Shown: one piece after another, positions 1 to 64,000 of the stretch
Layout: the number at the start of each line of letters is the position of its first letter
How positions within the stretch are numbered: position 1 is the stretch's first letter
Translations under genes and position numbers: made by a program
The notes under the pieces: generated by a model
The model's input: the letters and a program-made list of their open reading frames with translations, nothing else
Database searches by the model: none
What the model was told of the DNA's origin: nothing
Source of the DNA: a virus
Taxonomy: Duplodnaviria > Caudoviricetes
Length of the DNA: 64,000 nt
Strand: one strand, 5' to 3'
Virus record (IMG/VR): IMGVR_UViG_3300032280_000442
Coordinates: 244,575-308,574 of that record

Positions 1-240
1 ATTGTTACTGAATTAGAAGATTATGAAGAACTATGGCTTATGTCGTTATGTAAAAATAACATAATGTCAAACTCAACATTTTCTTGGTGGGGAGCGTTTT
101 TAAATAATAACATAAATAAAAAAGTATACACTCCAAGCCTTTGGTTTGGGCCTGCCGGAGAATATAATTTCCAAGACATATATTTAGATTCTTGGACAAA
201 AATAAACGTAACCTATTCCGAAGGAAAATTAATTTTTTAA
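1..240 (+). CDS. GT11 alpha-1,2-fucosyl/colitosyl-transferase, C-terminal part (5' truncated by window edge)
   Basis: Frame open from base 1; MSLCKNNIMSNSTFSWWGAFL...PSLWF is the GT11 C-terminal motif. Confidence 0.85.
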   Translation: MVTELEDYEELWLMSLCKNNIMSNSTFSWWGAFLNNNINKKVYTPSLWFGPAGEYNFQDIYLDSWTKINVTYSEGKLIF

Positions 241-243
241 AAT

Positions 244-1008
244 ATGAATTATTTACAAGGACAAAAATTTAGAGAAATATACGATAACAATAAAATTTAC
301 TATTGTGATACACACGATGTAAATTCATTTTTTGATAATATTAATTTTACACACGATTTTGTGTTGGTATCACACAACAGTGATGGTAATATAACAGATA
401 ACCCTATTAGACATTATGACGCTGATGTTAAAAAAATCCCTAAAAATTTAAAAAAATGGTTTGGACAAAATCTTAATTACGAATCAGAGATTATTGAGTC
501 ATTACCTATTGGTTTAGAAAATTCACAATGGTTTCCGGAAACAAGAAAAATTGAGAAGTTATTTAACATTAATTCAACACCAAAAAATATTAAAAATTTG
601 GTTTATTTAAATTTAAACATATTAAATAATCCGGGTGTTAGACAACCAATTTATGATATGTTAAACGATAAACCATATGTCACAACACAATATGGTAGAA
701 ATGGTTTGGGTTATGATGAATATCTTGATAACGTATACAACCATAAGTTTATGATTTGTCCTGAAGGTAATGGGATTGATGTCCACCAGCCTTGGGAATC
801 TTTATACGTTAACACAATTCCAATTCAAAAGAAAAATATTAATAACAGTAATTGGAGGGAATTACCAATTTGTTGGTTAGATGATTGGGAACAATTAACT
901 GATGAAAATTTTTTAATATCAGAATATAAAAGAATATCTGAAACAAAATTTGATTTATCTAAATTAGATTTTGATTATTGGAAGAATAAAATACAAAATT
1001 CCATATGA
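244..1008 (+). CDS. Exostosin/GT47-like glycosyltransferase
   Basis: HKFMICPEGNGIDVHQPWESLY resembles the GT47-like FCLxPxGxG.D..R.WEAL motif. Confidence 0.6.
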   Translation: MNYLQGQKFREIYDNNKIYYCDTHDVNSFFDNINFTHDFVLVSHNSDGNITDNPIRHYDADVKKIPKNLKKWFGQNLNYESEIIESLPIGLENSQWFPETRKIEKLFNINSTPKNIKNLVYLNLNILNNPGVRQPIYDMLNDKPYVTTQYGRNGLGYDEYLDNVYNHKFMICPEGNGIDVHQPWESLYVNTIPIQKKNINNSNWRELPICWLDDWEQLTDENFLISEYKRISETKFDLSKLDFDYWKNKIQNSI

Positions 1009-2054
1009 AAATAATAGTAATTGGTGCCGGTATTTTTGGTATTACAACGGCACTAACATTATCCGAAAATGGGTATGATGTGACATTAGTAGAATGTGAA
1101 AATGATATAATGACTAAAGCCAGTAAATGTAACCACAATAGATTACATTTTGGGTTTCATTATCCAAGAAGTATTAAAACTGCAAAACAAAGTTTAGACG
1201 GATATGATTTATTTTATAATAATTTTTCAAATTCAGTATTAACTAATTTTCCAAATTATTATTTAATTGAGAAAAATGGTAAAATATCCGGTGATGAGTT
1301 TAAACTATTTTGCGATGAATTAGACATATATTACAAAGAATCATCTCCCAATAATATTGAAGTGGATATGAGTAATATTACTTTATCAACAATAACTAAT
1401 GAACCAATATTTGATTTTGAATCTATTAAAATCGATTTATCAGAAAGATTAAAAAATTCAAAAGTTAGTCTAATTTTAAATAAAACAATAACGTCTGTTT
1501 CAGACTTATCCGGGTTTGATGTCGTTATTAATACAACATATCGTAATATTAATAAAATTAATGAGTTGTTCAATATCGAACCCATAAAGTTAAAATTACA
1601 AGATGTTATTGTCCCAATATTTAAAATGAATTCTGATAAGATTGGTTTAACAATTATGGATGGTGAGTATTGTACTATTATGCCAAAAGGGTTTGAAACG
1701 AATACTTTTTTATTATACCACGTAAAACACTCGGTTCTTAAACAAATTGAGGATTATGTGATTCCAAATAATTGGGTTAATAATGACCCGGAGTATATTA
1801 ATAACAAAATAAATGAAATATACGAATCTTCAAAAACTTACTACCCATTCTTAAAAGATTGTGAGAAAATATCATATTGGAGAACAGTTAGAGCATTACC
1901 AATTAATGATGACGATGAACGTTTAAGTACGTTAACTCTTAATAACGTTGGTGATAAAAAAATAATAACATTATTGTCAGGTAAAATAACAACTTGTTGG
2001 TTAATGTCTGAAAAAATATTAAAAATATTAAATGAAAACACTACTAATAGGTAA
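1005..2054 (+). CDS. FAD-dependent oxidoreductase
   Basis: N-terminal IIVIGAGIFG...VTLVE Rossmann motif; RLHFGFHYPRS. Confidence 0.8.
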   Translation: MKIIVIGAGIFGITTALTLSENGYDVTLVECENDIMTKASKCNHNRLHFGFHYPRSIKTAKQSLDGYDLFYNNFSNSVLTNFPNYYLIEKNGKISGDEFKLFCDELDIYYKESSPNNIEVDMSNITLSTITNEPIFDFESIKIDLSERLKNSKVSLILNKTITSVSDLSGFDVVINTTYRNINKINELFNIEPIKLKLQDVIVPIFKMNSDKIGLTIMDGEYCTIMPKGFETNTFLLYHVKHSVLKQIEDYVIPNNWVNNDPEYINNKINEIYESSKTYYPFLKDCEKISYWRTVRALPINDDDERLSTLTLNNVGDKKIITLLSGKITTCWLMSEKILKILNENTTNR

Positions 2055-2799
2055 CGGATACTGGGGGTCGATAGTGCAGTCTAAATTAATAACTCAAACT
2101 GATTTACTCTACGTTGCAAACTCTAAAGATAATATTGACGATATTTTAAATAAGTTTGATGTTGATTATGTTTTTGTTTGCACCCCAACTGACACACACT
2201 ACGATATTGTTAAAAAATGTCTTAATCACCATAAAAACGTTTTTTGCGAAAAACCTTTTACCGGTGATTTCGATAAAGCAAAAGAATTATATGAAATATC
2301 TGAAAAAAATAATGTAAACATTTTTGTTGATAATATTTTTCTATATCGATATGAATTTATTAATATACAAAACACCGCATTCAGTAATATTAAATTTATA
2401 TGGAATAAATACGAAAATATATTTAACGAAAACTTATTAAACAGATTACTTTACCACGACTTATATTTATTATTGAATTTATCAAATAACGGGTGGAACA
2501 TTAAATCGTGTAATATTTTTGATGACAGATTATCATTATCGTTAATTAACAACGATTTAACTTCCGAATTTAATTATAATAGAAGTTGTAAAGATAAAAA
2601 AGAAAAAATATTAATTTTAGATAATCACATCGTAGATTTTTCAGAACCGTTAAATGACCCATTATCAGAAATAATTAATAATTTACAAAATAATAAGATT
2701 AACCTTGAGGTTAATAAAAATATAACCCTAAACACAATTAAACTTTTAAACAAAATACAAAATGAATGCTTACTACACACATCAAGACACATTAAATAA
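2032..2799 (+). CDS. Gfo/Idh/MocA-family NAD(P) oxidoreductase
   Basis: LIGNGYWG; VCTPTDTH; NVFCEKP. Confidence 0.8.
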   Translation: MKTLLIGNGYWGSIVQSKLITQTDLLYVANSKDNIDDILNKFDVDYVFVCTPTDTHYDIVKKCLNHHKNVFCEKPFTGDFDKAKELYEISEKNNVNIFVDNIFLYRYEFINIQNTAFSNIKFIWNKYENIFNENLLNRLLYHDLYLLLNLSNNGWNIKSCNIFDDRLSLSLINNDLTSEFNYNRSCKDKKEKILILDNHIVDFSEPLNDPLSEIINNLQNNKINLEVNKNITLNTIKLLNKIQNECLLHTSRHIK

Positions 2800-3301
2800 A
2801 ATTTTAGAATCTTTCGATTATTCAACACCAATTCACTGCCTTGAATTTGGTTCAGGTGATGGTAGTTCTTCTGTTTTTCATACTTTTGCACAATCTAACC
2901 CAAATTTAACTGTGGATTGTTTTGAACACGAGGAAAGTTGGTTAAATAGTATGTCAGAAAAATATAAATTAAACAATTATAATTTTAATGTAGTCGATTG
3001 GTCAACAATGAATTATGATGATTTAAAAATTAAAAATTATGATTTAATTTTTGTGGACCAGGGAGATTGGGATGCCAGATTAGTTACGATAGACAAAATG
3101 AAAAATAATGCTAAGTATATTATATTACACGACTATTGTTATTATAATGGTTTTGGTCCCGGAATGGTACATTCGCCAGATATGGATTTTAATAACGTTG
3201 GTGAAGGTTCTTTTTTCCATAAATATAGTGTTGATTTTGAAGTTACCGGTGTAACCGAATTATTCCCACCAACATTAATTTTAAAATCTAAAAATTTATA
3301 A
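2762..3301 (+). CDS. Class I SAM-dependent methyltransferase-like protein
   Basis: CLEFGSGDGSS motif I; YDLIFVD; IILHD. Confidence 0.65.
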   Translation: MNAYYTHQDTLNKILESFDYSTPIHCLEFGSGDGSSSVFHTFAQSNPNLTVDCFEHEESWLNSMSEKYKLNNYNFNVVDWSTMNYDDLKIKNYDLIFVDQGDWDARLVTIDKMKNNAKYIILHDYCYYNGFGPGMVHSPDMDFNNVGEGSFFHKYSVDFEVTGVTELFPPTLILKSKNL

Positions 3302-4113
3302 TGATATCGGTTTATTTAAATGGCCGGTTAGGCAATAACTTATTTCAATACGCTTTTTGTAGAATATCGTCAATTAAAAAAAATTGTAATTTTTACATAC
3401 CAAAAAATCGAGAAGAATCAATTTCTTTTTATGGTTATTGTTCACAAAAAACATCTCAATATTTAGAGATGTCTTGTGAATCAAACCCACATTATTGGAC
3501 CGGTGAAAAATTATTTACCATCGATTATGGAATCAATGACGGACATATATATAAATCAATTGGTAACACAAATGTTGAAAACGTTACAGATGGAACATTA
3601 TTAGTAGATTTTTATCAATCAGATTCATATCTGTTAGAATATCGAGACATTATCTTGAATGATTGGTATAAATTTAATGAAAGTATTGTTGAAGAATCTA
3701 AAGAATTACTTAATAGGTACAATGTTGATGAATATTGTTATATACATTTAAGAGGTACGGATTACAAAACTATTCCACAATATTTTTTACCCATTAATTA
3801 TTATTTGAAAGCAATCGACCATATAAAAGAATTGAACCCAAATATTAAATTTTTAGTTATAACCGATGATGTTGATGAGGGTAAAAAAATGTTCCCCGAA
3901 TTTGAGGTTTTAAGTAACTCAACAGAAATTGATTTTTATTTAATTTCACAATCTAAATACAAGATAATTCCAAACTCATCTTTTTCTTGGTGGGCATCTT
4001 GGTTATCACAAAATAATAAAATAACAATAGCGCCAAATAATTGGTTCAACTATAATAGTGGTGACACATTCTCACCACCCGGAATAAAAACATCTTTTTT
4101 TACTTATATTTAA
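3301..4113 (+). CDS. GT11 alpha-1,2-fucosyl/colitosyl-transferase
   Basis: GRLGNNLFQYA; IHLRGTDY; NSSFSWWASWL. Confidence 0.9.
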   Translation: MISVYLNGRLGNNLFQYAFCRISSIKKNCNFYIPKNREESISFYGYCSQKTSQYLEMSCESNPHYWTGEKLFTIDYGINDGHIYKSIGNTNVENVTDGTLLVDFYQSDSYLLEYRDIILNDWYKFNESIVEESKELLNRYNVDEYCYIHLRGTDYKTIPQYFLPINYYLKAIDHIKELNPNIKFLVITDDVDEGKKMFPEFEVLSNSTEIDFYLISQSKYKIIPNSSFSWWASWLSQNNKITIAPNNWFNYNSGDTFSPPGIKTSFFTYI

Positions 4114-4114
4114 T

Positions 4115-5026
4115 ATGTTAATACTTACACACATTGGACTTCAACTACCTGAGTATTTGAATACGTTTTTAACACAAGTTAGAAAATTTAATAATAACTA
4201 TGATATCGTTTTTTTGGTTAACCAAGTTAATTGTGAAAACGAAATATTCAAAACACATAATGTTAAAACTTACCCAATTGAGGAATTAATTACCGATAGG
4301 GTTAATAATTTTATTAATAATTTTGGTTATGGTAACATTAATACTGTACACCAAAATATTCTTTATGGTGCCCCTGATTATTGGTGTGTTACCGCAGCAA
4401 GGTTGTTTTTTATTTATGAATATTGTTTAAGGAGCAATGTTAGTAAATTTTTTCATTTTGAAAATGACATTATGTTATACGAAAATTTAAATACTATTGA
4501 AAATTTAATTGTTAAAAATAGTTTGTATCATAATCAAATTTCTATAACAAGAGGTACTAACAATAAAATTATGACCGGATTTATGTATGTGGATACTTTA
4601 GAATCTTTTAATCATTTATTGACTGAAATAAATCACTACTTAGAATCTAAATTAGATTTATTTTCGTTTGGTATCGACCATTTAAATGAAATGGGATTAC
4701 TTCACATATATCAAGTAAACAACCCCGATAAATTAATTAATTTACCAATAGCCCCAAATAATAATTTAACAACAGATTTTGAATTTTATCAGTCCGTTTT
4801 TGACCCGGCCACATATGGTCAATTTCTTGATGGAACACCAGGGTCTCCGGGTGTTAGTCTAATACCGGATAGTATCATTGGGACCGAATTTAGTTATTCA
4901 AATATACCAATAACATTTGAAGTTATTGATAATTTAAGAATACCATTCGTGAGTTATAATAACAATAGATATAAAATAAATTCTTTACATATTCACTCAA
5001 AAAGATTAAACTTATTTCTAAGCTAA
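4115..5026 (+). CDS. Putative glycosyltransferase-like protein
   Basis: HFENDIMLY (DxD-like), FDPATYGQFL, LHIHSK; within glycan locus. Confidence 0.5.
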   Translation: MLILTHIGLQLPEYLNTFLTQVRKFNNNYDIVFLVNQVNCENEIFKTHNVKTYPIEELITDRVNNFINNFGYGNINTVHQNILYGAPDYWCVTAARLFFIYEYCLRSNVSKFFHFENDIMLYENLNTIENLIVKNSLYHNQISITRGTNNKIMTGFMYVDTLESFNHLLTEINHYLESKLDLFSFGIDHLNEMGLLHIYQVNNPDKLINLPIAPNNNLTTDFEFYQSVFDPATYGQFLDGTPGSPGVSLIPDSIIGTEFSYSNIPITFEVIDNLRIPFVSYNNNRYKINSLHIHSKRLNLFLS

Positions 5027-5037
5027 AATAAATTAAA

Positions 5038-5802
5038 ATGAAAAACTACGACATAGTAATTGTATCCCACGAAAAAGATTTCAATAATATTAAATTTATT
5101 GTTGAGTATTCTCAAAAAAACTTAAAGTTTGATTCAATACACTTAATTTTAAGTGAAAGAAAAGAATTCACCGATTTAGAATTGATAAAAACTTTAACAG
5201 ATAAACCTGTATTTTTACATTTAGAAAGTAATATTTTAAAGGTTGATAAATCAAGAATTAACCATAGACCAAATTGGATTTATCAAATGTTGTTGAAAAT
5301 TTTCCAAGATGTTACATTAAACGATGATTTTTTAATTATTGAGTCTGATTGTTTAATACTTAAAGAAATTAACTTTTTTGAGGAAGATAAAACAACTTTA
5401 TATTTATGTCGAGACCAACACCACACACCATATTTTAACTTTAATAATTTATTAGGATTTGGAAGAGAATATAACCATTCATTCATTTCTGAATTTATGA
5501 TGTATAATAAACAAATAGTAAAAGATTTGTTAAATAAATCAAATTGTAAAGATGTTAATGATTTTTTAGAAATTATATATAATAATGTGAATGGGGATTG
5601 TTATCCAGCCGATTACGAATTATATGGTAATTTTTGTATTAAATATCATAGAGATAAAGTAGATGTGAAACATTTAAACTATAATTTTTTTGGGAGAGAA
5701 TCCACACATAACCCATTTTGGACTGACTCAGAAATAATTGAATTAATTAATAGTAATTTAGATAAAGAAGTTATAAGCTTCCATACTTGGGGAGAAAATT
5801 AA
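5038..5802 (+). CDS. Putative GT-A fold nucleotide-diphospho-sugar transferase
   Basis: WIYQMLLK; LIIESDC (DxD-like); DYELYGNF; context. Confidence 0.5.
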   Translation: MKNYDIVIVSHEKDFNNIKFIVEYSQKNLKFDSIHLILSERKEFTDLELIKTLTDKPVFLHLESNILKVDKSRINHRPNWIYQMLLKIFQDVTLNDDFLIIESDCLILKEINFFEEDKTTLYLCRDQHHTPYFNFNNLLGFGREYNHSFISEFMMYNKQIVKDLLNKSNCKDVNDFLEIIYNNVNGDCYPADYELYGNFCIKYHRDKVDVKHLNYNFFGRESTHNPFWTDSEIIELINSNLDKEVISFHTWGEN

Positions 5803-5806
5803 AATT

Positions 5807-6592
5807 ATGACACTTAAACCTTCGTTAATAATAGGTAATACGTCTCAATTAAGTTATTATTTCCCCGATACTTTTGAAAAAATATCATCTAGAAATATTG
5901 AATTTGATAGAGTTTGTTCACAACAATATGATAAAGTTTTTTTGTTGTTTGCAGAACAAAGGACTTTTTTAAATGAGTCTGAGGATTTTTTTGTAAAAAC
6001 TAATGTTGATTATACTATAGAGGTTATTAATAAATTTAAAGATATCTCAAATAAAATCATCATTTATTCAACATCAGAATTGTGGAACAAATATGATGGA
6101 TGTATATCGTTAAAAGATAGTTACAATTATAATTATTCCCCATACATTAAATCAAAAGAAATCCTTTGTAATTACATTAACAATAATAGAGACATTTATC
6201 CTAACGTAATTATTATATACCCATTTAATTTCAATTCAGTTTATAGAAAAGAAGGATTTCTTTTTGGTAAAATATTTGATTCAATATTAAATAATAAAAA
6301 AATATCTATCGGAGATATAAATTTTAATAGAGATTTAACCCACCCAAAAAATATTGTAGACATTTCATTAAAGGTTAATGAGGATTGCATTATTGGTTCC
6401 GGAGAATTAATTAACGTCCAAAAATTTATTGAGGACATATTTGCAAAATTAAATAAAAACATTATAGATTACATTGAATATGATGATTCTAATAATCTAA
6501 AAACAAAAAGAGGTGGATATTATTGTTGTGATAAAACAATTGATTATGATGACCTCATTAACTTAACAATTAAAGACATATATGAGTATTAA
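5807..6592 (+). CDS. NAD-dependent epimerase/dehydratase-like protein (divergent SDR)
   Basis: YSTSELW; YIKSK (YxxxK); PFNFNS; RDLTH. Confidence 0.65.
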   Translation: MTLKPSLIIGNTSQLSYYFPDTFEKISSRNIEFDRVCSQQYDKVFLLFAEQRTFLNESEDFFVKTNVDYTIEVINKFKDISNKIIIYSTSELWNKYDGCISLKDSYNYNYSPYIKSKEILCNYINNNRDIYPNVIIIYPFNFNSVYRKEGFLFGKIFDSILNNKKISIGDINFNRDLTHPKNIVDISLKVNEDCIIGSGELINVQKFIEDIFAKLNKNIIDYIEYDDSNNLKTKRGGYYCCDKTIDYDDLINLTIKDIYEY

Positions 6593-7733
6593 ATTAGTAA
6601 AAGACACGATTGATTTTGATGATATCAACAAGTTAATAGAATGGTTAAAAACTAACCCAAGATTAACTAAAGGAGAATTAACTACGACTTTTGAAGATTT
6701 GTGGTCTAAATGGTTAGGTTGCAAATATTCGGTATTTGTTAATTCAGGGTCATCAGCTAATTTGGCTGCAATATATTCATTAATATTGTCAGGTAAATTA
6801 AAAAACAATAAAATTATTGTACCAGCAGTATCTTGGGTTACAACTGTAACACCTGCAATACAATTAGGTCTAACACCTATTATGTGTGATTGTGATATGG
6901 ATAATTTAGGATTAGACATTAATCACTTAAAAACTTTAATTAAAGAAGAAAATCCTTCTGTTATTATTTTAGTTCACGTATTAGGGTTTCCAAATCATAT
7001 GTCTGAAATAATTGAATTATGTAAAGAAAATGATATTTTATTAATTGAAGACACTTGTGAATCAATAGGTTCAAAATATGATGAAAAACATTTAGGAACT
7101 TTTGGTGATTTATCTACGTTTTCTTTTTATTTTGGACACCATATGTCAACAATAGAAGGTGGTATGATATCAACTGATGACGAAGACTTATACCATATTT
7201 TACTATCCATTAGGTCACACGGGTGGGATAGAGACTTACCTATATCAAAACAAAAAGAATTACGTGAAAAATATAAAATTAATGATTTCAAATCATTATA
7301 CACTTTTTATTATCCAGGATTTAATTTACGAGCAACAGACTTACAAGCATTCATTGGGATTCAACAAATGGGGAAATTAAATGATATTGTTGAAGGTCGA
7401 AATAAAAATTATTTGAGATATCAAGAAGGTATTAATAATAGTTTTTGGAATGTGAAACCAACAAGTAATTCTTATGTATCAAACTTTTCTTACCCAATAA
7501 TCACAAAAAATCTTGATAAATTAATATCTGAGTTACAAAATAATGATATTGAATGTCGACCTTTAATTTGTGGGTCAATAAATGAACACCCGTTTTGGTA
7601 TGAAAGATATGGTAAACAAGAATTACCAAACTCAAAATTAGTTCACGAATATGGTTTATACTTACCTAATAACCACCAAATGACTGAAGAAGAAGTGACT
7701 AAAGTAATTAAAATTGTTAACGAGAATATATGA
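6582..7733 (+). CDS. colD: PLP-dependent GDP-4-keto-6-deoxy-D-mannose 3-dehydratase (ColD-like, DegT/DnrJ family)
   Basis: VNSGSSANL; LIEDTCES; FSFYFGHHMSTIEGG with His at the usual Lys position; HGWDR. Confidence 0.7.
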   Translation: MSIKLVKDTIDFDDINKLIEWLKTNPRLTKGELTTTFEDLWSKWLGCKYSVFVNSGSSANLAAIYSLILSGKLKNNKIIVPAVSWVTTVTPAIQLGLTPIMCDCDMDNLGLDINHLKTLIKEENPSVIILVHVLGFPNHMSEIIELCKENDILLIEDTCESIGSKYDEKHLGTFGDLSTFSFYFGHHMSTIEGGMISTDDEDLYHILLSIRSHGWDRDLPISKQKELREKYKINDFKSLYTFYYPGFNLRATDLQAFIGIQQMGKLNDIVEGRNKNYLRYQEGINNSFWNVKPTSNSYVSNFSYPIITKNLDKLISELQNNDIECRPLICGSINEHPFWYERYGKQELPNSKLVHEYGLYLPNNHQMTEEEVTKVIKIVNENI

Positions 7734-8632
7734 GAAAATTATTAGTAACCGGTGGTAATGGTTTAGTTGGTTCTTCCATTATCTCTGATGTAAAAATTGG
7801 TAAACAATATGACTTAAGAAATATTGAAGAAACCAATAAAATGTTTGACTATTATAAACCAACTCACGTTATTCATTGTGCTGGAAAAGTTGGTGGTGTT
7901 AGTGCCAATATGGATTATAAAGGAGAATTCTTTTATGATAACATAATGATTAATACTAATGTTATTGAATCGTGTAGATTACATAACGTTAAAAAATTAG
8001 TATCATTTTTATCCACTTGCGTATTTCCAGACAATATTGAATACCCTATTACAGAAAAAAAGATTCATTTAGGAGAACCTCACTTTTCAAATTATCCATA
8101 CGCCTACGCTAAACGAATGGCTGATATTCAAATCAGGGCTTACCGAGAACAATATGGGTTAAATTATGTTTCAGTTATACCAACAAACATATATGGACCA
8201 AATGATAATTTCTCACTTAATTCAGGTCACGTAATACCAATGTTACTACATAAAATGTATAACGCTCAAAGAGACAATACGGATTTTGTTGTTTGGGGTA
8301 GTGGAACACCATTAAGAGAATTTATTTATTCTAAAGATGTTGCTAAATTATCTGAATGGGCTTTAGACAATTATGATGAATCCGAACCAATAATATTCAG
8401 TAATTCTGTTGAAATTAGTATTATGGACTTAGTTGACTTATTAGTAAAAGAATTTAACTTTAAAGGGAAGGTAGTATTTGATAACTCAAAACCGGATGGA
8501 CAATTTAGAAAACCATCCGACAATTCAAAATTAAAATCATATTTACCTAATTTTGAATTTACCCCAATTGAAAAGGGATTAAAAGAAACAATAAATTGGT
8601 TTATAGAAAATTATGACAAAACAAGAAAGTAA
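7730..8632 (+). CDS. fcl: GDP-L-fucose/GDP-L-colitose synthase (Fcl/ColC)
   Basis: VTGGNGLVG; AGKVGG; LSTCVFP; YAYAKR; PTNIYGPNDNF; WGSGTPLREF. Confidence 0.9.
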   Translation: MRKLLVTGGNGLVGSSIISDVKIGKQYDLRNIEETNKMFDYYKPTHVIHCAGKVGGVSANMDYKGEFFYDNIMINTNVIESCRLHNVKKLVSFLSTCVFPDNIEYPITEKKIHLGEPHFSNYPYAYAKRMADIQIRAYREQYGLNYVSVIPTNIYGPNDNFSLNSGHVIPMLLHKMYNAQRDNTDFVVWGSGTPLREFIYSKDVAKLSEWALDNYDESEPIIFSNSVEISIMDLVDLLVKEFNFKGKVVFDNSKPDGQFRKPSDNSKLKSYLPNFEFTPIEKGLKETINWFIENYDKTRK

Positions 8633-9602
8633 AATAGCACTAATCACTGGGATTAATGGTCAAGACGGTTCTTATCTTGCAGAATTCTTATTAGAAAAAG
8701 GATATGAAGTTCACGGAACTTTAAAACGAAATTCAGTATCAGAAAATCAAACATCAAGATTGGATAAAGTATACGATAAAGTTAAATTACATTACGCTGA
8801 TTTAACCGACCTATCATCATTAGTACGTGTTATTAGTGAGGTTAAACCGATTGAAATCTATAATTTAGCCGCTCAATCACACGTAAGAATATCTTTTGAC
8901 CAACCATTATACACCGCAAATGTTACGGGGATAGGAACTTTAAATGTTTTAGAGGCAGTCAAATTATTAAACCCATCTATTAAAATTTATCAAGCATCAT
9001 CATCAGAAATGTTTGGAAATTCAATTGATACGGATGGATATCAAAGAGAAACTACACCATTGAATCCCGTATCACCTTACGGATGTGCCAAAGTTTTTAG
9101 TTATAATATTTGTCGTAATTATAGAAATTCATATGGAATGTTTATTTCAAATGGAATATTATTCAACCACGAATCACCAAGAAGAGGTACTAACTTTGTA
9201 ACTAATAAAGTTTGTAAAGAAGCCGTTAAAATAAAACTTGGATTATCCAATGAACTTAAACTAGGTAACTTAGATGCCACTCGAGATTGGGGACACGCAA
9301 AAGATTATGTTAAAGTAATGTGGGAGATTCTTCAATTGGATAAACCTGATGATTTTGTATGTGCAACAGGAATATCACATTCAGTACAAGACCTATGTGA
9401 GTATGTTTTTGGAAAATTAGATTTAGATTGGGAATTATATGTAAAACAAGACGAGAAGTTTTTAAGACCGGAAGAATTACATAATTTAAAAGGTGACCCA
9501 TCAAAATTAGTAAAAGCGACGGGATGGACTCACGACTATACTTTTGAGAGTATGTTAGACGAAATGATTGAACATTGGTTAACATATTATAAACAACAAT
9601 AA
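8613..9602 (+). CDS. gmd: GDP-mannose 4,6-dehydratase
   Basis: ALITGINGQDGSYLAEFLL; LAAQSHV; YQASSSEMFG; NGILFNHESPRRG; RDWGHAKDYV. Confidence 0.97.
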   Translation: MTKQESKIALITGINGQDGSYLAEFLLEKGYEVHGTLKRNSVSENQTSRLDKVYDKVKLHYADLTDLSSLVRVISEVKPIEIYNLAAQSHVRISFDQPLYTANVTGIGTLNVLEAVKLLNPSIKIYQASSSEMFGNSIDTDGYQRETTPLNPVSPYGCAKVFSYNICRNYRNSYGMFISNGILFNHESPRRGTNFVTNKVCKEAVKIKLGLSNELKLGNLDATRDWGHAKDYVKVMWEILQLDKPDDFVCATGISHSVQDLCEYVFGKLDLDWELYVKQDEKFLRPEELHNLKGDPSKLVKATGWTHDYTFESMLDEMIEHWLTYYKQQ

Positions 9603-9609
9603 TTTTAAA

Positions 9610-10371
9610 ATGGCTGAACAGCGAAAAAGAAAACCAACAACAACTCCCACTCCGGAGGTAACAGGTAAACCGGTAAGTAAAAAAGATTTAATTACTCAGA
9701 TTATTAAAAGAAAAACTAAAGAAAAGTTTTTAACTATAAATCAAAAAAAGTATTATGATACTTTAATAGATAGTGAAATAACAATTTGTTCCGGGCCAGC
9801 GGGTGTTGGTAAAAGTTACATAACAATGAAAGCAGCAATTGATTTACTTTCGGACCCAAAAACACCTTACGAAAAAATAATTATTGTTAGACCGGCCGTT
9901 GAAGCCGAAGAAAAATTAGGTTCATTACCAGGTAACGTAGAAGAAAAATTAGACCCATATATTTTCCCCTCTTATTATTTATTAAATAAAATTATTGGAA
10001 AAGAGTCTAGAGAAAAATTAAAAGAGATTGAAGTTATCGAAGTATTTGCATTAGCGTTTATGAGAGGTATGAACATTGATAATTCTATTTTAATATTTGA
10101 AGAAGGTCAAAACGCATCTCCAAGTCAAATGAAACTTCTTTTAACAAGAATTGGGTTTAATAGTAAATTCTTTATTTCAGGTGATGTTGAACAATCAGAC
10201 AAATATAAAAACAAAACCTTAAGTGGTTTATGGGATGCAATTGAAAAATTTAGAGATGATGATTATGTATCAACATTTGAATTTAAAGATAAAAATGATA
10301 TTGTAAGAAACCCATTAATTAGTAAGATATTACGTAAATACGACAACGAACCGGATGAGAATAGCAATTGA
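9610..10371 (+). CDS. phoH: PhoH-family ATPase
   Basis: GPAGVGKS; RPAVEAEEKLGSLPG; FMRGM; GDVEQSD; IVRNPLI. Confidence 0.93.
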   Translation: MAEQRKRKPTTTPTPEVTGKPVSKKDLITQIIKRKTKEKFLTINQKKYYDTLIDSEITICSGPAGVGKSYITMKAAIDLLSDPKTPYEKIIIVRPAVEAEEKLGSLPGNVEEKLDPYIFPSYYLLNKIIGKESREKLKEIEVIEVFALAFMRGMNIDNSILIFEEGQNASPSQMKLLLTRIGFNSKFFISGDVEQSDKYKNKTLSGLWDAIEKFRDDDYVSTFEFKDKNDIVRNPLISKILRKYDNEPDENSN

Positions 10372-10951
10372 GATTAATGGGGTGTTAAGAAACACATTGG
10401 ATAAAATCCAACAAACCTATCAAAAATATATGATAGATAAAACTGAGGGTTTAGATGACGACGAATCTTTTAAATACGAAATAACCCCACCATTAAACAG
10501 TTTAAATCTTAGAAACCATTTTAAATTTCAAAATGATGAAGAATTATTTTCATTTTTATACGAAGAATTTCCAATGGAAATATTTGGTCATTCACAATCA
10601 ACCGAATATTCTACATTCAACGACTTAAATGAAATATATTTAAATTTGAGAGATAATCACGATATACTGATAGTGTCCGATGAGATTGGTAAATCTAAAC
10701 CAGCGTCTTTGTTTTTCTTATCAAAATTTGGATGTTTGGTTGAAAAAGTAAAATTTTACAGTAATTCAACAATAAATTCGATGTGGGATGAAATAGATGT
10801 TTTACTTACATCAAACCCTGCTCTATTATTAGAACATCCGGAAGATAAATTTATCATAAAATATCAAACGGAGTACAATAAACATATCAAATCAGACAAT
10901 TCAATAACATCAATTAAAGAATTAGAATTTGAATTAACAAAAATAAAATAA
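10355..10951 (+). CDS. HAD-fold 5'(3')-nucleotidase-like protein with degenerate catalytic motif
   Basis: MRIAIEINGVLRN aligns to IxIDxDGVL; YNKH near C-terminus. Confidence 0.55.
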   Translation: MRIAIEINGVLRNTLDKIQQTYQKYMIDKTEGLDDDESFKYEITPPLNSLNLRNHFKFQNDEELFSFLYEEFPMEIFGHSQSTEYSTFNDLNEIYLNLRDNHDILIVSDEIGKSKPASLFFLSKFGCLVEKVKFYSNSTINSMWDEIDVLLTSNPALLLEHPEDKFIIKYQTEYNKHIKSDNSITSIKELEFELTKIK

Positions 10952-11229
10952 TGTTAAAAGTATTAGGGGAAAATTATTATTTGGATTTAGACAAAATAGA
11001 TGATTACGTCCAAATTAAAGGTGAAAAAATTAATATAACCGGTGTTACAGAATCCGCGCATATCAGTATCATAAAATACGAAACAGTCAAATTAATGATG
11101 GAAATCATTATGGATGAGACGGAAGAAATTGATGAAACACTCGGAGTTAAAGGAACAAATAACATATCAATACCATTTAAAATTGCGTTTAATACGTTAC
11201 TATATAAAAAATTACTAAACAAATTATAA
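10951..11229 (+). CDS. Hypothetical protein
   Basis: Translationally coupled ORF in operon. Confidence 0.6.
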   Translation: MLKVLGENYYLDLDKIDDYVQIKGEKINITGVTESAHISIIKYETVKLMMEIIMDETEEIDETLGVKGTNNISIPFKIAFNTLLYKKLLNKL

Positions 11230-11230
11230 T

Positions 11231-12286
11231 ATGAATCAAGAACAAATTTCAAAATTAGAGTTGTCAATTGAGAATATGAAAAATAAGAAATCTAAGATTT
11301 ATCTTATCACTCAAGACACAAAAGGTAACGCCAAAGCGTCCATCGCTTATATCTATAGATTAGGTTTGGCATTATTAAACGCAGGATATAATCCAATTAT
11401 TTTACACGAAACCCCTGATTATAAAGGAGTATCAGAATGGTTAGGAGAGGAATATATGACTTTACCTCATCAATCTATTGAAGGTCAAAATTTACAAGTA
11501 TCTCCGGAAGACTTAATCATTATCCCTGAATTATATGGTTTCATTATGTCTCAAATAACAAACTTACCTTGTGGTAAAATTGTTATTTGTCAATCTTACG
11601 ACTATATGTTAGAAACATTACAACCAGGTCAAACTTGGAGTGATTTAGGATTTTTTAAATGTATAACAACTTCTGACAAACAAAAAGAACAAATTGAAAC
11701 GGTTATGAGAAATATATCATTTGATATATTAACACCTTATATTTCCGATGTTTTTAAACCTCAGGTGTTACCATCAAAACCAATTATCACAGTACATTCA
11801 AGAGACCAAAGAGATACTGTTAATTTAATTAAAACTTTTTATATTAAGTTTCCACAATACAGATGGATTACTTTTAGAGATATGAGAAATTTAACGGAAA
11901 CAGAATTTGCCAAAGGATTAGATGAATCTTGTTTATCTGTTTGGATTGATGATGTAAGTGGTTATGGAACATTCCCTTTAGAATCTATGAAATGTGGTGT
12001 CCCTGTATTAGGTTTAGTTCCTAATTTATTACCGGAATGGATGACAGAAGACAATGGATTATGGATAAACAATAAAACACAATTAGTTGATTTTATTGCT
12101 GATTACTTACAAAATTGGTTAGAGGATAATGTAAATGAAAATTTATTTATTGAAATGAACAAAACCGTAGATTCATTACCTACCAAAGAAACTTTTGAAA
12201 CAGAATCTGTAAGATTATTTGAAGGGTATTTAAATACTAGACAAGAATCATTTGCTGAACAATTATCTAAACTACAAACAATATAA
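11231..12286 (+). CDS. GT-B (GT4-like) glycosyltransferase
   Basis: IIIPE; GYGTFPLESMKCGVPVLG resembles GT4 ExFGxxxLEAM motif. Confidence 0.7.
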   Translation: MNQEQISKLELSIENMKNKKSKIYLITQDTKGNAKASIAYIYRLGLALLNAGYNPIILHETPDYKGVSEWLGEEYMTLPHQSIEGQNLQVSPEDLIIIPELYGFIMSQITNLPCGKIVICQSYDYMLETLQPGQTWSDLGFFKCITTSDKQKEQIETVMRNISFDILTPYISDVFKPQVLPSKPIITVHSRDQRDTVNLIKTFYIKFPQYRWITFRDMRNLTETEFAKGLDESCLSVWIDDVSGYGTFPLESMKCGVPVLGLVPNLLPEWMTEDNGLWINNKTQLVDFIADYLQNWLEDNVNENLFIEMNKTVDSLPTKETFETESVRLFEGYLNTRQESFAEQLSKLQTI

Positions 12287-12293
12287 GAACAAT

Positions 12294-13106
12294 ATGGAAG
12301 AAATTAAAAAATTTGATGTATCGGTAATTTTACCAATTAAATCATCTAAAGTTAGAGATTTTGATGAATACTTTAAAAAATGTATTGAGTCATTAAAAAT
12401 ACAAAAAACACAAATAAATGAACTTGTTATTGTTCATACAAACGAAACCTCGTTGGTTGAATACTTAAACGGTTTTGATTTTGGTGATTTACCGGTTGTT
12501 AAAATTGAGTGGACTAAAGAACCTAATTTTTCAGCTCAGGTCAATTATGGTGTAAGAAGTGCAAAATCTACTTGGGTATCATTATTTGAATTTGATGATG
12601 AATACTCATCAATTTGGTTTAAAAATGTTTTAAAATATTCTCAAATATATTCTGATGTACACGCATTTTTACCAATCGTTGTAGATGTTGATAATACTGA
12701 GAAATTTGCCGGATTCACTAATGAGGCAACATTCGCAGCTAATTTCACACCTGAAATGGGTATCTTAACAAATGAGACGTTAATGGATTATCAAAATTTT
12801 CAATTATCGGGAATTGTTATTAAAAAAGAGTCATTCATTGATTATGGTTTATTAAAACCATCTTTTAAATTAACATTTGGTTATGAATTCTTTTTAAGAA
12901 TGACATACAATTCAATAAAAATTATGTCAATCCCTAAAATAGGATACAAACATATGAATTTAAGAGAGGGGTCTATTTTTTGGAACTATAAAAATGGGGA
13001 TGATGCTATAACACCCGATGAGGTTAAATTTTGGGTAGAGTCTGCAAAAAAAGAATTTTTCTTTATTAATGACAGAGCCATAAAGTACGAACCACAAGAA
13101 GTTTAA
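12294..13106 (+). CDS. GT2-family glycosyltransferase
   Basis: VSVILPI; NYGVRSAKSTWVSLFEFDDEY; ATG start at 12294 preferred to the upstream TTG. Confidence 0.75.
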   Translation: MEEIKKFDVSVILPIKSSKVRDFDEYFKKCIESLKIQKTQINELVIVHTNETSLVEYLNGFDFGDLPVVKIEWTKEPNFSAQVNYGVRSAKSTWVSLFEFDDEYSSIWFKNVLKYSQIYSDVHAFLPIVVDVDNTEKFAGFTNEATFAANFTPEMGILTNETLMDYQNFQLSGIVIKKESFIDYGLLKPSFKLTFGYEFFLRMTYNSIKIMSIPKIGYKHMNLREGSIFWNYKNGDDAITPDEVKFWVESAKKEFFFINDRAIKYEPQEV

Positions 13107-13855
13107 TGTCTGAAACAATTAATTTAACGGGAGATACCAGTGTTGAGTTAAAGAAGAAAGGTAGAAAACCAACCCAATTAAATTATTTTGATGTTCGGGA
13201 GGAATTGGCAGTTGTAAGATTTTTAGAAACTGAATGTCCAATTGAAAGAAATAAAATTTATAATGAGTTTTTATTAAAACCTTTAGATAAGATGATATCT
13301 TCAATTATTAGAAGATACAAATTATATAGAAAAGATATGGATTTCACAGAAATTCATACAGACACTCACTCGTTCTTAATAACAAAAATAGATAAGTTCA
13401 AGCCTTCTAAAGAAAAGAAGGCTTATTCTTATTTTGGAACCATATGCAAAAATTATCTTATGGGTCAAATTATTAAGGACCAAAAAGAAACAAATAGAAA
13501 AATATCTTATGAAGATATTTCTACTAGTTTAGAAAACGATGAAGGGTTTGCATATTACATAGAAAATGATACACTAGATTCTGAAAGACTTATTCATCAT
13601 TTCTTAATTAAATTAGATTTATTTATTAAAAATGAAAATCTAAATGAAAATGAGGTAAAACTTGGTCAGGCGTTGTATGATTTATTTGATAATTACGAAA
13701 ATATTTTTGTTGGAAACGATAATAATAAATTCAACAAAAATATAATATTACTTTCATTGAGGGAAATGACCAATCTTTCTACCAAAGAGATAAGAGGGTC
13801 TATGAAAAAATACAAAAATATGTATTTTGACTTGGTTCAAACTATGATTAAATAA
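13106..13855 (+). CDS. Phage late-transcription sigma factor (T4 gp55-like)
   Basis: KIDKFKPSKEKKAYSYFGTICKNYL resembles sigma region 2 of gp55-like proteins. Confidence 0.65.
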   Translation: MSETINLTGDTSVELKKKGRKPTQLNYFDVREELAVVRFLETECPIERNKIYNEFLLKPLDKMISSIIRRYKLYRKDMDFTEIHTDTHSFLITKIDKFKPSKEKKAYSYFGTICKNYLMGQIIKDQKETNRKISYEDISTSLENDEGFAYYIENDTLDSERLIHHFLIKLDLFIKNENLNENEVKLGQALYDLFDNYENIFVGNDNNKFNKNIILLSLREMTNLSTKEIRGSMKKYKNMYFDLVQTMIK

Positions 13856-13880
13856 AACCCAATCTTAAATATTTATTGTT

Positions 13881-14261
13881 ATGGGAAGGCCAACAAAAAA
13901 AGAAATTAATTTAACCAAAGAATCAATGTTATCATTGATGCAGGAAATCTACAATGAACTTGTAGAACAAAGAAATACTGCAATACGAATTCAAAATAAA
14001 ATGTTAACAATGATGAAGGAACCTGAAGATATGACAATTATCGGTCCGGTTATCGAAAAACAACAAAAAATCATAAATGATTGTGTTGAGAAAAAATTAA
14101 CATTGTCCAAATTACAATCTGGTATGTGGGAAAAATCTAATGCTAATAAAGATAGTGGAGGTGGATTTTCAATATCAGACTTAGGGGATGATGAATTATT
14201 AAAAACATTAATGGAAAAAGATATATCAAAAGATAACGATTCCTATAAATTGAAAAAATAA
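13881..14261 (+). CDS. Hypothetical coiled-coil protein
   Basis: ORF preceded by TATTTATT motif. Confidence 0.65.
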   Translation: MGRPTKKEINLTKESMLSLMQEIYNELVEQRNTAIRIQNKMLTMMKEPEDMTIIGPVIEKQQKIINDCVEKKLTLSKLQSGMWEKSNANKDSGGGFSISDLGDDELLKTLMEKDISKDNDSYKLKK

Positions 14262-14267
14262 TAAATT

Positions 14268-16172
14268 ATGCCATCATTAGATATAAATTTTGATTATAAC
14301 AAAATTCAAAAAAAACTTAATGCGACTAAATCTTTTACAGATATTAAGTCTCAGTATAATGATGCAACCAAAAAAACTGGTGAGTCGTTTGAAAAAACAA
14401 AATCTCAAGTTTCCGAATCGTTAACAAGTGTTAAAAATCAAACTAAAAGATATCAAAGACAAGTTAAGAACCAATTTGAACAACTTTTAGATTTAACCAA
14501 TACGTCCGGAGGAAACGGTAGTGGTTCACCAAAATACATTAAAAGACTTCTAATTAGAACAATTAAAAATGTTCAACCAAGATTACGAACAATTGTTATC
14601 AAAGATTGTTTAACCGCGTTAGGTTGTGACCAACAACAAACATATACCACAGGCCAACCTATATATGTGAAAGTAGGGTCTGTTGACTTATTTAATAGGT
14701 TATTTATTGACCCTCAAGATGAAGTGGGTGTGGTTGTTTATGAGAAAAATTTACCTCAACCAAATCAGATACCTTATTCAATGAATAGGAAGTTATATGA
14801 ATTAACAACTAATAATAACCTAATTTATAATTACAAAGGTAAATCAGGTCAAGATTTATTTGATATACAATATTCTGACACTGATGGGAATGGTGTTACT
14901 GGTGGTTGGTTTAAAATTGACTTAAAAGCTCGAAATAACCCACTTAAAGTTGGTGAGTTTATGGTTGATTATTATGACACCATAAGAATGTCTGAAGATA
15001 CAGATATTATTGCGTCAATTATGGAATCATTATCCGGAGCAATTTCTATGAAAATTAATGCCGGAACATCTCAAGTTGAGAATGCTAGTCAAGCAGAATT
15101 AATTTTAGCAAGAATATTAGGACTTTGTTTTGATAGTGGAGGAAGTGATGGTGAAATAGACACTAGTGGTATTTCTAAAATTGCCGAATTAGATGGTATA
15201 GATGATTCATTTTTTGAATTTACTGAAATTGATTTAAGAAATATTGATATTAGAACCGCTAACATTAAAAAAGGTGTTATACAATTTGAAGATTGTAATA
15301 ATATTGATTTACCTGTTAATTTTAACGAAATTGTGGGGGCGTTAGGCCAATTAAATTTTTATGAAGGTTCCGAATTTGAAGATGCTGCAAATAACGTTAG
15401 TGATGTTTTAGCAAACAATCCATCTTGGATTGGTGTTGGAATTAATATTGACCCACAAGTTGTTGTTGATACTAATTTTATTAAGTTAATAACTAACGGA
15501 ATGATTGGAGCATTAATAACTCCAAAAATGATATTACCAATTATTGTTATGTATAAAGCATTGGGTAATACGTTGGCTGACAACATTAAATCATTTGTTG
15601 ACTTTGCAAAAATATTTAAAAAATTCTTTATTAATTTAGTATCTAAAGTAGGTGCAATTTTTGTGGAAGAATTATACAAATTAATTAAAGAGGATATTTT
15701 AAAATTAGTACAACAAGTTATTCAAGACATCGTTAAAGAAAAAATTGTTAAAAAATACGCAATGATATTAAAATTGTTAGCATTATTATTAGCAATAATT
15801 GGATTAATAACTGACTATCGTAAATGTAAAAATTTAATTGACGATATTCTTGCTTTATTAAATTTATTAAATGTTCCCGGATTTGGTAGTAGTATACCAT
15901 TACCAATATTATATGCCTCACAATTATTAGACGGTTATTCCGAATCAAGAGCATTTATTGGGGCTATTGAAGAAATGCAAAATTTAGGTATTCCAACCGG
16001 AGCAATGCCAAGTGGAGCACCAAATTTTGATTTATTAGGTAGATTTGGACAAATGAAAGCGATGGCTTTGGAAGAAGCCGAAAATAATAAACTTCAAGTT
16101 GCGGTGGGACCATTACTAGTTACACCAGCATTCTTAACAGTACCAACAAGTTCATACGGTAAAAAATTCTAA
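14268..16172 (+). CDS. Putative virion/baseplate structural protein
   Basis: 634-aa ORF in late operon upstream of gp5-like gene. Confidence 0.45.
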   Translation: MPSLDINFDYNKIQKKLNATKSFTDIKSQYNDATKKTGESFEKTKSQVSESLTSVKNQTKRYQRQVKNQFEQLLDLTNTSGGNGSGSPKYIKRLLIRTIKNVQPRLRTIVIKDCLTALGCDQQQTYTTGQPIYVKVGSVDLFNRLFIDPQDEVGVVVYEKNLPQPNQIPYSMNRKLYELTTNNNLIYNYKGKSGQDLFDIQYSDTDGNGVTGGWFKIDLKARNNPLKVGEFMVDYYDTIRMSEDTDIIASIMESLSGAISMKINAGTSQVENASQAELILARILGLCFDSGGSDGEIDTSGISKIAELDGIDDSFFEFTEIDLRNIDIRTANIKKGVIQFEDCNNIDLPVNFNEIVGALGQLNFYEGSEFEDAANNVSDVLANNPSWIGVGINIDPQVVVDTNFIKLITNGMIGALITPKMILPIIVMYKALGNTLADNIKSFVDFAKIFKKFFINLVSKVGAIFVEELYKLIKEDILKLVQQVIQDIVKEKIVKKYAMILKLLALLLAIIGLITDYRKCKNLIDDILALLNLLNVPGFGSSIPLPILYASQLLDGYSESRAFIGAIEEMQNLGIPTGAMPSGAPNFDLLGRFGQMKAMALEEAENNKLQVAVGPLLVTPAFLTVPTSSYGKKF

Positions 16173-16174
16173 TT

Positions 16175-16396
16175 ATGACTCAAAAAGAAAAATCTGAAAA
16201 AGTATTACAAATTATTAAAGAATACAAAACATCGTCAAATAAAGATTTAACTCTTGCTATGGATTGTATCCAAGAAGATTTTGAATATACTAAAAAGTTA
16301 GTATTAAAAGGAACAGAACAATTAGATAAGTTAGAATTAACTTACAACACCATATTAAAAGAATATCAAAAGAGAATGAAACAAAATGGAAATTAA
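16175..16396 (+). CDS. Hypothetical protein
   Basis: Coupled ORF in operon. Confidence 0.6.
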   Translation: MTQKEKSEKVLQIIKEYKTSSNKDLTLAMDCIQEDFEYTKKLVLKGTEQLDKLELTYNTILKEYQKRMKQNGN

Positions 16397-17954
16397 TAGA
16401 AAAAATAAACATCAAATATTATTTCCAGGGTATGTCTATGATAATCAGGACCCTATGATGTTAGGTCGACTTAGAATTATTCCTGAGACAAAAAACTATG
16501 ATGATATTATCGCTTCAGTTGTTGATTGGAACGAAGAAACCGATATATGGACATCAAAAGACCCGTTAATCTATATTCCTTTATTACCTTTTTATATTAG
16601 TCAAACACCTAAAATAAATGAATACGTTCATATTATTTATATGAATAAACTTGAACCATTCAAAAATCAATTTTATATTCAAGGACCATTTTCGTCTCCA
16701 ATGACAACCCCTTTTGAAGATAATCAAGGGGCTAAAAAATTCTTAGCCGCAGGTGATAAAATAAAAGAAGGGTTAAGTATTAAAAACCAAAATGGTGAAT
16801 ACCGTGATGATAATAGCAAAGGAGTATTTCCTGAACCGGGAGATAACGCTTTATTAGGTCGAGGAACCGCCGATGTTATTGTAAAAGAAAATGAAGTATT
16901 AATTCGAGCAGGTAAAACAAAAGAACTATCCAAAGATAAGTTTCCAATAGGAAATCAAAATAGAGCCTTTTTACAGTTAACAAGATTTACACAAACTAAA
17001 AAAACATTACCAAAAGAATCAAATTATCGTTTAGTTCAAGATGTTCTATTAGTTAAAAAAATGATTGTTTGGGATATCACAAATTTAGATAATTCTACAG
17101 GTAATTTTACAGGGTCCGTTAAGTTATATAATCTTAAACCGAGTTCAAAAGTTAATACAGACAATTTTAAATTTGACACAATTTTAAATTTAACAAGTGG
17201 TGAAGATTACGGAGTTGAATTAGAATCTGTCTCATTTATGGGTAAATCTTTTAATGAATCAGTTAAAGCAATTAATGATTTTATTTCTAAAGTATTTAAC
17301 CCAAATGTTACATTTACCGGTATTACTATAAATAACCCACAAAATCTTGCAACCCAATTTCCGTTTGTTGTTACCCCATCAAAACAAACCTACGAAATTG
17401 GTAAAAAATTCTCACCAACAACAGCGTTAGGTGAAATATTAGAATATATTAACTACAAAAGATTTTTTAATAACATTAAGTTAAACAATTCTGAGGAAGA
17501 AGGTTGGTTTTTAGTTTCTGAAAATAAAGGAGGTAAACCATTGTTTGGACCTCAAGGAACTTTAAAAGAAGAAATAATTCAACCAACAACATTTGAAAAT
17601 GAAGATATCACATACGGTGCGTTAGGTGCTCAACGGATATTTTTATTATCACAAAATTCTACAAGTCCCAAAGGACAAATAAGTCTTGCCGATACTTTAT
17701 ATGGTATACCACAAGATAAGTTTATTGGTGCAGGACAAACATTATATGATAAAACATATTCATCAGTTAGAGGTGAAGAGTTGGTTAAATTAATTGAAAA
17801 AATTGTTGAGTTCTTAAACAACCACGTTCACCCTCACGCCAATATGGTACCGGATGAAGCAACTCAAGGTTCTAAAACAACCAAGACCAGTATCAACCAA
17901 TTATTGGCCGATGTAAATAATACTGTCTTAAATCAAAATATTCGAATAAACTAA
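16386..17954 (+). CDS. Baseplate hub/spike protein (gp5/VgrG-like N-terminal OB fold)
   Basis: VYDNQDPMMLGRLRI N-terminus; C-terminal RGEELVKLI...NNHVHPH spike-tip His motif. Confidence 0.6.
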   Translation: MEINRKNKHQILFPGYVYDNQDPMMLGRLRIIPETKNYDDIIASVVDWNEETDIWTSKDPLIYIPLLPFYISQTPKINEYVHIIYMNKLEPFKNQFYIQGPFSSPMTTPFEDNQGAKKFLAAGDKIKEGLSIKNQNGEYRDDNSKGVFPEPGDNALLGRGTADVIVKENEVLIRAGKTKELSKDKFPIGNQNRAFLQLTRFTQTKKTLPKESNYRLVQDVLLVKKMIVWDITNLDNSTGNFTGSVKLYNLKPSSKVNTDNFKFDTILNLTSGEDYGVELESVSFMGKSFNESVKAINDFISKVFNPNVTFTGITINNPQNLATQFPFVVTPSKQTYEIGKKFSPTTALGEILEYINYKRFFNNIKLNNSEEEGWFLVSENKGGKPLFGPQGTLKEEIIQPTTFENEDITYGALGAQRIFLLSQNSTSPKGQISLADTLYGIPQDKFIGAGQTLYDKTYSSVRGEELVKLIEKIVEFLNNHVHPHANMVPDEATQGSKTTKTSINQLLADVNNTVLNQNIRIN

Positions 17955-17976
17955 ATATTTATTGTTAAAAGATTTT

Positions 17977-19437
17977 ATGTCAATTAACAATTCATATTTC
18001 AGTAAGAACAACACACTCATATCAAATAGCTTAACAAACACAGGAAGAAATCCTGTGACTGAGCTATTCTATGGTTCGTTAGCAACATCACTATACCCAA
18101 ATGGTTTCAGTCGATTTATCTTTGATTTAGACCTAACTCTATTACAAGAAAAAGTTTCTGACGGAACTATTTCAACAACTTGTAATGATACTATGGTTCA
18201 TACATTAAGAATGGTTAATACCTCAACATTTAATCTTGAACAATTAAATACAACAACATCTCAAGGTAGATTAAGAGCAACGTCATTTGATTTAATATTA
18301 TTTAGAATACCTAACAACCAATTATGGGATGAAGGTGTCGGATATGACTTTGCAGATTTAATATACGACTATAGTAATTCTGACAAAAATTTCTCAACAA
18401 GACCGTCCAATTGGATTCAAACAACAACATTAAGTGGTTGGACATCACCAGGTATCTATAGTAATATCAATAGTGGAGCAACACCATATAGTGCATTAAC
18501 TATTGTTGATACTCAACACTTCCAATTTGGAAATGAAAATATTTCATTTGATATGACAAGTGAAATTAATAGTATTTTAACAGGGGGATTAACCGGTGTT
18601 ACGGGTTGGGGTATCGCTTACTTACCTCAAATAGAAAACTTAACAGGGTTGACTGAAAACTATGAAGTCCAATTCTTTACAAGACATACCCAAACATTCT
18701 ACGAACCATTCTTAGAAACAAACTATAACGACATAATTGAAGACAATAGAAATAACTTTTCATTAGGTAAAGTAAACAAGTTATATCTGTATCTATATGA
18801 AGATGGTAATCCAATTAATTTAGACCAATTACCATCAGTATCTATTTCAGATGCAAGCGGAACACCAATATTGGGATTATCAACACCAAACTTAGATGTT
18901 TGTCAAAGAACAAAAGGGGTGTACGAAGTTATCATCCCACCATTATTAGGTTACAAAACACCTTGTTCGTTCTATGATGTTTGGAGTGATTTATACATAA
19001 ATGGATTTCAAGTAGATGATATCACAAATAGTTTTACAGTATACCCATTTAAAAAATCAGTTCAAATTGGTACAACAACTCAAGACCCTAAAGTTTATGG
19101 TTTTGATTTTTATGGTATTAAACAAGATGAAAAAATATACAACACAGATATTAGAAAAGTTGGGGTGGTAATCAAACAAGCTTACTCAACAAATAAAATA
19201 CTTCCAAACGTAGAGGCACATTATAGAGTATATGTAAGAGAAGGTCAAACAGAAGTTGAGGTTCAAGATTGGACAAGAATAAACAAAACCCCAAATGAAT
19301 ACTATTTTATGTTCGACACAAGAGATAAAATACCTAACGAATATTATATTGATTTGAAAGTATTAAGTAGTGGGGAAATAAACACATATAAAAAACAAAT
19401 CAAATTCCAAATAGTAAATCTAAAATATTTGGAATAA
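17977..19437 (+). CDS. Putative virion structural protein
   Basis: SRFIFDL and WDEGVGYD motifs; preceded by TATTTATT at 17956; ATG at 17977 preferred. Confidence 0.5.
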   Translation: MSINNSYFSKNNTLISNSLTNTGRNPVTELFYGSLATSLYPNGFSRFIFDLDLTLLQEKVSDGTISTTCNDTMVHTLRMVNTSTFNLEQLNTTTSQGRLRATSFDLILFRIPNNQLWDEGVGYDFADLIYDYSNSDKNFSTRPSNWIQTTTLSGWTSPGIYSNINSGATPYSALTIVDTQHFQFGNENISFDMTSEINSILTGGLTGVTGWGIAYLPQIENLTGLTENYEVQFFTRHTQTFYEPFLETNYNDIIEDNRNNFSLGKVNKLYLYLYEDGNPINLDQLPSVSISDASGTPILGLSTPNLDVCQRTKGVYEVIIPPLLGYKTPCSFYDVWSDLYINGFQVDDITNSFTVYPFKKSVQIGTTTQDPKVYGFDFYGIKQDEKIYNTDIRKVGVVIKQAYSTNKILPNVEAHYRVYVREGQTEVEVQDWTRINKTPNEYYFMFDTRDKIPNEYYIDLKVLSSGEINTYKKQIKFQIVNLKYLE

Positions 19438-19461
19438 TCAGATATTTATAAATAAAAAATT

Positions 19462-19845
19462 ATGGCAAATAGATTATTAACAGGAACAACTTGTTCTTTG
19501 GGAGCAGTAATAACATTTATCGCTGAGGATACTTTAGTAATGGCAAACGCGTTAAATAAAATATATCAACTTGGTGATGGAACGTGTATTACATTGACCG
19601 CAACAGGGGCAACAACATCCAGTTTAACAACTAAAGTAATTGTTTATGGACCATACAGTTCTTGTACGGAATGTATAACACCTTTAAATAGTGCCGGAGT
19701 AACATCAATTAATTGTGTTGATTGTGGTACAGGTACCGTAACGGCAACAACACTACCTCACGCAATCTATACCAACGGACAAAATAGAGCTATCTCACAA
19801 AATAACACAGTTACATTAGGAGGACCCAACGGACTAAACAACTAA
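19462..19845 (+). CDS. Small Cys/Thr-rich putative virion protein
   Basis: CxxC pairs; preceded by TATTTATA. Confidence 0.5.
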   Translation: MANRLLTGTTCSLGAVITFIAEDTLVMANALNKIYQLGDGTCITLTATGATTSSLTTKVIVYGPYSSCTECITPLNSAGVTSINCVDCGTGTVTATTLPHAIYTNGQNRAISQNNTVTLGGPNGLNN

Positions 19846-19946
19846 ATAAAAAAAGAGAAATTAAGTTTTCTCTTTTTTTTTGTCAAAATATTTTTTATTC
19901 TCAAAAATATCATTACATTTGTACCATATAATAAATCAAGTACATA

Positions 19947-20387
19947 ATGAGAAAGATATTTAAATTTTTTAAAAGATTGGCGGTAAGACGTATTGCAAAA
20001 ACAAGAAATCAATTTGATTACCAAGACCCGGGACTATTAGGTGATGTTCACATCTGTAAAGCGATATGCCGTAAACTTATAACAAGTGAAGGTTCGAAGT
20101 TTTTAATTGCACCACTATCTTCTCAAAGATATATTAAACATTCTGAACTTGGAATCTTTGTTATCCTTGACGATAAAAAAATTAGTGTAATCAATCACGA
20201 ATACTACTACAGTAATATCTTATTATCTAATAGAGACTGGGACAAATTAACTAAGATGTATGATACAAAAGTAGAACGTATCAGACAAGAATTAAAAAAT
20301 GAAATGAAGTCCCAAATCAAATATTCTTTAAAAGGTATTTTAGATAGAGTGGACAACTCCAAAAAAACAAAAACCCCTACTGAGTAA
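19947..20387 (+). CDS. Hypothetical protein
   Basis: ORF with TACATTTG promoter at 19914 and terminator at 20369. Confidence 0.65.
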   Translation: MRKIFKFFKRLAVRRIAKTRNQFDYQDPGLLGDVHICKAICRKLITSEGSKFLIAPLSSQRYIKHSELGIFVILDDKKISVINHEYYYSNILLSNRDWDKLTKMYDTKVERIRQELKNEMKSQIKYSLKGILDRVDNSKKTKTPTE

Positions 20388-20397
20388 GGGGTTTTTT
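20369..20397. terminator. Bidirectional intrinsic terminator
   Basis: AAAAACCCCT...AGGGGTTTTTT hairpin between convergent genes. Confidence 0.75.
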
Positions 20398-20399
20398 AT

Positions 20400-21626
20400 T
20401 TAAAACATATCTTCAAGATTATTTAAATGTTTTTTAACGATATCTAAGTCACCAATATCGGTGTAGGTAAATCCTTTACTCTTTAAGGTCTGAACCTCCC
20501 TATGTAAGTGTAACATCATCTGTCTAATCATATTTGACATTGTAGGGTACGATTCAATCATTTTATCCAAATGATAAGATTCTGTAGGTAATTTTAATAC
20601 ATTCCCAATTTTCTTAACCCAATCCTTACCATAATTGTCAGCATCCATTTCCATATCCCAATAGATTTTAAAGAACTCTTCAAAATCCTCAATATCCCCC
20701 ATATAAGAATCCTTCATATCAAAATCACTCATTTGTTGTTCGTGTTTTAATTCGTGAAATAATATGTAAACAAACGATGCGAAATTAGGTAACATCTCAG
20801 GTGAACATAATATAATCATATTACTTGTTCTCACCCCTTTAAATCCGGTACTACAAGAGTTTAACACCTTTATTGTATATCCTCTATCCTGAATGAAATC
20901 TTTTATCTTTTCAGATATTAAATTATATTCCTTCATTTTATCCTCAGGAATATTTTTTCTAAATTTATCAATAACCCTGTCGTAATTAGAACCTGTTTTT
21001 AGACCATTTGGGACAATATCTCCTAAAACGGTACCTTCGGTTACCTCAACCCATTCTTTGACCGTATTAACGTCGTGTGTGTCTATATTATAACTTCCAT
21101 TAACACCTTTCTCCCACATTCCAACAACTCTATCCACATTATTTTTTAAATTCTTACTTTTACTTTTTTTATTAATTTTATGTGAAGATTGATTTATAAA
21201 AGGAAATAACTCAGACTTTCTCCATTTTTTTAACCCCAACTCTATTGGACCATTATATTCACCAGCACTATTAGCCGTTGTGTTTTCTTTTATTGGTACA
21301 ACTTTTTTATTTTTACCCGGTGTTGGATTAATACCACTACCGTCCTCATCACTATTAGTCGATTCAGGATGTTTGGTCATATAATTAGTAATTTTCCTAG
21401 CTTTACCCTCTATTTTTTTAATCTCTTTTTTTGTCTCATCCATAGAACCGTCATAACTATCAAACTCCAATTCCGGACTATCATATTTAGATACAGGAAT
21501 TGTAAAAGGACCCATCTCAGTTTTTTTAAATTTACGAACACCAAGTTGCATAGGACCCACATAAGAACCTTTACTTCCACTATCACTAGTCGCCTCTTTA
21601 ATCTGTATTTTGTTATTTTTGTTCAT
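20400..21626 (-). CDS. Putative head protein with duplicated motif and C-terminal zincin (HExxH) domain
   Basis: GSYVGPMQLGVRKF / GEYNGPIELGLKKW repeat; LFHELKHEQQ ... EMDAD. Confidence 0.5.
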   Translation of the reverse strand: MNKNNKIQIKEATSDSGSKGSYVGPMQLGVRKFKKTEMGPFTIPVSKYDSPELEFDSYDGSMDETKKEIKKIEGKARKITNYMTKHPESTNSDEDGSGINPTPGKNKKVVPIKENTTANSAGEYNGPIELGLKKWRKSELFPFINQSSHKINKKSKSKNLKNNVDRVVGMWEKGVNGSYNIDTHDVNTVKEWVEVTEGTVLGDIVPNGLKTGSNYDRVIDKFRKNIPEDKMKEYNLISEKIKDFIQDRGYTIKVLNSCSTGFKGVRTSNMIILCSPEMLPNFASFVYILFHELKHEQQMSDFDMKDSYMGDIEDFEEFFKIYWDMEMDADNYGKDWVKKIGNVLKLPTESYHLDKMIESYPTMSNMIRQMMLHLHREVQTLKSKGFTYTDIGDLDIVKKHLNNLEDMF

Positions 21627-21654
21627 ATACTTATAAATATACTAAAATTTAATT

Positions 21655-21879
21655 ATGGAACAACAACCTGAACTATTTGGAAAGTTATTTGAATCAATAC
21701 CAATCCAATCCGAAGAACATTTAGAAGTTATCCTTGAAACTATGGATAAAGACCACGCAATCTATTATCTAACACAAGCAGTAAAATACGCATATCAATC
21801 CGGAATATACTCCATAGGCGAATGCGAAGTTATCTCAAAATCAATTAGAGTTACCAATAAAAAAGAAAAAGAGGACTAA
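21655..21879 (+). CDS. Hypothetical protein
   Basis: Compact ORF ending in a hairpin. Confidence 0.6.
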   Translation: MEQQPELFGKLFESIPIQSEEHLEVILETMDKDHAIYYLTQAVKYAYQSGIYSIGECEVISKSIRVTNKKEKED

Positions 21880-22565
21880 TTGTCCTCTAATATTTTATTC
21901 GACTTACGAATATTCTCCTCTCCCCACATCGGTTGGAGGTTATCCAAACACCAACATTTCATAAATTCCTCGTCACCAATTTCTTTGATATTAAAAGAAG
22001 ATATAGGTAGTTTATGGTCTACGTGAAACTCACCGTAATTATCCCACGTCATTCCTTCCGTAAATTGGTTTTCTAAATGAACAATCAATTCTTCCGGAGT
22101 ATATCCTAAAATATCAAAGTAATGTCCGTTCTTCTCCACATTACTCTCCTTTAAAACCTGATATATCGCAGTTCTGAAATTGGAGATTAGTTTATAGAGG
22201 GGGTCAGACGCTTTACGATTTCTTTCGTAGTCACGTTTAGTTTTTCGTAATTTATCACGATTCTCTTCTCTCCATTTTTTTTGATATTCTTTTAAATGTT
22301 CTTTTTTATTTTCCCTCCATTCAGAATAGTATTCTGATATTTTTTCTTTATTAGATTCGTAATATTTCTTATCAGCAATTTTTTTTCCTCCAAAATATCT
22401 TCTACCCGGAGTATCCATTTTAACATCATTTTCTTTTAACACACGATTAATTGTTTTTTCAGAAACTAAATACTTTTCACCAATTTGTCTAGTACCCCAA
22501 ATATCGTTAACATATAGAGATATCATATCCTTTATTTGTTCATCATTAAATATAATTTTTCTCAT
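21876..22565 (-). CDS. HNH endonuclease (putative homing endonuclease)
   Basis: HVDHKLPISSF...LDNLQPMWGEENIRKSNK; N-terminal HTH-like region. Confidence 0.75.
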   Translation of the reverse strand: MRKIIFNDEQIKDMISLYVNDIWGTRQIGEKYLVSEKTINRVLKENDVKMDTPGRRYFGGKKIADKKYYESNKEKISEYYSEWRENKKEHLKEYQKKWREENRDKLRKTKRDYERNRKASDPLYKLISNFRTAIYQVLKESNVEKNGHYFDILGYTPEELIVHLENQFTEGMTWDNYGEFHVDHKLPISSFNIKEIGDEEFMKCWCLDNLQPMWGEENIRKSNKILEDN

Positions 22566-22608
22566 ACTATAAATACTCTCATTTTATCTATTGTTTACAA
22601 ATATACAT

Positions 22609-22636
22609 AAAAAAAAGGGACATATAGTCCCTTTTT
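22609..22636 (-). terminator. Intrinsic terminator after major capsid gene
   Basis: AAAAAGGGAC-ATATA-GTCCCTTTTT; near-identical hairpin at about 26220-26246. Confidence 0.75.
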
Positions 22637-22658
22637 GTTAAATATTTTAAGATTTTGA

Positions 22659-24482
22659 TTATCTCAATTCTCTTAAATCGAATGTTCTAACACCATCTAC
22701 AGTAATTCTGCCATAGAAGCGATTATTTACCATTTTTTTCGCGTATCTCGTCATTATACCTTTGATAGGTGTAAAGTTGAACGGATTGTACATTGTAGGT
22801 GTTAATTGTAATGGTACATACGGTGCGTAGATGTAACCTGTGTCTAACAATGATGTTCCTTTGTGTCCTACTAACACTGTGTTAGCTGGGAAGTAAGGGT
22901 CACGGTAAACTTGGTAACGACCTGCTAATGTACCAACTCTTTCAATACCCATATTGTATTGGTCTTGCTCCGGAGACGCGTTAGATACGTGGAAGTACTC
23001 TAAATCGTCAAAGATAGCAGAGATTTCAGAAGAAACCACAATCCAGTTAGCACCACCTCTTAAAGTAGATTTGTGGATTTGAGCTGATAATTGGTTAATC
23101 GCTGTGATTAACGTTTGGTTCCAGTCTTTTTGAGTGTAGTTTGTAGTTGCAGAAATTCTTCTCCATCCATTGTAATCCCATCTTAAAGTCCAAGCTGCAC
23201 CTTTACGTAAATCTCTTAAGATTTCACGGTCGATTTCAGCCGCAACTTGTTCAGATAATAAAGCTGTTAATTCAGCTTCAGCATCGATGTTGTGGAAAGC
23301 CGCAACGTCTTGAGCTAACTCAGGAGACCATTGTGCTCTTAATTTTCTTTCAGTAACAGAAACTGTAACAGAATCTAAGTCGAAAGAAACCTCACCGATT
23401 TTATCTTCAAATTCTAATTCTTCGTAACGTCTGAAAGCCGCTCTAATGTTAGTTGTTACCGCAGTACCACTCCAGTTAGCAGCTGTTAACGTTGCTCCTG
23501 AATATCCATCAGGTGTAGATTGACCACAAGATACACATACTGGTACTTGAGTATCAACTTCTAAATAGATAATACCTTGTGCAGAACAAATGTCTTTGAA
23601 AGAACCACCGTTACCGTTAGTCGGCCAAGCAGTAGTTGTTGTAGTACCGTACTGAACAATACCTTGACCATATTTCTGAGTAACAACTCTAAATAATAAT
23701 GGTGTGAATGTTGAAGTACCTAATTGAGTTGCTGCAGTAGCGTCAGAAGTATATAATTTAAGACCTGATAAAAATTCTTCAGTATCCATTTCTTGACCAT
23801 TAGGTCCGATTAATTTACCATCACCTGTAGATGAGAAACCTGACATTGCAACTAAGATTTTTCTGTTTTCACCACTGTAAGATGCAGGTACTAACGCTCC
23901 GTTAGACCATTGTACAGTAGCACAAGTAGCTGTAATTGCTGACCATCTACCTTTTGAATAATCAAATAATCCTTCAGGGTCTAAACCTGGTTCAGTTCCT
24001 TCATAGAATAAATCATAAAGGTTTTTTTGGTAAGCTCCTGTAGAATCACCATAACCTTGTCCTGCTAATCCAGCTCCACCATAGTTACCCGGAGAACCGA
24101 TTGGTGCGTAGTGTTCACCTGATTGACTTTGAGTTCCACCTGTATATCCTTGAATTTTTGGTACAAAGAAGAATAATTTACCGATTGGTAAATTCATTGC
24201 TTGTACAGATACGATTTCATTCGCTAATAATTTAGAGAATACTCTTCTTACGATAGGGAAAACAACAGTTTCGAATGCTCCGTTAGAACCTTCACCTGTA
24301 GCTTCGTTTATCAAGAAAGACGCTTGGTTCTCATATAACTGAGCTACGTTTTCTCTCATATGTCCTTTAAGACCTTCTAGGAATCCTAATTTATCCCATT
24401 TGTTGATTGTGTCTTCTTTAATAACTTTCAAGTGTTTTAACCCGATGTTACCAACTAGACCTGATTCTAATAATGCTCCCAT
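22659..24482 (-). CDS. Major capsid protein (T4 gp23-like)
   Basis: VSVQAMNLPIG; RKLRAQWSPELAQD; AEAELTALLSEQVAAEIDREIL; YAPYVPL; GIMTRYA. Confidence 0.96.
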   Translation of the reverse strand: MGALLESGLVGNIGLKHLKVIKEDTINKWDKLGFLEGLKGHMRENVAQLYENQASFLINEATGEGSNGAFETVVFPIVRRVFSKLLANEIVSVQAMNLPIGKLFFFVPKIQGYTGGTQSQSGEHYAPIGSPGNYGGAGLAGQGYGDSTGAYQKNLYDLFYEGTEPGLDPEGLFDYSKGRWSAITATCATVQWSNGALVPASYSGENRKILVAMSGFSSTGDGKLIGPNGQEMDTEEFLSGLKLYTSDATAATQLGTSTFTPLLFRVVTQKYGQGIVQYGTTTTTAWPTNGNGGSFKDICSAQGIIYLEVDTQVPVCVSCGQSTPDGYSGATLTAANWSGTAVTTNIRAAFRRYEELEFEDKIGEVSFDLDSVTVSVTERKLRAQWSPELAQDVAAFHNIDAEAELTALLSEQVAAEIDREILRDLRKGAAWTLRWDYNGWRRISATTNYTQKDWNQTLITAINQLSAQIHKSTLRGGANWIVVSSEISAIFDDLEYFHVSNASPEQDQYNMGIERVGTLAGRYQVYRDPYFPANTVLVGHKGTSLLDTGYIYAPYVPLQLTPTMYNPFNFTPIKGIMTRYAKKMVNNRFYGRITVDGVRTFDLRELR

Positions 24483-24513
24483 TTTTTTGGTTTTTATTAA
24501 TTTTAATTTATTT

Positions 24514-26100
24514 TTATTTTATTTTTGTCATTAAATCTTTCATTCTCAAGAACTGTGGATTCTCATATGTTTTAGACTCAATTAAGTTAACTGCTCCTGT
24601 AGAAGGTGATTTTGCAATTGTTCTTTCGATTGACTCGTTCATAGATTGAGATTTAGTTCCTGCTGATAATTCATTTTTAACAACTTGATATAAATTTTTA
24701 GATTCTTTAATAGTTTCAACACCATCAAATCTTCTTAAAATGTTAATTTTTTCTTGTTTTGATGTTGAGTGTTCAGTGAACAAACGTGTAGCGTAAGCTA
24801 AGTTTGAGTTGAATACCGCAACCTCGTTTAATTTACTTCTAAAAACATTAAGTGCTTTTCTGTACTCTTCATTCTTCTCTCTAAGAATTTGTAATTCTTT
24901 GTTTGAAGCATTTTCTTTAATAGCTGTATTAAAACTTGAGTGAGCTCTTGGTTTTGGTAAACCACCTTTTCTGAAATTAGACCCTGCACCTAAAGTACGA
25001 ACCGCCTCTTTTGTTTCAGATTTTTTTACAAAAGGTTTTTCCATTCCTTCTTTTGACTCAACTTTTTTAACCATTTTGTTTTTACCAAGCTTACTTCCGG
25101 CATTTTCACCTTCTTTGTACTCGAATTTTGCTTTACCTGTTCCCATAGTTCTTGGACCTTGTTTCATTTTTGTGTTGAAACCTCCTCCTTTTGAATCATA
25201 AGAGAATTTTGGTTTTCCCATTCCAATACCTTTACGTGTCATTGACATTTTTTTAGATTCCATAACTCGGTCTTCCTCTTGTTCTTCCATATCAATATAT
25301 CCTTCAGAATCATCCTCATCCATTTCGATTTCATACATAAGTTCTTCGTCTAAATCAAAATCAACATCATCAGCATCAATTTCGTCACCATCTTCGCTGT
25401 CAGAAAACATTCTGTCAACGATATCTTCGATAGTTTCTCCATTCATACCCATATCGTCTTCGTCTAATTCAAAATCTTTGTAGTGTCCGTCAACATCTCC
25501 AATTTTATGACCATCACGTCTTTTAAAATCGTGTTCGTTTCCTCCCCACATTTCATCGACTTCTTCAGACCACTCTTCGTAGGTTTCTTCTTCACCTTCA
25601 CCAACAATCATATACTCTTTACCGGTTTCCTCATCTTTTAAGTGAGTGTTTCCTTTGTCGTCTTTTGTAACAACAATGTTATCATCCGGTCCCATAAGTT
25701 GAAATACTCTAAGTACTTCTTCATCGTCAGCGTCAGTTAAGTCGATAGTATCTTCTTCGTCGTCCATATCTTCTTCGTCATCGAAGTCCATATCTTCTTC
25801 TTCGTCGTCACCATCATCCTCTGTGTCGTCCATATCATCAGTATCCATTTCATCACCTTCTTCATCTGAATCATCGCCCATATCCATATCGGCAATATCA
25901 TCAGAACCCATAGGGTCTTCCATTTCAACGTCATCGATTTCAATCTCATCATCTTGTTCAGATAAAGATTCTTTTACTAGGTCTTTGATTTCTTGTTTCA
26001 TTGTAGAAGCAAGTATTCCTTTTGCATTTTCAGCTACCGCCTCTTCCAAATTTTTCATTTGGATGATAGCCTCTTCAACTAAAGATTTTTCTTTTGCCAT
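24514..26100 (-). CDS. Prohead core/scaffold protein (gp22-like)
   Basis: Very acidic coiled-coil protein between protease and capsid genes; LNEVAVFNSNLAY. Confidence 0.75.
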   Translation of the reverse strand: MAKEKSLVEEAIIQMKNLEEAVAENAKGILASTMKQEIKDLVKESLSEQDDEIEIDDVEMEDPMGSDDIADMDMGDDSDEEGDEMDTDDMDDTEDDGDDEEEDMDFDDEEDMDDEEDTIDLTDADDEEVLRVFQLMGPDDNIVVTKDDKGNTHLKDEETGKEYMIVGEGEEETYEEWSEEVDEMWGGNEHDFKRRDGHKIGDVDGHYKDFELDEDDMGMNGETIEDIVDRMFSDSEDGDEIDADDVDFDLDEELMYEIEMDEDDSEGYIDMEEQEEDRVMESKKMSMTRKGIGMGKPKFSYDSKGGGFNTKMKQGPRTMGTGKAKFEYKEGENAGSKLGKNKMVKKVESKEGMEKPFVKKSETKEAVRTLGAGSNFRKGGLPKPRAHSSFNTAIKENASNKELQILREKNEEYRKALNVFRSKLNEVAVFNSNLAYATRLFTEHSTSKQEKINILRRFDGVETIKESKNLYQVVKNELSAGTKSQSMNESIERTIAKSPSTGAVNLIESKTYENPQFLRMKDLMTKIK

Positions 26101-26267
26101 TGTTTTTATATAGTTTTTAATATATAAATATCTCCCAATATGAAAAAAGTTTAAATTAAACTCAAATCACATCAGGTATTTTATACTTTAATAAATATCA
26201 TCATAAAATAAAAAGCATAAAAAAAGAGGACATATAGTCCTCTTTTGTTTAATAATTAAAATTTTAA

Positions 26268-26477
26268 TTACTCAATTACTTCGTCAATTTTACTCTCAAC
26301 AATTGCAGTAATTCTCCACTCCATTGTGTAATGTTCGAAAACTTTAGTAACTTTAGCCTCTACGTCAGTAGGGTTATAACCACTAACTAATTTTTCTTCT
26401 CTTAATTTTTTAATCTTTCCTGACGCCTCATCAACTGAGTCTAAGGTAACTTTTGCGATAAAATACTTTTCTTCCAT
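26268..26477 (-). CDS. Small hypothetical protein
   Basis: ORF followed by terminator hairpin. Confidence 0.65.
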   Translation of the reverse strand: MEEKYFIAKVTLDSVDEASGKIKKLREEKLVSGYNPTDVEAKVTKVFEHYTMEWRITAIVESKIDEVIE

Positions 26478-26491
26478 TTTTTGTTATTAAT

Positions 26492-27217
26492 TTAGTATCC
26501 CAAATAATCGTTTAATTTTTTCATTAAGTCAAGCGATTTGTTTCCGGAATCTCCAACGTGTCTTTCAACACTCATTTTTTTCTCTTCTTCTAAGTTCTCA
26601 TCGTATAGATGTTTGTCGTCTTTATTTAAGAATAGATACGCTCCCGGAGTTGAAGGTGACGATACTAAGTCAAAACAGATTAATTCAAAATCATCCTGTA
26701 CTTCATTTTGTTCCCCAATTTTTTTAAGGGACCCTACACCTCTTGAAGATATCCCTAACGTAACTCCTTGTCTAAGGTAGTTTGCTGCTAAGTCACCTTT
26801 GGTGGAACAAATTCCACTTTCGTGGTATCCCGGAGAAGTAAGTAATTTTATCTTACCCATTAGGACATTTCCTTCCCACCATACTTCGGTGATTGAGTGA
26901 GACACTCTATCTAAATCGATAAGAGATGATTCCGGGTGATTTAACTCAGATAGAGCAGTTCCCTTTTGAATCATTTTTTTATAATTCTCAGCCTCTCTTT
27001 TTAATATTTTTTCAGGATATGTTCTACCATTTCTATTTGGTGTATTATATTTTTGTAATACAGCATAAAATTCGATTGGTTTAGAGTGGTCTAGTATTCC
27101 ATTAGATTCTCGTAGGATTTCAACATTACGTGATTCTGTTGGGTTAATATACCCTGCGTCATACTCAACTAATATACCTTTTCCTGATTCGCTTGGTTGT
27201 AATATTCTTAAATTCAT
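26492..27217 (-). CDS. Prohead core protease (T4 gp21-like)
   Basis: NRNGRTYP; ELNHP; VSHSI; GISSRGVGS; FDLVSSPSTPGA. Confidence 0.93.
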   Translation of the reverse strand: MNLRILQPSESGKGILVEYDAGYINPTESRNVEILRESNGILDHSKPIEFYAVLQKYNTPNRNGRTYPEKILKREAENYKKMIQKGTALSELNHPESSLIDLDRVSHSITEVWWEGNVLMGKIKLLTSPGYHESGICSTKGDLAANYLRQGVTLGISSRGVGSLKKIGEQNEVQDDFELICFDLVSSPSTPGAYLFLNKDDKHLYDENLEEEKKMSVERHVGDSGNKSLDLMKKLNDYLGY

Positions 27218-27240
27218 TTTGAATGTTTTATTTATAAATA

Positions 27241-27711
27241 TTAAACATTCTCGGTTTGTAACGATTCTTCTATTAATTTGCTCTTTTTGGTTAGATAAAA
27301 ATTGAAATTTTCATTGTTTAAAAAATTATCTTTAAAAATTTGTTGTGTTATTTGTTGTAGTGATTCTTTGATTTCATTTCCTTTAAAATCCAAATCTTCT
27401 TGGATTATGTAAAAATTTATTTCAAGATTCATAAATGATTTTTTATGTATGTTTAGTCCGCTGGACCTTAAATCTAAATCTACTATAAATTTTTCATCAA
27501 AAATTTTTTTGTTTATTGACTCGTAAATTGAGTGTTTGATACTTCTACTTAGGTTAAGGACTGTCCTTGTCCAATTATCACATTCATAAATTGGTTCGAC
27601 CCAAGTTTGTATGTTTAAGTAGAGAGATTTGAGAGTGATTGAGTCTACCGTTCCATATACAATTTTAGCTGTTTTGAATCCGTGTAGTAGAGAAGTTTTT
27701 CCCTTTTTCAT
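27241..27711 (-). CDS. Hypothetical protein
   Basis: ORF divergent from bS21 in head module. Confidence 0.65.
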   Translation of the reverse strand: MKKGKTSLLHGFKTAKIVYGTVDSITLKSLYLNIQTWVEPIYECDNWTRTVLNLSRSIKHSIYESINKKIFDEKFIVDLDLRSSGLNIHKKSFMNLEINFYIIQEDLDFKGNEIKESLQQITQQIFKDNFLNNENFNFYLTKKSKLIEESLQTENV

Positions 27712-27796
27712 TAAATTTCATATTTTCCCGTTTATTTTTTAAAATAATAGGTGTTTTTATATGTAATGTCAAAACTTTTTTGTAAGAGGGATATAT

Positions 27797-28000
27797 ATGT
27801 ATTATATGATAATAGTAAAACTAAATAACAACGTAACGATTGAAAAGGCTTTAAAACTTTATAAAAGTAAAGTTATTAAGACTCGTCAAAGTGGGGAACT
27901 TTTTAAAAGAAAGGAATTTGTTAAGAAATCTGTTATTAAGAGAAATGAACTTTCTAAGGCTAAGTATGTCCAAAAAAAGTTCAATTCTGATAATGATTAA
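27797..28000 (+). CDS. rpsU: 30S ribosomal protein bS21 (phage-encoded)
   Basis: IEKALKLYKSKVIKT...ELFKRKEFVKKSVIKR...KAKY fits the bS21 pattern; start may be 27797 or 27806. Confidence 0.85.
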   Translation: MYYMIIVKLNNNVTIEKALKLYKSKVIKTRQSGELFKRKEFVKKSVIKRNELSKAKYVQKKFNSDND

Positions 28001-28716
28001 AGATTCTCTTTAAGATTCTTAAGTTTGAAATACGTAAGCTTATCGTATTTTTCAGAAATTACTTTTGATATAGTTTCATCAATTCTTGTTTGCATTGAAT
28101 TATCAGTGCTAGCATTTTTCATTTCTGTTAATTTTGTAACCACACCTTCTTTAAGTGTGTTATATTTTTCATTCAATGTTGAATCATCTTCTGACAATAA
28201 AGAGATTAATTCTTTTTTATCTGATTCGTTTAATCCATCGATGTAACTTTTAATAGTTTTGTTTGCAACACTTACCATTGTAGATAACGGTAAGTCAATT
28301 CCTTCAGTTTTTGTGATTGGTAATTTTTTAAGAGATTCCGCAATAACTTTTCTACTTTTGATTTTTGATTCAATAGTTAAAACATCACTAGAGAATAATG
28401 TATCGATATCTGTATAGTTATTTTCTACTTTTTTATTTCCTATCCAAGCATTTAATTGATTAACATCTGATTGTTTTAATTTATTTACGGTATTCTCGTA
28501 AATTTTAATACATTCATTGATGTAATCATTACAATAAGATTCGCTTAAAGATTTTGGAGAACTTAGTTCATCGTATAAATAAAACAATTTACTAATGTTT
28601 TTATTTTCTATAACAAGTTTCTTAAATGTTTTTAATTCGTTTTTGAATGTGTCGTTAGCATATGATTCTAACAATACATTTTCTATCTTTGTTTTTAATA
28701 AACCAAAATTTTTCAT
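27997..28716 (-). CDS. Conserved head-module hypothetical protein
   Basis: Between portal and protease; TATTTATA upstream. Confidence 0.6.
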   Translation of the reverse strand: MKNFGLLKTKIENVLLESYANDTFKNELKTFKKLVIENKNISKLFYLYDELSSPKSLSESYCNDYINECIKIYENTVNKLKQSDVNQLNAWIGNKKVENNYTDIDTLFSSDVLTIESKIKSRKVIAESLKKLPITKTEGIDLPLSTMVSVANKTIKSYIDGLNESDKKELISLLSEDDSTLNEKYNTLKEGVVTKLTEMKNASTDNSMQTRIDETISKVISEKYDKLTYFKLKNLKENL

Positions 28717-28738
28717 ATCTAATTTTTATTATAAATAT

Positions 28739-30619
28739 CTAATCTTTTAGAAGTTTACTTAATTGGGCTTCAATATCCCCTAAAGAATTTTTTCCTTTGG
28801 ATAAATCAATGAATGATTCGTCTTCTGTTAAGGTTGAACTCTCAACTAAAATTTTTAAATTATCTCTTTTAAATGATTCCGGTGTAACTCCCGCTTCACC
28901 TCCCGGTTCAGGTCCAGGTGCTGGTTCAGGTGCTCCACCCAATTCAGGTTCTCCACCCAATTCAGGTCCACCTAAATCTTCCATTCCTCCGCCTCCTCCG
29001 AAGCCTCCTCCTCCACCAGGTGGTGGTGGGGATGATGGTGCCGCTCCACCCGCAGTTGTACCTGACGGTGCGTTTCCGTATAATTTATCAATATTATCAA
29101 AGATACCTGTATGAGTGATTATGGTTGCGGTATTAGTTAACTCAGCACCCACAGCCATTTCAATTCTCTGTTGTTGTAAGTCAAGTTTAATTTCTTCGTC
29201 TGAGAATCCTAAAATATGTTTCTTAGCCCACGATACAGATACCGGAGCGATTCCCGCAATTGCCGCAACACCTTGTTGGTATAAAGCAATTTTTTCTTTC
29301 CAAAGTTCAATTTTTAATAAATCAGCTTGTGATGATGGATTAGTTAACGCTAATGTAAAGTTTGATAATTCATCTTCAAATCCTAATAAGAATAAATGGA
29401 TGATTGCAATTTTATTTAATTCGGCAATCATAGATTTTTGAATCTTATTAATTGTTCTTGCAAAACGAATATCCATTAACGATAAATTTTTACCATCACC
29501 GGCAGTTTCTTCAAAACCTAAAAACGCCTTAGGAACTCTAAGAGCCGTTAATAATTTCTTTTGGATATATTCTATATCGGCAATCTCTGATAAGTTCTGA
29601 GCTCCCGCTAATGTTTCAATTGGCATTGACGCGGCTGGGTCTCTAACAGGAATAAAATAATCTTGGTCAACAGCCATTTGATTAAATCTCATATCCACAT
29701 TACCTGTTTTGGAATCAACAACTTGGTCTCTTTTGAATTTGTTTGCAACACGTTGTACATATGCCTCAACATCTTTGTCATCCATATTACCTACGAATAC
29801 TTTGAATACACGTCTTTCAGGTGCTCTCGATGTACGATAAATTAACATTGCATCTTCAGACAATAATAATTGTTTCCAAATACGTCTTGCCTTTTCTAAC
29901 ATTGAGGTTCCGTAAGGAAGTTTTCTATCATCACCTAATAAACGGAAGTGAGCAATTTCCCAAGAGTTGAACTCCATATCTTTTGCTTTCCATTTAAATC
30001 TTAAACCTTTGTTTTCTACCGGTTCTTCAAGATTTGCCGATTTTGCAGCCATACCTCTTTCCAAACGTTCTATTTCAATGTTTGGTAATTGCATACAACC
30101 AACAATACCTTTATCAGAATCTAATTTTAAGTAAACAAAATTATCACCATATTTACAAGTATTTCTTGTCCACATAGTTAAGTTTGTATTGATATCCAAT
30201 ACATTGTTAAATAAATCGGCTAATATTGATTTTATTCTTTTTGATTCAGAATAAATTTGTAACATATATCCATTCTCATCTACCGTAGTAGATTCTTCAC
30301 CATAAATGTCTAATGCCGCTGATATCTCAGGAGTATATTCCATTGATTCGTAATCATAAAATGACGCCAAACGAGTTGGTTCATAATAAACGGCTTGAGT
30401 ATATAAATTACTTTCAATCTTAGTCCATTGGTTAGATAGATAATAAGTTTGTTGTGCTTGTAATTTTTCTCTTTCATATTCTGCTTGAGAAGTAGTTTTT
30501 AATAACTCTTTTTTGTCAAGCTTATATGTTGGGTAGTCTTGATTTAATAGTGAATTTGGACCAAAAGCTCTTGATAACCTTTGCCAAACCGTTAAATCGT
30601 TATTTTGATTATTTTCCAT
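28739..30619 (-). CDS. Portal protein (T4 gp20-like)
   Basis: PEISAALDIY; EDAMLIYRTSRAPERRVF; DYFIPVR; LLTALRVPKAFL; DIRFARTI. Confidence 0.95.
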   Translation of the reverse strand: MENNQNNDLTVWQRLSRAFGPNSLLNQDYPTYKLDKKELLKTTSQAEYEREKLQAQQTYYLSNQWTKIESNLYTQAVYYEPTRLASFYDYESMEYTPEISAALDIYGEESTTVDENGYMLQIYSESKRIKSILADLFNNVLDINTNLTMWTRNTCKYGDNFVYLKLDSDKGIVGCMQLPNIEIERLERGMAAKSANLEEPVENKGLRFKWKAKDMEFNSWEIAHFRLLGDDRKLPYGTSMLEKARRIWKQLLLSEDAMLIYRTSRAPERRVFKVFVGNMDDKDVEAYVQRVANKFKRDQVVDSKTGNVDMRFNQMAVDQDYFIPVRDPAASMPIETLAGAQNLSEIADIEYIQKKLLTALRVPKAFLGFEETAGDGKNLSLMDIRFARTINKIQKSMIAELNKIAIIHLFLLGFEDELSNFTLALTNPSSQADLLKIELWKEKIALYQQGVAAIAGIAPVSVSWAKKHILGFSDEEIKLDLQQQRIEMAVGAELTNTATIITHTGIFDNIDKLYGNAPSGTTAGGAAPSSPPPPGGGGGFGGGGGMEDLGGPELGGEPELGGAPEPAPGPEPGGEAGVTPESFKRDNLKILVESSTLTEDESFIDLSKGKNSLGDIEAQLSKLLKD

Positions 30620-30697
30620 ATTCTAAATTTAAATATAATTTTCTTTATATAAATAGTGGTAACAATCATTAATGACCATTAATATAGTTTAGTTACT

Positions 30698-32374
30698 CTA
30701 TATTAGACCACCATCAGTAATAGTCCAACTGTTAGGTGGTGAAATTAATATAGCTTTAGAAGCCGTTGCCCCACTTGTATGTTTAATTGTCCCAAAATTT
30801 ATTATTTTATTTGCCAATACAGGTCTTGATGCCCAACCTATTAATAAGTTATCATAATTTGTTGTTGAATAGTCATTATATGTTTTACCACTCATAAAAC
30901 CACCCGAGGTACCAAATGTCGTAACTCCAGACACAACCCAATTACCAATAGGTTGGTTGAAAGCGTAAGCGTTAAAGAACATATCACTCATATTTGTCAC
31001 TTTTACCGTATTCCAAGAATTTAAAGGTTGGTTGAACGACGAGGCTCTAACAAACATACCCGTCATACTAGTCACATTAGAGGTGTTCCAACCACTAATA
31101 TCTTGATTAAACGCCATAGGTAATCTTGGGCTGGTGTAAGCGTAGAACATAAAATCCATTCTTGTAACTCCCGAAGTATTCCAAGAACCAATTGGTTGAT
31201 TAAAATAAGGTTGTCCAACAAACATTTGTAACATAGTTATAACTTTGGATGTGTTCCAATTATTAATACTATTAGAACCTCCATTATTAAACACACCATC
31301 ACCCCTACTACAATTAAATAAATAAGCCATAGTTGTAACTCCTGAAGTATTCCAAGAACCAATGTTTTGGTTAAAAGATGTAGCATCAAAAAACGTTCCA
31401 TATAAAGATTGGCAAGACGATAAATTCCAATTCCCAATATCTTGGTTAAACGCACCCTTAGAAAACATAAGTTCCATTGTAACAACCTTAGATGTGTCCC
31501 AATTACCTATTGGTTGATTAAAATTATGGTATACACCTGAAGAGTCTGAACCAAACAGATATCTCATTGTTGTAACTCCTGAAGTATTCCAATTATTAAT
31601 ATCAGGACTTCCACCATTATTAAAGTTTCTAGCATTAGCAAATACGTTTTGCATATCTATAACATTTGAAGTATTCCATCCTCCAACATTATCATTAAAA
31701 TTAGTACTATTTTCAAACATTCTATTTAATGATTTAATATTTGAAGTATCCCAATTATTAATATTTGCAATTGTGGTTAATGAAGGGCAGGAGTAAAAGA
31801 ACGTAGTCAATGCTGACATACTTGTTAAATCAGGTTCACCAGTTACACCGGTTAAAACTAAATTAGTACATCCAAAGAATGTTCCATAATTATTATTAGG
31901 TGAGAATTTATTTCCCCAATGTTTAATTTCCCTAAGTTTTAATTTATCACCCGCATTATTAAAACAGAATCCACTAACAAATCCATCAATAGTTATTGTA
32001 TAATCACCGGCACCTGTATAAGTGTGGGTTCTATTTGCGTATGAATTGACGGAAGTAGTACCATCACCCCAATCAATTAAACCTGAGTACATACTTCCGG
32101 ACGCAAGATATGGTAAGGTAACCGTTTCAGTTGCTCCTGTTGTTCTCCAAACTGAAATAAATTCTGTTGGTGGCGGACAAGGAATATTTAACGAACAAGT
32201 TTTATTGTAATTAGGTAAATAGATATCATACGTTCCATAATAATCTTCGGTTTCGTAATCATATGGTAAGGTAACACTTCCAATAAGAATACTTCCACCT
32301 GAGCAAGGGTAAAATGTAATGTCGGCTATTTGTCCGTCGTAATTTGTTGTTAATATTTCTAAAATTGTTGCCAT
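30698..32374 (-). CDS. DUF285/BspA-type repeat protein with PKD-like domain
   Basis: Tandem FNQxIGxWNTSxVTxMxxMF repeats; IDWGDG. Confidence 0.85.
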   Translation of the reverse strand: MATILEILTTNYDGQIADITFYPCSGGSILIGSVTLPYDYETEDYYGTYDIYLPNYNKTCSLNIPCPPPTEFISVWRTTGATETVTLPYLASGSMYSGLIDWGDGTTSVNSYANRTHTYTGAGDYTITIDGFVSGFCFNNAGDKLKLREIKHWGNKFSPNNNYGTFFGCTNLVLTGVTGEPDLTSMSALTTFFYSCPSLTTIANINNWDTSNIKSLNRMFENSTNFNDNVGGWNTSNVIDMQNVFANARNFNNGGSPDINNWNTSGVTTMRYLFGSDSSGVYHNFNQPIGNWDTSKVVTMELMFSKGAFNQDIGNWNLSSCQSLYGTFFDATSFNQNIGSWNTSGVTTMAYLFNCSRGDGVFNNGGSNSINNWNTSKVITMLQMFVGQPYFNQPIGSWNTSGVTRMDFMFYAYTSPRLPMAFNQDISGWNTSNVTSMTGMFVRASSFNQPLNSWNTVKVTNMSDMFFNAYAFNQPIGNWVVSGVTTFGTSGGFMSGKTYNDYSTTNYDNLLIGWASRPVLANKIINFGTIKHTSGATASKAILISPPNSWTITDGGLI

Positions 32375-32413
32375 ATATTATTCGTAAGTGTAAATTGTTC
32401 CGTTATAAAAAAG

Positions 32414-33481
32414 TTAATCTTTTATTAATCTCACTGAAAGTCCATTAGCTTTACTAATAACTGAACTATTGATATTAGTACTATTATAAGCAATATATCG
32501 GTAATAAGCGAATGTTAATATAAACTCTGTTGAACTCCACCAGAACCCTTGATTATTAATAAGGTTAAAGGATGTTGTGCGTATTCCTCCACCAAACGCT
32601 GAAAATCCGCTAGAATTAGTTGCCTGATTAGGTGTTAACCAATGACAACCACCTGTTTCTTTCATTGCTCCACCGGCAGGACTTGTTCCTCCTAAATAAT
32701 TTACAAGAGTTGTCCATTCGGTATCAGAAGGAATATGATAACCGGTTGGTGCCAATCCTCTTGGGTCGTTTACCGCATACCAATTGTATAATTTTCCGTA
32801 AGTTGTTCCTGTAACCGAATCATTGTTATAGTAACACCAAGCACCTGTGGTTAAATTATTCCAAGTTGTTTGGTCAGTAACTTGAGGAATTACATCACCG
32901 TTACGATAAGTTGTTACATCTAAATTACATTTTGCCCACGTTTGAGTTCCAATCAATACATCCTGTGTTGTACAATTTGGGCACGGATTTAATGTCGGTG
33001 TAGGTGTGGGTGTTTTAGTAAGTGTAGGAGTTGGAGTCAAAGTAGATGTTGGAGTAAATGTTGGGGTTGATGTTGGGGTTGATGTTATTGATAATGTTGA
33101 AGTAAGTGTTGGAGTTGGTGTGATTGTAGGTGTTGGTGTTGGGGTTGGTGTTATTGACTTAACAACATATGTAAAATCACAAAATGGTTGAGATGTTTGA
33201 GACGGTGTTGGAGTTGGACGATTACCCTCATTTACTGGTGTAGGTTTAGGAAAATGTTTAGTAATGTTAATGTTATCACCACCTTTTACAGTAAAAATCC
33301 CTTGTCCTTCAACATTAAGTTTTGAGCCCGCAATAATATTACCTGATTTTTTTCTGATAACAAAAAAACCGGATTTAAAATTGTTTTGAACAATAACACC
33401 ATTTGGTTTGTTTTCTTCGTTTAAATCAAGATTAATATTTACGGAAACATCAATACTTCTCTTTCTATCTGAGATACCCAT
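32414..33481 (-). CDS. FISUMP-domain protein with Pro/Thr linker
   Basis: IGTQTWAKCNL; YGKLYNWYAV; GYHIPSDTEW; SGFSAFGGG; GLSVRLIKD. Confidence 0.85.
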   Translation of the reverse strand: MGISDRKRSIDVSVNINLDLNEENKPNGVIVQNNFKSGFFVIRKKSGNIIAGSKLNVEGQGIFTVKGGDNINITKHFPKPTPVNEGNRPTPTPSQTSQPFCDFTYVVKSITPTPTPTPTITPTPTLTSTLSITSTPTSTPTFTPTSTLTPTPTLTKTPTPTPTLNPCPNCTTQDVLIGTQTWAKCNLDVTTYRNGDVIPQVTDQTTWNNLTTGAWCYYNNDSVTGTTYGKLYNWYAVNDPRGLAPTGYHIPSDTEWTTLVNYLGGTSPAGGAMKETGGCHWLTPNQATNSSGFSAFGGGIRTTSFNLINNQGFWWSSTEFILTFAYYRYIAYNSTNINSSVISKANGLSVRLIKD

Positions 33482-33504
33482 TTATTCTTTTTAAATAAAT
33501 ATAA

Positions 33505-35271
33505 TCACATACCAAATAACCAACCATATTTTTGATAATCTTCACGACTAACTTGTTGGCCTCCAAATTGATTCATTCTATCTTGATAATGTGGTATTAC
33601 AGGGTCAAAATTTATATTCTCTTTAATTGATTCATTATTACTTACAGACCAAGAATCAATCATTGCCTTGGTTTGTTCGGTAACCTTAGTTAATTTACTA
33701 AAAGAAGATTCTGCGACGTAAGTTGCCATCGCAATTGACATAATTAAATCATCGTGATGTCCTTTTTGGTGGTCAGGACGACCATTGATATAAACAAAGG
33801 TGTTCATCTCATTATACAAACGATTACTATAAATTTTAAATTTATGTCTCATTACTTCTTCAAACGACGCAATAATTTGAACCCTTTTGTTGTTAAAATT
33901 TATTCCCGGAATTTTATCCATAGCTTTTGGGTCATACTTCCATTTGTTTGCCAAATCAAGACCGTCAACATATAAATCTCGGTAATTCATTTCTTGTAGT
34001 TTTCTTGCCGTTGAAACCCCCATTCCACCGGTGATATCAATTACAACAAAACAAGAATAGATTGTTGCCCATTTATGACAAATTTCCGCCATAGTATCCG
34101 GAGGTAATTTTCCAACATATTCCGCAACTTGTTCTTGTGTATCAAAATCTATAATTTGAAATGAACTGAAATCCTCAGAATCCCCACGAGAAACGTCGAC
34201 ACCCATAATGTATTTATGTCCCACAATCGGGTCTTTCCAAATCCAAAGAGCGTTACCCATTAATTTGTTAATGGGTTCTTTAACCATATTCTCACGGATA
34301 TCTTGCATCATAAGAGAATCAAATACGTTATCTCCGGAACCTAAGAAGTTACATTCTAACTCCTGAGATACTTTTCGTTTGTCGTATTTTAATTTTTTTA
34401 CCATCGCCTCAAACCAAGATGAACAAGGTTTGTATCCGTCTGCCATCAATAATTTAACATCATCAAAATTTCTAGCATCATAAGACTTACTTCCCCAATC
34501 AATAAAATCATTAGGATTGTATTCTTCTTTGTTTAAAAGGTAATGGATTATATTGTCAGTTTTTACAAAATATAAATCTTTTGTATAACGTGGGTCACGA
34601 TACCAAAACATCTCCGTAATTTTAAAATCATTCATATTACGTAACGCTTGGTCATATATCTCATAGTAAATTGGGTCATATCCGTTGGGAGTTGAAACCA
34701 CAATTACTTTACCCCCCGTAGATAGGGATGCCATACAGGCAGACCAGAAATCACTATCGGCCTCGATAAACGCTGCCTCATCAAATACAAGTATGGTAGG
34801 TGTAAATCCACGCAAGGCATCCTTAGATGTTGCAACGGCTTTGACCTCACACCCATTTGTTAATTTATAGTGTCTTTGGGAATTTTTTGATTTATCAAAA
34901 TCTACACCGGTCCAAGAAGGCCATTGTCCAACGAACGATTTTATTTTGTTCGCCATCTCCAATGAAGTATCCAACTTATTGGCAATAATCAATATCTTCT
35001 CAGGAGTTTCTTTTCTAGCAAATATTAATTTTTTAGACATCCAAGCCGCGGTAACTGTTGATACCCCGGCCTGTCTGTATTTTAATGCTATGTTTTCGTT
35101 GTAGTTTTCGTAATCGTCTAATAGAGTAATTTGGTCCGGGAAAAGTTCCAAAGGAACATATTTTTTTACCGTGTTATCATACGTTTCTAAATACGTTTTT
35201 AATGCGTATTCCGTATCTCTATTACATTTTACGTACTCTATAAGTACTTGTTCTCTTGTTAAATTAGACAT
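33505..35271 (-). CDS. Terminase large subunit (gp17-like)
   Basis: LKYRQAGVST; LVFDEAAF; VSTPNG; GVDVSRG; HDDLIMS. Confidence 0.95.
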   Translation of the reverse strand: MSNLTREQVLIEYVKCNRDTEYALKTYLETYDNTVKKYVPLELFPDQITLLDDYENYNENIALKYRQAGVSTVTAAWMSKKLIFARKETPEKILIIANKLDTSLEMANKIKSFVGQWPSWTGVDFDKSKNSQRHYKLTNGCEVKAVATSKDALRGFTPTILVFDEAAFIEADSDFWSACMASLSTGGKVIVVSTPNGYDPIYYEIYDQALRNMNDFKITEMFWYRDPRYTKDLYFVKTDNIIHYLLNKEEYNPNDFIDWGSKSYDARNFDDVKLLMADGYKPCSSWFEAMVKKLKYDKRKVSQELECNFLGSGDNVFDSLMMQDIRENMVKEPINKLMGNALWIWKDPIVGHKYIMGVDVSRGDSEDFSSFQIIDFDTQEQVAEYVGKLPPDTMAEICHKWATIYSCFVVIDITGGMGVSTARKLQEMNYRDLYVDGLDLANKWKYDPKAMDKIPGINFNNKRVQIIASFEEVMRHKFKIYSNRLYNEMNTFVYINGRPDHQKGHHDDLIMSIAMATYVAESSFSKLTKVTEQTKAMIDSWSVSNNESIKENINFDPVIPHYQDRMNQFGGQQVSREDYQKYGWLFGM

Positions 35272-35292
35272 ACATACTGTTGTCGGTAATTT

Positions 35293-36678
35293 TTAGAATC
35301 CTAACGCAGATAAATCAATATCGTCTAAGTCATCTAAGTCATCAAAATCATCATTATTATTTCCATAATTATCACTATCATCATCGTCATCAGACATTTT
35401 TGATTCATATTCGTGTTTTTTAAGGATTTCAACAATTTCGTTAACCATTCTATTTATTACCTCTTTTGCTTCAGGTTTATCAGCCATAATAGCTTTTGCT
35501 AATACCATAAAATCTTTCGCCTCTAATTGAGACAATTTCATAAATAAGTATTGTTGAAGGTGTCTTTGGTCATCTTCATATAATTTGTCAGGCCACACTT
35601 CTCTAAATTTTTCCCAAAATATTGGACCTAATCTTGAGTCCCATATTTCCGCAGGTAATGTATCTTCAGCACCAACAACCATACTTCTTTGAACAGGGTC
35701 GTTTGGTAAGCCTTGGTCACCATATAATGAATAAATACCTTTAACTATCTCGTGTACCAATAACGGGAAGGTAAATGCTTTTGCTCTAATTGTTGGTGGG
35801 TCTGTTTCAGGGTCTGATTCTGATTGCCCCATTTGACCACCACCTGAACCGGCCATTCCTTCCATATCAGGATATAACCAATATAAGTGTTCCATTAGTG
35901 ATTGTGTTACACCATATAAATTCAATAAGTTTGGACTTAATCTATTTATTTCATCACTAACTAACGTATACATATGACCACCTTTAAATGCCGCTCCTTG
36001 AACTAATGAATTAATCATTCTTCTTTTCGCTTTCTCTAAATTGAATTTTTCCATAGAATCCATAAAGTCTTCTATTTCTTCTTGGTGTTCTTCACCCTCT
36101 TTGAACGCCTCTTCAACATCTTCTTCATCCGGTTGTTCAGGTTGTGTTTGCATTCCTTCAGACGCACCCATTGGCCCACTAACTAACTCAACATCAAATT
36201 GTAATTGTCCTTCAGGAATTCCTAATTCTTTTTTAACTAAATCAACCGCTAAGTTTTCAAGATATTCTTTGTTTTGAACCTCAACTCTTTTAATTTGTTG
36301 TAAACCATTCATAACAGAACTCATAAGTCCCATCATAGGATTATTTCCTTGAATTGGTGTCGTATCACCTAAAAATCTTCTTACTTTATCAACAGAGTCC
36401 TTAAATCTTTGTGAAGATATTGTTTCAACAAAATCTCTATCACCATCTTGTGGTAACGCAGGATGTTCAGCGTACGGAGTTCTTTTTTGTTGGATTTGAT
36501 TTTCAATTCCCGGTTCCATTCTTTCTGGTCCTTCATAACTAACAGGTGCTTCATTTAAACGACGATTAATTTCGTTTAACATAGTTTGTTGGTTATTAGT
36601 CAAACCTTCATTAACTAATTTTTTATCTAAGTCACTTTTGACTTTCAATATCTTTTCCATTTTTAAATTTGCACTCAT
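35293..36678 (-). CDS. Hypothetical (putative head) protein
   Basis: KRRMINSLVQG; FPLLVHEIVKG; acidic tail. Confidence 0.55.
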   Translation of the reverse strand: MSANLKMEKILKVKSDLDKKLVNEGLTNNQQTMLNEINRRLNEAPVSYEGPERMEPGIENQIQQKRTPYAEHPALPQDGDRDFVETISSQRFKDSVDKVRRFLGDTTPIQGNNPMMGLMSSVMNGLQQIKRVEVQNKEYLENLAVDLVKKELGIPEGQLQFDVELVSGPMGASEGMQTQPEQPDEEDVEEAFKEGEEHQEEIEDFMDSMEKFNLEKAKRRMINSLVQGAAFKGGHMYTLVSDEINRLSPNLLNLYGVTQSLMEHLYWLYPDMEGMAGSGGGQMGQSESDPETDPPTIRAKAFTFPLLVHEIVKGIYSLYGDQGLPNDPVQRSMVVGAEDTLPAEIWDSRLGPIFWEKFREVWPDKLYEDDQRHLQQYLFMKLSQLEAKDFMVLAKAIMADKPEAKEVINRMVNEIVEILKKHEYESKMSDDDDDSDNYGNNNDDFDDLDDLDDIDLSALGF

Positions 36679-36680
36679 AA

Positions 36681-37637
36681 TTATTTTTGTTTAAGACCTA
36701 ACGAATTAAATTTTAAAAAATTTGGTAATTCTCTTTTGATTGCTTTCGGAGCCCCTTGTTTACTTGGGTCCGGAGCGAAAGGATGTTTTGGTGTTGTACC
36801 AGGACTAACTTTTGGTTTTGCCGGAGCAACTTCAGTTCCTTCACCAACTTCTTTTTTCATAGCCTTTGGAGCTCCTTTTTTATTAGGGTCCGGTTTGAAT
36901 GGGTGTTTCGGTGTTGTACCAGGTTTTACTTTTGGTTTTGCAGGTGCTGTTTTTGTGTCACCTTCTAAAAGATTTTCAAAATCTTTTTTAGACATTTTTG
37001 GTGTAATGTGTTTTTCTACAAGTCTCATAATTTCTTTTTCAATTTTACTTTCTCCCATAGTCATCGTTGGTCTTATCTCACCTAATTTAGCTTGTGCAAT
37101 TTTATTTAATGCACCACTAATCATTTCTTGATAATTCTCTTTTGTTTCTTTTTTCTTTTCAGGAAGTTTGGCAAAGTTAGTCTTTTCTGCAAACTCATCA
37201 GCCATTTTACACCATTTTTTTTGTTCTTTTGTTTTTCCATCACCACATTTAGCGAAGAAGTATTTTTGTTGTTTTTTTGATTCAAATTTTTCGTCAATCT
37301 CTTTTTCTTCAAACATACCCATTCCATCCTCAGTTGCATCAGGGTCTTGAACCACATTTAATGTATCGTCTTCTTCAATTTCTTGGTTTTCACCCATAGG
37401 TGTTGCCATAATAGTTCCGTCAGAATTTTTTTTAATATTATATCCTTTAGGTGTTGCCGGTAAATCACCTCCTTGTTCACCAACTTTATATCCCGTTTTA
37501 GCGGGTTCTGTTATTGGTGTTATTTGTTCTTGTAATTTATTGAATAATAAATCAACCTGACTATCAGTCATTTTATTTAGAGTAGAGGCTTTAATCCCTT
37601 CTTTTACTAGTTTCAATTTTTTTTGATTAGTGTTCAT
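36681..37637 (-). CDS. Hypothetical head-associated protein with duplicated Pro/Lys motif
   Basis: APAKPKVxPGTTPKHPFxPDPxKxGAPKA twice; start moved to ATG 37637 to avoid a long overlap. Confidence 0.55.
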   Translation of the reverse strand: MNTNQKKLKLVKEGIKASTLNKMTDSQVDLLFNKLQEQITPITEPAKTGYKVGEQGGDLPATPKGYNIKKNSDGTIMATPMGENQEIEEDDTLNVVQDPDATEDGMGMFEEKEIDEKFESKKQQKYFFAKCGDGKTKEQKKWCKMADEFAEKTNFAKLPEKKKETKENYQEMISGALNKIAQAKLGEIRPTMTMGESKIEKEIMRLVEKHITPKMSKKDFENLLEGDTKTAPAKPKVKPGTTPKHPFKPDPNKKGAPKAMKKEVGEGTEVAPAKPKVSPGTTPKHPFAPDPSKQGAPKAIKRELPNFLKFNSLGLKQK

Positions 37638-38037
37638 ATTCAATTGTTTTTTCAAATTCCAATACGATATCTCTCTCGTATAATTTATCTTTGACTGATT
37701 GTTCAGTTTCACCAAACTTGAAAACCAATCTTCTTTGACGAGTGAAGTCAACGTCTTCACTTTCGTTTTCCCAACATAATGCGATTATATCATCCATTGA
37801 ATCTATCATCGAAAAATAGTCAGAGTTTTGAATTACTGACATTGTGATTTGGTCATTCTTCAAAACTCCTACTTTTTTAATGTGTTCTATGTCCGGTGGA
37901 AGTGGATAACCATTTGATGGTTTTGACTCCCAAGCTTCACCCCAAACATCTTCAGAACTATCCGAGAAAATAAATTCATATATGTTATCACCTTTATAGT
38001 TAGGTCCTAATTCATTAACATATATTAAATAACTCAT
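37627..38037 (-). CDS. Hypothetical protein
   Basis: Coupled ORF in operon. Confidence 0.65.
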   Translation of the reverse strand: MSYLIYVNELGPNYKGDNIYEFIFSDSSEDVWGEAWESKPSNGYPLPPDIEHIKKVGVLKNDQITMSVIQNSDYFSMIDSMDDIIALCWENESEDVDFTRQRRLVFKFGETEQSVKDKLYERDIVLEFEKTIEYEH

Positions 38038-39425
38038 TAGATTATCTGACCTTTTGTATTAACTCTTAATTGTTCGTCATTCATTTCAAATACCAAGTTT
38101 TGTTTGTTTGTTTTCCCAACCAATTTAGCGTTTGGATATTTTTCCATTAATTTTCTTGCTCCAACTTCTTGAGAAATACTTTCAGATAATTGTTTGATTT
38201 TATTAATTTTAACTTTTTTACTTTCAGTAACTAATTTAGCTTGTCTTTTTTTAGATTCTAATAATTGTTTTTCTTTCGCGCCTATTTTAAAATAACCTTC
38301 AATAATTTTATCAACTTTAGATTCTGTAAAAATTCCTTCAATCATATCTTCAAGACGACCTGCGTGTTTAGAGTCGATATCAGGATGATTTAAACTTCTA
38401 TGTTTTGAATGTCTTGGTTTAAAATCTTTTTCCATATCACCCATAGATTTTGACATTCCCATAAATTTTCTATCCGAAGAAAAACTAGGAGATAATTCTT
38501 CACCGGTATCCATATCTAATTCAAATTTTGATAAATCAAAATCATCAAAACCTTCACCCATTTCACCTTCAGGACCCATCGGTTCTTCATCACCCATTTC
38601 ATCATCAAAGTCAGGTTCTTCATCACCAAAGTCAGGTTCTTCACCACCCATACCTTCTTCTTCAGTACCTTCGATTTTATCAACAATCTCTTCTTTATCT
38701 TCTTCTTCCATAGAATCCAAATCTATTGCAGATAAAATTGAGTTGATAACATATTTTGAATCTTTAGATGTCATTTCGTCTTGACCTTCTTCTGTTTCTT
38801 GGAACGCTCTTAATTTTTGAGCTAATTTACCTGTTAATTTTTGAATAGACTTTAAAGTAATCTCATCATTGTCATCGTCTTCAACATCTACATCTACATC
38901 AATATCTTCAGGTGCCGGAGCCGGTTCTTCTTCCGGAGCCGGAGCAGGTGCAGGTGCCGGAGCTGGTGCAGGAGCCGGAGCTGGTGCAGGAGCCGGAGCA
39001 GGTGCCGCTTGTTCTTTAGCTTCACCACCCATTTTTAAAATATATTTAGTAGCCTCTTCAGGACTTTCGTAAAATAAGTTAACATTTTTTTCGTTACCTT
39101 CATTAACATTAACTTCTTTAGCAATTAAATTAAGTCTTTTTAATGCTTGAGAATATGATGAATAGTATTTTCTATTTTTCATAGGCTCCATATAATCAAA
39201 CTCATTTGTTGACTCAGTTAAATTACATTTAATAATGTAACCACTTTTTTCTTTATCAATTTTATAAGTTTTACCGTTAGCCAAAACTTTAGTATATTCA
39301 GTAGATTTATCCTCATTAATTGGCGTAGGTATATTTTCTTTGTATCTAGCGATTTCCATAATACGTTGGATTTTCTCCATTCCTTGTAGTTTTTCGCTAC
39401 CAACCGGTCTTAAATTGTTTCCCAT
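38037..39425 (-). CDS. Acidic protein with (AP)n linker, putative head protein
   Basis: (AP)n run; acidic tracts; YSSYSQALKRLNL; TATTTATA upstream. Confidence 0.55.
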   Translation of the reverse strand: MGNNLRPVGSEKLQGMEKIQRIMEIARYKENIPTPINEDKSTEYTKVLANGKTYKIDKEKSGYIIKCNLTESTNEFDYMEPMKNRKYYSSYSQALKRLNLIAKEVNVNEGNEKNVNLFYESPEEATKYILKMGGEAKEQAAPAPAPAPAPAPAPAPAPAPAPAPEEEPAPAPEDIDVDVDVEDDDNDEITLKSIQKLTGKLAQKLRAFQETEEGQDEMTSKDSKYVINSILSAIDLDSMEEEDKEEIVDKIEGTEEEGMGGEEPDFGDEEPDFDDEMGDEEPMGPEGEMGEGFDDFDLSKFELDMDTGEELSPSFSSDRKFMGMSKSMGDMEKDFKPRHSKHRSLNHPDIDSKHAGRLEDMIEGIFTESKVDKIIEGYFKIGAKEKQLLESKKRQAKLVTESKKVKINKIKQLSESISQEVGARKLMEKYPNAKLVGKTNKQNLVFEMNDEQLRVNTKGQII

Positions 39426-39509
39426 TTTATATGTTTTTGTTTGGAATTATTTTATATATAAATATGTTCAGAATTAAAAATGTTATAATTCTGAATGGTT
39501 TATTGTTAA

Positions 39510-40247
39510 TTATATTGATTTTTCCTTTAAAGAAAGTTTTTTATCTTGATATTCGTTTTGAAAATCAAATAGTTTTTGAATATAACCATTTCTTCTCAAA
39601 ACTTTAAATACTAAGTTTTCGTCGGACATTTCACCCCCATCTTCTAAACCGGCAGTCCTATATTTTTTTAATTTATCTTTAACCTTATTAATACTGTCCA
39701 TACCGGATTCTATTGATTTATCCTCTGAATTGTCAATAACCTCATCAATAATTTTCATCCAATGTTGAGATTTGTTTTTTATTAACTCAGTATCAATTTC
39801 AACATCTTCTTTTTTAGGTTTGTTTTTCCACTCATCAAATAATACAGAATATTCACCACTACTAAAATGTGCCTCAACATCATTTTGAACATAGAGTTCC
39901 ACATCATAACCATAGATTTTGATGTTGTGTTTGTCGTTAAATAAAGCTTTTTTTAATTTAAAAAGTTCTTCATATAATGGAAGTTCTTTTTCTGAGAATT
40001 GTTCAAAGTCGGCAATTAGGTGTAAATCAACATCGGAATATTGAGACCAATTATAATTAGCCAATGAACCTGTCATAACCACATCGGATATAACAACATC
40101 AACACCTAAAAATTCAATGAACTCATATGCGATTTCTAATAAACGTTCTCTGACTTTAGGAGACATTTTATCTGACGATTCCCAAATCTTTGGATTTAGT
40201 TCGTCTTGTAAATGAAAACTAGATAATATACTTTTAAGATTACTCAT
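39510..40247 (-). CDS. Pol-beta superfamily nucleotidyltransferase
   Basis: MTGSLANYNWSQYSDVDLHL (GS...DxD); VELYVQ. Confidence 0.75.
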   Translation of the reverse strand: MSNLKSILSSFHLQDELNPKIWESSDKMSPKVRERLLEIAYEFIEFLGVDVVISDVVMTGSLANYNWSQYSDVDLHLIADFEQFSEKELPLYEELFKLKKALFNDKHNIKIYGYDVELYVQNDVEAHFSSGEYSVLFDEWKNKPKKEDVEIDTELIKNKSQHWMKIIDEVIDNSEDKSIESGMDSINKVKDKLKKYRTAGLEDGGEMSDENLVFKVLRRNGYIQKLFDFQNEYQDKKLSLKEKSI

Positions 40248-40277
40248 TAACTATAAATACTTAAATATCTATAATTG

Positions 40278-40520
40278 TTAAAGTTTTTTATGTGTATAAG
40301 TTTTAACTATTTTTGATGAAAAGAATTTACCCTGTGATTCCGCCATTCTGAATTGAGTATATACTTGGTGAGGAACCTCGGAATACTCATATTTTTGTCC
40401 ATTATTGAACTCAACCAACATTACTTTAGTTTCAGTATCGTATTCGGTTTTTTTAACATTTGACGATTGGATTTCGTTAATAATCTTCGTCCCTTGAATT
40501 GTTTCTTTTAATATTGCCAT
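40278..40520 (-). CDS. KTSC-domain protein
   Basis: QSSNVKKTEYD...LVEFNNGQKYEYSEVP...AESQGKFF. Confidence 0.85.
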   Translation of the reverse strand: MAILKETIQGTKIINEIQSSNVKKTEYDTETKVMLVEFNNGQKYEYSEVPHQVYTQFRMAESQGKFFSSKIVKTYTHKKL

Positions 40521-40818
40521 CTTTTAAAGGTATTTCTAAATCTATTTGTTTTAATTTATCCATAAGATAATCATCAAACTCATTATTGTCAATATTACCA
40601 AAATAGGATGTCAATTCACTTTTTAAATCTTTTATTAATGACGAAATTTTCTGATAATAATTCATAATGTCATTTGGATAATACGGAGCTCTTTCCAAAT
40701 CTTTTTGAGTCCAACCCTCTCTTTGAAAGGCACGACGAAGTTTTCTATAAACCGCAGATAATTCAGATTCCGGGTGAATCGTATCAATATATTGTTTCCA
40801 AGCAGATTTCTTTTCCAT
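40477..40818 (-). CDS. Hypothetical protein
   Basis: ORF with TATTTATT 3 nt upstream. Confidence 0.55.
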   Translation of the reverse strand: MEKKSAWKQYIDTIHPESELSAVYRKLRRAFQREGWTQKDLERAPYYPNDIMNYYQKISSLIKDLKSELTSYFGNIDNNEFDDYLMDKLKQIDLEIPLKDGNIKRNNSRDEDY

Positions 40819-40929
40819 ATCAATAAATATAATTCAGATTTGTTTTGTCCATCCAATTATTTATATTACTTTTGTCGAACCATTTGAAATAATGGAATTA
40901 ACCCTTATACTTAAATAAAACAATTAATT

Positions 40930-42975
40930 ATGATAGAATCTTTAGATGGTGGAAGTAATGGTGGTAATAAAGCAGTTAAGTCTGACTCATCAACACCCGT
41001 ATTAGACAATTTTAGTAGAGATTTAATTAAACTTGCCGAAGAGGGTAAACTTGACCCGGTAATTGGTAGAGAAAGAGAAATCACACGAATCGCCCAAATC
41101 CTTTCACGTAGAAAGAAAAATAACCCAATAATCATCGGAGAACCTGGTTGTGGTAAAACCGCAATCGTGGAAGGTCTTGCCATTATGATTTATAATGGGG
41201 AATGTCCAAGAAACTTAATGGACAAACGTATCGTATCCTTAGATATGACATCAATTGTTGCCGGAACCAAATATCGTGGACAATTTGAAGAAAGAATGAA
41301 AGTTATTATTGAAGAACTTCAAAACGAACCTAACATCATTGTATTCATTGATGAAATTCACACAATTGTTGGAGCAGGAAATTCATCAGGTTCAATGGAC
41401 GCATCAAACATCTTTAAACCAGCACTTGCTCGTGGAGAGATTCAATGTGTTGGTGCAACAACATTAGATGAATATAGAAAAAACTTTGAGAAAGACGGAG
41501 CATTAGAAAGACGTTTTCAAAAAGTTGTTGTGGACGCGGCAACCAAAGAAGAAACGTTAATCATTCTTAAAAACGTAAAAGATAAATACGAGAACTTCCA
41601 TAAGGTAACTTATACGGATGAAGTATTATCTGTGTGTGTTGATTTGGCCGACAGATACATCACCGATAGAGAATTCCCGGATAAAGGGTTTGACATCATC
41701 GATGAGGTTGGAGCAAGAAGTCAAGTTGAGATTAAAATGCCAGAATCTATCGAGAAGTTAAAACAACAAGCTGCCGACATCAAACAAGAAAAGGTAGATG
41801 TTGTTAAACAACAACGATATGAGGAGGCCGCAAATCTTCGTGATAAGGAAAAACGTGTCTTAGTTAAACTTGAAGCTGAAAAGAAAAAGTTTGAAGAAGA
41901 ACTTCTTACACACAAAAAAGAAATCACTTTAGATTTGGTTTATGAAGTGGTTTCCAATATGACCAAAATTCCGGTAACCAAATTAAACGCTGATGAAACT
42001 AAATTATTATCCGAGATGGAGGCAAACCTATCTGATAAAGTTATTGGACAATCTGAAGCCGTTTCAAAGATTGCAAAATCAATCCGTAGAAACAGAATTG
42101 GTATTAAGGACCCAAACAAACCAATCGGTTCATTCATCTTCTTAGGTTCAACAGGTGTTGGTAAAACATACTTGGCAAAACAACTAGCGAAACAAATGTT
42201 CGGTAGTGAAGATAATATGATTCGTGTGGATATGTCTGAGTACCAAGAAAAACACACCATTTCAAGATTAATTGGAGCACCTCCGGGATACGTTGGATAC
42301 GATGAAGGCGGACAATTAACCGAACAAGTTAAAAACAAACCTTATTCTGTAATTCTATTTGATGAGATTGAGAAAGCCAATAAAGATATTTTTGGTACTC
42401 TACTTCAAGTATTAGACGATGGTCACCTTACCGATGGTATGGGGAGAAAGATTAACTTCAAAAATTGTGTCATCATTATGACATCAAACGTGGGGGTTAA
42501 AAAATTACAGGATTTTGGTTCGGGTGTTGGATTCAAAACGGGTAATAGTTCTTACGCCGAAGAGGAATACAAACGTGAGACTCTTAAAAAAGAACTTAAA
42601 AAATTCTTTACACCGGAATTCTTAAACAGAATTGATGAGGTTGTTATCTTCAACTCTTTGGTTAAAGAAGATGTTACGAAAATTGTGACTTTGGAATTAG
42701 ATAAATTATCTAAAAGATTGGTTGGGTTAAAATACAACATCACATTTGATGAAACTATTTTAGAACTAATCTCGGAAGTTGGATTTGATGAGACCTACGG
42801 AGCTCGACCAATCAAAAGAGCAATTCAAGATAAGATTGAGGATTTTGTATCCGAAGAGATTATCAAAGGAAATATGGTGGAGGGTGTTCCATACACCCTT
42901 ATATCCGTAGAGAAAGAAGTGGTAGTTAAACCGGAAGAGGTAAAAAAGAGTAGAAAGAAAAAAGAGGACAAATAA
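40930..42975 (+). CDS. clpC: ClpC-like AAA+ unfoldase lacking the N-terminal domain
   Basis: Two Walker A motifs ([16 protein letters not shown]); UVR-like M domain [16 protein letters not shown]; VGF ClpP-docking loop. Confidence 0.88.
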
Positions 42976-43035
42976 TCCTCTTTTTTTTTGTAGTTAATAA
43001 TATTATCAATATCTTTGTAATCTAAATCAAACAAT

Positions 43036-43350
43036 ATGAAAAAATATTTTTTAATAGTATCTTGTGTTTTTTTATTATATATCACCACTAAAAAAGATAA
43101 AATATATTACATACCTTTTGACATTCCTGGTAGTCAAATGGCATCAACTATTCCTCCATTTGGGACATTTATTGAATCTAAATATAAGACCGATAAATCG
43201 ATATTAAGACACGAAATGGTTCATTGGTCACAATATCAAAGAATGGGTTTTTTTGGGTTTTACACAACTTACATAAAAGAATGTATTAAATATGGTAACA
43301 GATTTGATGGACCAATGGAAGTTGAAGCTAGAAAATTAAGTAAAATATAA
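43036..43350 (+). CDS. Small secreted/membrane zincin-like protein
   Basis: Hydrophobic N-terminus; ILRHEMVHWSQY; PMEVEA. Confidence 0.6.
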   Translation: MKKYFLIVSCVFLLYITTKKDKIYYIPFDIPGSQMASTIPPFGTFIESKYKTDKSILRHEMVHWSQYQRMGFFGFYTTYIKECIKYGNRFDGPMEVEARKLSKI

Positions 43351-43354
43351 TAAG

Positions 43355-44251
43355 TTATTTAACACACCCAAATTTATTAGAATGTCCAACAACTTCTTTT
43401 AAATACCCCGTATTTGATATATATTTATTGTCACCCGTTTTTGTTTTTATTGTTGGGACATAATTTTTAACAACCTGATTTTTATCAACCTTTAATATAA
43501 GTTTTGGATTATCCTTCGGAAATGGTTGGTATTGTCCATTTGGTGAATTACAAGGTGCCATATACTCAACATTATTTGTTTTACAATATTGTTTTTTAAA
43601 TTTAGATGACCCCAAATTGTAAGACATAATCGCAGCATCTAAAGCGGCATTTCCTGATGACGATGGATTGTCAATTAATTGTTTGTTATAAATAATTTTA
43701 GATGGTTTATTTGAATCATAATATTGTTTTGTTTCATCATATAATTTTTTTAAGTATTTTGATGCCGCAACTAATGACCCGGACACACTCATCAACTGTT
43801 CTAAGTTTACATTATATTTTTTTGCGATGTCAGGTGTCATCTGAGCAACACCCATACTAGGAACCCAATTGCTTTTATTAAAAAATTTTTTAGCACCCCA
43901 TTGTAAAGCGTCTTTGAAACCGGGGATGATTTCTGAAAATTTATTCATCATATATTCTGGGACTGCCTTTATCCCAAATTTACCCATTACATTTCCAAAA
44001 TCAGATTCTCTCCCTAAAATACCTAAAGCGTATTTTGCCCAAAATGGGTCAATCCCTTTTGATATTGCATATTGCATCGAATGTGAAAGTTCAGGTGTCA
44101 AACATTTATATTTTTGGGGTAATGGTTTATTTGTATTCCTCATCAACTCTTTATTGTAAGGTGTGTCAAATTTCTCATCTGGTTGTTCTTCCAACACTCG
44201 TTTAACAATATTGATTAAATCCGATTCTGTTAATTTTATAATTTTTTTCAT
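43355..44251 (-). CDS. Lytic transglycosylase-like protein with N-terminal leader
   Basis: ILGRESDF (catalytic Glu); SMGVAQM; AIMSYNLG. Confidence 0.65.
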   Translation of the reverse strand: MKKIIKLTESDLINIVKRVLEEQPDEKFDTPYNKELMRNTNKPLPQKYKCLTPELSHSMQYAISKGIDPFWAKYALGILGRESDFGNVMGKFGIKAVPEYMMNKFSEIIPGFKDALQWGAKKFFNKSNWVPSMGVAQMTPDIAKKYNVNLEQLMSVSGSLVAASKYLKKLYDETKQYYDSNKPSKIIYNKQLIDNPSSSGNAALDAAIMSYNLGSSKFKKQYCKTNNVEYMAPCNSPNGQYQPFPKDNPKLILKVDKNQVVKNYVPTIKTKTGDNKYISNTGYLKEVVGHSNKFGCVK

Positions 44252-44252
44252 A

Positions 44253-45347
44253 TTACGCTCTTTTTATCCAAGCAATTCTAGAACCACCTTTTAAATTATT
44301 ATATGGGTCAGCCCAAACTTGACCACCAATATTATGGAATATAATTGGAACCCCATTGTCTATCGCTCCCACAATACCTACGTGAGTATTCATACCCCAA
44401 CCTATACCTTTTTTTATTGTATCCCCATTAACTGTCATACCTAACATATTTTTTCTAAAAAATCTTTTACCTGCAGAATAAAAAGCCTCTTCGTGATGTT
44501 TTGAACCAGGATAGAAAAGTCCAACAACATCGTTTAGTTTTAAAGAAACTCCTGAACTTTTAGGAACAATACTATTTACTAACTTCATCACTTCACTACT
44601 ATACGTATTACCTTTACCCTTACTATCACTATTAATATCTTTCCATAAATCGGTTACTTTATCAATTTGGTCGGAGTTTAAGTTAGTAAATGATGAAAAA
44701 ATTGTATTACCTACTGAAGGGACATCGTGTGCCGTCCAAGCATTTAAAATTTTTGCTCTACTATCATCAAAATCATTAACAAATTGTGCACAATCTTTAT
44801 TAGGTAATGCCGAAAAAATTTTAACAGGGGATGTCGTACTTAGTTTAGACACATCAATCATTGATTTAAACTTTGGATTAATATAAGGACTAAGAACAAC
44901 TTTATTTACTTTAGTTTTATCCACAACTTTTTTATCATCAACTTTATCGGTTTTTTTCTTTGGGTTTTGTACCTTAGTCTTACCTTTTTTTGGTGGAGTT
45001 ACATTTTTCTTAACAGGGATTTTTTCATTAAAAATTTTCCCCTTAATAGCTTTAATAGATTTTTCTTTTTTTGCCAATGTCCAGTTAGGGTTATCACTAT
45101 CAACATCTTTTGAATAATAATAATCATTACCTAATTTAGCATAAACATAAGGGTCGGGTGGAATACCTTGTTTAACCATTGCACCACTATCTAATAATGT
45201 AGGTACTGTAGTAACAGGTTGTGTTGGTTCATCTGATTGACCTAAATCTAACGATTGTTCAGATAGATACTGTCTTTTAGTTGCCGTTTCGTGAAGATTT
45301 AAAATTCTATTTTTTTCTTCTTCGTTAATTATAAATAAATTTTTCAT
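44253..45347 (-). CDS. NlpC/P60/CHAP-like amidase with N-terminal leader
   Basis: KDCAQFVN (Cys), THVGIV (His), IFHNIG. Confidence 0.55.
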   Translation of the reverse strand: MKNLFIINEEEKNRILNLHETATKRQYLSEQSLDLGQSDEPTQPVTTVPTLLDSGAMVKQGIPPDPYVYAKLGNDYYYSKDVDSDNPNWTLAKKEKSIKAIKGKIFNEKIPVKKNVTPPKKGKTKVQNPKKKTDKVDDKKVVDKTKVNKVVLSPYINPKFKSMIDVSKLSTTSPVKIFSALPNKDCAQFVNDFDDSRAKILNAWTAHDVPSVGNTIFSSFTNLNSDQIDKVTDLWKDINSDSKGKGNTYSSEVMKLVNSIVPKSSGVSLKLNDVVGLFYPGSKHHEEAFYSAGKRFFRKNMLGMTVNGDTIKKGIGWGMNTHVGIVGAIDNGVPIIFHNIGGQVWADPYNNLKGGSRIAWIKRA

Positions 45348-45348
45348 A

Positions 45349-46113
45349 TTATTTTTTTTCTGTCGTCGGTTGAGTTGTCCCCGCTACCGGTTGAGTTGTC
45401 CCCGCTACCGGTTTATCATCACTAGGTTGTGCCATTAAGTCCTCTAAACCGATTTCTGAATAATTTCCTCCAGCACCTCCTGTTGCGGCACCGGTATTAG
45501 TTCCTCCCGCTGTGGCACTTGGATTAGTTCCTCCCGCAGCAACACCCGCATTAGTTTCTGCAGCTTTTTTAATTGCTTCTGAATCCGTGTCTTTAACTTG
45601 AGTATTATCAGTTTTTACATCATTGGTTGTTGGCGCAGGTAATTTTTGTAATGCCGCTAAAATACTTGCAGAAGTTTTAGGGCCATATTTACCATCCTTA
45701 GTTAACACTGATTGAAATTTAGTAATTAACGTATTTTGTAATTCTTCTATTGAAGGGTATTTTACACCTATGTTTATTGGTGTTACCGGAGCTGCTTGTG
45801 TTGTTGGTGCTCCTGTTGCCGGAGTTCCTGTTGCCGATGCTCCTGTTGCCGGTGCTCCTGTTGCCGGAGTTCCTGTTGTTGGTGCTCCTGTTGTCGGAGT
45901 TCCTGTCGTTACGTTAGGTAAAACAGATTGTCCTCCCAACATATTTTGAGATTGTTTTATCACGTCGGCCAATTTTGGGTCAATATTCGCCAAATTACCT
46001 GAATCAATGTTTGCCGCCATAGTTTTAGTATCTTGTTCAGAAATAACGACACCTCGTTTATACCCCAAAAGGTATTTCATATTTTCAATTTCTTCTAATA
46101 TAACTTTTTTCAT
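45349..46113 (-). CDS. Peptidoglycan-binding domain protein with Thr/Gly/Pro repeats
   Basis: IEELQNTL...LTKDGKYGPKT; TGxPx repeats. Confidence 0.6.
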   Translation of the reverse strand: MKKVILEEIENMKYLLGYKRGVVISEQDTKTMAANIDSGNLANIDPKLADVIKQSQNMLGGQSVLPNVTTGTPTTGAPTTGTPATGAPATGASATGTPATGAPTTQAAPVTPINIGVKYPSIEELQNTLITKFQSVLTKDGKYGPKTSASILAALQKLPAPTTNDVKTDNTQVKDTDSEAIKKAAETNAGVAAGGTNPSATAGGTNTGAATGGAGGNYSEIGLEDLMAQPSDDKPVAGTTQPVAGTTQPTTEKK

Positions 46114-46122
46114 ATCAATATA

Positions 46123-46752
46123 TTATTTTGATGGTGTTTGTTGACCACCATTTAGTTTGTCATTAATTTTTTGTAACAACGCAGAATCCATAATACCGTT
46201 TTGTTCTAACCCTAACAACTTTTGAATTGCTATAGTATTCTCTTTTGTTTTAGTAACAATTTGTTGTTTATATTGTTGTGCTTTTTTCGCCTTGTCTTCA
46301 GTTGATTTATTTGCTGAAGTCTTCCAACCACCTTGTGCCTTTGACCAAGTTGAACCATCTTTTAAATTAACATTAAAAACATTACTTTTACAAGACCATT
46401 GACCATTTATAATTTCACCACCGGTTGGTCGATATCTAACCTCATAATCTGTACTAAAGAATACAGTGGCTTTATCTGTAACAACCTGAACAAAACCAGG
46501 TGTTTTAGCCGGTTTAGGTTCTCCAAATTGTTTAATACAAGCCGTTGCGGCAGGGGTAAATTTCTTATTATCGTTTGTTGTTGATACGTTTTTTGGTGTA
46601 TCTTTTGAAGTATTATTTGTACGTGATGATAGATTAACACTGTTGTCGGTATATGGTAATTCCTCACTCAAATATTGACGTTTTGTAGCACTTTCGTGAA
46701 TATTCAAAATTCTTTGTTTTTCTTCTTCGTCCAAGAAATATAATTTTTTCAT
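46123..46752 (-). CDS. Leader-bearing protein with C-terminal PG-binding-like segment
   Basis: IQKLLGLEQNGIMD; leader nearly identical to that of 44253..45347. Confidence 0.5.
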   Translation of the reverse strand: MKKLYFLDEEEKQRILNIHESATKRQYLSEELPYTDNSVNLSSRTNNTSKDTPKNVSTTNDNKKFTPAATACIKQFGEPKPAKTPGFVQVVTDKATVFFSTDYEVRYRPTGGEIINGQWSCKSNVFNVNLKDGSTWSKAQGGWKTSANKSTEDKAKKAQQYKQQIVTKTKENTIAIQKLLGLEQNGIMDSALLQKINDKLNGGQQTPSK

Positions 46753-46804
46753 AAAAATATTTTATTTATAAATATCATATAAAAAAAAAAGAGACCGAAG
46801 TCTC

Positions 46805-47626
46805 TTAGAATAAATTTTTAAATTTTGGTTCTGATTTATATTGGTACTTTTTATTCCCCAAACTCTCAATCATCTGTTTACCGGTCTCTATCCCATTATA
46901 AACATCTTCAACAACCACATACTCGTTTCTTGTGTGATAGTCGTAATAACCTATCGCAAAATTAATACAGGCAAAATCAAACGTATTCTTCAATGCGTAA
47001 ACATCGGTATAAGGATTGGAGAAATATTCTTGTTCCCCCTTGAAACTCTCATTTAGCACTCCATTACAGGTTTCAAAGAACTCACTATCTCTTTCAAATA
47101 ATCTTGTTCCCATACAAACTTCTGTTACCATTCTATTACCGGGAGCATCAAACTGAATACCGTAACCAACATTTTCAAAGAAATTTGGGTCGGCTTTCTT
47201 GGACCCGTGACATCCGGTTTCTTCTGACACGAAGAATGCGGCTTTTAAATTTGGTAATTCTTTAAGTAATTCCAAACACGCATAAACACCACATTTGTCA
47301 TCACCACCAATTCCGGTTGGTTCATCAAAATCGTTGTACGCCTTTAAAGCCGGTTTAATTTCATACTGACTATTCTGTAACATTTCCTCACGAATATTGA
47401 TTGAGTCAATACTATGAACCGTATCGGTGTGAGCTATTACGCAAGGGAAGTAATCAACAAATTCATCGGTTTGTTTGATTGCGTAAATATTGTTATGTTC
47501 ATCCACATTGAATGGAATCCCATTTTCTTCTAACCACTCGATTAGAAATTCTACCATAAGGTCTTCTTGATAAGTTTTTGTCGGAATTGACAAAACTTCT
47601 TTTAATAATTCGTAATTTCTTTCCAT
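46805..47626 (-). CDS. M20/M28-family zinc peptidase
   Basis: IAHTDTV; GGDDKCG; SEETGC; GYYDYHT. Confidence 0.85.
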   Translation of the reverse strand: MERNYELLKEVLSIPTKTYQEDLMVEFLIEWLEENGIPFNVDEHNNIYAIKQTDEFVDYFPCVIAHTDTVHSIDSINIREEMLQNSQYEIKPALKAYNDFDEPTGIGGDDKCGVYACLELLKELPNLKAAFFVSEETGCHGSKKADPNFFENVGYGIQFDAPGNRMVTEVCMGTRLFERDSEFFETCNGVLNESFKGEQEYFSNPYTDVYALKNTFDFACINFAIGYYDYHTRNEYVVVEDVYNGIETGKQMIESLGNKKYQYKSEPKFKNLF

Positions 47627-47668
47627 AGAGCAAATATAGGAAAAATAATTTGAATATTAACTATTATT

Positions 47669-49030
47669 TTAATTTATTCTAATAAACCCTTCAAATAACT
47701 CAGGTGAAACTAAAAAATTATTAAATTCTTCTTCAGTATAACTTCTTTCTTCCATTCCCGCACTACCATCTTTTTTAAACACCTGAATAAGTATTTTATT
47801 ATTTTTTGGGTTAATACCTCTGTAGAAAAATTCTCTTCCGGATTTAGTTTTGTATCGGTTATTTATTTTAAATTTAGAATCAAGTCGTTTGTATAATTCA
47901 CCGTACGCATAGATATCTTCATATTGAGATTCATCCTCAAGTTTATCAATAATTTTATCCAAATATCTCGAACATTCGGAATCAAACGATTCTTGGTCAA
48001 AATCCACAGCATCAATTTCATAGATAGAGTCACCCCAACCAGTAATCTCCATATCGGAACCAATTCTAAATAACAATTCACTTATGGTTAATGTTTTATC
48101 TCCCATTGTATCATATAGAGATAATAACATCCCAACACTCGTAAAATACTCTCTAAGACAATGTTTTGTAAAGATACCGTAATTATAAAATGGGTTACAA
48201 AAATCGTCTTTTATCATTTGGTTAAACCCTCTGGTTTTAGATTCATTTTGTTCTGAGGTATACTCGTAAATCATTGACTCTACCTCATTTCTAAACATAT
48301 CAATTAATTTTTGACCTGCTTCCGATTTTTGGTCATCTGTTTCTAACTCAACAGATTCAGGAGAAATAATTGAAAGAATTTGTTTTACCTTTTTAAGGTT
48401 TTCTTCGTTAAATTGATTAAAAAAATACCCTTCCTTAAAATCTTCGGTCGCCTGATAATCATCTTCCCACTCATACGTATCGTAGTTTCCGGTAATGGCG
48501 TTGTAATACCACATATCATCATCACTAGGGTTGAATAACTTAATATAGTCATCCTCATCAAACTTTAAATCTATTTTACTTTTGAACGGAGCTTTTGGTG
48601 TATATTTAAAATCGTAAATAGCGTCGTCAGCATTCTCTAACTCACGACTACTAACTTGTTCACCATTAGCAATTTTAGTTAATAACTTATAAATTTCACC
48701 TACACCAATAATATCGTCAACAACTAATTTAACCTCATCGGGAAATTCAACTAAAACATCCATTTTTGGACGAGCAGCACCATAGGCATTATAATATTCA
48801 ATCTTACCATCCTCTTTATGAATTGTATAAGTAACAAAACCATTTTTTAATTGGTTATTTTTATCTATAATAAAGTAAGTATCTCCCTCTCTAAATTGAT
48901 TCCAACTACCTTTAAATTTTTCCGGTGCGTAATACACAAAGGCATCGTAGTCCAATGGGTCCACAACCATCCAATCTTCATTGTCTAATAATATGTTTTT
49001 CATCCCGTGAAAGTTCTTTGTACCCGGCAT
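47669..49030 (-). CDS. Hypothetical acidic protein
   Basis: 453-aa ORF; TATTTATT upstream. Confidence 0.6.
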   Translation of the reverse strand: MPGTKNFHGMKNILLDNEDWMVVDPLDYDAFVYYAPEKFKGSWNQFREGDTYFIIDKNNQLKNGFVTYTIHKEDGKIEYYNAYGAARPKMDVLVEFPDEVKLVVDDIIGVGEIYKLLTKIANGEQVSSRELENADDAIYDFKYTPKAPFKSKIDLKFDEDDYIKLFNPSDDDMWYYNAITGNYDTYEWEDDYQATEDFKEGYFFNQFNEENLKKVKQILSIISPESVELETDDQKSEAGQKLIDMFRNEVESMIYEYTSEQNESKTRGFNQMIKDDFCNPFYNYGIFTKHCLREYFTSVGMLLSLYDTMGDKTLTISELLFRIGSDMEITGWGDSIYEIDAVDFDQESFDSECSRYLDKIIDKLEDESQYEDIYAYGELYKRLDSKFKINNRYKTKSGREFFYRGINPKNNKILIQVFKKDGSAGMEERSYTEEEFNNFLVSPELFEGFIRIN

Positions 49031-49062
49031 TGATATTTATTTTAATAATAAATATAATTTTA

Positions 49063-49093
49063 TTTGGATTTATCTAAAAATGTATTATCTTTG
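49063..49093 (+). promoter_or_regulatory. Bacteroidota-type sigma70 promoter of tmRNA
   Basis: TTTG (49063) - 19 nt - TATCTTTG (49086). Confidence 0.8.
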
Positions 49094-49110
49094 TGGTATC
49101 AAAATAATAA

Positions 49111-49507
49111 GGGGGTAAAATGGTATTGACTGGCATATCTACTTATTTGGGGCACGTAGTGAGAAGTTTCCTATCACTTAAATCTATGGATGACAAAATT
49201 ATAAATGGCAACATTTTAAACAAAATGGCTCTAGTAGGTCTTGTACGTCAAGACGAGCTTGTGAACGTAGCGTAAGCAAACACACATTGGGGTCGGTAGC
49301 CAAACAACCTAGCAACAGAAGGCTCTAAAAAGGTGTGGTACCTATCCGAAAAGGTACAAGTGGAGGATTAGTTCTCAGTAAACCGAACCACTCTAAAAAT
49401 AAGGGAATTGTGAAATTTCGGATTGTTAGCTCAAACAATGTCCTAAACGTGTAGTCCTGAACACTTAGGGTGAACAACACGAGGCTTCGAAGCCTCTACC
49501 TCCACCA
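49111..49507 (+). ncRNA. ssrA: tmRNA; predicted tag (A)GNILNKMALVGLVRQDELVNVA* at 49207-49275
   Basis: 5' GGGGGTAAAATGGTATTGAC; 3' GAGGC-TTCGAA-GCCTC-TACCTCC-A-CCA; G3:U acceptor pair; ATAAAT|GGC resume context; smpB adjacent. Confidence 0.93.
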
Positions 49508-49511
49508 AAAG

Positions 49512-49539
49512 AAAAACCCATCATACGATGGGTTTTTTT
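49512..49539. terminator. Intrinsic terminator after tmRNA
   Basis: AAAAACCCATC-ATAC-GATGGGTTTTTTT. Confidence 0.85.
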
Positions 49540-49540
49540 G

Positions 49541-49934
49541 TTATCAGTTCAAATGTTTATTTTTTAATCTTGTAATAAATCCTTTTTTACCGGATTTAAT
49601 TTATTTGTTAATTTATCTAATCTTGAGTCAACATTTCTGTATACGTCTCCAAACATTCTGTCAACATCATCCATTCTACCATTGAGGTATCTATTAGTTT
49701 CCGCATATAATTCGTCTGTTCTATTTATTTCATTATCAATACGACGATGAATATTATTGTCAATATCTCTAATTATTTCTTCTTGAGATTTAACCAATCT
49801 TTTTAATTTTTTGATGTCTGAATACATCCTAACCATAACTACAACCCCCAGTATCCCGAGAACCATAACCATACCTAAAAACATTCCTATAATCATAATT
49901 TCCATTTTTTAATTCGTTTATTTTGAACTGATAA
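49541..49934. repeat. 13-bp inverted repeat flanking ORF 49564..49905
   Basis: TTATCAGTTCAAA (49541-49553) / TTTGAACTGATAA (49922-49934). Confidence 0.8.
49564..49905 (-). CDS. Small membrane-anchored coiled-coil protein
   Basis: N-terminal hydrophobic helix MEIMIIGMFLGMVMVLGILGVVVMV. Confidence 0.65.
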   Translation of the reverse strand: MEIMIIGMFLGMVMVLGILGVVVMVRMYSDIKKLKRLVKSQEEIIRDIDNNIHRRIDNEINRTDELYAETNRYLNGRMDDVDRMFGDVYRNVDSRLDKLTNKLNPVKKDLLQD

Positions 49935-49956
49935 TTAAGTATAATAAAAAAAGGGA

Positions 49957-50394
49957 CTATTTCAAGTCCCTTTTCATATCTCTATCAATATCTCGAGATT
50001 TTATACTATCTCGTTTATCGTGGAGTTTCTTACCTTTGGCAAGAGCAATTTCCATCTTAACCAATCCGGTATCATTTATGAAGACACGATAAGGAATGAT
50101 GGTTGTCCCGTTGATTAACTCACTTTCCAACTTATTCAGTTCTTTTCTCTTGGCTAATAGTTTTCTATCCTTAACGGTTTCGTGGAATGAACCATAACCA
50201 TAATCGGAGATGTTCATACCCTTGATGAACAACTCACCATTATTAAAATAACAATATCCTTCAGATATGGAGACCTTCCCCTGACGGATGGACTTCACTT
50301 CTGAACCAACTAGTTGGATTCCCACAATTAGAGTTTCCAAGAATGAATATTCAAACTTGGCTTTCTTATTGACTATGTTAATTGATTTTTTCAT
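49957..50394 (-). CDS. smpB: SsrA-binding protein SmpB
   Basis: NKKAKFEY; GIQLVGSEVKSIR; RKLLAKRKE; LAKGKKLHDKR. Confidence 0.96.
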   Translation of the reverse strand: MKKSINIVNKKAKFEYSFLETLIVGIQLVGSEVKSIRQGKVSISEGYCYFNNGELFIKGMNISDYGYGSFHETVKDRKLLAKRKELNKLESELINGTTIIPYRVFINDTGLVKMEIALAKGKKLHDKRDSIKSRDIDRDMKRDLK

Positions 50395-50426
50395 ACGACA
50401 AAGATAATATAAAAATTGATATAAAC

Positions 50427-50460
50427 AAAAAAAGGTGTCACATTACTGTAACACCTTTTT
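50427..50460 (-). terminator. Intrinsic terminator of the large ncRNA
   Basis: Minus strand AAAAAGGTGTTAC-AGTAAT-GTGACACCTTTTTTT. Confidence 0.8.
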
Positions 50461-50464
50461 GGCT

Positions 50465-51305
50465 TAATACGATGAGAATACTCGTCTTAGTAAGAATCTT
50501 TAGAAGGATTATTGTTTCCCTTCGTTTCCACCACCTTTTGAGTGGTAATCCTCATTGCTAATTGGTTAGACCAATTACTCCTTAAGATAATAACTACTCT
50601 CTTACTACTCTACTCTCTTTAAACTTGCGGTCTAACTCAGGATTCGACTCCTTAGAGGTTTTTGGTAAAAATACGATTGAACTTGGGGTTCTTTCGTGCC
50701 ACGGACAGCCCGTGACTAAGGAAGCAACTTTCGTTATCACCTGACAAACACTTTTCCGTTTTTCTGTTAGTTTTTCACCTATTGAAAAGTTTGGTTTGTG
50801 TTGTGGATTTGTCCAAGTAGAGGTTTGTCTTAGGCTTCATCATCTTTTGGACGACGAAATACCAATCTACCCGGTAGAGACTCCCATCTCTCATATTTTA
50901 AGAATTCTTCGAATCAAAATCTTGGTAGATGTTTGATAAGGATAATGACAGCACCACCTGTTACTTATCTTGTCTTTCGACTTTAAGATTTCTCTCATAT
51001 TGGAACCCGTAATAATTAAGTTGGATAACCTAACTTCTTACTTGATTCCTATCACTTATTCCTATTGGAGTTCCCCCCTCAACCGAAAGACCCACATCTC
51101 CCGGTCACCCAACCACTTTCTCTAAAGCGTCGCCCTCAATACTGAAGGTCAGATGGTATGTGACTTGTATACTCGAGCTCCCTTTCAGAAGCCGCAGAAC
51201 CAATAACACTAATGATTCCACTTTATCCCGGTTTCCCGGTTTATTTAAGGATGATATACCACCCATTATCTTTTTTTACATCACCGAAGTGTGTAATGGA
51301 TAATC
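50465..51305 (-). ncRNA. Large (~840 nt) structured ncRNA, probably GOLLD family
   Basis: No ORF; own promoter and terminator; many GNRA/UUCG hairpins (CAC-TTCG-GTG, CCGG-GAAA-CCGG, GTC-GAAA-GAC, AAC-GAAA-GTT); size and tRNA-adjacent phage context match GOLLD; ends approximate. Confidence 0.65.
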
Positions 51306-51310
51306 TAAAA

Positions 51311-51378
51311 TTTCTAAGAACGTATTAGGTTTCCCTAATTTGTTTTACAAAGGTAAGTGATTTTTTTCATAAGTCAAA
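51311..51378 (-). promoter_or_regulatory. Bacteroidota promoter followed by boxB-like hairpin and boxA-like element
   Basis: TTTG (51375-78) - 19 nt - TACCTTTG (51348-55); ATTAGG-GAAA-CCTAAT (51324-39); GTTCTTAGAAA (51311-21). Confidence 0.7.
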
Positions 51379-51410
51379 CACTTTTGTAATTTTTTTTTAT
51401 TTTTTTTTAA

Positions 51411-51640
51411 TCTGTGATAAGACCTTAAGATTTACTCATTCGTAGGTCACCCATTCTGTACTACCTAAAACTCGCCTTTAACATCCGTTCTACCCAAACC
51501 ATCGTTTATTTCTTGTTAACCTCACGGTTATCTTTGAGTACCTCCTCAACTGTAATCTGATAGGGGCTCCATATTGCTCGTCATTTCTGACTCCCTATGG
51601 GGTTCTGCTGTAATAGGTCTATCTGCTATCTTATCACAGA
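51411..51640 (-). ncRNA. Unassigned ~230-nt structured RNA
   Basis: 12-bp closing helix TCTGTGATAAGA/TCTTATCACAGA; internal GTCA-GAAA-TGAC, TAACC-GTGA-GGTTA, TTGAG/CTCAA, ATAGGG/CCCTAT. Confidence 0.6.
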
Positions 51641-51651
51641 ATAATCTATTG

Positions 51652-51741
51652 TGGTATCAGGTGGGTTCGAACCACCGGCACAGAGTCTTTCGTTACTCCT
51701 GCTCTACCAAAGGAGATAAATCTCCACTGAGCTATAATACC
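51652..51741 (-). tRNA. Aberrant tRNA-like RNA (extra hairpin in D loop, 8-nt anticodon loop, no assignable anticodon)
   Basis: GGTATTA/TGATACC acceptor; GCTC/GAGC D stem; GGTGG-TTCGAAC-CCACC T arm. Confidence 0.7.
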
Positions 51742-51751
51742 ATATAAGTTA

Positions 51752-51826
51752 GTGGACGTATGCTCTACCATCTGAGCTACAGCTTTTAATCACCGGAGGG
51801 ATTTGAATCCTCGACACAACGTCCAC
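51752..51826 (-). ncRNA. Circularly permuted tRNA-like RNA (YrlA-like topology)
   Basis: GTGGACGT-TGTGTC-GAGGA-TTCAAAT-CCCTC-CGGT..GCTG-TA-GCTC-AGATGGTA-GAGC-AT-ACGTCCAC. Confidence 0.7.
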
Positions 51827-51840
51827 CTATTTTTTCAATA

Positions 51841-51896
51841 TTTTTAAGAACCTTATTTCTTTGACAAAGATAATACTTTTATTTTAATCTGTCAAA
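51841..51896 (-). promoter_or_regulatory. Bacteroidota promoter plus boxA-like element for the tRNA-like operon
   Basis: TTTG (51893-96) - 20 nt - TATCTTTG (51865-72); GTTCTTAAAAA (51841-51). Confidence 0.7.
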
Positions 51897-51917
51897 CTTT
51901 TTTTTTAATTTTTTTTG

Positions 51918-52019
51918 TAGTCAGGACAGGATTCGAACCTGTTCCGTCTTTACCATAAAGAGTCGGCCTTACCGTTACTCAACCTTGGGGAGGTGATTCC
52001 AACCAATGGACTCCTGACT
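51918..52019 (-). tRNA. tRNA-like RNA with two extra hairpins in the variable region (isotype undetermined)
   Basis: AGTCAGG/CCTGACT acceptor; ACAGG-TTCGAAT-CCTGT T arm; TCCA/TGGA D stem. Confidence 0.65.
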
Positions 52020-52035
52020 ATGTTTCGTTAATGTT

Positions 52036-52176
52036 AAAAACTGACTCAATCTTCCTAAAAAACACTAACTTCCTACTTACTCTATTATAGGCTCGGCCGT
52101 CCTCTTTTAAATATAGTTTTACCTGAAACTTCTTCGGGTTGTTGATTGACCACTCCCGCTTACTCAAGTAGTTTTT
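52036..52176 (-). ncRNA. Candidate ~140-nt structured RNA
   Basis: Closing helix AAAAACT-ACTTGA / TTGAGT-C-AGTTTTT; internal CGGG/CCCG, AGTTT/AAACT, CCTA/TAGG. Confidence 0.35.
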
Positions 52177-52429
52177 ACATACTCATCATCCAACCCATTC
52201 GGTTTTGTTCTTGATACTGAGAATAAGTACATTTTCTCATTGACTTATAATCCGGTCTCAACTTTGAATGTGTTGGGTATTTCTTCTCGTGTTCCTTTTG
52301 TTCTCTCATCACACGAGCATACGCCTCTCTTTTACTTGGAGCCCATACATCATTAAATCCACCACCAATCCAATTAAACAAATATAGGTATTCACCATTA
52401 ACACTTCTATACAATTTCTCTTTAGCCAT
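52175..52429 (-). CDS. Hypothetical protein
   Basis: ORF with TATCTTTG promoter at 52451-58 and TTTG 19 nt upstream. Confidence 0.65.
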   Translation of the reverse strand: MAKEKLYRSVNGEYLYLFNWIGGGFNDVWAPSKREAYARVMREQKEHEKKYPTHSKLRPDYKSMRKCTYSQYQEQNRMGWMMSM

Positions 52430-52532
52430 ATCTTATCCGTTTTGTGAGTACAAAGATAAGGCTTAAATTGAAACTACCAAACTTTTTTTAAAAATTTTTT
52501 TATTTTTTTTTATTACTGAAGTGAAGTAAAAC

Positions 52533-52560
52533 AAAAAACCCCTCCGAAGAGGGGTTTTTT
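52533..52560 (-). terminator. Intrinsic terminator
   Basis: Minus strand AAAAAACCCCTC-TTCG-GAGGGGTTTTTT. Confidence 0.85.
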
Positions 52561-53248
52561 ATTTTAATAGTTTTTTAATTTTTTCAATATCTTTCATTAC
52601 TCGCCTTTGTTTACTTTCATTAAGCCCAAATATTTGTTTAGCGGGTTTAGCAATTAAATTTATCATAAAATTCTGAGCATATTCTTCAGCACTTGATTGT
52701 GTAGATGTTTCACTTCCCGGTGTAAATGGTGTTATTTTACCATCACCACATTTTAATGTTCCATTATCATTTAAGAATTGTCTTATATGACCTGTTTCAA
52801 CACCAATATGTAAATGGTCGTAATCACTACCCGGAAAGTCCATAACATAACCCAAAAGTTGACCACATTCTACTTTACTACCTTGTTTAACTGTCACATC
52901 TTTTAAGTGAGTATAATACACATCTGGAAGTCCACCATCACTATCGACAGTAAATCCCGCACCAAATAAAGTTTTTCCATCTTTTTTTATTGGTGTTGGT
53001 CCATAATCAGAATATGTTTTAACTGTTCCACCTACAACAGCATATACGGGAGTTCCTATTGAGGCTTTAAAGTCCCACGCATTAGCACTTTGCCATCCTG
53101 ATTGACCTTTATGGGCACCATCGGCAGGTATTTTAACTGAATCCCCCCCTAACAAACTAGTACTTGTAGTGGACACTTCATCTAAATTTTTTATTTTAGT
53201 TTTAAATTCAGATGTGGATATTTCCAATAATTGTATTAATTTTTTCAT
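52559..53248 (-). CDS. M23-family peptidoglycan endopeptidase
   Basis: WDFKASIGTPVYAV; YYTHL; HLHIG. Confidence 0.8.
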   Translation of the reverse strand: MKKLIQLLEISTSEFKTKIKNLDEVSTTSTSLLGGDSVKIPADGAHKGQSGWQSANAWDFKASIGTPVYAVVGGTVKTYSDYGPTPIKKDGKTLFGAGFTVDSDGGLPDVYYTHLKDVTVKQGSKVECGQLLGYVMDFPGSDYDHLHIGVETGHIRQFLNDNGTLKCGDGKITPFTPGSETSTQSSAEEYAQNFMINLIAKPAKQIFGLNESKQRRVMKDIEKIKKLLK

Positions 53249-53249
53249 A

Positions 53250-53855
53250 TTATTGTTCTAAATGGTTCATTAAAACACCACCAATAGATGTTGATTGGAC
53301 TATTAGACTAGTAATTGTCTCATCATTAAGTTTTATTTTTTTCTTTGTATAATCAATACCTAACATTCCAATAAATCTACCTTCAATACATTTTATTGCA
53401 AAAAGATAACCTGATTTACAACCAGTATCTTCCGCAATATATTTTAAACCATATGTTGCAATTGTTTCATCTTTAAAATCTGAAATTTCAATTTTATCTC
53501 TTTCAAATAATTGGTTGATTGAACGGCTGAATAAATTAACGGGTATATTGTGAAAATTCCCCTGTATTGAAGATACGGATGGAGCAACTGATTCATATAT
53601 AATACTGAATTTTGCCATTGATTTCCCGGTTGGATAAAAGTTACCCCCGTTATGAAATTGTGCCACCCAAACTCTATCTGCTTTAAATTCGTCTTTAATA
53701 TGGTCTAATTTGGTCATTACAAGTTCACTAACTTTTAATGTTTCCAATACCATATCCGGTTTCTCTACTTTTTTTTCTAATTTATTCTTAATAAATAATA
53801 CTAAAAGAGGACCTAATACCCCCGTGATAAACGCAACAATTATTGATACCGTCAT
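53250..53855 (-). CDS. Single-TM protein with GAF-like domain (T4 holin T-like)
   Basis: N-terminal TM helix; ADRVWVAQFHNG; FIGMLGIDY. Confidence 0.5.
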   Translation of the reverse strand: MTVSIIVAFITGVLGPLLVLFIKNKLEKKVEKPDMVLETLKVSELVMTKLDHIKDEFKADRVWVAQFHNGGNFYPTGKSMAKFSIIYESVAPSVSSIQGNFHNIPVNLFSRSINQLFERDKIEISDFKDETIATYGLKYIAEDTGCKSGYLFAIKCIEGRFIGMLGIDYTKKKIKLNDETITSLIVQSTSIGGVLMNHLEQ

Positions 53856-53860
53856 AATCT

Positions 53861-54412
53861 TTATCTTAAATTACCAAAGTTTTTTAAGAATTGTTCCTTA
53901 GTTATTTGTAATTTTTGACCACTTTTAGTTCTAACCACCATTATTTCAGGTTTTTTAGGTGTGGATTCAACAATTTTTTTCTTTGGAAGTTCAGCAACTT
54001 TGGGTTTATGTGTTTCAACTATTTTAACTTTTGGTTCCTCAATAATTGGTTCTTCTTGTTGAAAAACCTCAACAGTTAATCTTGGTTTTTCTTCTTGTTC
54101 TTGTTCAGAAACAACCACATTAACTTTTTTGTTTGTTTTTACACCAAAGTCAGAACTCCAAGGCTCAAAATAGACATCGTCGGCAATGACCTCTAATCTC
54201 ATATTACCTTTTGTTCCTTCAGGTAAAAAATGTTTAGTTTTTGGGATATTTACTTCACACACTCCTGTATTTTCAATAGCACCATTAAACATATAAGACA
54301 TTTCATCTGTCTCAATTACTAATCTTACTTTAGATTTCGCTAAAGAAGTTCCTTCAATTTGTATATTACAATTGAATTTATTCGGTTTGTCTGTATATAA
54401 AAAGTAACTCAT
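53861..54412 (-). CDS. Hypothetical virion-associated protein
   Basis: RLEVIADDVYFEPW; TATTTATA upstream. Confidence 0.55.
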   Translation of the reverse strand: MSYFLYTDKPNKFNCNIQIEGTSLAKSKVRLVIETDEMSYMFNGAIENTGVCEVNIPKTKHFLPEGTKGNMRLEVIADDVYFEPWSSDFGVKTNKKVNVVVSEQEQEEKPRLTVEVFQQEEPIIEEPKVKIVETHKPKVAELPKKKIVESTPKKPEIMVVRTKSGQKLQITKEQFLKNFGNLR

Positions 54413-54426
54413 AACTTATAAATATC

Positions 54427-54753
54427 TTAATCTTTTATATTTGTCACATCAACTTTAATATTTTTCTGTTCTTTCATTAATACTTCCACATCTTTTAGCT
54501 TTACAGTGACTTTATTATTCTTAGTTTTATTAACTTTTGTTTCAAAAACAATCTCATCAACATCTAATCTTACAAATAATCCAATTAAGGTTGCAACTTC
54601 GTCTTGCCTTAATTCTTTCATTTTTTTACGAATTCTTGGACCAATACCCCCTGCAGCAATAATTTTCTGTATAACGCACCCTTCTTTCCACGTAAATGGT
54701 GTGTCCATCCACGCGAAAGGTGTATCATTCCAAGAGTAACAAATGCTTCCCAT
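54427..54753 (-). CDS. Hypothetical protein
   Basis: WNDTPFAWMDTPFTW repeat; divergent late motif. Confidence 0.55.
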   Translation of the reverse strand: MGSICYSWNDTPFAWMDTPFTWKEGCVIQKIIAAGGIGPRIRKKMKELRQDEVATLIGLFVRLDVDEIVFETKVNKTKNNKVTVKLKDVEVLMKEQKNIKVDVTNIKD

Positions 54754-54755
54754 AC

Positions 54756-54767
54756 TATTTATAAATA
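54756..54767. promoter_or_regulatory. Palindromic TATTTATAAATA, putative back-to-back late promoter
   Basis: Gives TATTTATA on the sense strand of both divergent genes. Confidence 0.55.
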
Positions 54768-54791
54768 ACTAAAAATTTGTAAAATTGTAGT

Positions 54792-56375
54792 ATGTCTGAT
54801 ATTTCTAGTCAATTAATTAAGGATTCTTATAATTATGTCCTCCAATCTGACCTTTCAACCGGTGTTGTGTACCGTATAGGAGGGGATATTCCCGTTAACC
54901 CAATATTTTCATCAGGATTAACAATTAACGAGAATTTTAACTTTTCAAATGGAACTGAACAAAGTGGATATATATTAATATCAGATGGTTCAGGTAACGC
55001 TAATTGGGGTCCTGTTTCAGGTGATTATTTATCATTAAGTGGGGGAACCGTTACTGGTCCAACAATATTTACAAGTGGTTTAACTGCAAATACAATATCT
55101 GCAACAACATATTATAATTTACCTAATGACGTATTTGTCACCGGAGGAACTTATAATAATGGTAGTGCGACATTTACAAATAATTCAGGAGGAACATTTA
55201 CGGTAACAGGATTTAGTACAAGTACAGGGACATCATTTACCGGAGGGACTGTTTCAGGGGCAACAAATTTTACAGATGGATTAAGTGCTAACACAATATC
55301 TGCAACAACATATCAGAATTTACCACAAGACATTTTTGTTACCGGAGGAACTTATAATAACGGAGATGCCACATTTACAAATAATTCAGGAGGAACATTT
55401 ACGGTAACAGGATTTGCTGTTGGTGGAGGTGGGGGTCAAACATTTTATTTAAATTTATCTCAATCACAAGGTGGAAATAGATTATTAAGTACAACCGGTA
55501 GCACCGCATCTGAACAAACAAGTGGTGTAACTATTAGTAATGGAGTGACAAGTACTATTGCGTCTTTTCAATCACAACCACTAAATATAACATTATTACC
55601 GGGAGGTGTATGGGGTTTTTATTTACATTCATATAAACAAAATAATAACGCTAGTTTTAATATATTTGTTGAAGTTTATAAGAGAACAAGTGGTGGTACC
55701 CAAACACTCTTATTTACAACAGACCCGGCACCTGTAACTACTAATTCACCTAATCCGTCAATGCAACTTAGTGATGGTTATTTTAGTGGAACACCATTAT
55801 CGGTTAGTGATAGTATAGTTGCAGTAGTTAGAGCGACTAATACAGGTAACCAATCACGTATAATAACTTTGGTTACTGAAGGTTCACAACATTATTCATA
55901 TGCGGTTTCAACGATACCAACACAACAAGGATTAACTTGCGATACATTAAGTGGATGTAGTATCATTCAAACAATTCAAACCGATGTATCAAATAAGTTA
56001 GATAAAAGTGGTGGAACTATAACAGGTGATTTAATTATTAATTCAGGTTTAACCGCAAATACAATTTCCGCAACAACGTATCTTAACTTACCCGCATCAT
56101 CTGTAAAATCAATAAATTCTGTGTCGGGTAACACAAATGCCGGAAACAATCAAAATACCGATTACATATATTTTGCAACAAACACAATTACAATAACACT
56201 TCCAACGGCAATCAGTAACATCAATTCATATGTAATTAAAAATGTTGGAACCGGTACAATTACAATAAACACAACATCATCTCAAACAATAGATGGAAGT
56301 TTAACCGCATTAATAAAAGTACAATATTTATCATTAACATTAATTAGCGATGGTGCTAATTGGAACATTATATAA
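54792..56375 (+). CDS. Tail fibre-like protein with internal repeats
   Basis: GLTANTISATTY and GGTV motifs three times; Gly/Thr/Ser-rich; C-terminal TITLPTA...QTIDG...LISDGANW. Confidence 0.7.
   Translation: MSDISSQLIKDSYNYVLQSDLSTGVVYRIGGDIPVNPIFSSGLTINENFNFSNGTEQSGYILISDGSGNANWGPVSGDYLSLSGGTVTGPTIFTSGLTANTISATTYYNLPNDVFVTGGTYNNGSATFTNNSGGTFTVTGFSTSTGTSFTGGTVSGATNFTDGLSANTISATTYQNLPQDIFVTGGTYNNGDATFTNNSGGTFTVTGFAVGGGGGQTFYLNLSQSQGGNRLLSTTGSTASEQTSGVTISNGVTSTIASFQSQPLNITLLPGGVWGFYLHSYKQNNNASFNIFVEVYKRTSGGTQTLLFTTDPAPVTTNSPNPSMQLSDGYFSGTPLSVSDSIVAVVRATNTGNQSRIITLVTEGSQHYSYAVSTIPTQQGLTCDTLSGCSIIQTIQTDVSNKLDKSGGTITGDLIINSGLTANTISATTYLNLPASSVKSINSVSGNTNAGNNQNTDYIYFATNTITITLPTAISNINSYVIKNVGTGTITINTTSSQTIDGSLTALIKVQYLSLTLISDGANWNII
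55092..55415 (+). repeat. Tandem 201-bp (67-codon) duplication within fibre gene
   Basis: ACAATATCTGCAACAACATAT at 55092/55293; 45-bp identity at 55170/55371. Confidence 0.8.
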
Positions 56376-56377
56376 TT

Positions 56378-56728
56378 ATGGCATATACACCTATATCTCC
56401 GGCATTAACATTTCATCTCGTATCATCAACAGGTACGAATGCAACTAACATTAAATCAAGTTCAGGAACAGTTAATGGATGGTACATTTATAATTCAACA
56501 ACAGGAATAAGAAAAGTCGCCTTTCATAATAACGCGGGTACACCAACTGCCGGTACAGGAGTTGTATATTCTTTAGTTATACCACCATTAGCCGCTGCCA
56601 ACGTTTCATTTCCTGATGGTATAAATTTTACAACAGGTATTGCAATAACCACAACAACAGGACTTGCAGATTCAGATACTAATGGAGTTCAAACAAATGA
56701 TTTAATAATTAACATATTTTATAAATAA
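56378..56728 (+). CDS. Small virion/fibre-associated protein
   Basis: MAYTPIS... FPDGINFTTGIAI; ATG 56378 preferred. Confidence 0.55.
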   Translation: MAYTPISPALTFHLVSSTGTNATNIKSSSGTVNGWYIYNSTTGIRKVAFHNNAGTPTAGTGVVYSLVIPPLAAANVSFPDGINFTTGIAITTTTGLADSDTNGVQTNDLIINIFYK

Positions 56729-56729
56729 A

Positions 56730-57038
56730 ATGAAAATACAAGAAACACAATCAGTAAAAATACCATTAACCGGTATGGTAAATAATTTGGAGATAATTGT
56801 TAACTCATTTTCTCTATTCCCAACTTCAATAGAAGTGATTTGGAAATTAACCGGAACATTTACAATAAAAGAAGGAACATTAACAATCCCTAATGATATA
56901 GTATCTTCTTGGGGTACAGATGACACAATAATTAAAGATTATGTGTTGGAACAACTAGGTTTAGTTGAGGATTTAACACCCGAACCTGTTATTGAAAAAC
57001 CTATTATACCAATAATAGACGAAGAACCTATAATATAA
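56730..57038 (+). CDS. Putative tail fibre assembly/chaperone protein
   Basis: SWGTDDTIIKDYVLEQLGL; position among fibre genes. Confidence 0.45.
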   Translation: MKIQETQSVKIPLTGMVNNLEIIVNSFSLFPTSIEVIWKLTGTFTIKEGTLTIPNDIVSSWGTDDTIIKDYVLEQLGLVEDLTPEPVIEKPIIPIIDEEPII

Positions 57039-57044
57039 TAATCT

Positions 57045-58955
57045 ATGGCAGTAAAGTATTGGTATGTCGCAAATAACGGTAATGGTCTTTGGGCTGCTAC
57101 TGCAAATTGGTACTTTGGACCAGGAGGTACCGGAGGGATTGCAGGAATACCAACTTCTTCTGACGATGCAATAGTTGATGAAAATTCAGGTAGTGGTACA
57201 TTAACTATTGGGGGTACATCATCTTGTTCAAGTTTAGACGTATCCAATTTCAACGGAACAGTGGCAGGAGCAGGTGCGTTGAATATTACAACCAAATCGG
57301 TAGATAGTATCCCTATTTTATATTTGGGGGGAACTTGGAATTACACAGGAACAATATCATTTTTGGGGGTCGCGATATCTGGATGGATTTATGGAAATGG
57401 AAGAACTCACAGAGGAAATGTTACTGTCAATGCCCCATCTGGTACTTTTGCTTTTGAGGGTGATTGGATTTCAACAGGTTTATTTTTACTTACTTCAGGT
57501 ACCGTAATAGGATATTATATATCCTTTGGTGCAATGTCTTTATCAAATTCAAACACCAGAAGATTTGACTGTTATATTTTAGGTTTATCAGGTACAGGGA
57601 CTATTTTAAGTGTTACAACTCAAACTAATTTAACTTGGTCTGTTAGCGAGATATATTTAACAAGTGTGTTATCAATAGCAAAAGTCGTTTCACTCTCTAA
57701 TTTGGTTTGTTGTGATATCCTATACCTACAAGGGGCAGGTGCGAGTACAACAACAATTACTGCAGGAGCAACCTCACTTATAAAACCTCAAGTGTATATT
57801 CAAAAATTAGACGGTACCGTAACTTTTGGAACAAGTACCGTTTCTTATCTCGAATTTACAGAAGGGTCCGCAATTACTTGGGCAGGAACTGCGGTTATGA
57901 CCATACTTTACGATTTAATTTTATGTAATTCAATGAGTGTAACTTTTTCTAGTTCACTTAATTTTACCGAAGGTGGTACTTTTCGTACATTTAATAAACA
58001 ATTTACAGGAAACCTTACTGTTAGTTCATTTGCATCTTTAGATGTGTTTGGAGATTATAACTCAACATCTGTATCAACTTCGGCAATAAATTTATCAACA
58101 GGTGGTAATGTGCTTTTTTACGGAAATGTTTCTGTTGGAGGGACTATTATTATCGGACCAAATAATGCGTATCTTTTTAATTATCAAACATTAACTTGTA
58201 CTCGTATATCATTAACTGGAGGTATATTATTTATAGGTGGTGACGTTAATGTTAGTACTGTTGCCATATCCAATAGTGAGATTACAGTACTACCAGCAGG
58301 ACCATATACATACAATAGTGTGGTAATTGGTGTACTGTCAGGTAAACCAATAATTAATATTAGCACAAGCCTTTTAGGTTCGGGAGGAACATTTAGGTCG
58401 GTTAATTTAGGGAATTCTACAGTTAATTTAAATGGTAGTTCAGGTACATTGTGGAGTTTAACAAATGACGGTAATTTAGCTGTTGGAGGAGGAGATTATA
58501 CTATAAATATAACAGACAAATCGGGTGGATACGTAAATTTTAATGCTAGTGCTGGAGGAATAACTTACAATCGACTTGTTTTAGATAGAGGTGGTTTTGA
58601 CCCGCATACAGAGATTCAAGGTGCTGGAACATATAATCAATTTGTAAGTCTCACAACTGTTTTCAGTCAAATATTTTTTGATTCGGGTCAAACTGTTTAT
58701 TTTAATAGACCACCTGAGTTTGGAAATTGGTCAACTTATACAAATGTAGCTTCAACATCTACATCAAATGTGACTTTCGTATTAAGTTCTGAAAACTCTA
58801 ACCCTATTGTAATATCAAACAATCTTTATATAGCTGAAATCACCGCATTACCAATAAATACTTGGTATGCAATAAATTCTTTCTCAAATGGAGGTGACTT
58901 AAATTTTATTTATCAAATGCCCCCAAGAAGATTGGGTGTTGGTGGTGCAGGATAA
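57045..58955 (+). CDS. Beta-helix tail spike/adhesin-like protein
   Basis: YWYV..G.W....NW....GG...IPTSSDDAIVDENSG N-terminus; Gly/Thr/Ser-rich beta repeats. Confidence 0.6.
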   Translation: MAVKYWYVANNGNGLWAATANWYFGPGGTGGIAGIPTSSDDAIVDENSGSGTLTIGGTSSCSSLDVSNFNGTVAGAGALNITTKSVDSIPILYLGGTWNYTGTISFLGVAISGWIYGNGRTHRGNVTVNAPSGTFAFEGDWISTGLFLLTSGTVIGYYISFGAMSLSNSNTRRFDCYILGLSGTGTILSVTTQTNLTWSVSEIYLTSVLSIAKVVSLSNLVCCDILYLQGAGASTTTITAGATSLIKPQVYIQKLDGTVTFGTSTVSYLEFTEGSAITWAGTAVMTILYDLILCNSMSVTFSSSLNFTEGGTFRTFNKQFTGNLTVSSFASLDVFGDYNSTSVSTSAINLSTGGNVLFYGNVSVGGTIIIGPNNAYLFNYQTLTCTRISLTGGILFIGGDVNVSTVAISNSEITVLPAGPYTYNSVVIGVLSGKPIINISTSLLGSGGTFRSVNLGNSTVNLNGSSGTLWSLTNDGNLAVGGGDYTINITDKSGGYVNFNASAGGITYNRLVLDRGGFDPHTEIQGAGTYNQFVSLTTVFSQIFFDSGQTVYFNRPPEFGNWSTYTNVASTSTSNVTFVLSSENSNPIVISNNLYIAEITALPINTWYAINSFSNGGDLNFIYQMPPRRLGVGGAG

Positions 58956-58983
58956 AAAAAAGTGAGGTGTTACCCCCACTTTT

Positions 58984-60009
58984 TTACAACTTTTTGAATT
59001 CCGGTCTAATTAAATTCCATATAATTTCAGAATAATCTTTTTTATCAAACATTCTGAATAGAATCCCTGACATATGTTTAGGTTGAGTTGATACCCACTC
59101 AGCAAACTCTTTTCTATCAGTGATAGGTTCTTGGTCGTTATATTTCCCATACATTTTATAGTCAAACTTTTTACCAACATCTTCAGATATTTGAAAGTAA
59201 TAATATTTTAATTCTTTGATGTAGTTTTCAATTTTTTTGTAGAACTCATCCGGAACATCTTTTAATAGTTCCATAACATCCTCACCATTTTTCAAATACT
59301 CCCAAATACCGGTTGTGGTTACGTTGGTCATTATTTTATGAAGACGAAGATACTCCACCCCCTTAACTTTGATTCTATCTCCGTTGGAGAACTTCACTAC
59401 GAACCCTTCTTGGTCGTTTTTAACCATTTCTTTAAGTTGTTTGTAGTCTTTGATACCGTCATATTTTTTAACCACGTCAAACCCCCATTGTGACCAAATT
59501 GAGGAATCGGTTTCTTTTCCGTTCTTATCAAAGGTTCCCAATAAAACTAGTTTTTCATCAGTACCATAATCCAAAACAATTCTATTTTCCGGATAGATGA
59601 TTTCAAAGCAGAAAGTCAGATGTCTGAACATTATGTCAGTATTATATTTTCTTAAGATTTCTCTTGCTTTGTTTGCTTGGTCTGAGGTGAATGAACCACG
59701 AGTGGCAACCACCCATTGACCTCGATACCAAAATACGATACCCAATGAACCGTCCATTTTTTCATAAACCTCAAACTTTTCGGTTGGTTCAAATTTACCT
59801 TCTTCTATGTTGAAGAACTTTTGGAATGGAGTTGCAACTATATCTCCGGTGTCGTCGGTAACTAAACCTCTACACATAAGAGTCACCTCATCCCACAGGT
59901 TTTCGTACTGAACTTTTTCAGTATAATTCCATATGGTTAATGGAAGTGATGGATGTACTTGTTTGTAAAGTAATCCGTCTTCGTAATATTTGTTTAGTTT
60001 TTCTAACAT
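58984..60009 (-). CDS. RNA ligase (T4 Rnl1-like)
   Basis: KFFN; YEKMDGSLG (motif I); FEII; EGFVV; RIKVK. Confidence 0.9.
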   Translation of the reverse strand: MLEKLNKYYEDGLLYKQVHPSLPLTIWNYTEKVQYENLWDEVTLMCRGLVTDDTGDIVATPFQKFFNIEEGKFEPTEKFEVYEKMDGSLGIVFWYRGQWVVATRGSFTSDQANKAREILRKYNTDIMFRHLTFCFEIIYPENRIVLDYGTDEKLVLLGTFDKNGKETDSSIWSQWGFDVVKKYDGIKDYKQLKEMVKNDQEGFVVKFSNGDRIKVKGVEYLRLHKIMTNVTTTGIWEYLKNGEDVMELLKDVPDEFYKKIENYIKELKYYYFQISEDVGKKFDYKMYGKYNDQEPITDRKEFAEWVSTQPKHMSGILFRMFDKKDYSEIIWNLIRPEFKKL

Positions 60010-60019
60010 AATTTTTTAA

Positions 60020-60403
60020 TTAAAGTTTCATCTCGAAACGATTTTTCATTATTTCCAATTTATCTTCCGGAACCCCGTGTTCATTAACTCCTCCGTGTCT
60101 GTTTTCAACAATTAAAGAGTAAACTCTATATCCGTGTTTTTCAGCCAAGTCAAAGTATGGTTGCATTTCCCACTCTTGTGTAAATGTGTTTGACACCACA
60201 ACTTTTTTGTTTTTATTTTCCATAAAAACTCTTACAGCATTTTGACACCAATTGTGAGCATCTTTTAATTTGGTAACGTCAAATTCATACTTACCTTCAT
60301 AGGTAAAGTATTTATCCGCTTCCATATGCGACCCCCCTAATGATTCAGCCAACGTTGATTTACCACTTCCGGGTAATCCTCTTAATAAAAATAATTCTTT
60401 CAT
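60020..60403 (-). CDS. P-loop polynucleotide kinase-like protein
   Basis: LLRGLPGSGKST; EADKYF; VSNTF; HGVP. Confidence 0.8.
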   Translation of the reverse strand: MKELFLLRGLPGSGKSTLAESLGGSHMEADKYFTYEGKYEFDVTKLKDAHNWCQNAVRVFMENKNKKVVVSNTFTQEWEMQPYFDLAEKHGYRVYSLIVENRHGGVNEHGVPEDKLEIMKNRFEMKL

Positions 60404-60404
60404 A

Positions 60405-60608
60405 TTATTTAATGTATTGTCGTTTAAATTTTGTTTGTTTCTCGTTTAATATAATAATGTATTTTTTCCCGGATTTGGTTTTATAAACCTGAAATCTCAT
60501 CGTATCAATATAATGCCATTCATCAGTATATGAATGTTCATAGATTCTTTTTTCAACATTACAAGACACTAAACCAAAGAATAATAATAGTAAAATTAAT
60601 TTTTTCAT
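60405..60608 (-). CDS. Small lipoprotein
   Basis: MKKLILLLLFFGLVSC lipobox. Confidence 0.6.
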   Translation of the reverse strand: MKKLILLLLFFGLVSCNVEKRIYEHSYTDEWHYIDTMRFQVYKTKSGKKYIIILNEKQTKFKRQYIK

Positions 60609-60898
60609 TATACTTCACACTCTTTTAAATGTTTAACAATTTTTTCAATACCTTCAACGTCATCAGGATTGATAATAAACTCATCAAAGGCACCATATCT
60701 TGATTGATACCCAAAAATATATTTCAAACCATAACCAACTCTTTGCCAAAATGGTCGTTTAACCAAATGTGTGTGAATATAAACCATTGGATATGTTATT
60801 CCGTCAATTTCATCCTCAGAATACATTACCACCATTTGATGTTCCGTGTTATGACAGGAACACACAAATAAATCTTTTTTTGTTTGTTTAATTCTCAT
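60608..60898 (-). CDS. Hypothetical protein
   Basis: CSCHNTEH motif; coupled ORF. Confidence 0.6.
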   Translation of the reverse strand: MRIKQTKKDLFVCSCHNTEHQMVVMYSEDEIDGITYPMVYIHTHLVKRPFWQRVGYGLKYIFGYQSRYGAFDEFIINPDDVEGIEKIVKHLKECEV

Positions 60899-60899
60899 A

Positions 60900-61562
60900 T
60901 TACTTTCTTTTTTTACCGTCTTCAGTTATTACCTCATCTATGTGGTGGTCAAATAACATATCTGACACAATCTCACGTTTATCCATCATTCTTATGACAT
61001 CGTCCATATCATAAACACCAAAATTTGGATTACCATCAATCCCAACATCCATTTTTTTACCTTTACCAAATCTTAAATTTGTTGGAAGGTGTACGTGTCC
61101 GTGAAGGTGGATGTGACCTTTATTTAAACCATCCCACGACGCAATCGGGAAATGACATAACACAAATGTTTTGAATTTATAAGTTAATCTTGTGTAGTGA
61201 TTAACACTTGAGAATAATTCTTGAATGTTATCTCTATTTTTTTCAATATGTTCGTCGTGATTACCTAATATAAGGTGTATCTCTTTACACACAATTCTAT
61301 CTCTAAAAACTTTTATATTTTCAAAACCACCAAAACTCCAATCACCCAAGTGAATCAAAACATCGTCTTGACCAACAACACTATTAATGTTATTCACAAT
61401 AACTTCGTTCATTTGTTCAATCGTGTTGAAATCTCGGGTTTGGTCTATTGGAATACTCCCGTCAGGTAATCTCCACCCGGTTACACCACGACATATATTT
61501 TTATGTCCGTAGTGTGTGTCGGAGATTATCCATACCTTCCTATCTTTATCTATCTTAATCAT
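60900..61562 (-). CDS. Calcineurin-like metallophosphoesterase
   Basis: SDTH; HLGD; GNHD; HGHVH. Confidence 0.9.
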   Translation of the reverse strand: MIKIDKDRKVWIISDTHYGHKNICRGVTGWRLPDGSIPIDQTRDFNTIEQMNEVIVNNINSVVGQDDVLIHLGDWSFGGFENIKVFRDRIVCKEIHLILGNHDEHIEKNRDNIQELFSSVNHYTRLTYKFKTFVLCHFPIASWDGLNKGHIHLHGHVHLPTNLRFGKGKKMDVGIDGNPNFGVYDMDDVIRMMDKREIVSDMLFDHHIDEVITEDGKKRK

Positions 61563-62052
61563 ACTGCAAATCTAATTCTTTTTTTCCAAACCAAAATGGT
61601 TTTTCTCTGTTTTTCCAAGAAGCTAAATCACTTTTGGCTCCCATATAATAATTTCTATAAGATTCCACAACAGAATCTACCTTAAACTCATCCGGCATTG
61701 CTCTCGCCGGAGTAGTAAAACCAATGTCCGGAATGTTTGGTTTGTTTATAATACACCAATTAATCACATCTATTGATTTGTGTCTTTTACCATACCTGTA
61801 GGTATATTCTTTTCCAAGTTCCAACCCCAACTCACACAAATACAAATAGTTTGATAAACTCTCACGAGCCCAAATAGCACAAGGGTGATTCTTATGTGAT
61901 AACTTGTACGGTACTTGGTCGGTAGCTTGGTCGGTTACGTGGTGAACACCACATAACAACTGAGCCGTTTCCAAAATCATTTTAACTACGTGTTTATCTA
62001 CGTGGTATTTTGCCGACAACGTCGGATTCTCATCTAAGAAAAATATATTCAT
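61555..62052 (-). CDS. Pyrimidine-dimer DNA glycosylase-like protein
   Basis: MNIFFLD...HVDKHVVKMILETAQLL; HKNHPC; YRNYY. Confidence 0.75.
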   Translation of the reverse strand: MNIFFLDENPTLSAKYHVDKHVVKMILETAQLLCGVHHVTDQATDQVPYKLSHKNHPCAIWARESLSNYLYLCELGLELGKEYTYRYGKRHKSIDVINWCIINKPNIPDIGFTTPARAMPDEFKVDSVVESYRNYYMGAKSDLASWKNREKPFWFGKKELDLQYD

Positions 62053-62501
62053 TATACGTGTGGTATTTGGACTCTAACACAAGTTTGTGCTTGACCCTCG
62101 TTCATATAAAAATTGTTTAAATATCCCATTATGTTTGCACTACCAATTGGATTTGCTGAATGAACATATACAATTGGAAACACAAATTTATCCGCCTTTC
62201 TCTCACTTCTACTCATATTGAATCTACCCTCATTTGTATTGTGAAATAAAGCAACCAAGAACTTAGCTGCGTCATATCCGGTTTTTTCTTCAATATTGTT
62301 GTAATCCAAAGTATAATTTGGAGAAACATTATCGAAGTATTCTTTCATTGCAGTATCACCCAAATCGTGGTCCAATGATATAATATCAATTTTACCCAAC
62401 CCAACTTCATTAACTTTACTAACGAATTCATCATAATTTCTTACAACAATCCAATTATCTCCGATTGGAGTTCTTACGTCATCTAAATAAATTCTACACA
62501 T
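62052..62501 (-). CDS. Cyclic-phosphate-processing receiver-like domain protein
   Basis: IYLDDVR; ISLDHDLG; TGYD; VHSANPIG; start 62501 lies downstream of TATCTTTG promoter at 62519-26. Confidence 0.75.
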   Translation of the reverse strand: MCRIYLDDVRTPIGDNWIVVRNYDEFVSKVNEVGLGKIDIISLDHDLGDTAMKEYFDNVSPNYTLDYNNIEEKTGYDAAKFLVALFHNTNEGRFNMSRSERKADKFVFPIVYVHSANPIGSANIMGYLNNFYMNEGQAQTCVRVQIPHV

Positions 62502-62603
62502 ACCTATTAATTTTGATACAAAGATAGTCAAATTTTTAATATAAAAAAATCCATCACGAAAAAATGATGGATTTAATTTGAAACCTTGTTATTAGTTTAT
62601 TTT

Positions 62604-63464
62604 TTAGAATTTGTTCCCACAAGAAGAACAAAATTTATCGGAATCCTTTTTTCTTTTTTTTCCACAGTTAGTACAATATACTTTTAGGTCTTGTTTCTCA
62701 TATACCTTTTGTGACATAGGAAGAATCTTCCATACTGAACTTGCACAAGTGTGATGATTAAAAGTTTTATCTACAGTTTTGAAAGATTGGTCAGATGAAC
62801 CACCTTTTTCAACTCTACCGGTTTCAATAGAGTCCATAGATAACATATCCATAGTAACCTCACTACGAGAATTACCTTTAGATTTTTTTAATCTTGATGT
62901 GGCACTTCGTAAGTTTGGACCAGCAAAAGTGTTACTCATTGATGTGGTATTAAAATTAACACCTGCAGTATTACTTGATGATATAAATGACACATTATTA
63001 CTTAATGTTGTATTAACATATCCACCTGAAATAGTATTGGTGTTGTAAGTGTTACAAGTCGGTATACCAAATGAACCAGCAACATAAGTTATAGGGTTAT
63101 TCCACACCGGTTGTTTATATTCATCAAAGAAGTCAATAACAACATCCCCATTTCCTGAGATGGCATCCAATACCTCATTTGATGTGCCGTCAACTTCATA
63201 AGTTTCAAACTTAAATTTACGAGCGTCGTCAAGGTATCTCTCAAGAAATACTCTTTGTCCCGGTTTAAGAACAATTCCTCCTCCGGAAATATAACTTCCG
63301 TCAAGTTTGATTTTTGCTAATACTGTGGTTGATGATGGGTTAAATAATTCTAGTTCGAATTCTTCCCCGTTGTTTAGATAGACAGTTTGTCCAAATTGTT
63401 TAAGACGTTTTCTGTCTTTTGAGATGTACGCACAAGGCGTACCTGTTTTTGTTTGGTAATACAT
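62604..63464 (-). CDS. Hypothetical protein with C-terminal zinc ribbon
   Basis: CTNCG...FCSSCG; VFLERYLD. Confidence 0.7.
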   Translation of the reverse strand: MYYQTKTGTPCAYISKDRKRLKQFGQTVYLNNGEEFELELFNPSSTTVLAKIKLDGSYISGGGIVLKPGQRVFLERYLDDARKFKFETYEVDGTSNEVLDAISGNGDVVIDFFDEYKQPVWNNPITYVAGSFGIPTCNTYNTNTISGGYVNTTLSNNVSFISSSNTAGVNFNTTSMSNTFAGPNLRSATSRLKKSKGNSRSEVTMDMLSMDSIETGRVEKGGSSDQSFKTVDKTFNHHTCASSVWKILPMSQKVYEKQDLKVYCTNCGKKRKKDSDKFCSSCGNKF

Positions 63465-63633
63465 AATTTCCTTATTTTATTTTTATGTTTATTGAACTTC
63501 ACTTCGTTGGTATCATTTCCAACTCAAATGCCTCTGTGGACACGTGAACCTCAGCAACAAGGTTTCAGTAATAAATATAAGGTGTTTTATTTTGTTGTAA
63601 ATAAAAACCTCCAAGTTTCCTTGAAGGTTATTG

Positions 63634-63706
63634 TGGTCCCGGAGAATTACGATATCCCGACTTCTACATTATGAGTGTAGCACTCTGACCTCTGAGTTAC
63701 GAGACC
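63634..63706 (-). tRNA. tRNA with CAT anticodon (elongator Met or Ile2), atypical T loop, CCA not encoded
   Basis: GGTCTCG/CGGGACC; ACTC/GAGT; CTACA-CTCATAA-TGTAG; T loop ATCGTAA. Confidence 0.8.
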
Positions 63707-63745
63707 ATTTATGGGGTTTTAGTGTCCCCAAAAACACTTAATTAA

Positions 63746-63994
63746 CTATTGGTGGTGTTTGATATACCTACCAAATTTATCAACCCTCACAGAGAGTTTC
63801 TCCAATCTAAAGTTCCATTGTTTGAACTTTCCTAAGCCCGATTTCATTCGTGCTTGTTTAATTGCAGATTCCTCTGCCTTCTCACGTCCCTCTTCCGTAG
63901 TTTCTACGAAAAAAGTGGGAGCCTGAACACCGTTATAAACGGGAACTACTCTCCAAATTCTCAATTTCTGAGTCATAATACTTGAACTAGTCAA
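63746..63994 (-). CDS. Hypothetical protein
   Basis: ORF near window edge; start uncertain. Confidence 0.5.
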   Translation of the reverse strand: MTSSSIMTQKLRIWRVVPVYNGVQAPTFFVETTEEGREKAEESAIKQARMKSGLGKFKQWNFRLEKLSVRVDKFGRYIKHHQ

Positions 63995-64000
63995 GCACTA

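What the first reader, a model, noticed from the sequence alone, without database searches (positions are those of the whole stretch)
49111..50394. Phage trans-translation pair (tmRNA + SmpB) with an unusually long, non-canonical tag
Seen: a full tmRNA and a convergent smpB. The reading frame after ATAAAT is GNILNKMALVGLVRQDELVNVA*, 22 codons ending -NVA, and the T loop has 6 nt. Known: bacterial tags are usually about 10 residues ending -LAA/-AA for ClpX recognition. Inference: the phage rescues ribosomes stalled by host RNases while routing products differently, either escaping ClpXP or addressing the phage ClpC.
Basis: partly seen in the sequence, partly recalled or inferred. Interest (0 to 1): 0.75.

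Follow-up and report, generated by a model that had tools for sequence, protein, structure and literature searches.

The report
Phage tmRNA-SmpB pair, long tag
A 308-kb uncultured freshwater phage that probably infects Bacteroidota carries its own ribosome-rescue kit (tmRNA plus SmpB) whose 22-residue tag is conserved in dozens of related phages and is twice as long as the tags of the likely host phylum; it is a solid new variant of a known system, and what the tag does remains untested.

Summary
Window 49111-49507 (+) is a divergent one-piece tmRNA. ARAGORN misses it and Rfam RF00023 gives 45.6 bits against a cut-off of 47. About 45 related phage copies support its helices by covariation, and G3:U70 is invariant in the 24 aligned copies. 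SmpB (49957-50394, -) is intact and convergent.

The resume codon GGC at 49207 gives GNILNKMALVGLVRQDELVNVA*. ARAGORN calls the same resume codon in two relatives. The tag shows amino-acid-level selection (pS 0.52, pN 0.25). In 17 of 24 copies the frame has no start codon, so only trans-translation can reach it.

The 6-nt T loop is real and recurs on five different covarying stems. All 33 sampled host-phylum tags are 8-10 residues ending in -AA.

- "Escaping ClpXP" is weak, because -LVA endings are strong ClpXP degrons in E. coli.
- "Addressing phage ClpC" is circumstantial. An N-domain-less ClpC with a VGF loop lies 2.3-6.4 kb from the tmRNA in 25 of 26 records, and the phage also encodes ClpP.

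Phage tmRNA and SmpB genes are already published (Al-Shayeb 2020). This scan has reported the same kind of long-tag phage tmRNA on other DNA (e1-5343247, e1-3668657, e1-5410262). Verdict: a new variant of a known kind, of moderate interest.

The parts
49063..49093 (+). Bacteroidota-type promoter motif TTTG-N19-TAtcTTTG, 18 nt upstream of the mature tmRNA 5' end
   Evidence: the pattern occurs 8 times in the window against 3.06 expected, and 1 of 100 shuffles reached 8. The same motif sits before smpB, clpC and the RNA cluster. That this is the Bacteroidetes consensus is from general knowledge.
49111..49507 (+). One-piece tmRNA (ssrA) gene, 397 nt including the encoded CCA
   Evidence: RF00023 at 45.6 bits, model 1-374; covariation across 24 distinct relatives; relatives score 48-84.5 bits, above the cut-off.
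49111..49117 (+). Acceptor stem 5' strand GGGGGUA. It pairs with 49497-49503 (UACCUCC). G3:U70 is the alanine identity pair.
   Evidence: the G-U pair is present in 24 of 24 copies, and 4 of the 7 stem pairs show compensatory changes.
49158..49193 (+). Pseudoknot PK1: stem 1 AGUGA/UCACU and stem 2 GUUUCC/GGAUGA
   Evidence: helices 4 and 5: stem 1 is 99% paired, and stem 2 has 5 of 6 pairs with changes on both sides.
49207..49275 (+). Tag reading frame: resume codon GGC, 22 codons (GNILNKMALVGLVRQDELVNVA), then stop UAA
   Evidence: One search gives the Rfam register. ARAGORN calls the homologous resume codon in L033 and L046; the frame is conserved, with pS 0.52 and pN 0.25; in 17 of 24 copies there is no start codon upstream in frame.
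49290..49368 (+). Pseudoknots PK2 (49290-49324) and PK3 (49338-49368)
   Evidence: helices 7-10: PK2 is 97-100% paired and all 4 pairs of its stem 2 are compensatory. PK3 is 76% paired; some sublineages have replaced this module.
49481..49496 (+). T arm GAGGC-UUCGAA-GCCUC, with a 6-nt loop and a perfect 16-nt palindrome
   Evidence: the same 6-nt loop occurs on five different covarying stems, while other members have a 7-nt UUCGAnU loop. RNAfold prefers 6 bp plus a UCGA tetraloop (-7.9 against -6.8 kcal/mol).
49512..49537 (.). Hairpin followed by a U-run directly after the CCA, likely a bidirectional terminator shared with the minus-strand ORF
   Evidence: One search lists it on the minus strand. 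On the plus strand the T-run is read from the sequence.
49564..49905 (-). 113-aa ORF between smpB and the tmRNA, with an N-terminal hydrophobic helix and a coiled coil. It is not shown to belong to the system.
   Evidence: One search lists it. One search gives only sub-threshold DUF4446 and DUF948 matches. Homologous ORFs occur in L007 and L012.
49957..50394 (-). smpB, 145 aa, with the basic C-terminal tail including D-K-R
   Evidence: PF01668 at 161.5 bits. TIGR00086 at 155.7 against a cut-off of 119.1; aligned end to end with solved SmpB structures (7ljp at 1.2e-33).
50399..50429 (-). Bacteroidota-type promoter motif directly upstream of smpB
   Evidence: A terminator-like hairpin at 50429-50460 (-) closes the GOLLD unit just before it.
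40930..42975 (+). Phage ClpC-like double-AAA+ unfoldase, 681 aa, without an N domain and with a VGF ClpP-docking loop. It is a candidate reader of the tag; this link is inferred only.
   Evidence: Searches give the domains; best PDB matches are S. aureus and B. subtilis ClpC, and GVGF aligns with YVGF; it lies 2.3-6.4 kb from the tmRNA in 25 of 26 records. ClpP is at G000 53966-54700.

Best explanation
The locus is a working phage-encoded trans-translation module.

Inferred mechanism: a host-type promoter transcribes a 397-nt one-piece tmRNA. RNase P and the encoded CCA give its mature ends. G3:U70 lets the host alanyl-tRNA synthetase charge it. The phage's own SmpB, expressed from its own promoter on the other strand, carries it into ribosomes stalled on broken mRNA. 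Translation resumes at GGC 49207 and adds Ala plus a 22-residue peptide.

Shown: the peptide is under amino-acid-level selection across a clade of large freshwater phages, with invariant G1, K6, G11, L12 and a terminal A, and R or K at position 14.

Inferred: the aliphatic-x-V-A carboxyl end makes the tag a Clp-type degradation signal. The conserved extra 12 or so residues add a second recognition element for an adaptor or a second unfoldase. The phage's own N-domain-less ClpC with ClpP is the most obvious candidate. The RNA-repair genes nearby suggest the module serves to keep ribosomes running when host nucleases cut RNA during infection.
For: RNA identity:
- Full-length RF00023 match; relatives score 48-84.5 bits.
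- 90.2% of 1145 pair cells are paired, 26 pairs are compensatory, 0 of 500 shuffles reach this, and slid controls give 30-53%.
- G3:U70 is present in 24 of 24 copies.

Tag:
- The same frame is found in 24 aligned copies and in further members from a motif scan.
- ARAGORN independently calls it in L033 and L046.
- There are 16 distinct nucleotide versions with pS 0.52 and pN 0.25, and Arg is kept across CGU, CGC and AGA codons.
- In 17 of 24 copies the frame is closed upstream and has no start codon.

SmpB: it passes equivalog cut-offs and keeps its tail.

Expression signals: Bacteroidota-type promoters and terminators flank both genes.

Host phylum: the best bacterial SmpB relatives are all Bacteroidota at 50-61% identity, and their tags also start with G.

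Degron reading:
- -LVA endings are strong ClpXP degrons (PMC10862746).
- A long tag retargeted to another protease has a precedent in Mycoplasma and Lon (PMC8403727).

Phage protease: ClpC with a VGF loop plus ClpP, and conserved ClpC-tmRNA proximity even where smpB has moved about 195 kb away, in G014.

Context: RNA-repair genes nearby.
Against: - There is no expression, aminoacylation or tagging data.
- The window's copy scores below Rfam's cut-off and ARAGORN misses it.
- Its T arm has a 6-nt loop and may fold as a 6-bp stem with a tetraloop instead of a T loop, which could impair EF-Tu, SmpB or modification-enzyme recognition.
- The window's tag ends N-V-A, not aliphatic-V-A, so ClpX recognition is not assured.
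- ClpC-tmRNA proximity may be plain synteny within one phage clade.
- No SspB-like adaptor, Lon or S41 protease was found in the phage.
Confidence: 0.8

Rival explanations
1. Orthogonal circuit: the tag is read specifically by the phage's own ClpC-ClpP and poorly by host ClpXP/SspB. The phage would then control the fate of truncated proteins independently of the host, for example to recycle amino acids.
For: - The phage encodes ClpP and a ClpC-like unfoldase with a VGF docking loop but no adaptor-binding N domain.
- ClpC lies 2.3-6.4 kb from the tmRNA in 25 of 26 records, including small fragments and G014, where smpB is elsewhere.
- The tag lacks the N-Y-A-L-A-A core of host tags.
Against: - This is linkage only, within one related clade.
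- ClpP is about 230 kb away from the tmRNA.
- The -V-A endings resemble good ClpXP degrons.
- The distant member L251, with a 36-residue tag, shows no ClpC on its 46-kb fragment.
Confidence: 0.27
2. Rescue without degradation: the pair only frees ribosomes, and the conserved peptide serves another purpose such as solubility, localisation or sequestration of truncated products.
For: - The conserved G-L-[IV]-R core and the N-terminal G-N-[VI]-L-x-K-M have no counterpart in known degrons.
- The tags are more hydrophobic than host tags and lack aromatic residues.
Against: - The terminal A and the preceding aliphatic residues are conserved as in ssrA-like degrons.
- The degron role is the rule for tmRNA tags, by general knowledge and PMC9601184.
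Confidence: 0.13
3. Decaying or non-functional copy: a captured tmRNA gene, or a remnant of an integration site, that is no longer charged. The 6-nt T loop would be the sign of decay.
For: - The Rfam score is below the cut-off and ARAGORN misses it.
- The T arm may not form a T loop.
- The 3' ends are mosaic between near-identical copies.
Against: - The 6-nt loop sits on five different fully complementary stems.
- All other helices covary.
- The tag frame is intact and under selection.
- The gene is full length and has its own promoter, terminator and partner SmpB.
Confidence: 0.06
4. An ordinary 51-codon protein gene (49120-49275) rather than a tmRNA tag.
For: The window has an ATG at 49120 in frame with the tag.
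Against: In 17 of 24 relatives the frame upstream of the resume codon holds stop codons and no start codon. The upstream part is conserved as paired RNA, not as protein.
Confidence: 0.01

Closest known systems
tmRNA and SmpB genes of huge phages (Al-Shayeb et al. 2020, Nature 578:425, PMC7162821)
   Same: Large uncultured phages that carry both tmRNA and SmpB among other translation genes. SmpB homologues occur in 68 deposited phage records, including the Lak megaphages and the 735-kb phage.
   Different: That paper does not describe the tags. No deposited phage SmpB exceeds 60% identity, and no deposited phage matches this tmRNA by blastn. That survey used ARAGORN, which misses this copy and most of its family.
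Bacteroidota one-piece tmRNA (Rfam RF00023)
   Same: One-piece architecture, a G-N-type resume codon (GGN), G3:U70, PK1-PK3, and a Bacteroidota-type promoter. The SmpB is closest to Bacteroidota proteins.
   Different: Host-phylum tmRNAs score 105-198 bits against 45-85 for the phage family. Host tags are 8-10 residues ending -[LM]AA in 33 of 33 samples, while the phage tag is 21-22 residues ending -VA or -TA. Part of the phage family has a 6-nt T loop.
Mycoplasma long ssrA tag read by Lon (Gur and Sauer 2008, cited through PMC8403727)
   Same: An unusually long tag (27 residues), enriched in hydrophobic residues, that evolved together with a change of protease.
   Different: No Lon gene is present in the phage. 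The phage tags have no aromatic residues. The protease that reads the phage tag is unknown.
E. coli ssrA-like C-terminal degrons ending -LVA (PMC10862746)
   Same: The carboxyl end is aliphatic-V-A; many family members end -VVA.
   Different: The window's copy ends -NVA. Recognition by a Bacteroidota ClpX has not been tested.
Earlier findings of this scan on other DNA (e1-5343247, e1-3668657, e1-5410262)
   Same: Freshwater phage tmRNA-SmpB pairs with conserved tags of 21, about 25 and 35 residues. I saw the likely counterparts as the 21-residue subfamily, L179 (25 residues ending -AYAA) and L251 (36 residues).
   Different: New here: the recurrent 6-nt T loop, the conserved proximity of an N-domain-less ClpC, the upstream-stop test of the frame, and the literature check on -VA endings.

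Membership tests
tmRNA (SsrA, Rfam RF00023, one-piece) | Score at or above the curated Rfam gathering score (47 bits) | tested here: not met
   The window copy scores 45.6 bits with full model coverage. 14 related phage copies score 48.1-84.5 bits.
tmRNA (SsrA, Rfam RF00023, one-piece) | tRNA-like acceptor stem with a G3:U70 pair, discriminator A and a 3' CCA | tested here: met
   The G-U pair is present in 24 of 24 copies and 4 of the 7 stem pairs are compensatory. The CCA is encoded at 49505-49507.
tmRNA (SsrA, Rfam RF00023, one-piece) | T arm with a 7-nt T loop | tested here: inconclusive
   The stem is present and covaries, but the loop is 6 nt (UUCGAA) in the window and in five stem variants. 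Other members have 7 nt. Thermodynamics favour a tetraloop fold.
tmRNA (SsrA, Rfam RF00023, one-piece) | Pseudoknot PK1 just upstream of the resume codon, and further pseudoknots downstream of the frame | tested here: met
   PK1, PK2 and PK3 are supported by covariation. PK4 was not modelled.
tmRNA (SsrA, Rfam RF00023, one-piece) | Internal open frame without a start codon, beginning at a conserved resume codon and ending in a stop | tested here: met
tmRNA (SsrA, Rfam RF00023, one-piece) | Charged with alanine and adds the tag to stalled peptides | not testable with these tools
   This needs biochemistry or mass spectrometry.
SmpB (PF01668 / TIGR00086) | Full-length match above the curated cut-offs | tested here: met
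   PF01668 at 161.5 bits against a cut-off of 27. TIGR00086 at 155.7 against 119.1. NF003843 at 157.3 against 130.
SmpB (PF01668 / TIGR00086) | Basic C-terminal tail with the D-K-R motif | tested here: met
   The alignment to 7ljp and 5zey runs through ...GKKLHDKRDSIKSRD.... The role of this motif is from general knowledge.
Canonical ssrA degron for ClpXP | Tag ends in a di-alanine (-AA) | tested here: not met
   The tag ends -VA, or -TA in one subfamily. The di-alanine rule is stated in PMC9601184.
ClpC-type unfoldase (candidate reader of the tag) | Two AAA+ modules and a D2-small domain | tested here: met
   AAA, AAA_lid_9, AAA_2 and ClpB_D2-small.
ClpC-type unfoldase (candidate reader of the tag) | ClpP-docking tripeptide loop (VGF) | tested here: met
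   GVGF aligns with YVGF of B. subtilis ClpC and FAGF of S. aureus ClpC.
ClpC-type unfoldase (candidate reader of the tag) | N-terminal Clp_N adaptor-binding domain | tested here: not met
   There is no Clp_N match. The protein starts about 25 residues before the first AAA+ module. NCBIfam ClpA and ClpB equivalog cut-offs are not reached.

The most novel reading that the evidence does not exclude
The conserved long tag is an address for the phage's own N-domain-less ClpC-ClpP protease. Together with the phage tmRNA and SmpB this would make a self-contained, host-independent tagging-and-degradation circuit, kept as one gene neighbourhood across a clade of jumbo phages. It would be deployed with RNA-repair enzymes against host RNA-cutting defences.
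Probability: 0.25. Interest if true: 0.7.

Novelty: new variant of a known kind. Interest (0 to 1): 0.42.

Why it matters
Phage tmRNA genes are usually listed in gene inventories and not examined further.

This locus shows that a whole clade of large freshwater phages keeps a tag under selection that differs from every sampled host-phylum tag. So the phage probably cares about the fate of the tagged proteins, and not only about freeing ribosomes.

If the tag is read by the phage's own ClpC-ClpP, it would be the first virus-encoded orthogonal protein-tagging and degradation pathway.

There is also a practical point. ARAGORN and the Rfam cut-off miss this copy and most of its family, so surveys of phage tmRNAs undercount them.

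The recurrent 6-nt T loop, if functional, would widen what is accepted as a tRNA-like domain.

Tried and rejected
- ARAGORN on the window found no tmRNA. It found the family in only 2 of about 25 loci tested.
- Rfam in gathering mode did not list the tmRNA.
- blastn of the locus against deposited phages matched only the GOLLD part.
- A covariance model of the family was not built, because the alignment has 432 columns and the limit is 400. I used nhmmer instead.
- No SspB, Lon_C or Peptidase_S41 was found in the phage genome.
- No phage ORF of 80 residues or more ends in a tag-like C terminus or has a G-[LIV]-[LIV]-R motif near its end.
- The idea that the tag holds a prohead-protease site [ILV]-x-E was dropped, because the motif is not conserved across tag variants.
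- Complex prediction was not used: the tag is shorter than the 30 residues the tool needs, and SmpB with tmRNA is a textbook pair.
- The 15-mer scan of viral contigs gave mostly chance matches. Only 16 of 80 loci held tmRNA-like sequence.
- The downstream GIY-YIG-like gene is not tied to the T-arm type: L012 has the same T arm as L007 but no such gene.

Full report
**Setting.** The window is the last 64 kb (244575-308574) of a 308,574-bp IMG/VR virus record with direct terminal repeats, rated 100% complete. Its G+C content is 31.5%. It is a jumbo phage.

**Check of the observation.** ARAGORN reports no tmRNA in the window, and Rfam at gathering thresholds does not list one. A permissive Rfam scan of 49000-49650 gives a full-length RF00023 match (model 1-374) at 49111-49507 (+). 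The score is 45.6 bits against a gathering score of 47, with E 7e-17. The sequence shows the following:
- an acceptor stem GGGGGUA/UACCUCC with G3:U70;
- a discriminator A and an encoded CCA;

Rfam aligns the consensus resume codon with GGC at 49207, just after AUAAAU. The frame reads GNILNKMALVGLVRQDELVNVA and stops at UAA 49273-49275. The minus-strand ORF 49957-50394 is SmpB: PF01668 at 1.6e-47, and TIGR00086 and NF003843 above their equivalog cut-offs. It aligns end to end with solved SmpB structures, including the basic tail with D-K-R. The two genes are convergent, and a 113-aa membrane or coiled-coil ORF lies between them.

**Is it a real, conserved RNA?** Searching viral contigs with SmpB returned 79 loci. 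An nhmmer profile finds the same tmRNA next to smpB in 40 of them. I aligned 24 distinct copies (A1). I then scored a hand-drawn structure covering the acceptor stem, upper P2, both PK1 stems, helix 5, PK2 and PK3:
- 90.2% of 1145 cells are paired;
- 26 of 48 pairs show changes on both sides;
- no shuffle out of 500 reaches these values;
- versions with the 3' partner slid by 1-3 columns give only 30-53% pairing;
- G3:U70 is present in all 24 copies.

Rfam scores 14 relatives above its cut-off, at 48.1-84.5 bits. The lowest scores belong to copies with the 6-nt T loop. That explains why the window's copy falls just short and why ARAGORN misses it.

**The tag.**
- All aligned copies keep an open frame of 21 or 22 codons from the same GGN codon, preceded by UA[AG]A[CU].
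- ARAGORN, run on the relatives, recognises two of them and calls exactly this resume codon and frame: L033 gives GNILDKMSAIGLIRAEEVVVA and L046 gives GNVLDKMETLGLVRESEVTVA.
- The 16 distinct nucleotide versions give a mean pS of 0.52 against pN of 0.25. Variable sites number 16, 10 and 20 at codon positions 1, 2 and 3. Gly, Leu and Arg are kept through synonymous and even codon-family changes (CGU, CGC, AGA).
- The pattern is G-[NE]-x-[LI]-x-K-[ML]-x-x-[VIL]-G-L-[VIL]-[RK]-x-x-x-x-V-x-[VT]-A. Further members found with a 15-mer scan fit it; one has K at position 14.
- In 17 of 24 copies the frame upstream of the resume codon holds stops and no start codon. The peptide can therefore be made only by trans-translation, and the 51-codon ORF in the window (49120-49275) is an accident.

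**Host and host tags.** The best bacterial relatives of the phage SmpB are all Bacteroidota (Sphingobacteriales, Cytophagales, Chitinophagales, Flavobacteriales) at 50-61% identity. The motif TTTG-N19-TAnnTTTG is, from general knowledge, the Bacteroidetes promoter consensus. It occurs 8 times in the window against 3.06 expected, and sits directly before the tmRNA, smpB, clpC and the neighbouring RNA cluster. Three tmRNAs from genomes holding the closest SmpB relatives, plus 30 sampled across that phylum, all encode tags of 8-10 residues ending -[LM]AA. Those tmRNAs score 105-198 bits. The phage tag shares the leading G-[NE] with some host tags but is otherwise different and twice as long.

**The T loop.** The 6-nt loop UUCGAA occurs on five different, fully complementary stems: GAGGC/GCCUC, UCGGC/GCCGA, CCGAC/GUCGG, GCGAU/AUCGC and CCGAU/AUCGG. 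Sister copies have a normal 7-nt UUCGAnU loop. The variant is therefore maintained and is not decay. Each such T arm is a perfect palindrome, and RNAfold prefers a 6-bp stem with a UCGA tetraloop (-7.9 against -6.8 kcal/mol). Whether it forms a true T loop is open. Near-identical tmRNAs (L040 and L041, L044 and L047) differ mainly in this arm, which points to segment exchange at the 3' end.

**What reads the tag?** The phage encodes a bona fide ClpP at G000 53966-54700. It also encodes a 681-aa double-AAA+ unfoldase at window 40930-42975. That protein has no Clp_N domain. Its D2 region is closest to S. aureus and B. subtilis ClpC, and its GVGF aligns with the YVGF ClpP-docking loop. No Lon, SspB or S41 protease was found.

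Across 30 related records, ClpC is found in 25 of the 26 that hold the tmRNA family. Where I worked out both positions it lies 2.3-6.4 kb from the tmRNA, including on fragments of 11-40 kb. This holds in G014 too, where smpB sits about 195 kb away. This is suggestive but could be plain synteny.

In an E. coli screen of C-terminal pentapeptides the top ClpXP-dependent degron was FKLVA, and -LVA is a known ClpX signal (PMC10862746). Many family members end -VVA. Long tags also have precedent: Mycoplasma pneumoniae has a 27-residue tag thought to be adapted to Lon (PMC8403727). SsrA tags usually end in a di-alanine (PMC9601184), and this family does not.

**Context.**
- smpB follows a GOLLD RNA (50469-50874, 307.7 bits), tRNA-like RNAs and a weak Y-RNA-like match.
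- Further on lie a T4 Rnl1-type RNA ligase, a P-loop kinase, a metallophosphoesterase and a cyclic-phosphate-processing receiver domain.

**Comparison with what is known.** tmRNA and SmpB in huge phages are published (PMC7162821). About 2% of isolate phages carry tmRNA genes (PMC9004378). SmpB homologues occur in 68 deposited phage records, all below 60% identity to this one. This scan has already reported long-tag phage tmRNA-SmpB pairs on other DNA (e1-5343247, e1-3668657, e1-5410262). I saw more distant relatives with 25- and 36-residue tags (L179 and L251).

**Verdict.** This is a real, conserved phage trans-translation pair with a lineage-specific long tag, so a new variant of a known kind. 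The parts that are new here are:
- the recurrent 6-nt T loop;
- the test showing that only trans-translation can reach the frame;
- the conserved neighbourhood with an N-domain-less ClpC.

The fate of tagged proteins remains inferred.

Noticed in passing
window 50469-50874 (-); also L025 2259-2669, L026 2519-2926, L042 1377-1783: A GOLLD RNA (Rfam RF02032, 282-308 bits) lies directly upstream of smpB in the window and in three relatives, so GOLLD-smpB adjacency is conserved. Six held papers mention both GOLLD and tmRNA. I did not read them, so I cannot say whether the link has been reported.
   Followed up: partly
window 51733-51839 (-); L025 1431-1527, L026 1517-1615, L042 271-375: Weak but recurrent matches to the Y-RNA-like family YrlA (30-40 bits, cut-off 69). 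In the window the match overlaps the stretch another note calls a permuted tRNA-like RNA.
   Followed up: partly
window 51651-51741 (-) and relatives (e.g. L016 891-984, L026 718-805): Oversized tRNA-like genes of about 88-94 nt. ARAGORN calls them tRNA-Thr(GGU) or tRNA-Pro(UGG), or gives 2- or 4-base anticodons. They are unlikely to be ordinary decoders.
   Followed up: no
window 58984-62531 (-): An RNA-repair set: T4 Rnl1-type RNA ligase (58984-60009), AAA_33 kinase (60020-60403), metallophosphoesterase (60900-61562) and a cREC_REC cyclic-phosphate-processing domain (62052-62531).
   Followed up: partly
L007 3636-4466 (-), directly 3' of its tmRNA (4524-4917): A 276-aa ORF with a GIY-YIG-like N terminus (sub-threshold Pfam match at 17 bits) and a C-terminal HTH. 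Near-identical tmRNAs (L040 and L041, L044 and L047) also have T arms that differ. Together these suggest homing-linked exchange of the tmRNA 3' end.
   Followed up: partly
L179 3617-3997 (G019) and L251 728-1138: More distant phage tmRNAs have even longer tags. L179 has 25 residues (GKKSVWDVINAFGTPVAEVELAYAA, with a canonical -AA end). L251 has 36 residues ending ...NLLGAIKGTEAELALS, which echoes the G-x-[IV]-[KR] core of this family.
   Followed up: partly
window 43036-43350 (+) and 46805-47626 (-): Between clpC and the tmRNA lie a 104-aa ORF with an HEMVH (HExxH) motif and no Pfam match, and a sub-threshold M20/M28/M42-like peptidase. There are thus several peptidase-like genes near the rescue module.
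   Followed up: no
L012 3464-3844 and 4300-4920; L007 2723-3115: The gap between smpB and the tmRNA is variable in relatives and holds different cargo genes: a SET-domain protein, a methyltransferase and an annexin-repeat-like protein.
   Followed up: no
G017:C1:213156-213662 (-): A second, partial clpC copy (residues 509-678, 86% identity) with an internal TAA stop lies 2.4 kb from the intact clpC of that phage.
   Followed up: no
window 63634-63706 (-): A tRNA with anticodon CAU is found by Rfam (49.5 bits) but not by ARAGORN.
   Followed up: no

Follow-up and report, generated by a model that had tools for sequence, protein, structure and literature searches.

The RNA gene cluster at the end of a ~309-kb lake phage genome is genuine, and nearly all of its parts are conserved across ~40 related phage contigs. 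The window analyzed here was a 64,000-nt stretch (positions 244,575 to 308,574 of IMG/VR record IMGVR_UViG_3300032280_000442). The island was composed of separate swappable modules; the single counter-defence machine proposed in the original prediction was not supported. It is probably best read as an RNA/translation island of independent modules, including a host-promoter-driven noncoding RNA operon punctuated by tRNA-shaped modules. Four modules would be involved: (i) a nested noncoding RNA operon (52481 to 50429, minus strand); (ii) a self-contained trans-translation pair, smpB plus tmRNA, with a separate promoter for each; (iii) a T4-like heal-and-seal RNA repair operon; and (iv) 19 ordinary tRNAs. 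Their co-location would be explained by a common cellular process on which they act, rather than by one joint machine.

Table 1. Features of the RNA/translation island (positions refer to the window)
Feature	Position	Strand	Basis and remarks
Canonical tRNA(CAU)	63634-63706	-	RF00005, 49.5 bits
RNA heal-and-seal operon with small ORFs	58984-62531	-	Profile matches
cREC protein gene	62052-62531	-	Repair operon
Calcineurin-type phosphoesterase gene	60900-61562	-	Repair operon
P-loop kinase gene	60020-60403	-	Repair operon
Rnl1 ligase gene	58984-60009	-	Repair operon; phrog_562, E 3.6e-67
Promoter P1, Bacteroidota type (TTTG..TATCTTTG)	52451-52481	-	Motif search
84-aa protein gene, first of array	52175-52429	-	Conserved; codon-position variability
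E1, ~150-nt conserved noncoding RNA	52020-52172	-	Found in 24 loci
E2, 102-nt tRNA-shaped RNA	51918-52019	-	Scaffold-family member
Promoter P2	51865-51896	-	Motif search; boxA-like GGTTCTTAAAAA downstream at 51841-51852, read from sequence
E3, circularly permuted tRNA-like RNA	51750-51828	-	Covariation; weak RF02553 match
E4, tRNA-shaped RNA	51652-51741	-	RF00005, 39.6 bits; covariation
E5, ~230-nt RNA closed by 13-bp helix	51411-51640	-	z = -2.5
Promoter P3 and leader	51311-51378	-	Motif search; boxA-like CGTTCTTAGAAA at 51311-51322
GOLLD RNA	50465-51305	-	RF02032, 307.7 bits, E 3.7e-87, model positions 1-416 of 416
Intrinsic terminator closing all three predicted nested transcripts	50429-50460	-	Terminator search
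smpB	49957-50394	-	PF01668, E 1.6e-47; promoter 50399-50429; terminator 49948-49975
113-aa ORF between smpB and tmRNA	49564-49905	-	Family matches only weak
tmRNA	49111-49507	+	RF00023; promoter 49063-49093

Nested promoters and layout of the RNA array

A search for the Bacteroidota-type promoter motif TTTG-N18-21-TAYNTTTG gave seven matches in the window versus 1.65 expected, and it recovered the three predicted tandem host-type promoters, all on the minus strand, exactly where they had been placed (52451, 51865, and 51348). Further matches preceded smpB (50399, minus strand) and tmRNA (49063, plus strand), and nowhere else in the 308-kb genome was the motif as densely clustered as in the island with these five host-type promoters. 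The P3 leader contained a GAAA-capped hairpin (51324-51339), the stem of which covaried among relatives. The terminator search found none from 52481 to 50460, and the interval from P1 to smpB held a single minus-strand terminator; the three promoters, two of them with boxA-like leaders, would all read to this one terminator behind GOLLD. smpB and tmRNA, previously taken as the end of the array, did adjoin GOLLD but fell outside the three-promoter unit, since each had its own promoter and tmRNA was also convergent, on the plus strand.

The order of RNAs in the array was borne out, with nearly all elements located at their predicted coordinates and conserved in the ~40 related contigs. The array had been described as nearly protein-free, but the first unit opened with a real conserved 84-aa gene, whose variable sites were distributed 17/16/59 by codon position among 15 relatives; the encoded protein fell in a virus-only cluster, gave no family in Pfam and PHROG searches, and had no match in a fold search. 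E1 was always located immediately 5′ of a scaffold tRNA-like RNA (gap of 0-3 nt in every array); the ORF overlapping it was broken by indels, and its consensus fold contained two covarying pairs. E5 was present in relatives as a short form of ~120 nt without the central domain, and E5 or other cassettes began right after E4. Variation within each type of E1, E5, and scaffold bodies was too low for strong covariation. At least 20 distinct cassette orders were found on one backbone among relatives, and this reshuffling left identical bodies intact, with a compensatory change in E2 in one comparison and invariance alone in another.

Non-decoding tRNA-shaped RNAs and the scaffold family

The tRNA-like RNAs E2, E3, and E4 all lacked a normal anticodon loop, in agreement with the original prediction; they are non-decoding yet under selection, and the folds of E3 and E4 are supported by covariation. 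E3 displayed the layout terminal helix, T arm, closed acceptor-like hairpin, and D arm, and its 3′ end lay 10 nt upstream of E4. In E4, the D loop was extended by an additional hairpin, and a stem capped by a GNRA tetraloop took the place of the anticodon loop. Standard pairs occupied 92.1% of cells in E3 (five pairs with double changes) and 97.4% in E4 (10 pairs with double changes), compared to 27-63% in slid controls; the tetraloop-closing pair of E4 covaried as well (CG 13, UA 3). The ARAGORN call of E4 as tRNA-Thr(GGT) was an artefact, the same RNA being labelled Thr, Pro, or "???" in relatives. E3 shared the permuted order of the tRNA-like domain of YrlA Y RNA (RF02553; Chen et al. 2014, PMC4201824), but it was rejected as a YrlA member: it scored 30.1 bits versus the gathering score of 69, its 5′ strand lacked the GNCGAA motif of YrlA, and a Ro/Rsr (TROVE) gene was missing from the entire phage genome.

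E2 harbored the acceptor AGUCAGG/CCUGACU, A73, a canonical T arm, and a short D arm, with the anticodon and variable arms replaced by a multi-hairpin body; compensatory changes were found in the D stem (judged by eye) and in a body hairpin. E2 is one member of a large family, seemingly not described before, in which the acceptor and T arm form an invariant scaffold. Over 120 other viral contigs carried such RNAs, with at least 150 bodies unrelated to one another, and the scaffold ends were identical in 188 distinct elements. GOLLD or SmpB accompanied the scaffold in only two fetched stretches, both from this clade. Scaffold RNAs occurred in tandem runs of up to four and were also located within ordinary tRNA arrays of other phages, and therefore they are more than spacers. 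The 23-nt 3′ end of the scaffold was absent from canonical bacterial tRNAs of the genomes of 185,579 species, and thus no host tRNA was copied over that stretch. Engineered tRNA scaffolds for RNA expression, reportedly described by Ponchon and Dardel, likewise keep the acceptor, T, and D arms and have the anticodon arm swapped for a foreign structured RNA; the phage ones differ in being natural and in carrying at least 150 different inserts.

Long precursors from the nested operon would carry the tRNA-shaped modules E2 and E4, both of which retain intact acceptor and T arms, and host RNase P, RNase Z, and CCA-adding enzyme would act there, cleavage being judged from shape; each of E1, E3, E5, and GOLLD would thereby be freed as a stable RNA of its own. 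The tRNA-shaped RNAs would remain as nuclease-resistant scaffolds displaying a non-anticodon module (GNRA hairpin, D-loop hairpin, or multi-hairpin body), and function would reside in these displayed modules rather than in decoding, with targets probably in the translation or tRNA machinery. The layout is in line with the earlier alternative that the tRNA-like RNAs serve the large RNAs as processing tags, with tRNA-shaped modules abutting other RNAs in a terminator-free tract.

GOLLD, trans-translation genes, and RNA repair operon

The predicted ~840-nt giant RNA was real and, by Rfam covariance search, was identified as a known RNA, full-length GOLLD; it was composed of a variable 5′ domain (~430 nt) and a conserved 3′ domain (50469-50874), and both halves were conserved in ~40 loci. 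GOLLD is located close to tRNA islands and assembles into cages made of RNA alone, the env-38 RNA having been resolved by cryo-EM as a 14-mer nanocage (Kretsch et al., 10.1101/2024.12.08.627333). Like known GOLLD RNAs, the window copy was phage-borne, adjoined tRNA genes, and combined a variable 5′ domain with a conserved 3′ domain matched over its full length; unlike them, it was the final RNA of a nested operon that has three promoters and boxA-like leaders, with non-decoding tRNA-shaped RNAs upstream and smpB plus tmRNA downstream. A functional link among GOLLD, smpB, and tmRNA is possible because this order was retained in ~40 loci; GOLLD was absent from SmpB loci of <60% identity.

smpB was genuine, as claimed, and so was tmRNA: the window copy scored 45.6 bits for RF00023 versus the gathering score of 47, and copies in relatives were above it at 62-85 bits. 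The tmRNA ended in CCA, had the pair G3:U70 in its acceptor, and encoded a conserved tag of 22 codons, GNILNKMALVGLVRQDELVNVA, the frame of which was kept in 29 distinct copies. The T loop of the window copy was 6 nt long. The usual bacterial tmRNA tag has ~10 residues and ends in -LAA, whereas the tag that the smpB/tmRNA pair would add is 21-22 residues long, terminates in -VA, and is conserved at the protein level. Both tmRNA and SmpB are encoded by huge phages (Al-Shayeb et al. 2020, PMC7162821), and the complete pair, with G3:U70, CCA end, and tag frame, is shared with these.

The repair operon was present as described; its distance, given as 7 kb, was 6.5 kb when measured to the first promoter and 8.6 kb when measured to smpB. 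The operon resembled the T4 tRNA repair pathway of Pnkp and Rnl1 in combining kinase, phosphoesterase, and Rnl1-type ligase genes, but here the kinase and the calcineurin-type phosphoesterase were separate proteins and a cREC-domain protein was added. The tRNA(CAU) was an ordinary tRNA that opened a 19-tRNA array continuing at the other genome end (positions 167-10404, ARAGORN on the genome). The T4 tRNA region yields RNAC and RNAD of unknown role (PMC3014915), which are likewise small non-tRNA RNAs out of a phage tRNA region; they had no sequence relation to the present RNAs, among which numerous types of cassette are built on common tRNA scaffolds.

Alternative readings of the island

An integrated counter-defence system, in which tRNA-like decoys or sponges for tRNA-attacking effectors, ribosome rescue by tmRNA/SmpB, and tRNA resealing by the repair operon would work together, is considered unlikely. 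T4-type Pnkp/Rnl1 repair is well known as a response to the PrrC anticodon nuclease, the phage encodes analogous enzymes, and all parts lay inside 15 kb in the window phage and inside 4-7 kb in four of five relatives; however, proximity was the only link among the parts. Cassettes assorted independently, scaffold RNAs mostly occurred without GOLLD, SmpB, or the same neighbors, and one complete relative had 78 kb between smpB and the Rnl1 gene. Anticodon nucleases recognize the anticodon loop, and the anticodon-nuclease form of the decoy idea is weakened because E2, E3, and E4 lack it. Decoys for factors reading the acceptor end or elbow would be possible; E3 had no free acceptor end. Phages are known to escape tRNA-targeting defences by means of their own tRNAs (PMC10264068, PMC11555353), and the invariant scaffold acceptor and T arm could bait effectors of the kind that cut tRNA 3′ tails (PMC12851939), but the 23-nt scaffold end matched no canonical bacterial tRNA in the genomes of the 185,579 species.

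It is also unlikely that the small RNAs dock to the GOLLD nanocage through the GNRA loop or other hairpins, to be enclosed or presented and perhaps to act at ribosomes. Shared nested promoters predict co-transcription with GOLLD, E3 and E4 were present only in GOLLD-bearing loci, and the GNRA tetraloop of E4, a classic tertiary-docking element, was conserved; yet ~15 loci had GOLLD, smpB, and tmRNA without any of E1-E5, GOLLD of other phages was surrounded by ordinary tRNAs, and neither a receptor nor a complementary site was found. In the cage paper, tRNAs are suggested as potential cargo and a GOLLD ribosome pull-down is cited (10.1101/2024.12.08.627333), which would suit such docking. Very unlikely is a reading in which AGUCAGG scaffold RNAs would be leucine-charged by LeuRS and never decode, serving as amino-acid donors or as LeuRS/EF-Tu sinks. 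Most family members had A73 as discriminator and the D arm UGGCGGAAU(U)GGUAGACGC, which we take to match that of E. coli tRNA-Leu, and bacterial LeuRS is said (by Larkin et al. in NAR, 2002) to ignore the anticodon and to charge tRNA-Leu without anticodon and variable arms; but the D arm of E2 in the window (UCC/GGA) was shorter than and unlike most others, some members had no D arm at all, and such a molecule has no known use. That the tRNA-like elements are functionless, decaying tRNA pseudogenes is almost certainly wrong: disagreement among tools and absent anticodons would suit decay, but covariation contradicts it, with compensatory changes preserving every helix of E3 and E4, and so do the identical ends across the 188 elements and the conservation of the elements through cassette reshuffling.

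Promoters, core genes and modular variation of the array

The phage genome was complete (308,574 bp, direct terminal repeats, 31.5% G+C), with the window as its final 64 kb. Whole-genome ARAGORN analysis identified 18 ordinary tRNA genes between genome positions 167 and 10404, in the same orientation as the window tRNA(CAU), and all of these together formed one 19-tRNA array spanning the genome ends; thus, the region with the small array RNAs E1 to E5, the GOLLD RNA, smpB and tmRNA sat within a larger translation and RNA island. The T arm of the tRNA(CAU) was aberrant and mismatched (GGAUA-UCGUAAU-UCUCC), and ARAGORN missed this tRNA. Both tRNA-Leu genes of the phage (UAA and UAG, 74 nt each; genome positions 167-240 and 484-557, minus strand) lacked a long variable arm, which is unusual for bacterial-type tRNA-Leu; 73-nt tRNA-Leu genes were also listed for Acinetobacter phage vB_AciJM_313.

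The Bacteroidota promoter consensus is TTTG...TAnnTTTG, and the phage promoters fitted this pattern. The motif TTTG-N18-21-TAYNTTTG had seven matches in the window versus 1.65 expected (0 of 100 shuffles reached seven), and five of them lay within 49063-52481, the densest cluster among the 38 matches found genome-wide. Three minus-strand matches (P1 to P3) fell exactly where tandem host-type promoters had been predicted. Terminator-like sites on the minus strand were confined to 52552, 50460, 49975 and 49537, so that the transcripts from all three promoters should end at the hairpin behind GOLLD, giving three predicted nested transcripts. The boxA-like sequences CGTTCTTAGAAA after P3 and GGTTCTTAAAAA after P2 were kept in relatives and preceded by a hairpin that covaried. 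In rrn-type antitermination leaders, a boxA bound by NusB/NusE follows the promoter closely, and the two sequences are candidates for such an element.

Features of the array and its surroundings (window positions)
Feature	Position	Strand	Basis
tRNA(CAU)	63634-63706	-	RF00005, 49.5 bits
Array promoter P1	52451	-	TTTG-N18-21-TAYNTTTG motif scan
ORF84 (84-aa gene)	52175-52429	-	
E1	52020-52172	-	
E2 (scaffold RNA)	51918-52019	-	
Array promoter P2	51865	-	TTTG-N18-21-TAYNTTTG motif scan
E3	51750-51828	-	
E4	51652-51741	-	
E5	51411-51640	-	
Array promoter P3	51348	-	TTTG-N18-21-TAYNTTTG motif scan
GOLLD RNA	50465-51305	-	RF02032, 307.7 bits (threshold 150), model positions 1-416 of 416
Promoter ahead of smpB	50399	-	motif scan
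tmRNA	49111-49507		RF00023, 45.6 bits (threshold 47)
Promoter ahead of tmRNA	49063	+	motif scan

The predicted RNA of about 840 nt proved to be GOLLD, matched over the entire Rfam model. GOLLD scored 273-308 bits (RF02032) in nine relatives; conservation of its variable 5' half was confined to this clade. The window GOLLD was phage-borne, and this phage had 19 tRNAs nearby. The predicted smpB was a 145-aa ORF with the full domain (PF01668, E 1.6e-47, residues 7-145 on profile positions 2-142 of 143) and a C-terminal tail with the DKR motif (...HDKRDSIKSRD..., read by eye in the translation). The tmRNA, predicted as an array member, was a real one, but it lay on the opposite strand, convergent with the array. 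It ended GGGGGUA...UACCUCCACCA, with the G3:U70 acceptor pair and a CCA end, and its tag frame of 21-22 codons was kept with synonymous changes in 29 distinct relatives. The window copy fell just below the RF00023 threshold and was missed by ARAGORN; the tmRNAs of seven relatives scored 62-85 bits, and ARAGORN detected the copies of three relatives. The tag was conserved at the protein level in the window and the 29 relatives (GN[IV]L[ND]KM..[VI]GL[VI]R..., ending -VA); the tmRNA tags of other phage contigs of the sample had 23-27 residues and ended -AVAA.

Contrary to the description of the array as nearly protein-free, ORF84, located behind P1, evolved as a coding gene (17, 16 and 59 variable sites at the three codon positions). 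ORF84 had no family in Pfam or PHROG and fell into virus-only anonymous clusters in the Atlas, and a Foldseek search of its AlphaFold model (pLDDT 79) against PDB gave nothing below E = 2.6. The predicted RNA healing and ligation operon was recovered by profile matches: (i) an Rnl1-type ligase (PF09511, E 1.2e-18; phrog_562, E 3.6e-67), (ii) a P-loop kinase (AAA_33 and phrog_505), and (iii) a calcineurin-type phosphoesterase (Metallophos and phrog_547); a cREC-domain protein was also encoded. The T4-type heal-and-seal set (Rnl1 ligase, 5'-kinase and 3'-phosphoesterase, as predicted activities) was thus present.

The comparison was extended to 79 viral loci retrieved by an SmpB search. The order GOLLD-smpB-tmRNA was constant in about 40 of the 79 (SmpB identity at least 70%), GOLLD and tmRNA were not found near smpB in the more distant loci, and E1 to E5 were each found in 14-29 loci. 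Cassette mapping revealed a single backbone in no fewer than 20 architectures, running from ORF84 and E1 through one to four scaffold RNAs (the family to which E2 belongs), E3, E4 and optional cassettes to GOLLD, smpB and tmRNA. The optional cassettes between E4 and GOLLD were five: another RNA of the permuted tRNA-like kind, E5 in a long or a short form, and three more small RNAs. E1 was strongly conserved, non-coding and always directly followed by a scaffold RNA; its reading as a 49-aa ORF was ruled out, the frame being broken by indels in relatives. E5 had a 13-bp closing helix (z = -2.5). Variation in E1 and E5 was too low for firm structures.

The second permuted tRNA-like RNA, absent from the window, was found immediately after E4 at L003:4043-4137 and in L010, L013, L019, L021, L024 and L049; it had the T arm GUUGG-UUCGAUU-CCAAC and a longer closed acceptor hairpin, and it scored 39 bits with the search model R1. 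The three small cassettes (about 140 nt, about 75 nt, and a unit of about 65 nt with its own promoter) were carried by L002:2783-3110, L009, L014, L030, L031 and L045, and in L030, the one carrier locus covered by the Rfam scan, none of them reached the gathering threshold of a family.

The tRNA-shaped RNAs E2, E3 and E4

A decoding-type anticodon arm was taken as a 5-bp stem and a 7-nt loop with U33 and a purine at 37, and none of the three RNAs had one: E4 was GAAA-capped, E3 ended where the loop would be, and E2 had no conserved 7-nt loop. The 7-bp acceptor stem, the D arm with GG and the T arm with a UUCRA loop were present in E2 and E4, while E3 had the D and T arms only. This arm-by-arm comparison agreed with the original prediction of a retained D/T elbow together with the loss of a normal anticodon loop.

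The E4 cloverleaf, predicted as a tRNA-like RNA with a D-loop insertion, had 97.4% of cells paired across 18 distinct sequences versus 41-51% with slid partners, with double changes at ten pairs, and its D-loop hairpin insert was kept through G-C/G-U/A-U changes. Its 'anticodon arm' was a capped hairpin with no anticodon loop, in which a 5-bp stem led through two unpaired bases to a covarying Y-R pair (CG 13, UA 3, UG 1) and a GAAA loop; the variant in L022 had 7 bp and a GGAA loop. The anticodons called by ARAGORN for E4 (Thr, Pro and '???') and for scaffold RNAs were inconsistent and were rejected as artefacts. A search outside the clade with model R2 returned mainly ordinary tRNAs; the sole GNRA-type look-alike (L187:3234-3308, 75 nt, ACGGAAAA loop), in an unrelated viral contig, shared the GNRA arm of E4 but not its D-loop insert.

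The permuted layout predicted for E3 was upheld by covariation in ten distinct sequences, with 92.1% of cells paired, double changes at five pairs and three terminal-helix types; the order was terminal helix, T arm, closed acceptor-like hairpin and D arm. The covariation in E3 and E4 excluded decay of the kind typical of pseudogenes, the outcome named as counting against the prediction, and the elements were conserved in relatives. The E3 layout is that of the YrlA tRNA-like domain (PMC4201824), but E3 scored 30.1 bits against the YrlA family RF02553 (gathering threshold 69), and the GNCGAAN0-1G Ro-binding motif located near the 5' end of YrlA Y RNA (PMC4201824) was not found, as GNCGAA, in the 5' leader or 5' strand of E3. 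YrlA genes lie no more than a few kb from a Ro60/Rsr gene, but neither Ro60/Rsr (TROVE, PF05731) nor RtcB had a match in the complete 308-kb genome. E3 hence resembles the YrlA tRNA-like domain but falls outside the YrlA family. Outside the clade, model R1 gave only low-scoring matches, and most of the matches that were folded proved to be two adjacent ordinary tRNAs.

The E2 acceptor stem AGUCAGG/CCUGACU, A73 and the T arm recurred in relatives with quite different middles (73-145 nt) and one to four copies per phage. The 23-nt 3' end of these scaffold RNAs was present in more than 120 viral contigs among the matches listed, and in 19 MAG contigs of mixed labels (mostly Bacteroidota) that are probably phage DNA; no canonical tRNA with this 3' end was found among the viral and MAG matches listed. 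A total of 188 distinct elements (60-197 nt) were collected and fell into 150 body clusters without a strong common motif: k-mer enrichment gave just a weak TATGGT signal, probably leftover D-loop sequence. Most members shared a D arm, UGGCGGAAU(U)GGUAGACGC, that matches the one of E. coli tRNA-Leu; in some, the body was otherwise the same but the D loop held a long insert. The anti-Shine-Dalgarno-like AUCACCUCC of E2 showed no enrichment among scaffold bodies and was dropped. Up to six copies per contig were observed (examples: L002:1052-1816, L014:2453-3188, L109, L115 and L098). Scaffold RNAs of other phages were located inside ordinary tRNA arrays, and, among the stretches retrieved, GOLLD or SmpB stood beside scaffold RNAs only in loci of this clade. 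The family matched no Rfam 15 family, and no description was found in the literature searched.

Proposed roles of the tRNA-shaped RNAs and of GOLLD

With one invariant tRNA top half joined to at least 150 unrelated inserts across more than 120 viral contigs, the scaffold family suggests that carrying other RNA modules is a routine use of the tRNA fold in phages; should the inserts prove to bind host factors, the family would offer a large and unexploited collection of natural RNA effectors. In the reading we favour, the tRNA shape would confer both processing and stability, and the displayed modules would act on targets. A pure spacer or punctuation role fits the geometry but fails to explain the scaffold runs and the presence of scaffold RNAs among self-processing tRNAs. 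The wider proposal is tentative and on balance unlikely: the AGUCAGG/CCUGACU-A73 RNAs would be an undescribed, widespread, natural tRNA-scaffolded class, with a fixed acceptor/T-arm handle read by a single host or phage factor (e.g., LeuRS or an acceptor-end-attacking effector) and hundreds of interchangeable structured inserts on display; in this clade, E3, E4 and the GOLLD cage would be their partners in reprogramming or protecting host translation.

The original prediction was confirmed in its observations, with corrections, by model and profile matches and the motif scan, but only partly in its interpretation, which joined tRNA-like decoys, giant RNA, tmRNA/SmpB and RNA repair into a single counter-defence system. 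Such a system would be important, and its one present basis is gene proximity; the cassettes assorted independently, one complete relative had its Rnl1 gene 78 kb away from smpB, and the tRNA-like RNAs lacked the anticodon loops that anticodon nucleases are known to recognise, making this reading decidedly improbable. The RNAs may act as decoys for acceptor-end- or elbow-reading factors, given that defences which cleave the 3' tail of tRNAs have been described (PMC12851939). A cage-and-cargo link of the small RNAs with GOLLD (10.1101/2024.12.08.627333) is a further, though unlikely, possibility.

Phage tmRNA with SmpB (PMC7162821), small RNAs in phage tRNA regions (T4 RNAC and RNAD; PMC3014915), GOLLD near tRNAs, and T4-type RNA repair were already known. 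New here are (i) conserved non-decoding tRNA-shaped RNAs predicted to be co-transcribed with GOLLD and (ii) the hypervariable scaffold family. The function of GOLLD has been a question since 2009, and the structure of its RNA-only 14-mer cage did not settle its role; the clade gives GOLLD a fixed, unusually informative setting (putative rRNA-style leaders, non-decoding tRNA-shaped RNAs predicted to be co-transcribed, and an adjoining ribosome-rescue pair) that directs attention to the ribosome and the tRNA machinery.

An unannotated GOLLD (207 bits) was also found in the cultured Acinetobacter phage vB_AciJM_313 (PX050566.1; L221:8006-8389), occupying a 1-kb gap between tRNA-Pro and tRNA-Gln, and this phage may offer a way to study GOLLD experimentally.

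What the first reader, a model, noticed from the sequence alone, without database searches (positions are those of the whole stretch)
50465..51305. ~840-nt ornate noncoding RNA (GOLLD-like)
Seen: an ORF-free, GC-richer tract with promoter, terminator and dense helices. Examples are ATTATCCATTA/TAATGGGTGGT, GGCTTCT-GAAA-GGGAGCT, ACCGGGAGA/TCTTTCGGT, TTTCGTCGTC/GATGATGAAG, GTAATTGG/CCAATTA, repeated GAGTA motifs, and ATATGAGAGA twice. Known: GOLLD RNAs are about 800 nt, occur in phages beside tRNAs and have no established function. The family assignment is from recall and context only.
Basis: partly seen in the sequence, partly recalled or inferred. Interest (0 to 1): 0.7.

Follow-up and report, generated by a model that had tools for sequence, protein, structure and literature searches.

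The report
GOLLD RNA gene in jumbo phage
The gene-free stretch is a textbook GOLLD RNA, a giant phage RNA known to build hollow RNA-only cages but with no known job; here it sits in a 308-kb phage of Bacteroidota behind an rRNA-style leader and next to ribosome-rescue genes.

Summary
Observation confirmed and first reading supported. Window 50469-50874 (minus strand) matches Rfam GOLLD (RF02032) end to end at 307.7 bits, against a cut-off of 150. The Rfam model covers only the 3' half. An alignment of 57 homologues from IMG/VR phages shows that the 5' half (51264-50876) is also a conserved ornate fold. It has 110 base pairs, 95.5% of cells paired (36-41% in slid controls) and 86 pairs with compensatory changes.

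The gene is its own transcription unit:
- Bacteroidota-type promoter, 51378-51348
- GAAA-capped leader hairpin
- boxA-like GTTCTTAGAAA, 51321-51311
- about 837 nt of folded core
- intrinsic terminator, 50460-50429

The host genome is a complete 308,574-bp phage with direct terminal repeats that also encodes ribosomal protein bS21. smpB lies 75 nt downstream and a tmRNA about 1 kb downstream. Odd tRNA-like RNAs and an unclassified 230-nt RNA lie upstream.

tmRNA next to GOLLD recurs in 21 of 56 related loci. It comes as part of lineage-wide synteny, so it is only a weak functional clue.

This scan has reported GOLLD RNAs many times on other DNA, and the boxA leader once already. This is an ordinary new member of a known family, and its function is still unknown.

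The parts
51348..51378 (-). Bacteroidota-type promoter: -33 TTTG (51378-51375), 19-nt spacer, -7 box TACCTTTG (51355-51348). The expected transcription start is near 51342.
   Evidence: Read from the sequence. The -7 box is conserved at the same place in most of the 57 homologues. The pattern TTTG-N17-21-TAnnTTTG occurs 56 times in the genome, against 22 +/- 5 in simulated sequence. The consensus itself comes from my knowledge of Bacteroides and Flavobacterium promoters.
51324..51339 (-). Leader hairpin AUUAGG-GAAA-CCUAAU (boxB-like position)
   Evidence: Folded. Homologues keep a hairpin at this place through compensatory changes, for example UCGGAAAUGUCCGA and UCAGGAAAAGUCCUGA.
51311..51321 (-). 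boxA-like element GTTCTTAGAAA
   Evidence: of five copies in the 308-kb genome, only two follow a -7 promoter box within 13-26 nt, and both lead RNA genes. It is present in the first 170 nt of 47 of 57 homologues. The consensus 14-mer ACGTTCTTTGAAAA lies 114-166 nt before the start of 16S rRNA in five bacterial genomes, at least three of them Bacteroidota.
50876..51304 (-). GOLLD 5' domain (the cap domain in the solved structure). It is not covered by the Rfam model.
   Evidence: Alignment A1. Over 51264-50876 there are 21 helices and 110 pairs, 95.5% paired, 86 pairs with changes on both sides, and 0 of 500 shuffles reach this. It contains invariant GNRA loops, for example GAAA at 51235-51232 and GGAA at 51074-51071.
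50813..50874 (-). Long hairpin that opens the Rfam GOLLD model (model positions 1-62)
   Evidence: 23 pairs, 93-100% paired, with many pair types.
50750..50812 (-). A-rich variable linker between the two domains. It holds no tRNA.
   Evidence: Rfam alignment. Column identity is 0.63, against 0.79 in both domains. ARAGORN finds no tRNA inside any of the 56 related GOLLD genes.
50469..50749 (-). GOLLD conserved 3' domain (the ring domain), including the model's pseudoknot and the hairpin AGGAGUCGAAUCCU (50652-50640)
   Evidence: The loop of that hairpin is GUCGAA in 14 homologues and CGCAAG in 43. This matches the GC/CG switch reported for kissing loop L21a.
50423..50460 (-). Intrinsic terminator: 14-bp hairpin followed by a U-tract
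49957..50394 (-). smpB, 75 nt after the GOLLD core, with its own -7 box (TATCTTTG) just upstream. This is context and not part of the RNA.
   Evidence: Pfam SmpB PF01668, E 1.6e-47. It lies directly downstream of GOLLD in L011, L070 and L094 as well.
49111..49507 (+). Phage tmRNA, convergent with GOLLD (context)
   Evidence: Rfam RF00023 at 45.6 bits (cut-off 47), E 1.2e-16, full length from GGGGGU to ACCUCCACCA. ARAGORN missed it. Homologues lie near GOLLD in 21 of 56 loci.

Best explanation
This is a functional GOLLD RNA gene of a 308-kb phage with direct terminal repeats that infects a Bacteroidota host, probably a freshwater Flavobacteriia-like one.

Shown: the gene has its own host-type promoter, a hairpin plus boxA-like leader, an 837-nt core (51304-50469, minus strand) and a terminator. 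The core folds into a 5' domain and a 3' domain, both supported by covariation, joined by a variable A-rich linker.

Inferred by homology with the solved GOLLD env-38: copies of the RNA assemble without protein into a closed multimeric nanocage (14 chains, D7 symmetry in env-38). The 5' domains would form the caps, the 3' domains the rings, and the linker would face the interior.

Inferred from the leader: the gene is transcribed by Nus-modified, rRNA-type antitermination complexes. These would help a long, untranslated, highly structured RNA get made and folded.

Inferred weakly from context (smpB, tmRNA, tRNA-like RNAs and bS21 in the same phage) and from published ribosome pull-downs: the cage acts in the phage's takeover of host translation, for example by holding or shielding ribosome- or tRNA-related cargo. 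What it holds is unknown.
For: - Family identity: RF02032 at 307.7 bits against a cut-off of 150, full model.
- Homologues: 88 full-length homologues in IMG/VR phages at 62-90% identity across the whole unit.
- 5' domain: 110 pairs, 95.5% paired against 36-41% when slid, covariation score 0.535 against 0.08-0.11. The whole-RNA consensus fold has 194 pairs, 154 with compensatory changes.
- Promoter, hairpin and boxA-like leader are conserved in homologues. The same boxA word lies before 16S genes of Bacteroidota.
- Terminator.
- Complete phage genome with direct terminal repeats, with bS21, SmpB and tmRNA.
- Host: the promoter pattern is enriched 2.5-fold. The nearest GenBank matches are the 635- and 642-kb phages assigned to Bacteroidetes (PMC7162821). 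Phages of about 300 kb that encode bS21 infect freshwater Bacteroidetes (PMC9723584).
- Cage architecture, linker position and kissing loops: Kretsch et al.. The GC/CG switch in the matching loop is seen here.
Against: - There are no expression data for this phage.
- Multimerisation of this sequence is untested, and its 5' domain could not be compared with env-38 directly.
- My assignment of the hairpin at 50652-50640 to L21a is by position only.
- The boxA reading rests on sequence resemblance and position, with no evidence of Nus factor binding.
- The tmRNA/SmpB neighbourhood is shared only by one of two synteny types. It travels with other conserved neighbour genes, so it may reflect common descent and no functional link.
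- The canonical tRNA island is 13 kb or more away on the map.
Confidence: 0.9

Rival explanations
1. A different large ornate RNA (ROOL or a new class) that only resembles GOLLD in size and setting.
For: The 5' 430 nt have no Rfam model.
Against: The full-length GOLLD model matches at twice the gathering score. No ROOL or other large-RNA hit appears even at E up to 1. The 5' half is contiguous and co-conserved with the 3' half in 88 loci.
Confidence: 0.01
2. A decaying or non-functional GOLLD remnant carried passively by the phage.
For: No expression data exist. Function is unknown for the whole family.
Against: All model helices are intact, with two non-canonical pairs in 416 positions. The window sequence forms every consensus helix of the 5' domain. 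The promoter, leader and terminator are intact and conserved. Compensatory changes across the clade show ongoing selection.
Confidence: 0.03
3. GOLLD here is one component of a dedicated ribosome-rescue and tRNA-mimic module. In this reading the cage works physically with the phage's tmRNA-SmpB and tRNA-like RNAs, and is more than an independent RNA that happens to lie nearby.
For: smpB lies 75 nt downstream and tmRNA about 960 nt downstream, convergent. tmRNA is within the fetched locus in 21 of 56 non-redundant GOLLD loci. It is within 1.5 kb downstream in 15 of the 46 loci with enough flank. Three tRNA-like RNAs and a 230-nt RNA lie directly upstream. The literature reports ribosome pull-down and tRNAs in GOLLD linkers.
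Against: Neighbour clustering shows two synteny types. tmRNA travels with other conserved protein genes in one type and is absent from the other, so the pairs are not independent events. tmRNA genes commonly sit in phage tRNA regions anyway. I found no paper that links the two.
Confidence: 0.12

Closest known systems
GOLLD RNA (Rfam RF02032; Weinberg et al. 2009; cryo-EM of env-38 in Kretsch et al., bioRxiv 10.1101/2024.12.08.627333)
   Same: The conserved 3' domain matches in full, pseudoknot included. The core is about 840 nt, with a separate 5' domain and a variable linker. It is encoded by a phage and lies near tRNA-type genes. The loop with the GC/CG self-complementary switch is present.
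   Different: There is no tRNA in the linker. Within this clade the 5' domain is as conserved as the 3' domain (column identity 0.79 for each). The immediate tRNA neighbours are non-canonical. smpB and tmRNA are adjacent. The host phylum is Bacteroidota rather than Lactobacillales.
ROOL RNA (phage and prophage, about 580 nt, octameric nanocage)
   Same: A large ornate phage RNA near tRNA genes that forms RNA-only cages, with unknown function.
   Different: The sequence and fold are unrelated, and no Rfam ROOL match was found in the window.
Bacterial rrn operon leader (boxB hairpin followed by boxA, Nus-dependent antitermination)
   Same: A promoter is followed by a small hairpin and then GTTCTT(A/T)(G/A)AAA, ahead of a long untranslated structured RNA. 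The same word precedes 16S genes in Bacteroidota genomes.
   Different: It drives a phage non-coding RNA and no rRNA. No boxC or tandem promoters were examined here, and Nus factor binding is untested.

Membership tests
GOLLD RNA (RF02032) | Covariance-model score at or above the curated gathering score (150 bits) | tested here: met
   307.7 bits, E 3.7e-87, window 50469-50874 minus strand
GOLLD RNA (RF02032) | Complete conserved 3' domain, including the long-range pseudoknot of the model | tested here: met
   Model positions 1-416 of 416 are aligned, the pseudoknot strands pair, and only two non-canonical pairs are flagged
GOLLD RNA (RF02032) | Giant size (about 800 nt or more) with a second, ornate 5' domain | tested here: met
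   The core is 51304-50469, or 837 nt. The 5' domain has 21 helices and 110 pairs with strong covariation
GOLLD RNA (RF02032) | Variable linker between the 5' and 3' regions | tested here: met
   50812-50750 is A-rich, with column identity 0.63 against 0.79 in the domains
GOLLD RNA (RF02032) | Encoded by phages or prophages, often beside tRNA genes | tested here: met
   Complete 308,574-bp virus record with direct terminal repeats. A tRNA-like gene lies at 51651-51741. 11 of 56 related loci have a tRNA within 500 nt upstream
GOLLD RNA (RF02032) | Self-complementary kissing loop (L21a) whose central dinucleotide switches between GC and CG | tested here: inconclusive
   The hairpin at 50652-50640 has loop GUCGAA. 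The homologues split 14 GUCGAA to 43 CGCAAG, as the paper describes. I assigned this hairpin to L21a by position only
GOLLD RNA (RF02032) | RNA-only homo-multimeric nanocage | not testable with these tools
   Needs mass photometry or cryo-EM of the transcript
GOLLD RNA (RF02032) | Expression rising during phage lysis | not testable with these tools
   The phage is uncultured and no RNA data are at hand
ROOL RNA | Match to the Rfam ROOL model | tested here: not met
   No match at the gathering score or at E up to 1
rrn-type antitermination leader (boxB-boxA) | boxA-like word between the promoter and the structured RNA, conserved in homologues and present before host-phylum 16S genes | tested here: met
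   GTTCTTAGAAA lies 26 nt after the -7 box. It is present in 47 of 57 homologues. ACGTTCTTTGAAAA lies 114-166 nt before the 16S start in 5 of 120 genome hits, including Saccharicrinis, Marinifilum and a Bacteroidia MAG
rrn-type antitermination leader (boxB-boxA) | Binding of NusB/NusE and antitermination activity | not testable with these tools
   Biochemical test needed

The most novel reading that the evidence does not exclude
The GOLLD cage of this phage lineage is the structural core of a translation-takeover module made by rRNA-type transcription. In this reading it encloses or scaffolds the neighbouring phage RNAs and proteins (tmRNA-SmpB, the tRNA mimics, perhaps ribosomal subunits carrying phage bS21). 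That would protect them from host RNases or deliver them to stalled ribosomes, and it would give GOLLD its first defined cargo and function.
Probability: 0.1. Interest if true: 0.8.

Novelty: new member of a known kind. Interest (0 to 1): 0.3.

Why it matters
GOLLD has had no known function since 2009, although it is now known to form one of the largest natural RNA-only assemblies. This copy adds no new principle, but it is a clean, complete example. It has mapped promoter, leader and terminator, and the accompanying alignment documents the fold of the 5' (cap) domain by covariation in a Bacteroidota-phage clade. Its setting points to experiments on a link with translation and on how such a large RNA is transcribed and folded. 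That setting comprises the rRNA-style leader, smpB, tmRNA, tRNA mimics and a phage bS21.

Tried and rejected
- The sigma-70 promoter scan gave no promoter for the gene on the minus strand. The promoter is of the Bacteroidota type.
- ARAGORN missed the tmRNA and gave unstable identities (Thr, Pro, ???) to the odd tRNA-like gene in the window and in relatives.
- The phage GenBank collection gave only three weak matches, so relatives had to be taken from IMG/VR by a motif scan.
- I first read GOLLD-tmRNA adjacency as a specific two-gene module. Clustering of the neighbouring ORFs showed it is part of lineage-wide synteny, so I downgraded it.
- RNAalifold proposed a linker-to-3'-domain pairing, UCCAC/GUGGA. 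GUGGA was fixed by my search pattern and overlaps a model helix, so I do not claim it.
- A literature search for the boxA word as a text string gave nothing useful.
- I looked for Ro60/TROVE and RtcB genes that might partner the YrlA-like RNA. The phage has neither.
- env-38 itself could not be aligned because no nucleotide copy of it was available to the tools.

Full report
**What is there.** The tract 50465-51305 has no ORF longer than 53 aa. It is slightly richer in G+C than its surroundings, at 36-38%. A scan of the whole window against Rfam 15 gives one strong hit: GOLLD (RF02032) at 50469-50874 on the minus strand. The score is 307.7 bits against a gathering score of 150, with E 3.7e-87. 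All 416 model positions align, and only two non-canonical pairs are flagged. The same result comes from a permissive search of 50300-52700, which finds no ROOL or other large-RNA family at E up to 1. The window is the last 64 kb of a 308,574-bp IMG/VR virus record. That record has direct terminal repeats, is rated 100% complete, and holds a single GOLLD copy.

**The part Rfam does not model.** The Rfam model covers only the 3' half, so I collected relatives.
- A motif from the 3' domain found at least 119 IMG/VR contigs.
- 88 of these align with the window over essentially the whole unit at 62-90% identity.
- The window plus 56 non-redundant sequences give alignment A1.
- RNAalifold predicts 194 pairs on A1, 154 of them with compensatory double changes.

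For the 5' domain alone (window 51264-50876, 21 helices, 110 pairs), the counts are as follows.

| Measure | Observed | 3' partners slid by 1-3 columns |
|---|---|---|
| Cells forming standard pairs | 95.5% | 36-41% |
| Pairs changed on both sides | 86 | 31-42 |
| Covariation score | 0.535 | 0.08-0.11 |

None of 500 shuffles reaches the observed values.

The outermost helix, 51304-51299 with 51270-51265, is conserved but shows little covariation. Within this clade the 5' domain is as conserved as the 3' domain, with mean column identity 0.79 for each. The A-rich linker (50812-50750) is at 0.63. No tRNA lies inside any of these GOLLD genes. Against a distant relative, Acinetobacter phage vB_AciJM_313, only the 3' region aligns. 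This fits the published picture of a universal 3' region and a divergent 5' region.

**Transcription unit.**
- *Promoter.* Upstream on the minus strand lie TTTG (51378-51375), a 19-nt spacer and TACCTTTG (51355-51348). This is the -33/-7 promoter form of Bacteroidota; the consensus is from my own knowledge of Bacteroides and Flavobacterium promoters. The pattern occurs 56 times in the genome against 22 +/- 5 in simulated sequence. The -7 box is conserved at this place in the homologues.
- *Leader hairpin.* It is GAAA-capped (51339-51324) and is kept in relatives through compensatory changes.
- *boxA-like element.* This is GTTCTTAGAAA (51321-51311). Of the five copies of GTTCTTWRAAA in the genome, only two follow a -7 box within 13-26 nt. 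One leads GOLLD and the other leads the tRNA-like RNA operon at 51851-51841. 47 of 57 homologues carry the word in their first 170 nt, and 39 show the full box-hairpin-word arrangement.
- *Test of the rrn-boxA reading.* I scanned the species-representative genomes for ACGTTCTTTGAAAA. Among 120 returned loci, most of them chance matches, five have the start of 16S rRNA 114-166 nt downstream. They include Saccharicrinis, Marinifilum flexuosum, a Bacteroidia MAG and a Bacillota MAG. That is far more than chance would give.
- *Terminator.* The RNA ends with a 14-bp terminator hairpin and U-tract at 50460-50429.

**Host and phage.**
- The closest GenBank matches are the 642-kb and 635-kb uncultured phages LR756502 and LR745206. 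Their describers assign them to Bacteroidetes hosts (PMC7162821).
- The genome encodes ribosomal protein bS21 (window 27815-27973). Its size matches the 293-331-kb bS21 phages of freshwater Bacteroidetes (PMC9723584).
- Its 18 canonical tRNA genes lie at genome positions 167-10404, which is 13 kb or more from GOLLD across the terminal repeat.

**Neighbours.**
- *Downstream.* smpB is at 49957-50394 (Pfam E 1.6e-47). A convergent tmRNA is at 49111-49507 (Rfam 45.6 bits against a cut-off of 47, E 1.2e-16, full length). ARAGORN missed it.
- *Upstream.* There is a 230-nt structured RNA, a tRNA-like gene with a hairpin in its D loop and an 8-nt anticodon loop, a circularly permuted tRNA-like fold with a weak YrlA match, and a further tRNA-like RNA.
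- *tmRNA in relatives.* tmRNA homologues lie in 21 of 56 non-redundant GOLLD loci. They lie within 1.5 kb downstream in 15 of the 46 loci with enough flank, nearly always convergent. SmpB follows GOLLD directly in the nearest relatives.
- *Caveat.* Clustering of all neighbouring ORFs shows two synteny types. tmRNA belongs to the type shared with the window, together with other conserved protein genes. The adjacency is therefore inherited synteny and gives only weak evidence for a functional tie. I found no paper that links GOLLD with tmRNA.

**How it most likely works.** Its identity as a GOLLD RNA is shown. From the cryo-EM work, GOLLD env-38 forms a closed 14-mer cage of 380 Å. The 5' domains form the caps and the 3' domains the rings, and the disordered linker sits inside. 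Conserved kissing loops and A-minor contacts hold the cage together. The window's hairpin at 50652-50640 has loop GUCGAA, whereas 43 of 57 relatives have CGCAAG. This is the GC/CG switch reported for the self-pairing loop L21a, although I matched the hairpin to L21a by position only. I therefore infer cage assembly for this RNA. The boxA leader suggests Nus-type antitermination, which would suit a long untranslated structured transcript. A role in the phage's manipulation of translation is plausible, given the context and the published ribosome pull-down, but it is unproven.

**Comparison and novelty.** This is a new member of a known family. The scan's notebook shows GOLLD noted in thousands of genomes. 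An earlier follow-up (e1-5339394) already reported the hairpin-plus-GTTCTTTGAAA leader before a phage GOLLD and tmRNA on other DNA. My results agree with it independently. They gave me the lead to the tmRNA, which I then confirmed.

**Verdict.** The finding is ordinary for the field, with modest added value from the mapped transcription unit, the 5'-domain covariation and the context.

Noticed in passing
window 51410-51640 (-): A structured RNA of about 230 nt, closed by a 12-bp helix, with no Rfam match at E up to 1. The tract is absent from relatives L011 and L082 (12 nt in its place), 99.6% identical in L032, L037 and L123, and 86% identical at another site in L058, behind a tRNA. A 19-mer from it finds 38 IMG/VR contigs, 19 of them non-redundant true homologues. 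The consensus fold has 60 pairs, 10 with compensatory changes. In other phages it has its own GTTCTTTGAAA leader.
   Followed up: partly
window 49111-49507 (+): A phage tmRNA just under the Rfam cut-off (45.6 bits against 47, E 1.2e-16) that ARAGORN missed. It has its own Bacteroidota-type promoter and a terminator. The tag reading frame looks unusually long, at about 22 codons ending NVA.
   Followed up: partly
window 49957-50394 (-): A phage-encoded SmpB (Pfam E 1.6e-47) directly downstream of GOLLD.
   Followed up: yes
window 51745-51839 (-): A circularly permuted tRNA-like fold, with a 9-bp terminal stem in place of the anticodon stem, then a T arm, a closed acceptor-like stem and a D arm. 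It has a weak Rfam YrlA match (30 bits, cut-off 69, E 6.5e-4). The phage has no Ro60/TROVE or RtcB gene.
   Followed up: partly
window 51651-51741 (-): A tRNA-like gene with a 19-nt hairpin inserted in the D loop and an 8-nt anticodon loop (AACGAAAG). ARAGORN calls it Thr here and Pro or undetermined in relatives, so it is probably not an ordinary decoder.
   Followed up: partly
window 51912-52016 (-): A further tRNA-like sequence of about 100 nt with good acceptor and T arms but extra internal hairpins. Neither ARAGORN nor Rfam calls it.
   Followed up: no
window 27815-27973 (+): A ribosomal protein bS21 gene (Pfam 31.7 bits). It places the phage among the bS21-encoding phages of about 300 kb that infect freshwater Bacteroidetes.
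   Followed up: partly
window 63634-63706 (-): Rfam tRNA hit (49.5 bits, anticodon CAU) with an odd T arm. ARAGORN does not call it.
   Followed up: no
L003 (LR745206.1) about 2409-3359: The GOLLD of the 635-kb phage carries an insertion of about 40 nt in a 5'-domain hairpin (A1 columns 616-658). It sits 7 nt downstream of a tRNA-Met, as reported for env-38.
   Followed up: no

Follow-up and report, generated by a model that had tools for sequence, protein, structure and literature searches.

YrlA RNAs bind Rsr and are modified by TruB and DusA. They belong to the Y RNAs of bacteria and phages and possess an effector half that mimics a tRNA (PMC4201824); a crystal structure of YrlA was reported by Wang et al. 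2018 (10.1101/312249). The proposed Rsr/Ro60-binding motif (GNCGAAN0-1G) is located near the 5' end of the RNA, in a long basal stem (PMC4201824). Phage Y RNAs have been described beside phage Ro60 genes in mycobacteriophages, CcrColossus, and Bacillus phage G (Chen et al. 2014, PMC4201824) and in Thermus phage phiLo (Yrl1 and Yrl2; PMC12135203). YrlA RNAs have been sought only beside Ro60 genes (PMC4201824), and the protein bound by their tRNA-like half is still to be found (10.1101/312249).

Here, we analyzed a 64,000-nt stretch of phage DNA, hereafter the window, which contains a small RNA built as an inside-out tRNA. The window spans the terminal 64 kb of an IMG/VR phage record of 308,574 bp that has direct terminal repeats, and the host of this phage is probably a member of the Bacteroidota. 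The original prediction had proposed a circularly permuted tRNA-like RNA of the YrlA type. This assignment was borne out by the order of the elements, by a match to the YrlA model, and by the reciprocal match. We refer to this RNA as the mimic.

Occurrence of the mimic and organization of the RNA array

The sample comprised 79 loci around relatives of the neighboring SmpB gene, and the family was searched for with blastn and with a covariance model, R2, built from the candidate family. The mimic was present in 25 related phage loci, with R2 scores of 97-108 bits. Three divergent paralog types, scoring 35-58 bits with R2, were carried in addition or instead in some of the loci. The sequences of the type found in the window are designated group A and the paralogs groups B, C, and D. 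Group B stands in for the mimic in some phages, and groups C and D are second copies located directly after the odd tRNA described below. Complete genomes carried one or two copies of the mimic, only within this RNA array, and the window holds a single permuted module.

The mimic is located on the minus strand of the window, inside an RNA array that is nearly devoid of protein-coding genes. Along this strand, a promoter-like site is followed, in this order, by the mimic, an odd 91-nt tRNA, an RNA stretch of ~230 nt, the GOLLD RNA, and the gene encoding SmpB.

51896-51865, minus strand: promoter-like site (placed at 51895-51867 by the scan; sequence; conserved in relatives)
51860-51827, minus strand: predicted 5' leader, with a boxA-like tract conserved across the group A and group B cassettes
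51826-51752, minus strand: tRNA mimic (sequence, fold, and covariation)
51751-51742, minus strand: 10-nt spacer between the mimic and the odd tRNA (sequence)
51741-51651, minus strand: odd 91-nt tRNA with a hairpin in the D loop (tRNA finder and Rfam scan)
50874-50469, minus strand: conserved 3' half of the GOLLD RNA, downstream on the same strand (Rfam, 307.7 bits)
50394-49957, minus strand: SmpB

The neighbors of the mimic are an 84-amino-acid open reading frame, an M23 peptidase gene, and RNAs. The Rfam tmRNA model gave a match at or above the gathering score in most of the related loci, L003, L013, and L030 among them, and no match in the window itself. A 102-nt tRNA-like RNA with extra hairpins was detected upstream of the cassette promoter (51918-52019, minus strand). 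It scored only 17.4 bits with the Rfam tRNA model and is common to locus L006, not to most of the relatives.

Structure of the mimic

The fold of the mimic consists of an 8-bp closing helix, a variable loop, a T arm, a capped acceptor-like hairpin, and a perfect D arm. All of the elements listed in the original prediction were found in their places on the minus strand.

51826-51819, minus strand: closing helix, 5' strand, forming 8 bp with 51759-51752 and taking the position of the anticodon stem
51818-51813, minus strand: unpaired U followed by the 5-nt variable loop GUGUC (51817-51813)
51812-51796, minus strand: T arm, with a 5-bp stem and a UUCAAAU loop
51795-51780, minus strand: capped acceptor-like hairpin, with 4 pairs (two of them G-U) and an 8-nt loop
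51779-51760, minus strand: U8 and A9, D arm (51777-51762), A26, and U27
51759-51752, minus strand: closing helix, 3' strand (sequence and covariation)

The nucleotides on which the tertiary structure of tRNAs depends are present in group A, namely, U8, A9, A14, G15/C48, G18G19, U54, U55, C56, and A58. The last C of the variable loop GUGUC can form the Levitt pair with G15, and this segment is conserved in the entire family as xGxGUC. The D arm has the sequence GCUC / AGAUGGUA / GAGC, including G18 and G19, and is nearly invariant in groups A and B. Groups B to D depart from the tRNA tertiary nucleotides at a few positions of the D and T loops. The T arm of the window copy contains a nonstandard combination, A53/C61, and group A generally has A or U opposite C at positions 53 and 61, whereas a standard G53-C61 pair is found in groups B to D. 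The elbow of the group A RNAs might be weakened by this nonstandard pair.

Two group B paralogs (L002:2585-2680 and L030:2083-2177) have GU in place of G18 G19 in the D loop. In L002, the C56 residue of the T loop is replaced by A, a change that would turn the tertiary pair G19-C56 into U-A; the pattern of exchange is inconsistent, since L030 retains C56.

The acceptor-like hairpin has no free end and no CCA. Thus, the L-shaped RNA would not be chargeable, because it has no free acceptor end, and it would neither decode nor be cut in the anticodon loop, because it has none. This anatomy fits the proposal of a minimal mimic of the tRNA elbow that offers neither an anticodon for cleavage nor an end for charging, a function that we likewise infer. 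The minimum-energy fold contained the same four helices, with a free energy of -22.9 kcal/mol and a z score of -2.4, which is modest when taken alone. Neither ARAGORN nor the Rfam tRNA model (RF00005) detected a tRNA at positions 51752-51826, as had been anticipated for standard tRNA finders.

Conservation and covariation

Base pairing was analyzed in 18 distinct sequences. Standard pairs occupied 93.9% of the cells, in comparison to 60% or less for slid controls, and compensatory changes on both sides were present in 13 of the 21 base pairs. The covariation score was 0.454 versus 0.093 or less when the partners were slid by 1 to 3 columns; since the alignment was fitted to the model, these values are slightly biased toward the structure. 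Compensatory changes can likewise be seen plainly in the raw sequences. In the closing helix, 6 of the 8 pairs showed such changes and 99.3% of the cells were paired; the variants GUGGACGU, GUGGGUGU, and GUGAGUGU each occur with their own complement. Covariation was observed for all four pairs of the capped hairpin, the loop of which varies in length among the paralogs, from 4 nt to over 20 nt, and for two of the five pairs of the T stem. These results indicate that the mimic is a real structured-RNA gene maintained by selection.

None of the 18 sequences deviated at the two junction-proximal pairs of the closing helix, a hint that a recognition surface may be located there. At the other end, the helix is extended in some relatives, up to 12-14 bp, and neither the sequence nor the length of this outer extension is conserved.

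Promoter, leader, and cassette

The original prediction had described the mimic as the first RNA after its promoter, and just upstream of the mimic we found the promoter-like site that is conserved in relatives. This site can be read as a sigma-70-like promoter, TTGACA-17-TATCTT. It can also be read as a promoter of the Bacteroidota type, TTTG-N20-TAnnTTTG, a consensus that reportedly goes back to work by Bayley and colleagues in 2000. The boxA-like tract of the leader, GGUUCUUAAAAA, is located at 51852-51841. The leader tract GUUCUUUAAAAAUAUUGA is common to locus L127, in which it precedes a Ro60-linked phage YrlA. The promoter and the leader are conserved in groups A and B, and the sequences located further upstream are unrelated between phages, indicating that the unit behaves as a mobile cassette.

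This cassette consists of the Bacteroidota-type promoter, the boxA-like leader, the mimic, and the odd 91-nt tRNA, upstream of GOLLD, SmpB, and tmRNA. The odd tRNA was detected in 12 of the 13 mimic-bearing loci scanned and adjoins a copy of the mimic in most of them. The spacer between the mimic and the next gene is 5-11 nt long in most relatives; the mimic and the tRNA are about 150 nt apart in several loci. Neither the mimic nor the odd tRNA was found in 11 related GOLLD loci in which GOLLD, SmpB, and tmRNA are present. Thus, the cassette is accessory to the GOLLD core, its mimic and odd tRNA being acquired and lost jointly. The two RNAs may function as a working pair. The GOLLD-SmpB-tmRNA core can do without the cassette, which may therefore have a minor role or act exclusively in cis.

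A module acting only in cis would be a tRNA-shaped 5' cap that folds, protects, or processes the RNAs of the operon, chiefly the odd tRNA. Three observations are consistent with this reading: the mimic is the first structure after the promoter and the leader, its gain and loss coincide with those of the odd tRNA, and a second copy is located directly after this tRNA in some relatives. We nonetheless regard an exclusive role in cis as rather unlikely. A simple hairpin would suffice for such a role, and the distance of about 150 nt separating the mimic from the tRNA in several loci does not favor it. In addition, the elbow and Levitt nucleotides and the two junction-proximal pairs are conserved across the four groups, which argues for recognition of the tRNA shape.

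Relationship to YrlA

The original prediction had called for a search with the YrlA model. When it was run, YrlA (RF02553) was the only meaningful Rfam match, with a score of 30.1 bits and an E value of 2e-5 per genome. The model aligned to the T arm, the capped stem, the D arm, and the inner helix of the mimic. The score is below the gathering threshold of the YrlA model (30.1 versus 69 bits), and the paralogs scored 24-35 bits or gave no match. Among the matches listed, five phage YrlAs adjacent to TROVE genes scored only 33-42 bits with the same model. Junctions between tandem tRNAs scored 25-33 bits with the Rfam YrlA model and up to about 36 bits with R2. Since bona fide TROVE-adjacent YrlAs fall below the threshold and tandem-tRNA junctions reach overlapping scores, neither the failure at 69 bits nor the match at 30 bits is very informative, and the case for the mimic therefore rests on covariation and anatomy.

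In the other direction, R2 recognized YrlA-type modules of bacteria from many phyla with scores of 20-50 bits among the matches listed. YrlAs of the Bacteroidota obtained good scores, no better than those of other phyla among these matches; the tRNA-like domain of one of them, L316, scored 47.6 bits. The best viral matches outside the clade, among those listed, were L126 (54.8 bits) and L127 (44.2 bits), which are phage YrlAs located just upstream of TROVE genes. As these are the nearest relatives outside the clade among the loci sampled, the most likely ancestor of the mimic is a Ro60-linked Y RNA whose "handle" was lost. Thus, the mimic is YrlA-like in its fold and probably related to YrlA by descent.

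Search for the docking motif and for a Ro60-like partner

The Rsr/Ro60 docking motif is absent from the mimic, the motif positions of the YrlA model being aligned to its A-rich leader, and none of the relatives has GNCGAAN0-1G in the conserved leader. On the other side of the RNA, the 5-11 nt that follow the closing helix leave no room for the 3' strand of a docking stem. YrlAs of the Bacteroidota carry a 5' GGUGUCGUAG...UUACUUCG module.

As originally predicted, the mimic is shorter than YrlA at the Ro60-docking stem and no rsr gene is present in the window; the same holds for the entire 308,574-bp genome. More precisely, TROVE/rsr genes were absent from the window, from the whole phage, and from four relatives with a completeness of 96-100%, and the controls were detected. 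To conclude from the lack of TROVE that a phage has no Ro-like partner is unsafe. Among the IMG/VR matches listed, nine unrelated complete phages carried closed-acceptor mimics. Four of these nine phages encode TROVE, three encode DUF2828/DUF7788, in one case directly downstream of the RNA (L178), and two encode neither. DUF2828/DUF7788 thus replaces TROVE in three of the five TROVE-less complete phages among these matches, and we therefore extended the searches to DUF2828, DUF7788, and VWA families. DUF2828 (PF11443) and DUF7788 (PF25043) were absent from the phage and from the four 96-100% complete relatives, and no member of two VWA families was found in this phage, the sole genome searched for them; as these searches relied on Pfam families, a highly divergent Ro60-like protein or another partner could escape them.

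The mimics adjacent to DUF2828 have in common a 5' ACAGCA handle (L145, L170, L173, L178, L209, L211, L214, and L228). ACAGCA is absent in and beside the mimic (51752-51826). The RNA stretch of ~230 nt that follows the odd tRNA (51411-51640, minus strand) contains AUUACAGCAGAAC, which includes ACAGCA; this occurrence may be due to chance or be the sign of a related RNA, since the phage has no DUF2828 gene.

Other RNAs were observed among the viral matches. In a complete 43-kb phage (L168:1448-1495, minus strand), a permuted T arm, a capped acceptor, and a D arm are followed by a hairpin resembling an anticodon arm. A 245-amino-acid open reading frame with no Pfam match (1957-2694) is located directly upstream, and this phage has neither TROVE nor DUF2828. 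Matches to the abiF RNA (RF03085; gathering score of 37) were found at L183:482-518 (46.8 bits) and L144:35-71 (44.9 bits), in both cases at the edge of a dense viral tRNA array.

The phage might also provide a Y RNA for the Rsr/Ro60 of its host, thereby bringing the RNA half of the particle in order to hijack or block it. TROVE was present in five of five Bacteroidota genomes carrying YrlA-type modules, among the matches listed, and the mimic resembles the tRNA-like domain found in the Bacteroidota, such as that of L316. Furthermore, Ro60 is able to bind helices with single-stranded tails, according to the literature. This possibility appears unlikely, since both the docking motif (GNCGAA or, in the Bacteroidota, the GGUGUCGUAG... 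form) and the long basal stem are missing and since the next gene begins only 5-11 nt after the mimic, leaving no 3' strand for a docking stem.

RNA-repair genes and tRNA decay

Bacterial YrlA is encoded in RNA-repair operons, and a set of genes for enzymes of this type is present in the window at a distance of 7-10 kb from the mimic.

58984-60009, minus strand: Rnl1-family ligase (PF09511, 68 bits)
60900-61562, minus strand: calcineurin-like metallophosphoesterase
62052-62531, minus strand: cyclic-phosphate-processing receiver domain (PF20274)

The mimic could be a substrate or a platform for phage RNA repair, the Rnl1-type ligase circularizing it, as originally suggested, or being occupied with it, in keeping with the location of its ends exactly where a broken anticodon loop would be. 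We consider this explanation quite improbable. The proposal is a purely geometric one; the ligase genes lie apart from the mimic, and there is no conservation of the flanking sequences from which the "loop" would be made.

The least likely alternative is the decay of a tandem-tRNA junction or a true permuted gene maturing to a decoding tRNA. Phage tRNA arrays are dense and the YrlA and R2 models also score tandem-tRNA junctions (25-36 bits), but this alternative is effectively excluded by the lack of flanking tRNA halves, by a narrow sequence pattern found only in this phage clade, and by the covariation of both the closing helix and the capped hairpin in relatives, so that the mimic is not the remnant of two tRNA halves that the original prediction had considered; a permuted tRNA is at odds with the 3-5 acceptor pairs and with the lack of a CCA, a discriminator, and an anticodon loop. 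In order of likelihood, the cis-acting module ranks before the Y RNA for host Rsr, which ranks before the RNA-repair substrate, and tRNA decay or a permuted tRNA comes last.

Proposed function

Overall, the best explanation is that the mimic is a selected small-RNA gene of the YrlA class acting as a stand-alone mimic of the tRNA elbow, a conclusion that we hold with moderate confidence. The RNA retains the tRNA core, with the D arm, the T arm, the variable loop, and the elbow and Levitt contacts, the chain ends being moved to the side of the anticodon stem and the acceptor stem being reduced to a capped hairpin of 3-5 bp. The cassette would be transcribed from its own Bacteroidota-type promoter, and cleavage by RNase P at the adjacent tRNA would create the 3' end of the mimic, thereby freeing an RNA of roughly 85-120 nt. 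Once released, this RNA may function in trans, imitating the tRNA elbow on its own. As a decoy or an adaptor, it would bind a protein of the host or of the phage that recognizes both the D/T elbow and the junction-proximal helix.

A more specific version of this function, which we find rather doubtful, is that of a "headless" Y RNA used as a weapon, either as an effector sponge or as a decoy for a defense enzyme, without a Ro60-like partner. Of YrlA, the phage would have retained nothing but the half that is shaped like a tRNA and binds the effector. During infection of Bacteroidota, this half could soak up the protein that normally docks on the Rsr-YrlA particle of the host, or it could be a decoy for a host defense enzyme that recognizes tRNAs. 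If true, a stand-alone function would be established for the first time for a tRNA mimic of the YrlA type, and the RNA would provide a direct bait for the long-sought YrlA effector.

For the stand-alone elbow mimic in general, the conservation of a handle-less form in phages that have no Ro60-like gene would give the tRNA-shaped half a job of its own, and the clean 75-nt mimic offers a bait for the search for its partner. The mimic also adds a defined piece to the largely protein-free array of freshwater jumbo phages, which comprises odd tRNAs, GOLLD, and tmRNA/SmpB.

Comparison with known systems

Circularly permuted tRNA genes (Cyanidioschyzon and some archaea) and two-piece tmRNA are similar to the mimic in that the 3' half of the tRNA body is encoded first. 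They differ from it by a full 7-bp acceptor stem, which is opened by processing, and by an anticodon loop or a tag region. In all four paralog groups, the acceptor of the mimic is a capped hairpin of 3-5 bp and there is no anticodon loop. The comparison originally made with the permuted tRNA genes of algae and archaea fails for these reasons. A functional permuted tRNA or two-piece tmRNA was rejected as a candidate, based on the 3-5 pairs and on the lack of a CCA, an anticodon loop, and a tag.

The tRNAs linked to GOLLD (Kretsch et al., 10.1101/2024.12.08.627333) are comparable to the mimic as tRNA-shaped RNAs located just upstream of a phage GOLLD, but they are ordinary tRNAs. The 11 related GOLLD loci that are devoid of the mimic indicate that its link to GOLLD is not obligatory.

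Like the mimic, the phage RNAs linked to DUF2828 have a sealed, back-to-front tRNA core and are located inside phage RNA/tRNA arrays. The ACAGCA handle and the adjoining DUF2828/DUF7788 gene (L178) distinguish them from the mimic, which has neither. Similarly, the Ro60-linked Y RNAs of phages are phage encoded and often near tRNA genes, but they are located within about 1 kb upstream of TROVE and possess a docking stem, both of which are absent in the case of the mimic.

The closest system is YrlA itself. Both RNAs have the T arm followed by a capped acceptor-like stem-loop and by the D arm, share the nucleotides for the tRNA tertiary contacts, have their chain ends on the side of the anticodon stem, and lack a CCA end. 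The covariance models of YrlA and of the mimic family recognize each other's sequences. In contrast to YrlA, the mimic is devoid of the GNCGAA-type Rsr-binding motif, of the long basal stem, and of the V stem-loop, and its core is limited to ~75 nt versus roughly 110-120 nt for YrlA. The sequence of its T stem is not the conserved YrlA one, and the genome that encodes it has no Ro60 gene. The novelty that the original prediction implied for the architecture was overstated in view of the work of Wang et al. (10.1101/312249), since the inside-out tRNA is already in print as YrlA and is common in phages. What is new here is a stripped-down form of the YrlA structural class, without handle and without partner.
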